From an uncultured Deinococcales bacterium (GTDB lineage Bacteria > Deinococcota > Deinococci > Deinococcales > JAAFIG01): a stretch of 20,021 nucleotides of DNA. This document shows positions 1-20,021 of this stretch, piece by piece (position 1 is the first letter of the stretch; every line of letters begins with the position of its first letter). The stretch covers positions 1 through 20,021 of the forward strand of contig CAXTTL010000072.1 of assembly GCA_964247135.1 (NCBI GenBank), in the 5' to 3' direction. A program made the position numbers and the translations under genes. The notes beneath the pieces are model-generated. The model saw only the letters and a list, made by a program, of their open reading frames with translations. It was not told the DNA's origin and ran no database searches.

Positions 1-12
1 TTTTAAATCTTA

Positions 13-158
13 GAGCGTGTTTATGAAGTCCATTTTGAAAAAATTCTCAAGGGTTTGATGTAAAAATGGCTTTAAGCTCTAAGCTCCAAGGAACAGCGTT
101 TTTCGCTTGCAGCTTAAAGCTTGTAGCCCTGCTCGAGAAACCCTTTATAAACACGCTC
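13..158. mobile_element. Non-autonomous miniature inverted-repeat element (MITE), IS5-family-like ends (IS1031-group style)
   Basis: Perfect 12-bp terminal inverted repeats GAGCGTGTTTAT (13-24) and ATAAACACGCTC (147-158), extending inward with one mismatch. TTA lies on both flanks (10-12, 159-161), giving a 3-bp target duplication. No transposase ORF inside. Confidence 0.75.
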
Positions 159-228
159 TTAGATACTGGGTCGGGTGATTATCAAAAACTGGCTCGAGAA
201 TTGCGGATTCTTGCGGAGTTACGCCAAA

Positions 229-255
229 CAAAAAAGTGCGCCCCAAAGGCGCACT
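229..255 (-). terminator. Rho-independent terminator of the BON-LysM gene
   Basis: 8-bp stem AGTGCGCC (235-242)/GGCGCACT (248-255) with a 5-nt loop, followed on the minus strand by a T run (A run at 230-235), 17 nt past the stop at 273. Confidence 0.8.
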
Positions 256-272
256 GTTCGAGCTTATTAATT

Positions 273-980
273 TTAGCGCGGAATTTGAATCTTCTGACCA
301 ATTTTGATCAGGTTCACATCGTGAATGCCATTGGCTTTGGCAAGGGTATCAATGTCGCTCGAGTATTTGGTGGCAATGGCGGACAGCGTATCGCCACGTT
401 GTACCACGTACCATTCGTCTGGAATGTTAACGTAACCTGGGGCAGCCACCTTGGCAGCCTCTTCGGCTTTGGCGGCTTCGTGTTTTTGTTTTGCACCCTC
501 GACAATTTGCAGGTCGTTGGCGTTGACGCCAGTCACGCCCGAAACGGCGCTGGCAATTTGTACCGCCAAGCGGTACTCGTGGTCGGAGTCTACCGCACCG
601 CGCAACACCACTTCGCTGCCAGATTGCAACACGTCAATTGGGTTGTTGGAAAGCTCGCCGTTGCTGCTGATGTCGTGATACACCGATTTGGCGATGGCGC
701 TGGCGTCGATGGCGGCTTGAACTTGGGTTTCGTCAACGGGTGGCACGGTTTCTGGTTCGTTTTGTTCGACGCCGACCATTCCAGTGTCAACATTTTTAAC
801 GCCATTGATGCCTGAGGCAATCGAAGTCAACAGTTTGATCACCGCTGGGTTTGAAACAACACCCTGAAACTTGACAGTTCCTTGAGATTCGTCAACCGTA
901 ATGGGTTGTGAGAGAATATCGGGATACTTCTTCATTTCTTCTTCAACGCGTTGCTTGATGCTTTTCCCAAATGGCCACAT
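273..980 (-). CDS. Tandem BON-domain plus C-terminal LysM protein (Kbp/YgaU-like), 235 aa
   Basis: Two BON-like segments (ITVDESQGTVKFQGVV...GINGVKNV; IDVLQSGSEVVLRGAV...VSGVTGV) and a LysM motif (YVVQRGDTLSAIA...NGIHDVNLIKIGQKIQIP). Start moved to ATG 980 (MWPFGK) because GGAGG lies just upstream. Confidence 0.88.
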   Translation of the reverse strand: MWPFGKSIKQRVEEEMKKYPDILSQPITVDESQGTVKFQGVVSNPAVIKLLTSIASGINGVKNVDTGMVGVEQNEPETVPPVDETQVQAAIDASAIAKSVYHDISSNGELSNNPIDVLQSGSEVVLRGAVDSDHEYRLAVQIASAVSGVTGVNANDLQIVEGAKQKHEAAKAEEAAKVAAPGYVNIPDEWYVVQRGDTLSAIATKYSSDIDTLAKANGIHDVNLIKIGQKIQIPR

Positions 981-1208
981 AAAGTACCTCCAAATAATTT
1001 TTTGCTGCCCGCCAAGTCTACTCGAATCAAATGACAATTGTCGAAAATGAATCCTTGATTAAGGACGAATTTAAGAAACCTGGACGTGAAGAAAATATCA
1101 CAGGTTTGTAATGTTTTCATCAACTGAAGGTGAGCGATTGGGAACGAACCATATGCTGTTCGCAACTTGGGGCAGCACACTTCTCGAGAAATATTCATAG
1201 ACTCGAGC

Positions 1209-3620
1209 TTAATTTGCAGTTTCAAAAGCCAGATTATTCGCCAAGCCACGCAACAAAGCGCTGGCGGCTTCGGTGGTCAAGCTCGAGCCAGGTTTGACGC
1301 TGAGCAAGGCAATGGCGTTAGCACTGACATCTCGAGCGTCAAGGGCAACAACGGGGAGCTGAATTTGGGTTGGGTTGGATTTTTGGCTGGCGGTGGCTTC
1401 AAGGCTAAAGTTAATCTCGTAGCCAAGGCGGTCCAGAGGATTGGTCAAACCTGAAACGCCGATTGGATCGGTGCAGTTGGCAAATTTCACTGCCAGGCTG
1501 CATTCTTCACGCGCAACCTCGAGTGCCATCTCGAGCAGGCTGCCAGAATTTTTGGCGGTCCTCAATTGCACCAAGACGCTGGCGTTCGGCTCGCTAAAGC
1601 TGGAAATCTCGAGGGTGTCGCCAACCGTCGCAAGGACACGGTAGCCGCTCGAGAATCGGATTTTGAGCGCCTTGTTGAAGTTGGCGCTCGCCCAGTCTGT
1701 CGGGATGGGTTTGGCGGGTTTTGCCGCCACCATTTCGGGTCGGACTCCAAAGGCGCTGCTGTCGTCGGTTAAGCCGTACAGGCTAAACGTGCCGCCAGCC
1801 CCCAAGGTTCCCGCGCCGACCAGCAACCGCGTGCCGTCTGGACTGAACGCCAACGCCGAGGTCGAATCGGTGTGGTTGGTCAGGCTGTAAAGAATTTTTC
1901 CAGTGCTCGAGTCCAGTAAACGCAGCGTGCCGTCCGTGGCGGACACCGCAACGCTTTTCCCATCTGGAGAATAGCGAACCGAGAGCGGCGAGGCGCTGGC
2001 AAGTTGGGTTTTCCAGAGGGTTTTACCACTGATTTGCATGGCTTGAATCGCGCCGTCGTTTGAACCGACAATCATGGTTTGAGCATCAAACGAAAGGTCC
2101 AACGCGCGAATGCCTGCCTCGAGACGCTCGAGGTTGGTTTTGACTTGCCCAGAGCTGGCAATCAGGGTTTTGATCGTACCGTCACTTCCATAAATCAGCA
2201 CATGATTGCCATCGGGCGTCCAGGTCAGACCTGCCAGGTTTTCGTCTTGCAAACTTTCAAACGTGGCAAGGCTTTTAAACGCGAGGGCATCAAAGACATT
2301 GATTTTACCGTTCGAGCCTGAAAAAGCGAATTTCTTGCCGTCGGGGCTGTACGCCAGTCCGGCTATCGGTTCGTCGTTGTTGTTGAAATCGTTTTTTAGG
2401 CTGCCCGTCGTTAAATCCCAGAGTTTGACATGTCCAAAATCGTCACCAGAAAGCAGACTCTTGCCGTTGGGCGCAAAAGCGATGTTGGTTTGCCAGGCTG
2501 GAAAGTCCGATTTCAGGGTTTGTGAGAGCGTGTTGTCCGCCGCCTTCCAAATCAAAATATCGGTTTCATTGGCGATGGTGGCGTAGATGGTTCCGTCGTT
2601 TGAATACACCGCACTTTTTAACCTCGAGGGCGTGCCCGAAAATGCAAAGTTTTGTTTTTTGTTTGCAGCATCCCAACCCCTGACCAGACCGTCCACCCCT
2701 CCAGAGGCGATGGTTTTGGAATCGAGCCAGATCACGCTGTTGATACCGTCGGCGTGCTTGCCGATTAAGGCAAAAGCATTGTTGTGATCCAAATCGATCA
2801 GACGAATCACATAGTCGGATGCGGCGATGGCAATGCGCTTTCCGGCGCTGTCCCAAGCGAACGAAAAAATCTGACGGTCGTCTTTGGAGGTGATAACTTT
2901 TGCGGTCCATTTTGGCGCAGTCCACAAGCGCACCGAGTTGTCGCCCACGGTGGCAAGGCTGGCAGAATTGGGGCTGAAGCCAAGTTGACGGATGGTGCTC
3001 TGCCCACTTTTTAAGGCTTTGATCGGTTCGCCGTTTACATTCCAGATGCGCAGACCGCCCTCATCATCGCCGCTGGCGAGCATTTTGCCGTTGGGGGAGT
3101 AGGCTAGGGCTTCGACGATTTCGTTGTGACCCTTTAAGGTTCGCAGCAATTTGCCAGATTCGGTGTCAAACACCCGCACCAGTTTGTCATCGCCGCCGAC
3201 GGCAAAACTTTTGCCGTCTGGACTGAAGGTCGCAATGTTTAAGTCAATGCTGCCCACCGCAATGGTGCGCACCACCTGACCCGTGCCAACCTGCCAGATT
3301 TTGGCGGTGTTGTCGTAGCTCGAGGTCAGCAGGTATTTGCCGTCACCGCGCCAGGACACGCTCGAGACAAAACCACGGTGTCCGATCAGGCTGTAAAGAA
3401 GTTTGCCACTTTGGACATCAATGACATGGACGTAACTCGAGGTGGCAAAGGCAATTTGCTTGCCGTCAGGACTTTTCACCAGTTGCGTCACCGTGCCACG
3501 GTGCGCACTGAGCGTGGCTTTGAGCGTGAAGTTGGCAAAATCGAGCGCCAAGACATGACTGGTCAAGAGGCTGAGCACGAAACTCGAGACGACGCCCAAA
3601 AACAATAATTTATTTTTCAC
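1209..3620 (-). CDS. Secreted WD40-repeat protein (about 14 repeats) with an uncharacterised C-terminal domain
   Basis: Signal peptide (MKNKLLFLGVVSSFVLSLLTSHVLA), repeated GH...SPDG...D.TVRIWD units and a Pro/Ala linker before a C-terminal domain of about 160 aa. GTG start with TAGTCT 7 nt upstream. Confidence 0.9.
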   Translation of the reverse strand: MKNKLLFLGVVSSFVLSLLTSHVLALDFANFTLKATLSAHRGTVTQLVKSPDGKQIAFATSSYVHVIDVQSGKLLYSLIGHRGFVSSVSWRGDGKYLLTSSYDNTAKIWQVGTGQVVRTIAVGSIDLNIATFSPDGKSFAVGGDDKLVRVFDTESGKLLRTLKGHNEIVEALAYSPNGKMLASGDDEGGLRIWNVNGEPIKALKSGQSTIRQLGFSPNSASLATVGDNSVRLWTAPKWTAKVITSKDDRQIFSFAWDSAGKRIAIAASDYVIRLIDLDHNNAFALIGKHADGINSVIWLDSKTIASGGVDGLVRGWDAANKKQNFAFSGTPSRLKSAVYSNDGTIYATIANETDILIWKAADNTLSQTLKSDFPAWQTNIAFAPNGKSLLSGDDFGHVKLWDLTTGSLKNDFNNNDEPIAGLAYSPDGKKFAFSGSNGKINVFDALAFKSLATFESLQDENLAGLTWTPDGNHVLIYGSDGTIKTLIASSGQVKTNLERLEAGIRALDLSFDAQTMIVGSNDGAIQAMQISGKTLWKTQLASASPLSVRYSPDGKSVAVSATDGTLRLLDSSTGKILYSLTNHTDSTSALAFSPDGTRLLVGAGTLGAGGTFSLYGLTDDSSAFGVRPEMVAAKPAKPIPTDWASANFNKALKIRFSSGYRVLATVGDTLEISSFSEPNASVLVQLRTAKNSGSLLEMALEVAREECSLAVKFANCTDPIGVSGLTNPLDRLGYEINFSLEATASQKSNPTQIQLPVVALDARDVSANAIALLSVKPGSSLTTEAASALLRGLANNLAFETAN

Positions 3621-3679
3621 GCCATTCAGACTACCGCACTATTTTGAAAGTCTTCTGGGTTAGCCAAAAACCATGTTGT

Positions 3680-4255
3680 TCACGAACCGTTTTGCACGGA
3701 GGCTCGAGGGCTGATGGCTTGATTGAGGTTGAGGTGGTTGAAAAGATAATGCGCCAAAATGGCGGGTTCGACGCTGCCAGAACCCAGTGTTACCAGTGCC
3801 ATCAGTACGCCGACCAGCGCCGTCCAGAGCGGATAAGCCCAGGCTTTGGCGGGGGCTGGATGAAAAGCCGCAAAAACGGCTGCCTGAGCCAGCACCGCCA
3901 GCCAGACGGGCAAAAATTTGACGCCCAATGCCAGCAAGAATCCGCGAAAGAACAATTCCTCGCCCAAGGAACTGGTCAGCGCCAAAAAAAACGCCCACAA
4001 GCCGTTCAAACCCAAACCCTGCATGATCCCCTCGAGCATCCCGCCGGCGAAGCTAAAACTTGGGATAAAACGCTCAAAAAAAGCCGACAAAAAAGCTATC
4101 GAAAAAAAAGCGGTCAGGGCGGCAAAACCCAGTATCTCGGGCGGCAGGTCGGTAAAGTCAACGCCCAACCACAGGCTGCCAAAAAAACCGATCAAGCCCA
4201 GAATCAAACCTGGCATGGCAAGCAGCAATTTGATGTTGACCCGTTTGAATCGCAC
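3680..4255 (-). CDS. CPBP (Abi/CAAX type II) intramembrane glutamic/metallo-endopeptidase
   Basis: Multi-TM protein with motifs GEELFFRG, FAAFH and AHYLFN. Start placed at GTG 4255, 7 nt downstream of TATACT (the ORF track starts at TTG 4276). Confidence 0.88.
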   Translation of the reverse strand: MRFKRVNIKLLLAMPGLILGLIGFFGSLWLGVDFTDLPPEILGFAALTAFFSIAFLSAFFERFIPSFSFAGGMLEGIMQGLGLNGLWAFFLALTSSLGEELFFRGFLLALGVKFLPVWLAVLAQAAVFAAFHPAPAKAWAYPLWTALVGVLMALVTLGSGSVEPAILAHYLFNHLNLNQAISPRASVQNGS

Positions 4256-4306
4256 GCGATTGAGTATACGGGTCAAGCAAGAATCTCGAGCGACCAGAAT
4301 GACAAT

Positions 4307-5923
4307 CTAAATCTCGAGCAGTTTGATCTCGTACTGAATTCGCCGAGAGCGACCTTTGGGCAAATCCAAATCCCAGAGCGGCAAAATCAGGATCGAATCT
4401 GGTTTTTGAAAACTCCAGACCAGATTCTCGCGTCCACAATGAAGGCGCAGCTCGAGTCCGACACTGTTTTGCCGCACACCGAGGCTTTGGGTGCTGCGGT
4501 GCTCGAGGTTTAAATTTTGGCTTAAAATTTCTGTTGATCCCGAAATCAGGGCAACATCTTGACCCACAAGCTCGAGTTCCCAAGCCGAACCGAAACGGGT
4601 CACGATGTCCCAGTGTCCGTGGTTGGTCAATCGGTAAATGATCTCGAGTTTGGATTCTTTGGGGAAAATTCGGATCGCTTTTTTGATTTCAACGGCTACC
4701 GGCACACCCAAAGGACCGCGAACCGTGCCAGCGCGGGTCATGGTCACGCGGTCACGGTATTTGCTGGCTTCAAAAGGCGTGCCCAGAAAATCGCCAAGTT
4801 CCAGGGTCTGTCCCGCCGCAAAACGCTGCATTGACTCTTCGGCGCCAATAAAATGATCGGACAGCGCCCGAGCCACCAAATTCAGGTTGCGGTGTCGATC
4901 ATCAAACTCGAGTATGTTTCCGCCGTGACTCGGTTTAAAGTACAAGTTCATGGTGTTGGCTTCCGCCAGAACCTCATCGCTGCCGTCGCAATCAAAATCG
5001 AGCAGCTCAATCTCGAGCCAGGAATACTTGTGCGGCTCGAGGATATTCTCGCTTTGAATGATGTTTTGATAGGCTTCGGAATGCAGCTGCGGTTGCTCGA
5101 GGAGGCTGGCTTGCTGGGCTTGGTACAAGAACCGATACGCCTCTTCGGGAACCCGAAATTGCGAATTGAGTTTTGCCGAAGCCCTGGCGATGCGTTTGTG
5201 AAGCCAGTTGATTTGCGGATTTGCCAACAGTTCGCGCCACGGCTGGGCACGGTTCCAACTCGGTTTTGGGTAAATGAGCGCTTGGGGTGTTTGCGTGTCG
5301 ATGATCTGCGAGCACAATTTGGTGACCTCGAGTTGAGATATTAAAGTTTCAATTGCCAAAATAGATTCGTTGGAGTCTTCCAACTCAAGCACCACGGTCT
5401 GCACTTGATCTCGAGGCTCGAGATTTGGATGATTCGGCAAGCCAGCATCAAAGCCAAACAAACGCAAGGTTTTGCCGCCCTCTTCGGTGATCCACAAGCC
5501 CGCATGGCGCTCGAGTTGCGCGGTGCTTAAGAACGTGAATTCAAAACCCGCAGAAATCAGCACACTGGCAATCTGGCTCTCCCAGGCGCAATCGAGCAGC
5601 CAAACCCCGCGCGTGAAAACGCCAAACATCTGCTCGAGCACAGCAGAATATTGTTTTAATTGCGCGGCGGCATCCGGCTTGGGAATCAGCGGCAGCCACG
5701 GTTCAAACATCGCGCCGCCCAGCAGTTCGAGTTTTTTGATCTCGAGCAAGGTCTTAACTCGAAATTGCAATGCTGGGCTGATGGATTCCAGCACGTTTCG
5801 GGAAAGGTACATCTGCGCCGTCGCGCCAGCATTGGACTCGAGCAAACCTAAAAGCTGTTCAAAACGCCCAGACGCCAGCAAACTCTTTTGCCGCACCAAA
5901 AAAACCAGACAGACCGCATTCAC
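4307..5923 (-). CDS. GH57 alpha-amylase/4-alpha-glucanotransferase-like protein with DUF1926-like C-terminal domain; catalytic motifs degenerate
   Basis: ELLGGAMFEPWLPLIP, FG...RGVWL...WE, NWLHKR, DFDCDGSDEV, FKPSHGGNILEFD and DHF match GH57 4-alpha-glucanotransferases. Start at GTG 5923 with GAGGAG RBS (ATG 5956 is the alternative). Confidence 0.8.
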   Translation of the reverse strand: MNAVCLVFLVRQKSLLASGRFEQLLGLLESNAGATAQMYLSRNVLESISPALQFRVKTLLEIKKLELLGGAMFEPWLPLIPKPDAAAQLKQYSAVLEQMFGVFTRGVWLLDCAWESQIASVLISAGFEFTFLSTAQLERHAGLWITEEGGKTLRLFGFDAGLPNHPNLEPRDQVQTVVLELEDSNESILAIETLISQLEVTKLCSQIIDTQTPQALIYPKPSWNRAQPWRELLANPQINWLHKRIARASAKLNSQFRVPEEAYRFLYQAQQASLLEQPQLHSEAYQNIIQSENILEPHKYSWLEIELLDFDCDGSDEVLAEANTMNLYFKPSHGGNILEFDDRHRNLNLVARALSDHFIGAEESMQRFAAGQTLELGDFLGTPFEASKYRDRVTMTRAGTVRGPLGVPVAVEIKKAIRIFPKESKLEIIYRLTNHGHWDIVTRFGSAWELELVGQDVALISGSTEILSQNLNLEHRSTQSLGVRQNSVGLELRLHCGRENLVWSFQKPDSILILPLWDLDLPKGRSRRIQYEIKLLEI

Positions 5924-6011
5924 AAATAACGCTCCTCGAGACTCGTGTTCAAACATGGTACACGATCAAAAATGCTTGAAACTATTACCGTGATTGTATC
6001 GTAATGTTCTT

Positions 6012-6494
6012 ATGACGCTGATTGCTGGAATTTTATTTGTGATCTTGTGGCTTGGCGGCGTTGCAGCCACGTTTTTTCCTGTTGTGCCCGCGACCATCAT
6101 CATTTGGCTTGCGGCGCTGGCTCACGCGCTGATCACAGGCTTTGACCCGATCAACTGGACGTTCCTGATCGGTTTGGCGCTGGTCGGCAGCAGCGCTTTC
6201 GTGATCGACAACCTGGCGGCAGCCTGGGGCGCCCGCAAGTTTGGCGGCTCGAGCGCGGCGGGTTGGGGCGCGTTGCTGGGCGGACTTGCGGGTATTTTTG
6301 TGCTGCCACCGTTCGGTTTTTTGATCTGCCCAGTGCTCGGTGCCATTGCGCTCGAGATGGTGGTTTCAAAAAAGTCTTTTGAACAGGCGGCAAAAAGTGG
6401 CATCGGAACCCTGGTCGGAATGCTCGGCGGCATCGGATTAAAATTGTTGGTGCATCTGGCAATGGGCATCATGGTGATCATCAAAATCTTGTAG
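6012..6494 (+). CDS. DUF456 family membrane protein
   Basis: Hydrophobic protein with the typical P.VP, D..A...GARKFGGS, GA..GG..G...P.G...P..GA...E pattern. ATG at 6012 chosen over TTG 5994. Confidence 0.85.
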   Translation: MTLIAGILFVILWLGGVAATFFPVVPATIIIWLAALAHALITGFDPINWTFLIGLALVGSSAFVIDNLAAAWGARKFGGSSAAGWGALLGGLAGIFVLPPFGFLICPVLGAIALEMVVSKKSFEQAAKSGIGTLVGMLGGIGLKLLVHLAMGIMVIIKIL

Positions 6495-6508
6495 AATCAA
6501 AGCCCGAG

Positions 6509-7207
6509 ATGAAACCTTCAGACCAAAAATTTGACCTTCAACCCCGCCCAGCGCGGGGCGTTTTTTTGCTGCTCGGCGCGAGTGGAAGCGGCAAGGGAAC
6601 GGTTGCCAAACAATTGCTGGCGCTCGGAATTGCCAAACACCACATTTCGATGGGAGATTTGCTGCGCGGCATGATTGAACGGATTCAAAGCGACCCAAAT
6701 GAACGAATGAAGCTCGAGCAGCAATTGCCCGATCCGATCCCGAACGGTTTCTCGAGCAAAGTGACGTACCTCGAGCATTGCGTTCGTCACGGTTTATTGA
6801 TTCCCGATTCTTGGACTGAGTTGGTGATTGAATTTGAACTGGCGAACAGACCAGAACTTCAAACGCAACCCTGGATTCTGGACGGCTACCCGAGACGAAT
6901 CCAAGCCGCCAAGCATTTGCTCAAAGGTTTGGGCAAACTCGAGATTCCTGTGCTGGCGGTGATTCACCTCTGCATTTCACTGATTGACATGCAAAAACGC
7001 TTGCTGGCTCGAGGGCGCAGCGACGACACGCCACAAGCCATCGGTAACAGGTTCAAGTTTTATCAAGATCATGTCCTGCCGACCCTTGGGTTTTTGGGCA
7101 ACCACGTGAAATTGCTCGAGGTTGATACCCATACCCTTGAAACCTCGAGTCCAGAGCAGGTTGTGCTGACGCGGGTTTTGAAGGCGCTCGAGTCTGGAAG
7201 GACTTAA
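6509..7207 (+). CDS. Adenylate kinase / nucleoside monophosphate kinase family protein, short LID, with an insert in the NMP-binding domain
   Basis: P-loop GASGSGKGT, HISMGDLLR, GLLIPD, ILDGYPR and RGRSDD. Confidence 0.88.
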   Translation: MKPSDQKFDLQPRPARGVFLLLGASGSGKGTVAKQLLALGIAKHHISMGDLLRGMIERIQSDPNERMKLEQQLPDPIPNGFSSKVTYLEHCVRHGLLIPDSWTELVIEFELANRPELQTQPWILDGYPRRIQAAKHLLKGLGKLEIPVLAVIHLCISLIDMQKRLLARGRSDDTPQAIGNRFKFYQDHVLPTLGFLGNHVKLLEVDTHTLETSSPEQVVLTRVLKALESGRT

Positions 7208-7248
7208 AAACCCAACATCGCTCATGCCGCTCGGGTATGATTCAATTA

Positions 7249-8643
7249 ATGCTGAAAAGCGTTCTCTCACGTTTACCACTGGAACCTCGAGCCAAACCCC
7301 ACACGCTCGAGCAACGCCCTTTGCGCATTGCAGTCTTTACCGACGTGTACTTGCCGCAAATCAATGGCGTTGTAACAAGCGTCACCAACATGGTCGAAGG
7401 TTTGCGCGAACTCGGGCACGAGGTCACGATTGTGGCGCCCAAACACCCGCAGCAATTGCCTGAGCCTGGCGTGATTCGACTGCGCTCCACGGTGTACCGA
7501 CCTCAACCCGAGCAGCGCTGGGCGTTTCCGCCGAGTTTGCGCAAAATGTGGCAATTTTCAAAACTCAATTTTGATGTGATTCACACGCACGGCGCCCTGA
7601 TGCCAATATTGGCGCTCGGGGTCGGCAGGTTGCTGAGCATTCCGGTGGTGCACACCTACCACACCAGATTTCGGGACTACATTCATTACGCACCGTTTTA
7701 CGCGACCCTGTCGTGGTTGATGACCAGTGAACGCTGGTACGCCCGAAGCACCAAAACTGGGCGGCGCGTCACCAGACAACTCAAAAAAGGCTTGGATTTG
7801 AGCACCAAAACCCTGTTCGCCGTGGCGGACGTCTGGTTTTGCAACCGTTGTTTAGAGCTGATCGCGCCCGCCACCCAAATGGCGCTCGAGTTGGATCAAA
7901 TGGGCGTCAGAACCCGTGTGACGGTCGTGCCGAACGGCATCGATTTGGAGCGCCTGACCGCCCCGCAAGCCGATCCTTTCCCAGCTTTGGGCGTTCCGCC
8001 AGGCACGAAGCGTTTATTGACCGTCTCGAGGTTGGGCAAAGAAAAAAGTGTTGATGCTTTGCTGGATCGTTTTAAATTGATTCACAGCCAACGTCCAAAT
8101 TCGCGGCTGGTGATCGTCGGTGACGGACCTGAACGCAAGAACCTCGAGCATCTGAGTTTGGAACTGGGTTTGAAAGACGCCGTTATTTTCACGGGTTACG
8201 TCAACGCCTCGGGCGTCGGCGCGTACTATCAACACGCCGATGTTTTCGTGTTTGCCAGCACCAGCGAAACCCAGGGGTTGGTGGCGCTCGAGGCGGCGGC
8301 TTGCGCTTGTCCGGTGGTGGCTCGAGCCGAGATGGGCATTATTTCTTGCGTCTTGGATGGCGAAACCGGATTTTTGGTGCAAAAAAACGACAAACAAGCC
8401 TTTGCCGAAAAGACAGTCCAATTGATGACCGATTCGGAGCTTCGGGCAAAATTCTCGAGCCGTGCCGCGATTTGGGCAGCCCAGGAAGGATCGCATCGCA
8501 CCATGACCAACCGCATTCTTGAAGTTTACAAACGCGCCATCGTCGAGTTTGAGGGTTACGACGACCTGGGCTTGCCGCCAGAATTTAGCAATCTCGAGGT
8601 CGTACCAAATACCGTCGATCAACAGCTCGAGAGGTTCAAATGA
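7249..8643 (+). CDS. GT4 glycosyltransferase, 1,2-diacylglycerol 3-glucosyltransferase-like
   Basis: FTDVYLPQINGVVTSV, HTYHT, VPNGID, SRLGKEK, VGDGP and ADVFVFASTSETQGLVALEA. Start at ATG 7249, 7 nt after TATGAT (ORF track starts at 7237). Confidence 0.9.
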   Translation: MLKSVLSRLPLEPRAKPHTLEQRPLRIAVFTDVYLPQINGVVTSVTNMVEGLRELGHEVTIVAPKHPQQLPEPGVIRLRSTVYRPQPEQRWAFPPSLRKMWQFSKLNFDVIHTHGALMPILALGVGRLLSIPVVHTYHTRFRDYIHYAPFYATLSWLMTSERWYARSTKTGRRVTRQLKKGLDLSTKTLFAVADVWFCNRCLELIAPATQMALELDQMGVRTRVTVVPNGIDLERLTAPQADPFPALGVPPGTKRLLTVSRLGKEKSVDALLDRFKLIHSQRPNSRLVIVGDGPERKNLEHLSLELGLKDAVIFTGYVNASGVGAYYQHADVFVFASTSETQGLVALEAAACACPVVARAEMGIISCVLDGETGFLVQKNDKQAFAEKTVQLMTDSELRAKFSSRAAIWAAQEGSHRTMTNRILEVYKRAIVEFEGYDDLGLPPEFSNLEVVPNTVDQQLERFK

Positions 8644-9125
8644 AACGCGTCTTCCTATTCTTGCTGGTTTTATGCTCAATCTCTGGAATCGCCCGAGCCG
8701 AGGAAACCAAATTTAGCATCGGTGCAAGCCTGACGGGTTCTGGAGTCTTCACGGGTTCGGGCGTGACCGAAACGGGTTTGCCTGGCGACATTGGCTTTGC
8801 CGTACAAGTCGAAGCCTGGAATGTGATTGCCCAGCAGGTCGGGATACGCGCCAGGGTCGGCTCGAGTTGGATTGAGGCGGGCGTGCAGTGGCATCTGGAC
8901 CTGTCATCGCAGGTCAACATTGTCTTTGGGCTGGCGGTCGGCTATTTCTGGGCTGACACCTGGGCGCTCTTTGGCAACGCCGGACTGGAGTATCACCCCG
9001 CCTGGTTGCAAAACACGTTCCTCGAGCCGGTCACGTTCTTTTTCGAGTACGGTTTGAGTTACTCTGCGAACTTGAACACCAAATTGCGCTCGAGTTTGGC
9101 GCTGGGCATCCTCTTCTTTATTTAA
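8640..9125 (+). CDS. Exported hypothetical protein, probable small outer-membrane beta-barrel
   Basis: Signal peptide ending ARA|E, alternating Gly/aromatic-rich strands (GLEY, FFEYG, ALGILFFI at the C-terminus), and ATGA overlap with the GT4 stop. Confidence 0.65.
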   Translation: MKRVFLFLLVLCSISGIARAEETKFSIGASLTGSGVFTGSGVTETGLPGDIGFAVQVEAWNVIAQQVGIRARVGSSWIEAGVQWHLDLSSQVNIVFGLAVGYFWADTWALFGNAGLEYHPAWLQNTFLEPVTFFFEYGLSYSANLNTKLRSSLALGILFFI

Positions 9126-9145
9126 TTTCTGGGTAGAATCTGAAG

Positions 9146-10267
9146 ATGCAAGCCATTTTGGAGCACCTGACCGCCAGCACCTCGAGCATCCTGAATGACA
9201 TTGAAACCCTGGTAAAGCTCGAGTCGCCATCGACCGACGCCGCCCGCATCAACTTGGTTCAGGACACGCTGCAAGCTTGGCTGAAGCCATTTGGTGAAAT
9301 CACGCGAACAAAACACGAACTGGGCGACATCTTGCAGTGCCGCATTCCTGGAAGCTCGAGTAACAGGGTCGTTTTGCTGGCTCATGCCGACACGGTGTAC
9401 AGCGTCGGCGCCTGGAAAACTGGCTTGTGGCGTATCGAGGGCGATCAAGCTTACGGACCTGGCGGTTACGACATGAAAGCCGGCATCGTCCAAGCCATCT
9501 GGGCGATCAAAACGCTCAAAACCCTCAACCTCGAGCCTTCTTGCACCATCGATTTTCTGATTACCCCCGACGAAGAGATTGCCTCTTACGCGGGTCGTCC
9601 ACACATTGAAGCGCTGGCGCAGGGCGCGAGTGCCGTGCTGGTGCTCGAGCCGCCGCATTTGAACGGCGATTTGAAGGTGGCTCGCAAGGGCGTGGGCATG
9701 TACACCATTCACGTTTTTGGCAAAGCCGCCCACCAGGGCACAGAACCCGAAAATGGACGCAACGCCATCGTCAGCGCCGCGCACTTTATCACCGAGGTCG
9801 TGAAGTTACAGAACCTCGAGCTTGGCACGACGCTGGGACCGAACGTGATTCACGGCGGCAGCGCGACCAACGTGGTCGCCGATGAGGTCAAACTCGAGGT
9901 GGACATTCGGGTTTGGAGCATGGTGGAAGCCGAACGAATCGAGCGCGAAATCCGTTTGATCCAACCGCTCGAGGGAACCCGTTACGAAATCACGGACGGC
10001 TTGAATCGCCCACCGATGGAACCCACGCCTGGGTCAATGGCGATCCTCGAGAAAGCCCAAAAGATTGCGAACGAGATTGGTTTCAACCCTGGCGCGGCGC
10101 GGGTTGGTGGCGGCAGCGACGGCAATTTCACGGCGACCATCGCGCCGACGCTGGACGGTTTTGGCGCGTTTGGCAAGAACGCGCATCAAAAAGACCTCGA
10201 GTTTATTACGATCTCCGAACTTGCGCCGCGCACGGCATTGCTGGCAGGGTTGTTGCTCGAGCTTTAA
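9146..10267 (+). CDS. M20 family metallopeptidase (glutamate carboxypeptidase G2-like)
   Basis: LESPS, HADTV, GPGGYDMKAG, DEEI, VLEP, GKAAH, GGGSDGNF and a C-terminal H...E. Confidence 0.92.
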   Translation: MQAILEHLTASTSSILNDIETLVKLESPSTDAARINLVQDTLQAWLKPFGEITRTKHELGDILQCRIPGSSSNRVVLLAHADTVYSVGAWKTGLWRIEGDQAYGPGGYDMKAGIVQAIWAIKTLKTLNLEPSCTIDFLITPDEEIASYAGRPHIEALAQGASAVLVLEPPHLNGDLKVARKGVGMYTIHVFGKAAHQGTEPENGRNAIVSAAHFITEVVKLQNLELGTTLGPNVIHGGSATNVVADEVKLEVDIRVWSMVEAERIEREIRLIQPLEGTRYEITDGLNRPPMEPTPGSMAILEKAQKIANEIGFNPGAARVGGGSDGNFTATIAPTLDGFGAFGKNAHQKDLEFITISELAPRTALLAGLLLEL

Positions 10268-10370
10268 AAGCCTGCATAGATTGGTATTGCTCGAGCCGTT
10301 GCGACGCAGGGTTTTGTTGGTGCGTCCAATCTCGAGTATTCGTTGTTATTTTTTTGATTTTAAACTGTGC

Positions 10371-10404
10371 AAAACCTCCAAGGGTAATTTCCCTTGGAGG
10401 TTTT
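10371..10404. terminator. Bidirectional rho-independent terminator
   Basis: Perfect inverted repeat AAAACCTCCAAGGG-taattt-CCCTTGGAGGTTTT between the convergent genes ending at 10267 and 10419. Confidence 0.88.
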
Positions 10405-10418
10405 ATTGCGACCACTGT

Positions 10419-12494
10419 TTAGTATTTTGGTATGCCACGCCCAATCACATTAGAATCGGTGACAATCCAAGGAATGCCGTCTGCATCTGCGCCGATTCGG
10501 CTGGCTCCGACATTGCCACTGAGTCCAACCCATCCATTAAAAGCCAAGGTGTAGACCACGTCGTCTGTACCGATCACAAAAACCACGCCGTTGGCAGCGA
10601 TGGCAATGTCTTTGGCTGCACCTTGGATCACTTGTTTAACCCCACCAATGTACTTGGCAATCTGACCTGTTTTACCAACAGTCCAAGGGTTGCCTTGAGG
10701 GTCTACGGCAACTTGAGCCGCGTCTGAACCAAAGCTGTCGCTCCAGCCAGAACCAGTCCATTTGTACAAGGTGTTGGATAAGCCCACATGGTAGACACTG
10801 CCATCTGCGCCAATGCCAATGTCAAGGGCTTGCCCAGGTACTTGCTGCCAGGCGTTGTTGACCCGGCGGAACATGCTTCCGCCGCCACCAATCACCCAGG
10901 GGTTGCCTTGGGGGTCCACGGCAACTCGGGTGATCTCGCTCGATTCAATTCGTAGCCAAGTTGAACCTGTCCAGTTGTAAACGGCTTTGTCCATGCCAAC
11001 CACCCAAACCGAACCGTTTGCGCCGATGGCAACATCGGTGGCGGCTCCTGGCATGACTTCAAACGCCATTGAAATCGGGGTCATGGCTGGGAATTTTGCC
11101 AGTTTGACCAATTTTTTGGTGCTGACGGTGGCGTCAAGGTTGGCTCGGTCTTTTTCGTTGCCTTTGCCAGCGATTTTGCTGGTCTGGTTAAGGCTGTAAT
11201 TGATGGCTAAATCATAGCCCGCATTTGGATTGATGTCGCAGTGGTCATCGGCGTTGTCGGGTAGGTCTTGATCCCAAAGTTCGTACTTGATACTCGAGCT
11301 TGTTTTGTTGTCATCCACAAAGGCAATGGTTGTCCAGTCGGGCGTGATCGGATTCTGGTTTTGGTAAACACTTTCGGTGTACGTGCGTCCGTCCACGGTT
11401 ATTTTGGCGTAAAAATCGGCGGTGCCACCTGGATCAATTTTTTGTTCAAAAGTGCCAACTTTGTCTTCACTGACCGAATTGGTTTTGACCACCACGGCTT
11501 GTTTATGCAGATCAATGCTGGGGATTTGCGGTACTGCCGCCGTCACCTTGTCGGTTTTGTCGAGGTCAAAGGTCAGCTCGAGATACCATAATTTGGGAGC
11601 CTTGAACGCCAGTGTTGCGCTGGATTCCGGACTCGAGATAAAGGCGGCTGTGGCAATCGCAAAATCTGGTAGGTATTTGCTGTTCGGTCCTTTCCAGTGC
11701 CCCAACCATGTGCTCAGGTCGTACATCAGGGCAATTTGGACTGCTGTTCGCCCCAGATCGGTTGGGTCAAAGGTTGGTTGGCGAACTTGATTCCAGATGT
11801 TTGGGTTGACTTCTGTCACCCAGCCCTGAATTGCGTTGATCCATTCTCTCGAGCCGGCATAGGCGGTCGAATAGGCGTTCATCCAGTTTGGGCGACCATA
11901 AAAGTCGTGGTTCATGCCGACGCCCGTTGTTCCGTGATCGGTTGCCTGTTCTGGTGAACTGTTCGGGTACTTGCCGCTTCGCAAACGATTTTCGGTTGGG
12001 CTGATTGGCGTATTAAAATAGGTGCTGGTTTGTAAACCATCGACGCTGCCAAGTAAATCTGCCCAGTTGGAATGGGTGTAAAAATCTTGAACCGCGTGCA
12101 ACGAATAGCCTGTTAGCGCCATGATTTTACGCCAGTCACCATCTCGAGCCGCTTTTTGCACGGCGGTTTTGGTGTTGATGGTCAAACGATTCCAGTAGGT
12201 GCGTACCAAATCGGTGGTCAGTAAATTATCAAAATGCAGTTTATCGAGTTCTTTGCCAGCCCCGACCAGCGGTTGACTCGTGTAATAATCGACCAACAGA
12301 TTGTCGTTGGCAATGATTGTGGCGCTGAGTGGACTGAGTCCCTGATGCGTTGCGGCGTCAATGCTGAGGTCATTGTGATGCCCAGCGTCAAATGCCAAGG
12401 CGCTTGTCGTGATTTGCAGACTCGAGAAAAGCACCGTCAGCAGCAAGAATTTTTTGAGGGCTTGGGGTAGCCTAACACTTCGGGGTTGATTCAT
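10419..12494 (-). CDS. Secreted multidomain protein: HET-C/VWA7-like (Zn phospholipase C/P1 nuclease fold) domain, C2-like domain and tectonin beta-propeller
   Basis: Signal peptide ALA|F; FDAGHH, HFDN, GYSLHAVQDFYTHSNW and MNHD; DFYAKITVDG...YELWDQD...DDHCDINP; six DVAIGANGSVW/VAVDPQGNPW repeats; AGGAG RBS. Confidence 0.8.
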   Translation of the reverse strand: MNQPRSVRLPQALKKFLLLTVLFSSLQITTSALAFDAGHHNDLSIDAATHQGLSPLSATIIANDNLLVDYYTSQPLVGAGKELDKLHFDNLLTTDLVRTYWNRLTINTKTAVQKAARDGDWRKIMALTGYSLHAVQDFYTHSNWADLLGSVDGLQTSTYFNTPISPTENRLRSGKYPNSSPEQATDHGTTGVGMNHDFYGRPNWMNAYSTAYAGSREWINAIQGWVTEVNPNIWNQVRQPTFDPTDLGRTAVQIALMYDLSTWLGHWKGPNSKYLPDFAIATAAFISSPESSATLAFKAPKLWYLELTFDLDKTDKVTAAVPQIPSIDLHKQAVVVKTNSVSEDKVGTFEQKIDPGGTADFYAKITVDGRTYTESVYQNQNPITPDWTTIAFVDDNKTSSSIKYELWDQDLPDNADDHCDINPNAGYDLAINYSLNQTSKIAGKGNEKDRANLDATVSTKKLVKLAKFPAMTPISMAFEVMPGAATDVAIGANGSVWVVGMDKAVYNWTGSTWLRIESSEITRVAVDPQGNPWVIGGGGSMFRRVNNAWQQVPGQALDIGIGADGSVYHVGLSNTLYKWTGSGWSDSFGSDAAQVAVDPQGNPWTVGKTGQIAKYIGGVKQVIQGAAKDIAIAANGVVFVIGTDDVVYTLAFNGWVGLSGNVGASRIGADADGIPWIVTDSNVIGRGIPKY

Positions 12495-12600
12495 GATAAA
12501 GCTCCTTTGGTCTGTGAAAATACTGTGATTTACGACGTGAGCAGCGTACTTTTATAAACTTTGTTTAAGACCCTCCTTTTTGTGGCTCGAGACACAAACT

Positions 12601-13215
12601 TTAAACAAGATGGCTGGCGAGACGAAACGCCATGAACCACAACAAAACACCGCTGCAAAGGTCAATGGCACGCAAAACCCGAGCTTGCTTTAACACTGGC
12701 GCGAGCAGCGCCGAACCGTAGGTCAGACCCAAAAACCACAGCATTGAGGCGGCAATCGCACCGAGCGCGAACCACGGGCGTTGATCGCTCTGGTAATGGT
12801 TGGCTCCACCACCGATCAGCAGCATTGTATCGATGTAAACGCTGGGGTTGAGCAGGCTGACCGTCAACAACGCCGTCACGATCTGCCTGCGGGTCGGCAG
12901 AATCACAACCTCGGTTGCCTCGAGTGCGGGCGCGAGTGCCACCCAAAACGAGCAGGCTCCGTAATACATCAACGCCGCAACTCCGGCGCAGGTCATCAGT
13001 TTGGACAGCCACTCGCCCTGCATCACAGCCCCGACACCGAACGTGCCCAGACCGATCAGCACGGCGTCGAGCAACGTGCAGAGCAGCACGATCAACAGCA
13101 GGTGCTGGCGGCGCAAGCCTTGGCGCAGGATCAGGGTGTTTTGTGGTCCGATCCCGACGATCAAACCGGCGCTGAGGAGAAAGCCTTCGATCAGTGGGAG
13201 GTTGGCAGTGTTCAC
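12601..13215 (-). CDS. LysE/ArgO family amino-acid exporter
   Basis: LIVGIGPQN..ILRQGL, D..LI..G, LLNPSVYIDT..LIG, F..GA..AS..WF. GTG start with AGGAG RBS. Confidence 0.92.
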   Translation of the reverse strand: MNTANLPLIEGFLLSAGLIVGIGPQNTLILRQGLRRQHLLLIVLLCTLLDAVLIGLGTFGVGAVMQGEWLSKLMTCAGVAALMYYGACSFWVALAPALEATEVVILPTRRQIVTALLTVSLLNPSVYIDTMLLIGGGANHYQSDQRPWFALGAIAASMLWFLGLTYGSALLAPVLKQARVLRAIDLCSGVLLWFMAFRLASHLV

Positions 13216-13270
13216 GGTGGTGCTCCTGTCATGCTTGAGGAGATGCGTGTGTTTGATCTGATATGCACAG

Positions 13271-13318
13271 AGCTTATGAAAGTGGGCGTCAACGGAGCGT
13301 CAACGGGGCATCAACAGA
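13271..13318 (-). promoter_or_regulatory. Three 11-bp direct repeats (AfsR/SARP-type operator) and a putative -10 TAAGCT for the lysE-family gene
   Basis: GCGTCAACGGA (13286-96), GCGTCAACGGG (13297-307) and GCATCAACAGA (13308-18). On the minus strand the array ends 9 nt before TAAGCT (13276-13271). Confidence 0.7.
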
Positions 13319-13415
13319 TATTCGATTTCGTATCCGAAGTCTTGTGTACCTGTGCCAACGCAGTGCTGCTGAGGCTCGAGAATGGCAGAACGTAAAGATT
13401 TTTGACGCAGCGCCA

Positions 13416-13421
13416 TATAAT
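13416..13421 (+). promoter_or_regulatory. -10 element of a probable leaderless promoter
   Basis: Consensus TATAAT 6 nt upstream of ATG 13428, with no Shine-Dalgarno sequence. Confidence 0.7.
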
Positions 13422-13427
13422 GAACGC

Positions 13428-16295
13428 ATGGTGATGCACCTCAACGTTCTTGGTGGGCTGTCACTCGAGCCACCGTCTTTTCAGCGACCCAAACCGTTGC
13501 TGTTGCTGGCGTACTTGGCGCTCGAGGGCAGACGAGAAAAACGTCACGTGCAGGAAATGTTCTGGTTTAATGCCGCGAATCCGGCGGGCAGCTTGCGCAC
13601 AGCCATAAACCAACTTCGCCAAGTTTCGAGCGATCTGATCCTGTCAAACGAGCACACCATCTGGACGGCGGTGGAAAGCGACCTGACGGCGTTGCAATCC
13701 GCAATCTCGGAACGGGATGCGAACCGCCTGCTGACCTTGTACAAGGGCGAGTTCTTGTTCGGTTTCACGTTGCCGGACTGGGGCGCAGAACTCGAGGAGT
13801 GGGTGTATGGCACCCGAGAATTTCTGGACGCCAAGGTGCGTGGGGCTTTGATTCGGGCGGCACAAACCGAGGCGGGCAAGGGCAAGTTCGATCTCGCGGC
13901 TCAATGGGCACAGAAGTCGTTTGCCATCAAACGTCAGGAGCAAACACCAGAAGACCTCGAGCAACTGTACCCTCTGCTGGTCGCTGGTGACAGTGCGTTG
14001 CAAGATGAGTTGAAAAATCAGGCGAAAGAATTCGGCATCGAGTTGAACTTGTCTCGAGAGGCGGCGCGGCAGCGTTATGTCACAACGCTTGAGGGCGGTG
14101 CGGCGGCGCGAATTATTGCGCACAATTTGCCGCGCAGCAAGACCTCGTTCATTGGGCGCGATCCCGAACTGGTCGAATTGGGGTTGATGATCGCTCAACC
14201 CGAAGTGCAACTGTTGACACTCTTGGGTCCTGGCGGCATCGGCAAAACACGCTTGTCCTTGCAATTGGCGGCGGGGCAACTCGAGGAGGGAAATTTCCCT
14301 GACGGCGTGTACTTTGTGGCGCTCGAGTCGCTGACCGAACCCGCGCAAATTCCGTTGGTGTTGGCGCAAACCTTGCAGGTCAAACCCACCGATGATCCTT
14401 TTGCCGACGTCAAAACTGCCATTGGCAACAAGCACATGCTGCTGGTGCTCGACAACTTTGAGCATCTGGTGGAGGCTGCGCTGCTCGTCTCCGAGCTGCT
14501 CGAGGTCTGCCCGAATTTGACCCTGGTGGTCACCTCCCGAGAACGCCTGAACCTCGAGGAAGAGCACGTGCTGCCATTGCAGGGTTTGCCATTTTCGAGC
14601 GGCTCGAGTTTTGCCGAATCAAAATACGTGGATGCAATAGAATTGTTCGTGCAACGCGCCAAACGCGCCCGCTTGGATTTTCAACTCACCCCAGAGAACC
14701 TGGGGTTCGTGCTCGAGGTTTGCAAATTGGTCGAGGGTTCACCGCTGGGGATCGAACTGGCATCCGCGTGGTTGCGGTCGTTGTCCCTGCCAGATTTGGT
14801 GCGTGAAATCACCATCAACCAAGACGTGCTCGAGACTTCATCGCGCAACATTCCTGGCAGGCATCAAAGCTTGCGGGTTGTGTTTGAACACTCCTGGAAT
14901 CTGTTGAAGCCCAGAGAGCAACTGCTTCTGGCGAGGCTTTCTGTCTTTCGCGGCGGCTTCACCCGCGAGGCAGCCTCGAGCGTGGCGGATGCGAACTTGG
15001 GTCTACTCGCGGCGCTGGTCAACAAATCGGTTTTGCGGCTGCCAGAGACTGAACATGGCGGCGAAGCGCGTTACGACTTTCACCCGTTGCTACTCGAGTA
15101 CGCCAAAGAAAAATTTGCTGGCTTTAGCCAAGCATCAGACATCCAAACCAAACACGCACATTATTTTATGGCACTGCTCGTAGCATCAAGTCAGAACGGC
15201 TTGAAGGCTCAGATTCGAGGCTGCAAACAAGAGTACGAAAACCTGCTGGAAGCCCTGGCTTGGTCGCAAGACAACAATCACGGGATGTTCGGCTTGCGCC
15301 TGGGCATCATGCTCGGCACCCTCTGGCAATCTCAGGGTTACAACAGTGAAGGCATCCACTGGCTCAGAACCGTGCTGTCCCATCCCGAGGCGGCAAGCGC
15401 CAGCGCCGAACGATTTCAGGCGCTGCTGCTGATTTCACGCATCGCCATGATTCACTCTGAGCACTTGGCGCTCGGCACCGCTTACGGACGAGAGGCACTG
15501 GCGCTGGCTCAGACCCTCGAGATCGACGAGTACATTGTTCAAGCCCACTTGGGTTTGAGCCTGGCAGCCCAAAAACAAAGCGACTGGACTGCCGTAGAAC
15601 ATTACGGTGAGGCGGGACTGGCGTTGGCACGCAACATCAACCATTCGGGACTGACCGCCAATGCCCTGTGGATTGTCGGTGGCGCCCTGGCGTTCATCAA
15701 GGGCGATTACGTCAAAAGCCGCAGCTACCTCGAGGAAAGCCTGAGCCTCAACCGCAAACTGGGCTTGCGCCTCGAGATCGGAGCTTCGCTCGGCAATTTG
15801 GGCTTTCTGGTGTTTTTGCTCGGCGACCTGCAAGCCGCCAAAGCCTATCTCGAGGAGGCGCTGCTGATCGCCAAAGACCTTCCCGACCTGTACATGGCGA
15901 GTACGGCTCAGGACAGCCTCAGTGCCGTGATGCAAGACCTTGGCGACCTCGAGTCGGCACGCCTTCTGGCAGAGCAGGCACTGAGATACAGTTGGCAGGT
16001 CAAGAACACAATGAACATTCGCAACGCCTTCGAGAACCTGGCAAACCTTGCGGCATTGCAGGGACAAGCCAAACGCGCCAGCCAACTGTGGGGCGCCGCC
16101 GAACGCTGCCATATTGCGGACACCTCACGCATCAGTCTGCTTTGGCATGATCGCAACGAACGGTTCATGGCGATAGCAAAAGCGCAGCTCGACGAAACCA
16201 GTTTTCACAGCGCCTGGCAAGCGGGCGCACAGATGAAACTCGAGGAGGCTGTCAGTTACGCGCTCGAGGCAAGCTTACAGCCAACGCACCGATAA
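13428..16295 (+). CDS. AfsR/SARP-like transcriptional regulator: N-terminal wHTH/BTAD-like region, STAND (NB-ARC-like) ATPase and TPR repeats
   Basis: LNVLGG...KPLLLLAYLAL...SLRTAINQLR; LYKGEFL.G...EEW; HNLP...SFIGR; Walker A GPGGIGKT; Walker B LLVLDNFEH; TSRE; GSPLGIEL; C-terminal A..YLEEAL TPR helices. Start moved from 13263 to 13428. Confidence 0.9.
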   Translation: MVMHLNVLGGLSLEPPSFQRPKPLLLLAYLALEGRREKRHVQEMFWFNAANPAGSLRTAINQLRQVSSDLILSNEHTIWTAVESDLTALQSAISERDANRLLTLYKGEFLFGFTLPDWGAELEEWVYGTREFLDAKVRGALIRAAQTEAGKGKFDLAAQWAQKSFAIKRQEQTPEDLEQLYPLLVAGDSALQDELKNQAKEFGIELNLSREAARQRYVTTLEGGAAARIIAHNLPRSKTSFIGRDPELVELGLMIAQPEVQLLTLLGPGGIGKTRLSLQLAAGQLEEGNFPDGVYFVALESLTEPAQIPLVLAQTLQVKPTDDPFADVKTAIGNKHMLLVLDNFEHLVEAALLVSELLEVCPNLTLVVTSRERLNLEEEHVLPLQGLPFSSGSSFAESKYVDAIELFVQRAKRARLDFQLTPENLGFVLEVCKLVEGSPLGIELASAWLRSLSLPDLVREITINQDVLETSSRNIPGRHQSLRVVFEHSWNLLKPREQLLLARLSVFRGGFTREAASSVADANLGLLAALVNKSVLRLPETEHGGEARYDFHPLLLEYAKEKFAGFSQASDIQTKHAHYFMALLVASSQNGLKAQIRGCKQEYENLLEALAWSQDNNHGMFGLRLGIMLGTLWQSQGYNSEGIHWLRTVLSHPEAASASAERFQALLLISRIAMIHSEHLALGTAYGREALALAQTLEIDEYIVQAHLGLSLAAQKQSDWTAVEHYGEAGLALARNINHSGLTANALWIVGGALAFIKGDYVKSRSYLEESLSLNRKLGLRLEIGASLGNLGFLVFLLGDLQAAKAYLEEALLIAKDLPDLYMASTAQDSLSAVMQDLGDLESARLLAEQALRYSWQVKNTMNIRNAFENLANLAALQGQAKRASQLWGAAERCHIADTSRISLLWHDRNERFMAIAKAQLDETSFHSAWQAGAQMKLEEAVSYALEASLQPTHR

Positions 16296-16380
16296 AAAAA
16301 TCACCGCCTCGCAGATGCCAGACAAAACAACACCGTCTCGAGCAAACCTGATGCCCAGCCAAAAATGTTAACCTGACAAA

Positions 16381-18024
16381 ATGCTTGCCACCGACCTCTC
16401 GAGCCTTTTTCGCAATTCTCGAGACACCACCGTCATGCTCGACGGGAATGTGAACCCTGCCGAACTGGCGCGTCATGCGGTTGGGCTTGCCAACGCCAAG
16501 GGCGGCACGATGGTCGTCGGTGTGACCCGCGACGGGGCGCTCGAGGGTGCGCCCGACTTGCACCCCCTGCAACTGACGCACGCCCTGTACGAGCTGACCA
16601 GCGGCAAACTGACCGTCAATTGCACCTCGGCGACTTTGGATGGCAAATCCTTATTGGTGGTCAATGTGCCAAGGTCGCAGATGGTGCTGGCAACCCCGCA
16701 GGGCGAGGTGCTGCACTGGAACGGCGCGAGCCTCGAGCCTCTGGGCGCAAGCACCAGCGACCCAATGCCCGACCCCGATTTCACGGCGACCGTACCGCCG
16801 ATGGGCAGCCTCTCCGACATCGACCCGCTCGAGGTGCATCGCCTGCGCGGGGTGCTCGAGTCGCGGCGCGGCGCGGGACTGGCGGAACTGCCCGATTTGG
16901 ATTTGTTGCAGGCGCTCGGGTTATTGGAGGGCGAACAACCCAACATTGCCGGGATTTTGCTGGCTGGAACGCCACGCGCCTTAAAACGCTACGTGCCGCA
17001 AACCGAACTCGATTATTACAACCATGCCACCAACGACCTCGAGTTTGAATTCCGCGAAACCCTGTTAAAGCCGCTTCCAGCACTGCTGGAGCGCTTGCGG
17101 GAATTGATTCAGGCTCGGAATCAGTACAAAACCTTGAACGTTGGCTTGTTTCAAATTGAAATCTGGGATTACGACGAGGTGGTTTACCGCGAAGCGATTT
17201 TGAACGCCCTGGTGCACCGCGATTACACCAGCCGCGACACGATTCAAATTCATCACCATCCGAACAAACTCGAGATTTCAAACCCTGGGTCGTTTGCTGG
17301 CGGCGTCAATGCGCAAAACATTTTGCGGCACGCCCCGAAACGTCGCAATCCCGTGCTTGCCGATGCGCTGGCACGAATGGGCTTTATCGAGCGGGCGGGC
17401 ATCGGCGTGGACCGAATGTACCGATTGTTGCTACGTCACGGCAAGGAGATTCCCGAGTACACCTCCTACCCCGACAGCGTGGTCTTGCGGCTGCACAACC
17501 CCGAATTCGACGAGGCGTTCACAAGGTTTATCGCCCGCAAGCAAGAGGAAATGGGCGCGTTGAACCTCGATGCCCTGATCGTGCTGGCATACTTGAAACG
17601 CGAACTCGAGGGCGACAGGGCATCGCTTTCCAAAGCCTTGCAACTGCCCGAAGATCAGGTGGCTCGAGCGCTCAAACCGCTCGAAACCAGCGATCTGGTT
17701 ATCCGTCACGGTGAGGCTTGGGTGCTGTCCAATGCCGCGCTGAATGCGATTGGCAAACCCATTCCCATGCCATCACGACCCCGACTCGAGCCTGGCAAAG
17801 CGGAAGTTAAATTCAGTTTCGGTGAAACCCGAGCGCTGGTCAAACAACGCGTGATCGAACTGGTCGAGAACCTCGGCAGCGTCGCCAACCGCGACGTTCG
17901 CGCCCTCTTGGGCATCAACCTCTCGCAAGCCAGCCACCTGCTGCGCGTCATGACCAAAGACGGCTTGCTCGAACGCACCGGCGACACGCCCCGCGCCATG
18001 CGTTACCAGCTCGGAATGAAATGA
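16381..18024 (+). CDS. AlbA_2 (Schlafen-like) + HATPase_c_4 + C-terminal HTH protein
   Basis: ANAKGGTMVVGV (AlbA_2 core); REAILNALVHRDY, ISNPG, RNPVLA and IERAGIGVDRM (HATPase_c_4); C-terminal winged helices (NRDVRALLGI...G..R.MRY). Confidence 0.88.
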   Translation: MLATDLSSLFRNSRDTTVMLDGNVNPAELARHAVGLANAKGGTMVVGVTRDGALEGAPDLHPLQLTHALYELTSGKLTVNCTSATLDGKSLLVVNVPRSQMVLATPQGEVLHWNGASLEPLGASTSDPMPDPDFTATVPPMGSLSDIDPLEVHRLRGVLESRRGAGLAELPDLDLLQALGLLEGEQPNIAGILLAGTPRALKRYVPQTELDYYNHATNDLEFEFRETLLKPLPALLERLRELIQARNQYKTLNVGLFQIEIWDYDEVVYREAILNALVHRDYTSRDTIQIHHHPNKLEISNPGSFAGGVNAQNILRHAPKRRNPVLADALARMGFIERAGIGVDRMYRLLLRHGKEIPEYTSYPDSVVLRLHNPEFDEAFTRFIARKQEEMGALNLDALIVLAYLKRELEGDRASLSKALQLPEDQVARALKPLETSDLVIRHGEAWVLSNAALNAIGKPIPMPSRPRLEPGKAEVKFSFGETRALVKQRVIELVENLGSVANRDVRALLGINLSQASHLLRVMTKDGLLERTGDTPRAMRYQLGMK

Positions 18025-18653
18025 GGCACGCGGCAATCCTGGTGGGTGGGCAGCTCGAGATCACAGCCACGGTACGAAAACGCGCTCGAGAAACCAACCT
18101 GGTGATTGCCGCCGACGGTGGCGCACGCCACGCCAAAACCTTAAACCTCAAACTCGATTTGTGGGTGGGCGATTTTGACTCGAGCGAAGGACTGGCATTT
18201 CCTGGCGTGCCGCGCCTCGAGTTTAATCCCGACAAGGACAGCACCGATTTTGAACTCGCCATTCAAGCCGCCAAAGACGCCGGCGCGACCCGAGCCACGG
18301 TTTTTGGTGCATTCGGGGGACGGTTTGACCACACCCTGGCGATTGCCTTATCTGCCGCCAAGAACGCGCTCGAGGGATTTGAGATTGTGCTCGAGAGCGG
18401 CTTTGAAACGGGTTGGATTCTAACACCGCATCAAAAACTCGAGCTTAACTTGCACCAAAACCAGACCTTCAGCCTGCTGGCGCTCTCCCCCACTGTCACA
18501 GGTCTAAACATCACTGGCGCAAAATGGAACCTCGAGAATGCAACGCTCGGGTTTGGAACCGGTTTTGGGATTTCAAATTTAGCGTTTGGAACTGTCAATT
18601 TGAAGCTCGAGACTGGGTTGGCGTTGGTGATTGCACAGCATAATGTCGCGTAG
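18021..18653 (+). CDS. thiN: Thiamine pyrophosphokinase (thiamine diphosphokinase)
   Basis: IAADGGA, VGDFDS, KDSTDFELA, GAFGGRFDH, G.KW.L and GISN. ATGA overlap with the upstream gene. Confidence 0.93.
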   Translation: MRHAAILVGGQLEITATVRKRARETNLVIAADGGARHAKTLNLKLDLWVGDFDSSEGLAFPGVPRLEFNPDKDSTDFELAIQAAKDAGATRATVFGAFGGRFDHTLAIALSAAKNALEGFEIVLESGFETGWILTPHQKLELNLHQNQTFSLLALSPTVTGLNITGAKWNLENATLGFGTGFGISNLAFGTVNLKLETGLALVIAQHNVA

Positions 18654-18783
18654 GGTGCGCTTCTTGACCATAAAATGCACCTGTCTTGATCCCAAAACGC
18701 ACCTGACGGGCGGGATCGCTGACGGGCATGGTCGCCTCGCGCACCAAGAACTTGTGTACAACGGTGCGCGAGGCGCACCCTAC
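18650..18783. repeat. GTAG-family REP/REPIN-like palindromic cluster
   Basis: Outer inverted repeat GTAGGGTGCGC (18650-60)/GCGCACCCTAC (18773-83). A full REP-like unit GTAG-GGTGCGC-CTC-GCGCACC lies on the minus strand (18783-18763), with a 13-bp inverted partial copy at 18733-45. Confidence 0.78.
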
Positions 18784-18815
18784 AGTTTACGATCAGGTTT
18801 TTGAACGATTTTCAA

Positions 18816-19946
18816 TCAAATCGGCAAGACCTTGAAATCAAAAATTCGTTCCGCCATCCAAATTCCGGCAATGGCAGCAACGGCAAGCGAACCGATGGCA
18901 AGCGTAAAACGGTTGTAAAAGCTCGAGCCTCGCAAACTGAAGGCGAGCGGTAAGAACAGCATCACGATGCTGAGCTGCCCGAGTTCGACGCCGACGTTGA
19001 AGCCGACCAGCGACCGCAGCAGGGTGGCTCGAGTGAGTTCGAGGTCGGTGAGCACGCTGGCAAACCCAAAGCCGTGAATCAATCCAAATCCGAAGGCGAC
19101 CAGCCAACGGCGGCGTTCTTGAACGACTGGAAAGACATTGTTGAGCGCGGCGAGCACCACGGAGGCGGCAATCGTGCTCTCAACCAGTCTCGAGGGCAAG
19201 CTGATGACTTGGAACGCCGCGAGTGAAAGGGTGATCGAGTGCGCGAGGGTGAAGGCGGTCACGATTTTCAGGACGCTCGAGAGTGCGTTTTTGAAATTTC
19301 CGACGGGCATCCAGAGTCCGTTTTCGCGGCGCAACACGCTGGGCAACAAGAGTGCGAGCAAAAACAATATGTGGTCGATGCCGCCCCAAATGTGCAGCAC
19401 ACCCTCACGTACAAACTCGAGGAACTGCGAAACAGGATTTTGCGCATGAAGTTGAACGCTGAGGTTATGGTTTTCGGGGCTGAAAATCGCGGTTTGTGTG
19501 CCATTTATTGTCTCGAGGTTGAGTAAGCCCCGATGTTGCGGGTCGAGGTCAAACAGCAAATTGTAATTGACTTTGAGGCTGCTTGGGTTGCTCGAGCAAT
19601 CGCTGGAAAACGGCATGACCACGTAAGCGCCGTCGGTGTGGTCGTCCACCAAATAACCGCTCGAGCTGAGTTTGCAGGTTTGGTTTTCGCTGCGAACCTC
19701 GAGTTTTGAGAGCAAATAACTTTCCACCGCAACACGGTGCGTTTTCAATTCGCCCCAGGTGATCGCGCCATCGTCGTTATCGTCAAGCCCAATCGCATAA
19801 TCCAGGTCGCGCAGCGCCACATCCCAGCGTCCAGTCAGACTGGCGTTTTTCAGGTTGATGTTGAGGTACGAATCGCTCGGTTTGTGCGCCAAGGCAAGGC
19901 TCGAGCAGAACAAAATTGAGAAAAGGAACATCAAGGCACGTTTCAT
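18816..19946 (-). CDS. HupE/UreJ family membrane protein with an N-terminal extracytoplasmic domain
   Basis: Signal ALA|HKPSDSY, D.NDDG.ITWGE, G..HIWGGIDHILFL, TAFTLAHSITL, VE..IAASV, FGLIHGFGFA and FNVGVELGQ. Confidence 0.92.
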   Translation of the reverse strand: MKRALMFLFSILFCSSLALAHKPSDSYLNINLKNASLTGRWDVALRDLDYAIGLDDNDDGAITWGELKTHRVAVESYLLSKLEVRSENQTCKLSSSGYLVDDHTDGAYVVMPFSSDCSSNPSSLKVNYNLLFDLDPQHRGLLNLETINGTQTAIFSPENHNLSVQLHAQNPVSQFLEFVREGVLHIWGGIDHILFLLALLLPSVLRRENGLWMPVGNFKNALSSVLKIVTAFTLAHSITLSLAAFQVISLPSRLVESTIAASVVLAALNNVFPVVQERRRWLVAFGFGLIHGFGFASVLTDLELTRATLLRSLVGFNVGVELGQLSIVMLFLPLAFSLRGSSFYNRFTLAIGSLAVAAIAGIWMAERIFDFKVLPI

Positions 19947-20020
19947 TTCAAACCCTCTTTCACCTGGACCACAAGTTTGGCGATTCGGACATCCTCGAGC
20001 TTGGTCGCATTAAACCACTC
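19943..20020 (-). CDS. 3' end of an upstream gene (partial), possibly the TPR-type partner often found before HupE/UreJ genes
   Basis: Open frame EWFNATKLEDVRIAKLVVQVKEGLK* whose TGA overlaps the HupE/UreJ ATG (ATGA). Product guessed only from the W...T.LED tail and context. Confidence 0.6.
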   Translation of the reverse strand, partial: EWFNATKLEDVRIAKLVVQVKEGLK

Positions 20021-20021
20021 G

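Follow-up and report, generated by a model that had tools for sequence, protein, structure and literature searches.

To our knowledge, three decades have not brought an explanation of the highly iterated palindrome HIP1, and all work on it concerns a single phylum. The USS of Pasteurellaceae and the DUS of Neisseriaceae are words of 9-12 bp that occur about once per kb. According to Elhai (2015, PMC4390886), a methyltransferase for the word or its core is present in every HIP genome, and Xu et al. (2018, PMC5861425) describe a 10-90 kb periodicity of HIP1 along the chromosome. HIP1 has also recently been tied to transformation efficiency (PMC13756078). Methylation of CTCGAG, the word considered here, exists in nature and has been described, among others, for an orphan methyltransferase of Nocardia (Blow et al. 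2016, PMC4752239).

The window analysed here, a stretch of 20,021 nucleotides from an uncultured Deinococcales bacterium, contains exactly 137 copies of CTCGAG (6.8 per kb), from 132-137 at one end to 19994-19999 at the other. This is ~34 times the number in 100 dinucleotide-preserving shuffles of the window (mean 4.05, sd 2.09, maximum 11), none of which reaches 137, and ~24 times the number given by base composition, which agrees with the ~137 copies at ~25-fold excess claimed by an earlier sequence-only reading. In the genome (5.09 Mb) there are 33,925 copies, or 6.7 per kb and about one every 150 bases. With an observed/expected ratio (O/E) of 24.8, i.e. ~25 times composition, CTCGAG is the top hexamer by count as well as by O/E; the palindromic runner-up TTTAAA reaches 3.7 and CGATCG only 0.03. 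A restriction of the excess to this contig, an objection raised by the earlier reading itself, does not apply, since the word occurs in every one of the 386 contigs (median length 9.3 kb, maximum 116 kb; genome 84% complete) at 2.56-11.28 copies per kb.

The excess is found in all 19 genomes of the uncultured Deinococcales family to which the bacterium belongs. Some other Deinococcota are CTCGAG-rich too, at lower or equal density, and in the genome comparison the large Deinococcus-like and Thermus-like genera were without such an excess. Within the order the density is graded, lying between 0.01 and 7 sites per kb, and divergent members of one genus stand at 0.3 and 7. CTCGAG is therefore a genuine, lineage-wide highly iterated palindrome, and the proposal of a HIP1-like word in a non-cyanobacterial lineage is borne out genome-wide and family-wide, beyond codon bias and with an intergenic peak. 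We found no published report of CTCGAG hyper-abundance in the literature.

According to our gene calls, 81 of the window sites are read as CTC GAG, 14 as xCT CGA Gxx and 32 as xxC TCG AGx, and ten are intergenic. Genome-wide, the observed numbers exceed those after synonymous shuffling 5.7-fold, 15-fold and 11-fold in the three frames, and 17-fold after shuffling of the codon order; in both off-frames CTCGAG is still 1.8 times above the codon-pair Markov expectation. Neither a loss of the excess on codon shuffling nor its restriction to the Leu-Glu frame, both named beforehand as outcomes that would speak against it, was observed. The effect on proteins that had been suspected is also real: 77% of the Leu-Glu dipeptides are written CTCGAG, and Leu-Glu and Ser-Ser are over-used 2.35-fold and 1.62-fold, respectively. 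The force on CTCGAG prevails over codon choice and, at many positions, over the amino acid sequence.

Strict intergenic DNA (short gaps) is the densest compartment, with 9.5 sites per kb and an O/E of 48, and the density is maximal directly 3' of stop codons (12 per kb). The intergenic sites of the window start at 132, 193, 1183, 1202, 4285, 10290, 10331, 12586, 16337 and 19994 (Table 1). Four of the intergenic examples of the sequence-only reading (1183, 10331, 12586 and 16337) are among them, but the one at 13375 lies inside a called ORF (13263-16295), an assignment that depends on the start codon. Close pairs of sites are twice as common in intergenic as in coding DNA, 29% of the intergenic versus 6% of the coding pairs extend to longer stems, and a T run follows 39% of the intergenic pairs. 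CTCGAG was also seen in terminator stems and tRNA genes. The one-mismatch neighbours of the word have O/E values of 0.08-1.74. Beyond the six bases there is only a weak AnG...CnT preference, which non-coding DNA shows as well. The spacing is near-exponential and near-random (mean 148, median 108), with 3 bp as the sole period in a short-range test, and the counts per 5-kb window are over-dispersed (sd 7.9 vs 5.8 for Poisson).

Table 1. Features of the window, with positions counted from its first base
Feature	Position	Strand	Basis or observation
CTCGAG, 137 copies	132..19999		motif count and shuffles
Small dispersed repeat with the site at 132	73..169		CTCGAG in 5 of 8 genome copies of at least 60 bp
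Two intergenic sites (1183, 1202)	1183..1207		between ORFs 273-1037(-) and 1209-3620(-)
Variable island, tectonin-domain and NACHT/TPR genes	10268..16356		no full orthologue in five same-genus genomes; 33 sites (5.4 per kb)
Two intergenic sites (10290, 10331)	10290..10336		between M20 peptidase gene (9146-10267) and tectonin-domain gene (10419-12494)
Intergenic site	12586..12591		motif count and gene calls
Intergenic site	16337..16342		between NACHT/TPR gene and Schlafen/AlbA_2 gene
REP/MITE-like dispersed repeat without CTCGAG	18650..18788		site in 0 of 24 genome copies of at least 60 bp

Five genomes of the same genus (83-87% nucleotide identity; 19.6 kb aligned) allow the fate of single sites to be followed. 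Within the genus 75-82% of the CTCGAG sites are conserved, compared with 39-42% for other hexamers. Synonymous third positions are conserved to 90-92% inside sites and to 62-64% outside: CTC retains its third base in 472 of 523 cases before GAG vs 313 of 493 elsewhere, and GAG retains its own in 484 of 528 cases after CTC vs 269 of 436 elsewhere. The same holds for intergenic bases, which are identical in 367 of 379 cases inside sites vs 5,873 of 7,175 outside. New copies arise as well, since one-off words became CTCGAG in 10 of 186 branch-opportunities (0.054), vs 0.012 for a generic specific single-base change; these ten scored gains trace back to four distinct one-off words and concerned three site positions. 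In orthologous columns a site in one genome faces a substituted word in another. Point substitution, not insertion, is thus how CTCGAG spreads, and the force acts on the DNA word itself, by preferential retention of all six bases and by the ongoing formation of further copies.

As a consequence of this retention and creation, site positions turn over between genera, while the density remains steady, at 5-7 per kb, in DNA of widely differing GC content (constant across locus GC 0.43-0.62 among family members). In the AlaRS gene, for instance, each of five family genomes has 18-23 sites, which together occupy 50 distinct positions, five of them common to all five genomes, and at many of these sites Leu-Glu or Ser-Ser replaces the residues found in CTCGAG-poor relatives. 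Over the 19.6 kb of alignment, 118 apparent losses stand against the ten scored gains and the terminal branches show 50 singleton absences vs 24 singleton presences, the commonest route of loss being C-to-T at the CpG of the word. Since apparent losses outnumber gains, an equilibrium of gain and loss is not evident on the within-genus timescale; alignment ascertainment or consensus errors of the metagenome assemblies may contribute to this surplus of losses.

The word is missing from young or foreign DNA. The genome has 26 stretches of 1,400 bp or more that contain no site, vs 3 expected, and 15 of the 25 listed have a GC content of 0.26-0.42. Eight of them were retrieved; their borders are sharp, and four of the eight have Pfam matches to defence-type or surface genes. 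A low-GC restriction-modification cassette carries a single CTCGAG in 1.56 kb. In the window, orthologous matches end at 10267 and resume at 16357, with only weak partial matches of 64-74% in between; this variable island nonetheless bears 33 sites.

The explanation that we tentatively put forward as the most likely one is that CTCGAG might serve as a 'self' signal favoured when relatives exchange DNA. In a competent lineage, alleles bearing the word would be preferentially taken up or recombined, a molecular drive like that of USS and DUS, so that long-resident DNA would fill with CTCGAG and recently acquired foreign islands would be without it; the uptake step in this is purely inferred. The low-GC defence islands and the one repeat family without CTCGAG are consistent with such a signal, as are the peak after stop codons, the terminator-like inverted pairs and the sharing of the word by the family and related lineages. 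ComEC is encoded in 18 of the 19 family genomes, but it lends weak support, because control genomes without CTCGAG excess have it too. Several points argue against a self signal. A 6-bp word arises by chance every ~4 kb and is therefore a poor discriminator, and with 6.7 copies per kb already present, one more would be expected to do little for a fragment's uptake. The apparent surplus of losses over gains in the within-genus alignment also counts against it. Moreover, Thermus is competent, yet reportedly imports DNA without sequence preference. That a bare six-base palindrome acts as a genome-wide self word in this uncultured family, and more weakly in several cultivable-looking relatives, without a cognate methyltransferase and via biased uptake, recombination or break repair, is a rather doubtful proposition in its full form.

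It is also conceivable, though rather unlikely in our view, that each copy is under direct weak selection, because an abundant protein, or a Chi-type break-repair or nuclease-control system reading either side, recognises and binds the word together with the weak AnG...CnT preference around it. Possible uses would be nucleoid organisation, the protection or repair of broken DNA or the marking of self DNA for defence. The conservation of all six bases at synonymous and intergenic positions, the constant density over locus GC and across genera despite turnover, and the weak symmetric flanks, present in non-coding DNA too as for a dimeric binder, would fit such selection. Xu et al. (2018, PMC5861425) argued similarly for selection on HIP1. 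However, no candidate CTCGAG binder was found, and nothing in the near-exponential, over-dispersed spacing with its 3-bp period suggests a regular structural array, as far as short-range spacing on contigs with a median of 9 kb can tell. A Chi-type reading has the additional difficulty that Chi sites are defined by their orientation, which a palindrome cannot carry. The near-random, over-dispersed spacing itself is as compatible with drive as with weak per-site selection.

Quite improbable, but not negligible, is a methylation-linked ratchet of biased repair as in Elhai's model for HIP1. Here a CTCGAG or TCGA methyltransferase would mark the sites and mismatch or very-short-patch repair would favour the methylatable word, leading to a neutral build-up whose bias per site would not saturate as density rises. 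CTCGAG belongs to the classic type II sites, restriction-modification systems abound in the genome, and palindromes elsewhere are extremely avoided (GAGCTC 0 copies, GGCC O/E 0.016). A 2026 preprint lists CTCGAG and TCGA as methylated motifs common to one hot-spring host-phage network (10.64898/2026.06.24.734251). The search for the enzymes, however, gave no support to the methyltransferase or XhoI-type option of the sequence-only reading. Vsr was not found in the 84% complete Deinococcales genome, and the XhoI-family nuclease is present in none of six family genomes and in four of 251 Deinococcota. For the two methyltransferases that adjoin XhoI-family nucleases in relatives, no close homologue exists in the 19 family genomes, where the best matches show 26% identity over the full length, 31% over 209 residues and 43-47% in short motif stretches only. 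The sole orphan-looking methyltransferase of the Deinococcales genome occurs in 23 of 251 genomes, among them CTCGAG-poor ones, and in none of the four of a CTCGAG-rich sister genus; the remaining ones are type I, MmeI-type or cassette-swapped restriction-modification genes, and a closed genome of the family matched only three of the four methyltransferase families searched. Among the methyltransferase families searched there was no candidate for a conserved CTCGAG-matching enzyme, in a genome that is 84% complete and for enzymes whose specificity is unreadable from sequence. The substitutions also speak against the ratchet, since one-off words are not depleted, including the deamination product CTTGAG (O/E 1.17), C-to-T at CpG is the commonest loss, and the gains (n=10) do not go back to one mismatch type.

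A by-product of codon, dipeptide or oligonucleotide composition, i.e. of favoured CTC and GAG codons and common Leu-Glu, can be rejected for the Deinococcales genome: 63% of the coding sites are indeed in the CTC GAG frame, and in high-GC Thermus-type relatives, where CTCGAG and its reverse GAGCTC have similar frequencies, a mild excess may be a codon effect, but the excess peaks in intergenic DNA and outlasts synonymous shuffling in every frame, family members of differing locus GC (0.43 to 0.62) have equal densities, the CTC-GAG codon pair is 15.9 times above the product of its codon frequencies, and synonymous positions are conserved inside sites only. Just as surely, the sites are neither replicas of a mobile mini-element nor an artefact of assembly or of synthetic origin, although CTCGAG lies within one small dispersed repeat, because their flanks are unrelated (no base above 0.39 at any position, or 0.42 in non-coding DNA), they align at orthologous positions of relatives, they occur in 19 separately assembled family genomes, five with different isolate labels, and foreign islands on the same contigs lack them. 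A conserved REP/MITE-type flank beyond the core was looked for at the sites and not found. The earlier statement that copies lie inside the MITE applies to the repeat at ~73-169 but not to the other family at ~18650-18788, which is found many times over in each of the five same-genus genomes.

An independent case outside cyanobacteria enables comparative tests with another word, a higher density, a clear proteome footprint and no obvious matching methyltransferase. A gene family or process common to CTCGAG-rich Deinococcota and HIP1-rich cyanobacteria would be a prime suspect, and the graded spread within one order is a ready design for phylogenetic profiling. If the self-word reading is true, highly iterated palindromes are tied neither to cyanobacteria nor to methylation, and a second, independent and denser system is at hand for finding what such words do. 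If the sites are unmethylated, XhoI would cut these genomes to pieces of about 150 bp. In addition, CTCGAG is a strong signature for binning and host assignment in metagenomes, and motif-driven Leu-Glu and Ser-Ser substitutions in the protein families of the clade could be mistaken for adaptive ones.

Among the known systems, the restriction-modification systems of the XhoI/PaeR7I type share the identical six-base word, but restriction targets are usually avoided, whereas CTCGAG is enriched 25-fold here; in the absence of the nuclease from the six family genomes and of a close partner methyltransferase from the 19, a target of this type is rejected. The orphan CTCGAG methyltransferase of Nocardia differs in that its motif is described as a local cluster at the replication origin, in contrast to the genome-wide excess found here (PMC4752239). 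With USS and DUS the word shares its over-representation in related species, the build-up by substitution, the enrichment after genes with pairs forming terminator hairpins, the effect on peptide content, the rarity in recently acquired DNA and the presence of an uptake channel gene. It is thus a family-wide word with inverted terminator pairs, but a palindrome of 6 bp at 6.7 per kb, whereas USS and DUS are longer, non-palindromic and sparser, with an uptake bias that experiments have shown. HIP1 proper is rejected, since the word is not GCGATCGC and the host, a member of the Deinococcota, is not a cyanobacterium; CTCGAG moreover has 6 instead of 8 bp, a large effect on the proteome and about 6,700 copies per Mb, compared with the 300-2,700 per Mb given for HIP1 (PMC4390886). 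As far as HIP1 and the alternative HIPs of cyanobacteria are described by Elhai (2015, PMC4390886) and Xu et al. (2018, PMC5861425), CTCGAG nevertheless resembles them in being a palindrome that is the most over-represented oligomer and in its common occurrence in a whole lineage with exceptions. Like them, it is a hyper-abundant palindrome spread by substitution through coding DNA in all frames and through non-coding DNA, and conserved between related genomes above control words, beyond codon and peptide constraints.

The palindrome CTCGAG occurs 137 times in the window by exact matching, between positions 132 and 19999, which is the number that the sequence-only reading had estimated by hand, and dinucleotide-preserving shuffles of the window yield a mean of 4.05 copies and a maximum of 11. 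All three coding frames are used, as that reading had stated. With our own, codon-usage based gene calls (4,045 genes, 80% coding in the whole genome), 81 sites fall into the frame CTC-GAG, 14 into xCT-CGA-Gxx and 32 into xxC-TCG-AGx, and 10 are intergenic. Four of the five intergenic examples that had been named hold, but the assignment of the site at 13375 depends on the chosen start codon. The excess is not confined to this contig. In the genome assembly of this uncultured Deinococcales bacterium (5,091,702 bases in 386 contigs, 52.7% GC, 84% completeness, 1.8% contamination), CTCGAG is the most numerous of all hexamers with 33,925 copies, corresponding to 6.7 per kb and 24.8 times the base-composition expectation (3.7 times for the runner-up among the palindromic hexamers), and it is present on every one of the 386 contigs at 2.56-11.28 per kb (median 6.81). 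An order-4 Markov model gives an observed/expected ratio (O/E) of just 1.24, since the pentamers already hold the signal; the unit is therefore the hexamer and the excess is not trivial. Words with a single mismatch have ordinary O/E values (0.08-1.74) and the flanks are only weakly symmetric (G at -1 / C at +1 at approximately 39% of the sites, A at -3 / T at +3 at approximately 37%), with the same preference at non-coding sites. The ordinary neighbors and the weak flanks indicate that CTCGAG is not part of a longer repeat.

Codon bias is excluded as the cause of this excess by shuffling in every frame and by the intergenic density. Called genes have 6.6 sites per kb and the remaining DNA has 6.9, and in 1,720 short intergenic gaps the density reaches 9.5 per kb (O/E 48), despite a GC content of 46% in these gaps. 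When synonymous codons are shuffled within each gene, with the protein and its codon usage held fixed, 2,970, 260 and 554 sites are left in the three frames versus 16,923, 3,906 and 6,119 observed ones, so that the excess persists in every frame (5.7-, 15- and 11-fold) in the codon-preserving check that had been proposed. Shuffling the codon order leaves 1,586 of the 26,948 coding sites, and the codon pair CTC-GAG is 15.9 times as frequent as the product of its codon frequencies. In the two other frames the sites exceed a codon-pair Markov expectation by 1.8-fold, a reduced value because five of the six bases are given in this null from the outset. For the frame CTC-GAG a codon-pair null is empty, as the pair is the site itself, and it was rejected as a refutation of the excess. 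The supposition that the word shapes proteins is borne out as well: 16,923 of the 21,863 Leu-Glu dipeptides (77%) are spelled CTCGAG, and Leu-Glu is the most over-used dipeptide (2.35-fold), with Ser-Ser at 1.62-fold.

The spacing of the sites is near-exponential (mean 148, median 108) with a deficit under about 15 bp, and the counts in 5-kb windows are over-dispersed (standard deviation 7.9 vs 5.8 for a Poisson distribution). A check for periodic spacing, suggested by the sequence-only reading, revealed no short-range period in the genome except the 3-bp coding one. In relation to genes, the density peaks in the 40 bp past stop codons (11-12 per kb), is also high in the 40 bp ahead of starts (8.5-9.4 per kb) and falls to 4.7 per kb over the initial 20 bp of genes. 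Neighboring sites 9-24 bp apart are more frequent in intergenic DNA (13.2%) than in coding DNA (6.8%), and the stem of such pairs continues outward for 2 bp or more in 173 of 597 intergenic cases (29%) versus 105 of 1,616 coding ones (6%). A T run adjoins 235 of the 597 close intergenic pairs (39%), so that some of the pairs form terminator-like hairpins in which each arm carries the word. Predicted tRNA genes (66 predictions, 5,129 bp) contain 10 sites, where 34 were predicted from the genome density, and their 60-bp flanks have 12.3 per kb. The sites inside tRNA genes are found in predicted Glu, Asp, Val, Leu and Thr tRNA genes, e.g. at C14:11589-11740 and C157:3282-3938 on two other contigs of the genome, and of the 66 predictions, two that carry sites (95 and 78 nt long) look doubtful.

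Within the uncultured family to which the genome belongs, the word is found throughout. The 18 other family genomes, from five genera, contain 838-4,448 copies of an eight-base form each and 0-165 copies of its reverse, and the six family genomes within our phylum survey (a sample of 251 Deinococcota genomes) have 23,235-33,925 CTCGAG sites, or 5.2-6.7 per kb. The density in the family does not follow GC: sampled loci with a GC content of 0.43-0.62 have 4.9-8.5 sites per kb. It is roughly constant over genera and GC contents. Outside the family the picture is mixed. The largest genus of a neighboring family (92 genomes, putatively Deinococcus-like) has 26-1,010 copies per genome, and in a genus with 2-Mb genomes (30 genomes, putatively Thermus-like) CTCGAG is about as frequent as the reversed word GAGCTC. 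In three genera with genomes of 2.4-5.4 Mb the density is 1.4-3.5 per kb versus 0.1-0.9 for the reverse, and one family of many genera varies from 0.3 to 2.6 per kb. The excess in high-GC relatives may be partly a codon effect. Among single genomes elsewhere, G253 has 7.0 and G196 has 3.6 sites per kb. G197, a congener of G253, has 0.3 per kb, but these two were rejected as a close pair showing a rapid switch, since they are divergent (67-74% nucleotide identity) and no rapid switch is implied. Among 80 measured loci from viral contigs with clustered CTCGAG, the 25 with the highest density have a GC content of 0.55-0.71, GAGCTC is equally numerous in many of them, and none of these 25 resembles the family.

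Five genomes of the same genus, 83-87% identical to the studied genome and connected by a nearly star-like tree, were used to follow single sites. Over about 27 kb of alignment, a partner keeps CTCGAG intact in 75-82% of cases versus 39-42% for other hexamers. In front of GAG, the synonymous third base of CTC is unchanged in 472 of 523 comparisons versus 313 of 493 elsewhere, and that of GAG is unchanged in 484 of 528 behind CTC versus 269 of 436 in other contexts. For intergenic bases, 367 of 379 comparisons within sites show identity versus 5,873 of 7,175 outside; these counts pool five related genomes, and hence the comparisons are not independent. The maintained unit is the DNA hexamer, which is kept where protein constraint is absent.

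Gains and losses were scored with column-majority ancestors, since a five-of-six hexamer majority was too restrictive (11 one-mismatch positions, 1 gain). On terminal branches CTCGAG is lost at 0.133 (118/888), compared to 0.279 for other hexamers. Words one mismatch away turn into CTCGAG at 0.054 (10/186, a small sample), compared to 0.012 for a generic specific single-base change, and the 10 gains stem from four different words and three site positions. New copies keep arising by substitution from several precursors. However, scored losses far exceed scored gains on the terminal branches, and the 50 singleton absences versus 24 singleton presences in the same-genus alignment run against equilibrium. 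This surplus of losses may be due to alignment ascertainment, to consensus errors in metagenome-assembled genomes or to real recent decay. Over a longer timescale, CTCGAG is in balance in the AlaRS gene, a single and illustrative case. Here, the studied genome has 21 sites. A congener shares 15 of its 18 with it, and three genomes from two further genera have 23, 21 and 20, of which 11, 7 and 7 are shared; the 50 distinct positions in these five genomes include 5 that are common to all. At many of these positions CTCGAG-poor relatives differ in their residues, with e.g. Leu-Ala, Val-Arg, Ile-Ala or Arg-Lys in place of the Leu-Glu of the family. The word prevails over codon choice and in some places over the choice of residue.

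The word is missing from DNA that is clearly foreign or was recently multiplied. The genome has 26 CTCGAG-free stretches with a length of 1,400 bp or more versus 3 expected, and 15 of the 25 listed have a GC content of 0.26-0.42. The eight stretches that were examined have sharp borders within site-dense DNA, and four of these eight have a Pfam match. Ten ORFs from site-free stretches were scanned, and five have no convincing family (four none, one a weak sub-threshold match). The four low-GC islands in the table below (GC 0.22-0.39, sharp edges) probably represent recently acquired defense genes; another examined stretch matches a Wzy-type ligase. A low-GC cassette of the MvaI/BcnI type has 1 site in 1.56 kb, and other restriction-modification cassettes have 4.7-7.9 per kb. 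The REP/MITE-like repeat has many copies in all five same-genus genomes and carries CTCGAG in 0 of its 24 copies, and the second repeat, of which copies also exist in the same-genus genomes, carries it in 5 of 8. Two regions that lack a full orthologue in the same genus come close to the remaining DNA in CTCGAG density, with 5.4 per kb in the variable island of the window and 5.8 per kb in the initial 20 kb of contig C1 (no same-genus match at E ≤ 1e-100). These densities indicate that long-resident or clade-exchanged DNA is saturated with the word and that clearly foreign or recently multiplied DNA is not.

Features of the window and site-free islands on other contigs of the genome
Feature	Location	Description
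Second small dispersed repeat, unrelated to the REP/MITE-like repeat	window 73-169	8 genomic copies with a length of ≥ 60 bp
Variable island	window 10268-16356	no full orthologue in five same-genus genomes, weak partial matches alone
Schlafen/AlbA_2-HATPase_c_4 protein	window 16381-18024	flanks the variable island
REP/MITE-like dispersed repeat	window 18650-18788	24 genomic copies with a length of ≥ 60 bp
Site-free low-GC island	C4:51606-53234	reverse transcriptase fused to trypsin-like protease
Site-free low-GC island	C20:7859-9575	AAA_21/AAA_15 ATPase adjoining DUF4276 protein
Site-free low-GC island	C13:12176-14421	proteins without Pfam match
Site-free low-GC island	C70:14265-16157	weak AAA_16 ATPase match

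The variable island encodes a 691-aa tectonin-domain protein, a 204-aa ORF and a 1,010-aa NACHT/AAA-TPR (STAND-type) protein, and together with the Schlafen-type protein at its flank this gene content looks like a defense-type neighborhood. The window also encodes an 803-aa WD40-repeat protein with two beta-propellers according to Pfam (1209-3620, minus strand), a size unusual for a bacterium; CTCGAG is present in its gene as in the adjoining ones.

The restriction-modification complement of the genome comprises an NgoPII-type and an Eco29kI-type enzyme, each with a C5 methyltransferase, an MvaI/BcnI-type enzyme, a distant SacI-type enzyme accompanied by one of the Dam family, and a NotI-like pair. 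Further members are a type I system, two enzymes of the MmeI family, a methyltransferase-helicase fusion and a single orphan-looking N6/N4 methyltransferase. The avoidance of other palindromes is extreme and in keeping with the restriction systems: GAGCTC has 0 copies in 5.09 Mb and GGCC has 380 (O/E 0.016). Among the subset of methyltransferase families searched in this 84% complete genome, and given that specificity is not readable from sequence, no restriction-modification or methyltransferase gene was found that would fit CTCGAG. Neither Vsr nor an XhoI-family nuclease was found in the 84% complete assembly. The XhoI model matches 4 of the 251 Deinococcota genomes (0 of the 6 family genomes sampled), so the search itself works. 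The methyltransferases flanking these nucleases in the relatives (one TaqI-like, one N6/N4) have no close homologue in the 19 family genomes, so that the search for an XhoI-type methyltransferase, as advised by the sequence-only reading, produced no candidate.

The orphan-looking N6/N4 methyltransferase beside alaS (contig C36) was rejected owing to its patchy distribution, which is uncorrelated with CTCGAG: it occurs in 23 of 251 genomes, in 0 of 4 of a CTCGAG-rich sister genus and also in CTCGAG-poor genomes, and it shares 26% identity with one XhoI-linked methyltransferase. The Eco57I-type matches of about 500 aa across the family are not one orthologue (22-49% mutual identity) and represent unrelated type I and type II proteins; in Pfam, four of five are type I HsdM subunits and the fifth lacks the HsdM N-terminal domain. 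A D12-class methyltransferase conserved in two genera was discarded, since its cassette slot holds the NgoPII-type pair in the studied genome. The closed family genome has 0 N6/N4, 1 C5, 2 Eco57I-type (one an HsdM) and 2 D12 matches. The NgoPII-type nuclease and its C5 methyltransferase lie at C14:36040-37936, and in three same-genus genomes this slot contains a 372-397-aa protein without identified family and a D12 methyltransferase; the locus is a case of cassette swapping at a fixed site. The distant SacI-type nuclease and the Dam-family methyltransferase are found e.g. at C320:1061-2985. The other family genomes sampled have 0-24 copies of GAGCTC, several have Dam-family matches of similar size, and the avoidance of GAGCTC is not universal among CTCGAG-rich genomes outside the family.

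As the force behind CTCGAG we tentatively favor, and infer by analogy, an uptake or recombination drive, in which the word would serve as a self word preferred in DNA exchange. We favor it because the word resembles DNA uptake sequences (USS/DUS) in being clade-wide, in its terminator pairs, in its peptide footprint and in its absence from foreign islands. The presence of ComEC in 18 of the 19 family genomes points in the same direction, although weakly, as word-free controls have ComEC too. HIP1, the highly iterated palindrome of cyanobacteria, has recently been linked to transformation (PMC13756078), and this link is a further reason for our preference. The main point against such a drive is the small marginal uptake advantage to be expected from a 6-bp word with 6.7 copies per kb. 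Weak direct selection on the sites of a binding protein or on a break-repair signal would fit the site conservation and the symmetric flanks, but there is no candidate protein and no regular spacing, and we regard it as somewhat less likely. Slightly less likely again is a methylation-repair ratchet: it would not saturate with density, but its enzymes were not found in the studied genome and the depletion of one-mismatch words that it should cause is missing. Mobile elements and artefact are excluded as sources of the word.

Among the papers listed from the open-access literature searched, we found no published report of a genome-wide CTCGAG excess; those listed dealt with cloning, absent words, giant viruses and methylomes. 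The accessible portions of Elhai 2015 (PMC4390886) and Xu et al. 2018 (PMC5861425) treat highly iterated palindromes in cyanobacteria only. In Nocardia, Blow et al. 2016 (PMC4752239) describe an orphan CTCGAG methyltransferase and clusters of the motif at the replication origin, and according to a 2026 preprint (10.64898/2026.06.24.734251) the methylated motifs common to one hot-spring host-phage network include CTCGAG and TCGA. The HIP1-like character proposed by the sequence-only reading for a non-cyanobacterial lineage has held up, since the excess is genome-wide, goes beyond codon bias and extends over the family. In contrast to HIP1, CTCGAG occurs outside the cyanobacteria, is a different word, has a higher density and was found without a matching methyltransferase. 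It is a real, strong and lineage-wide iterated palindrome of the HIP kind outside the cyanobacteria.
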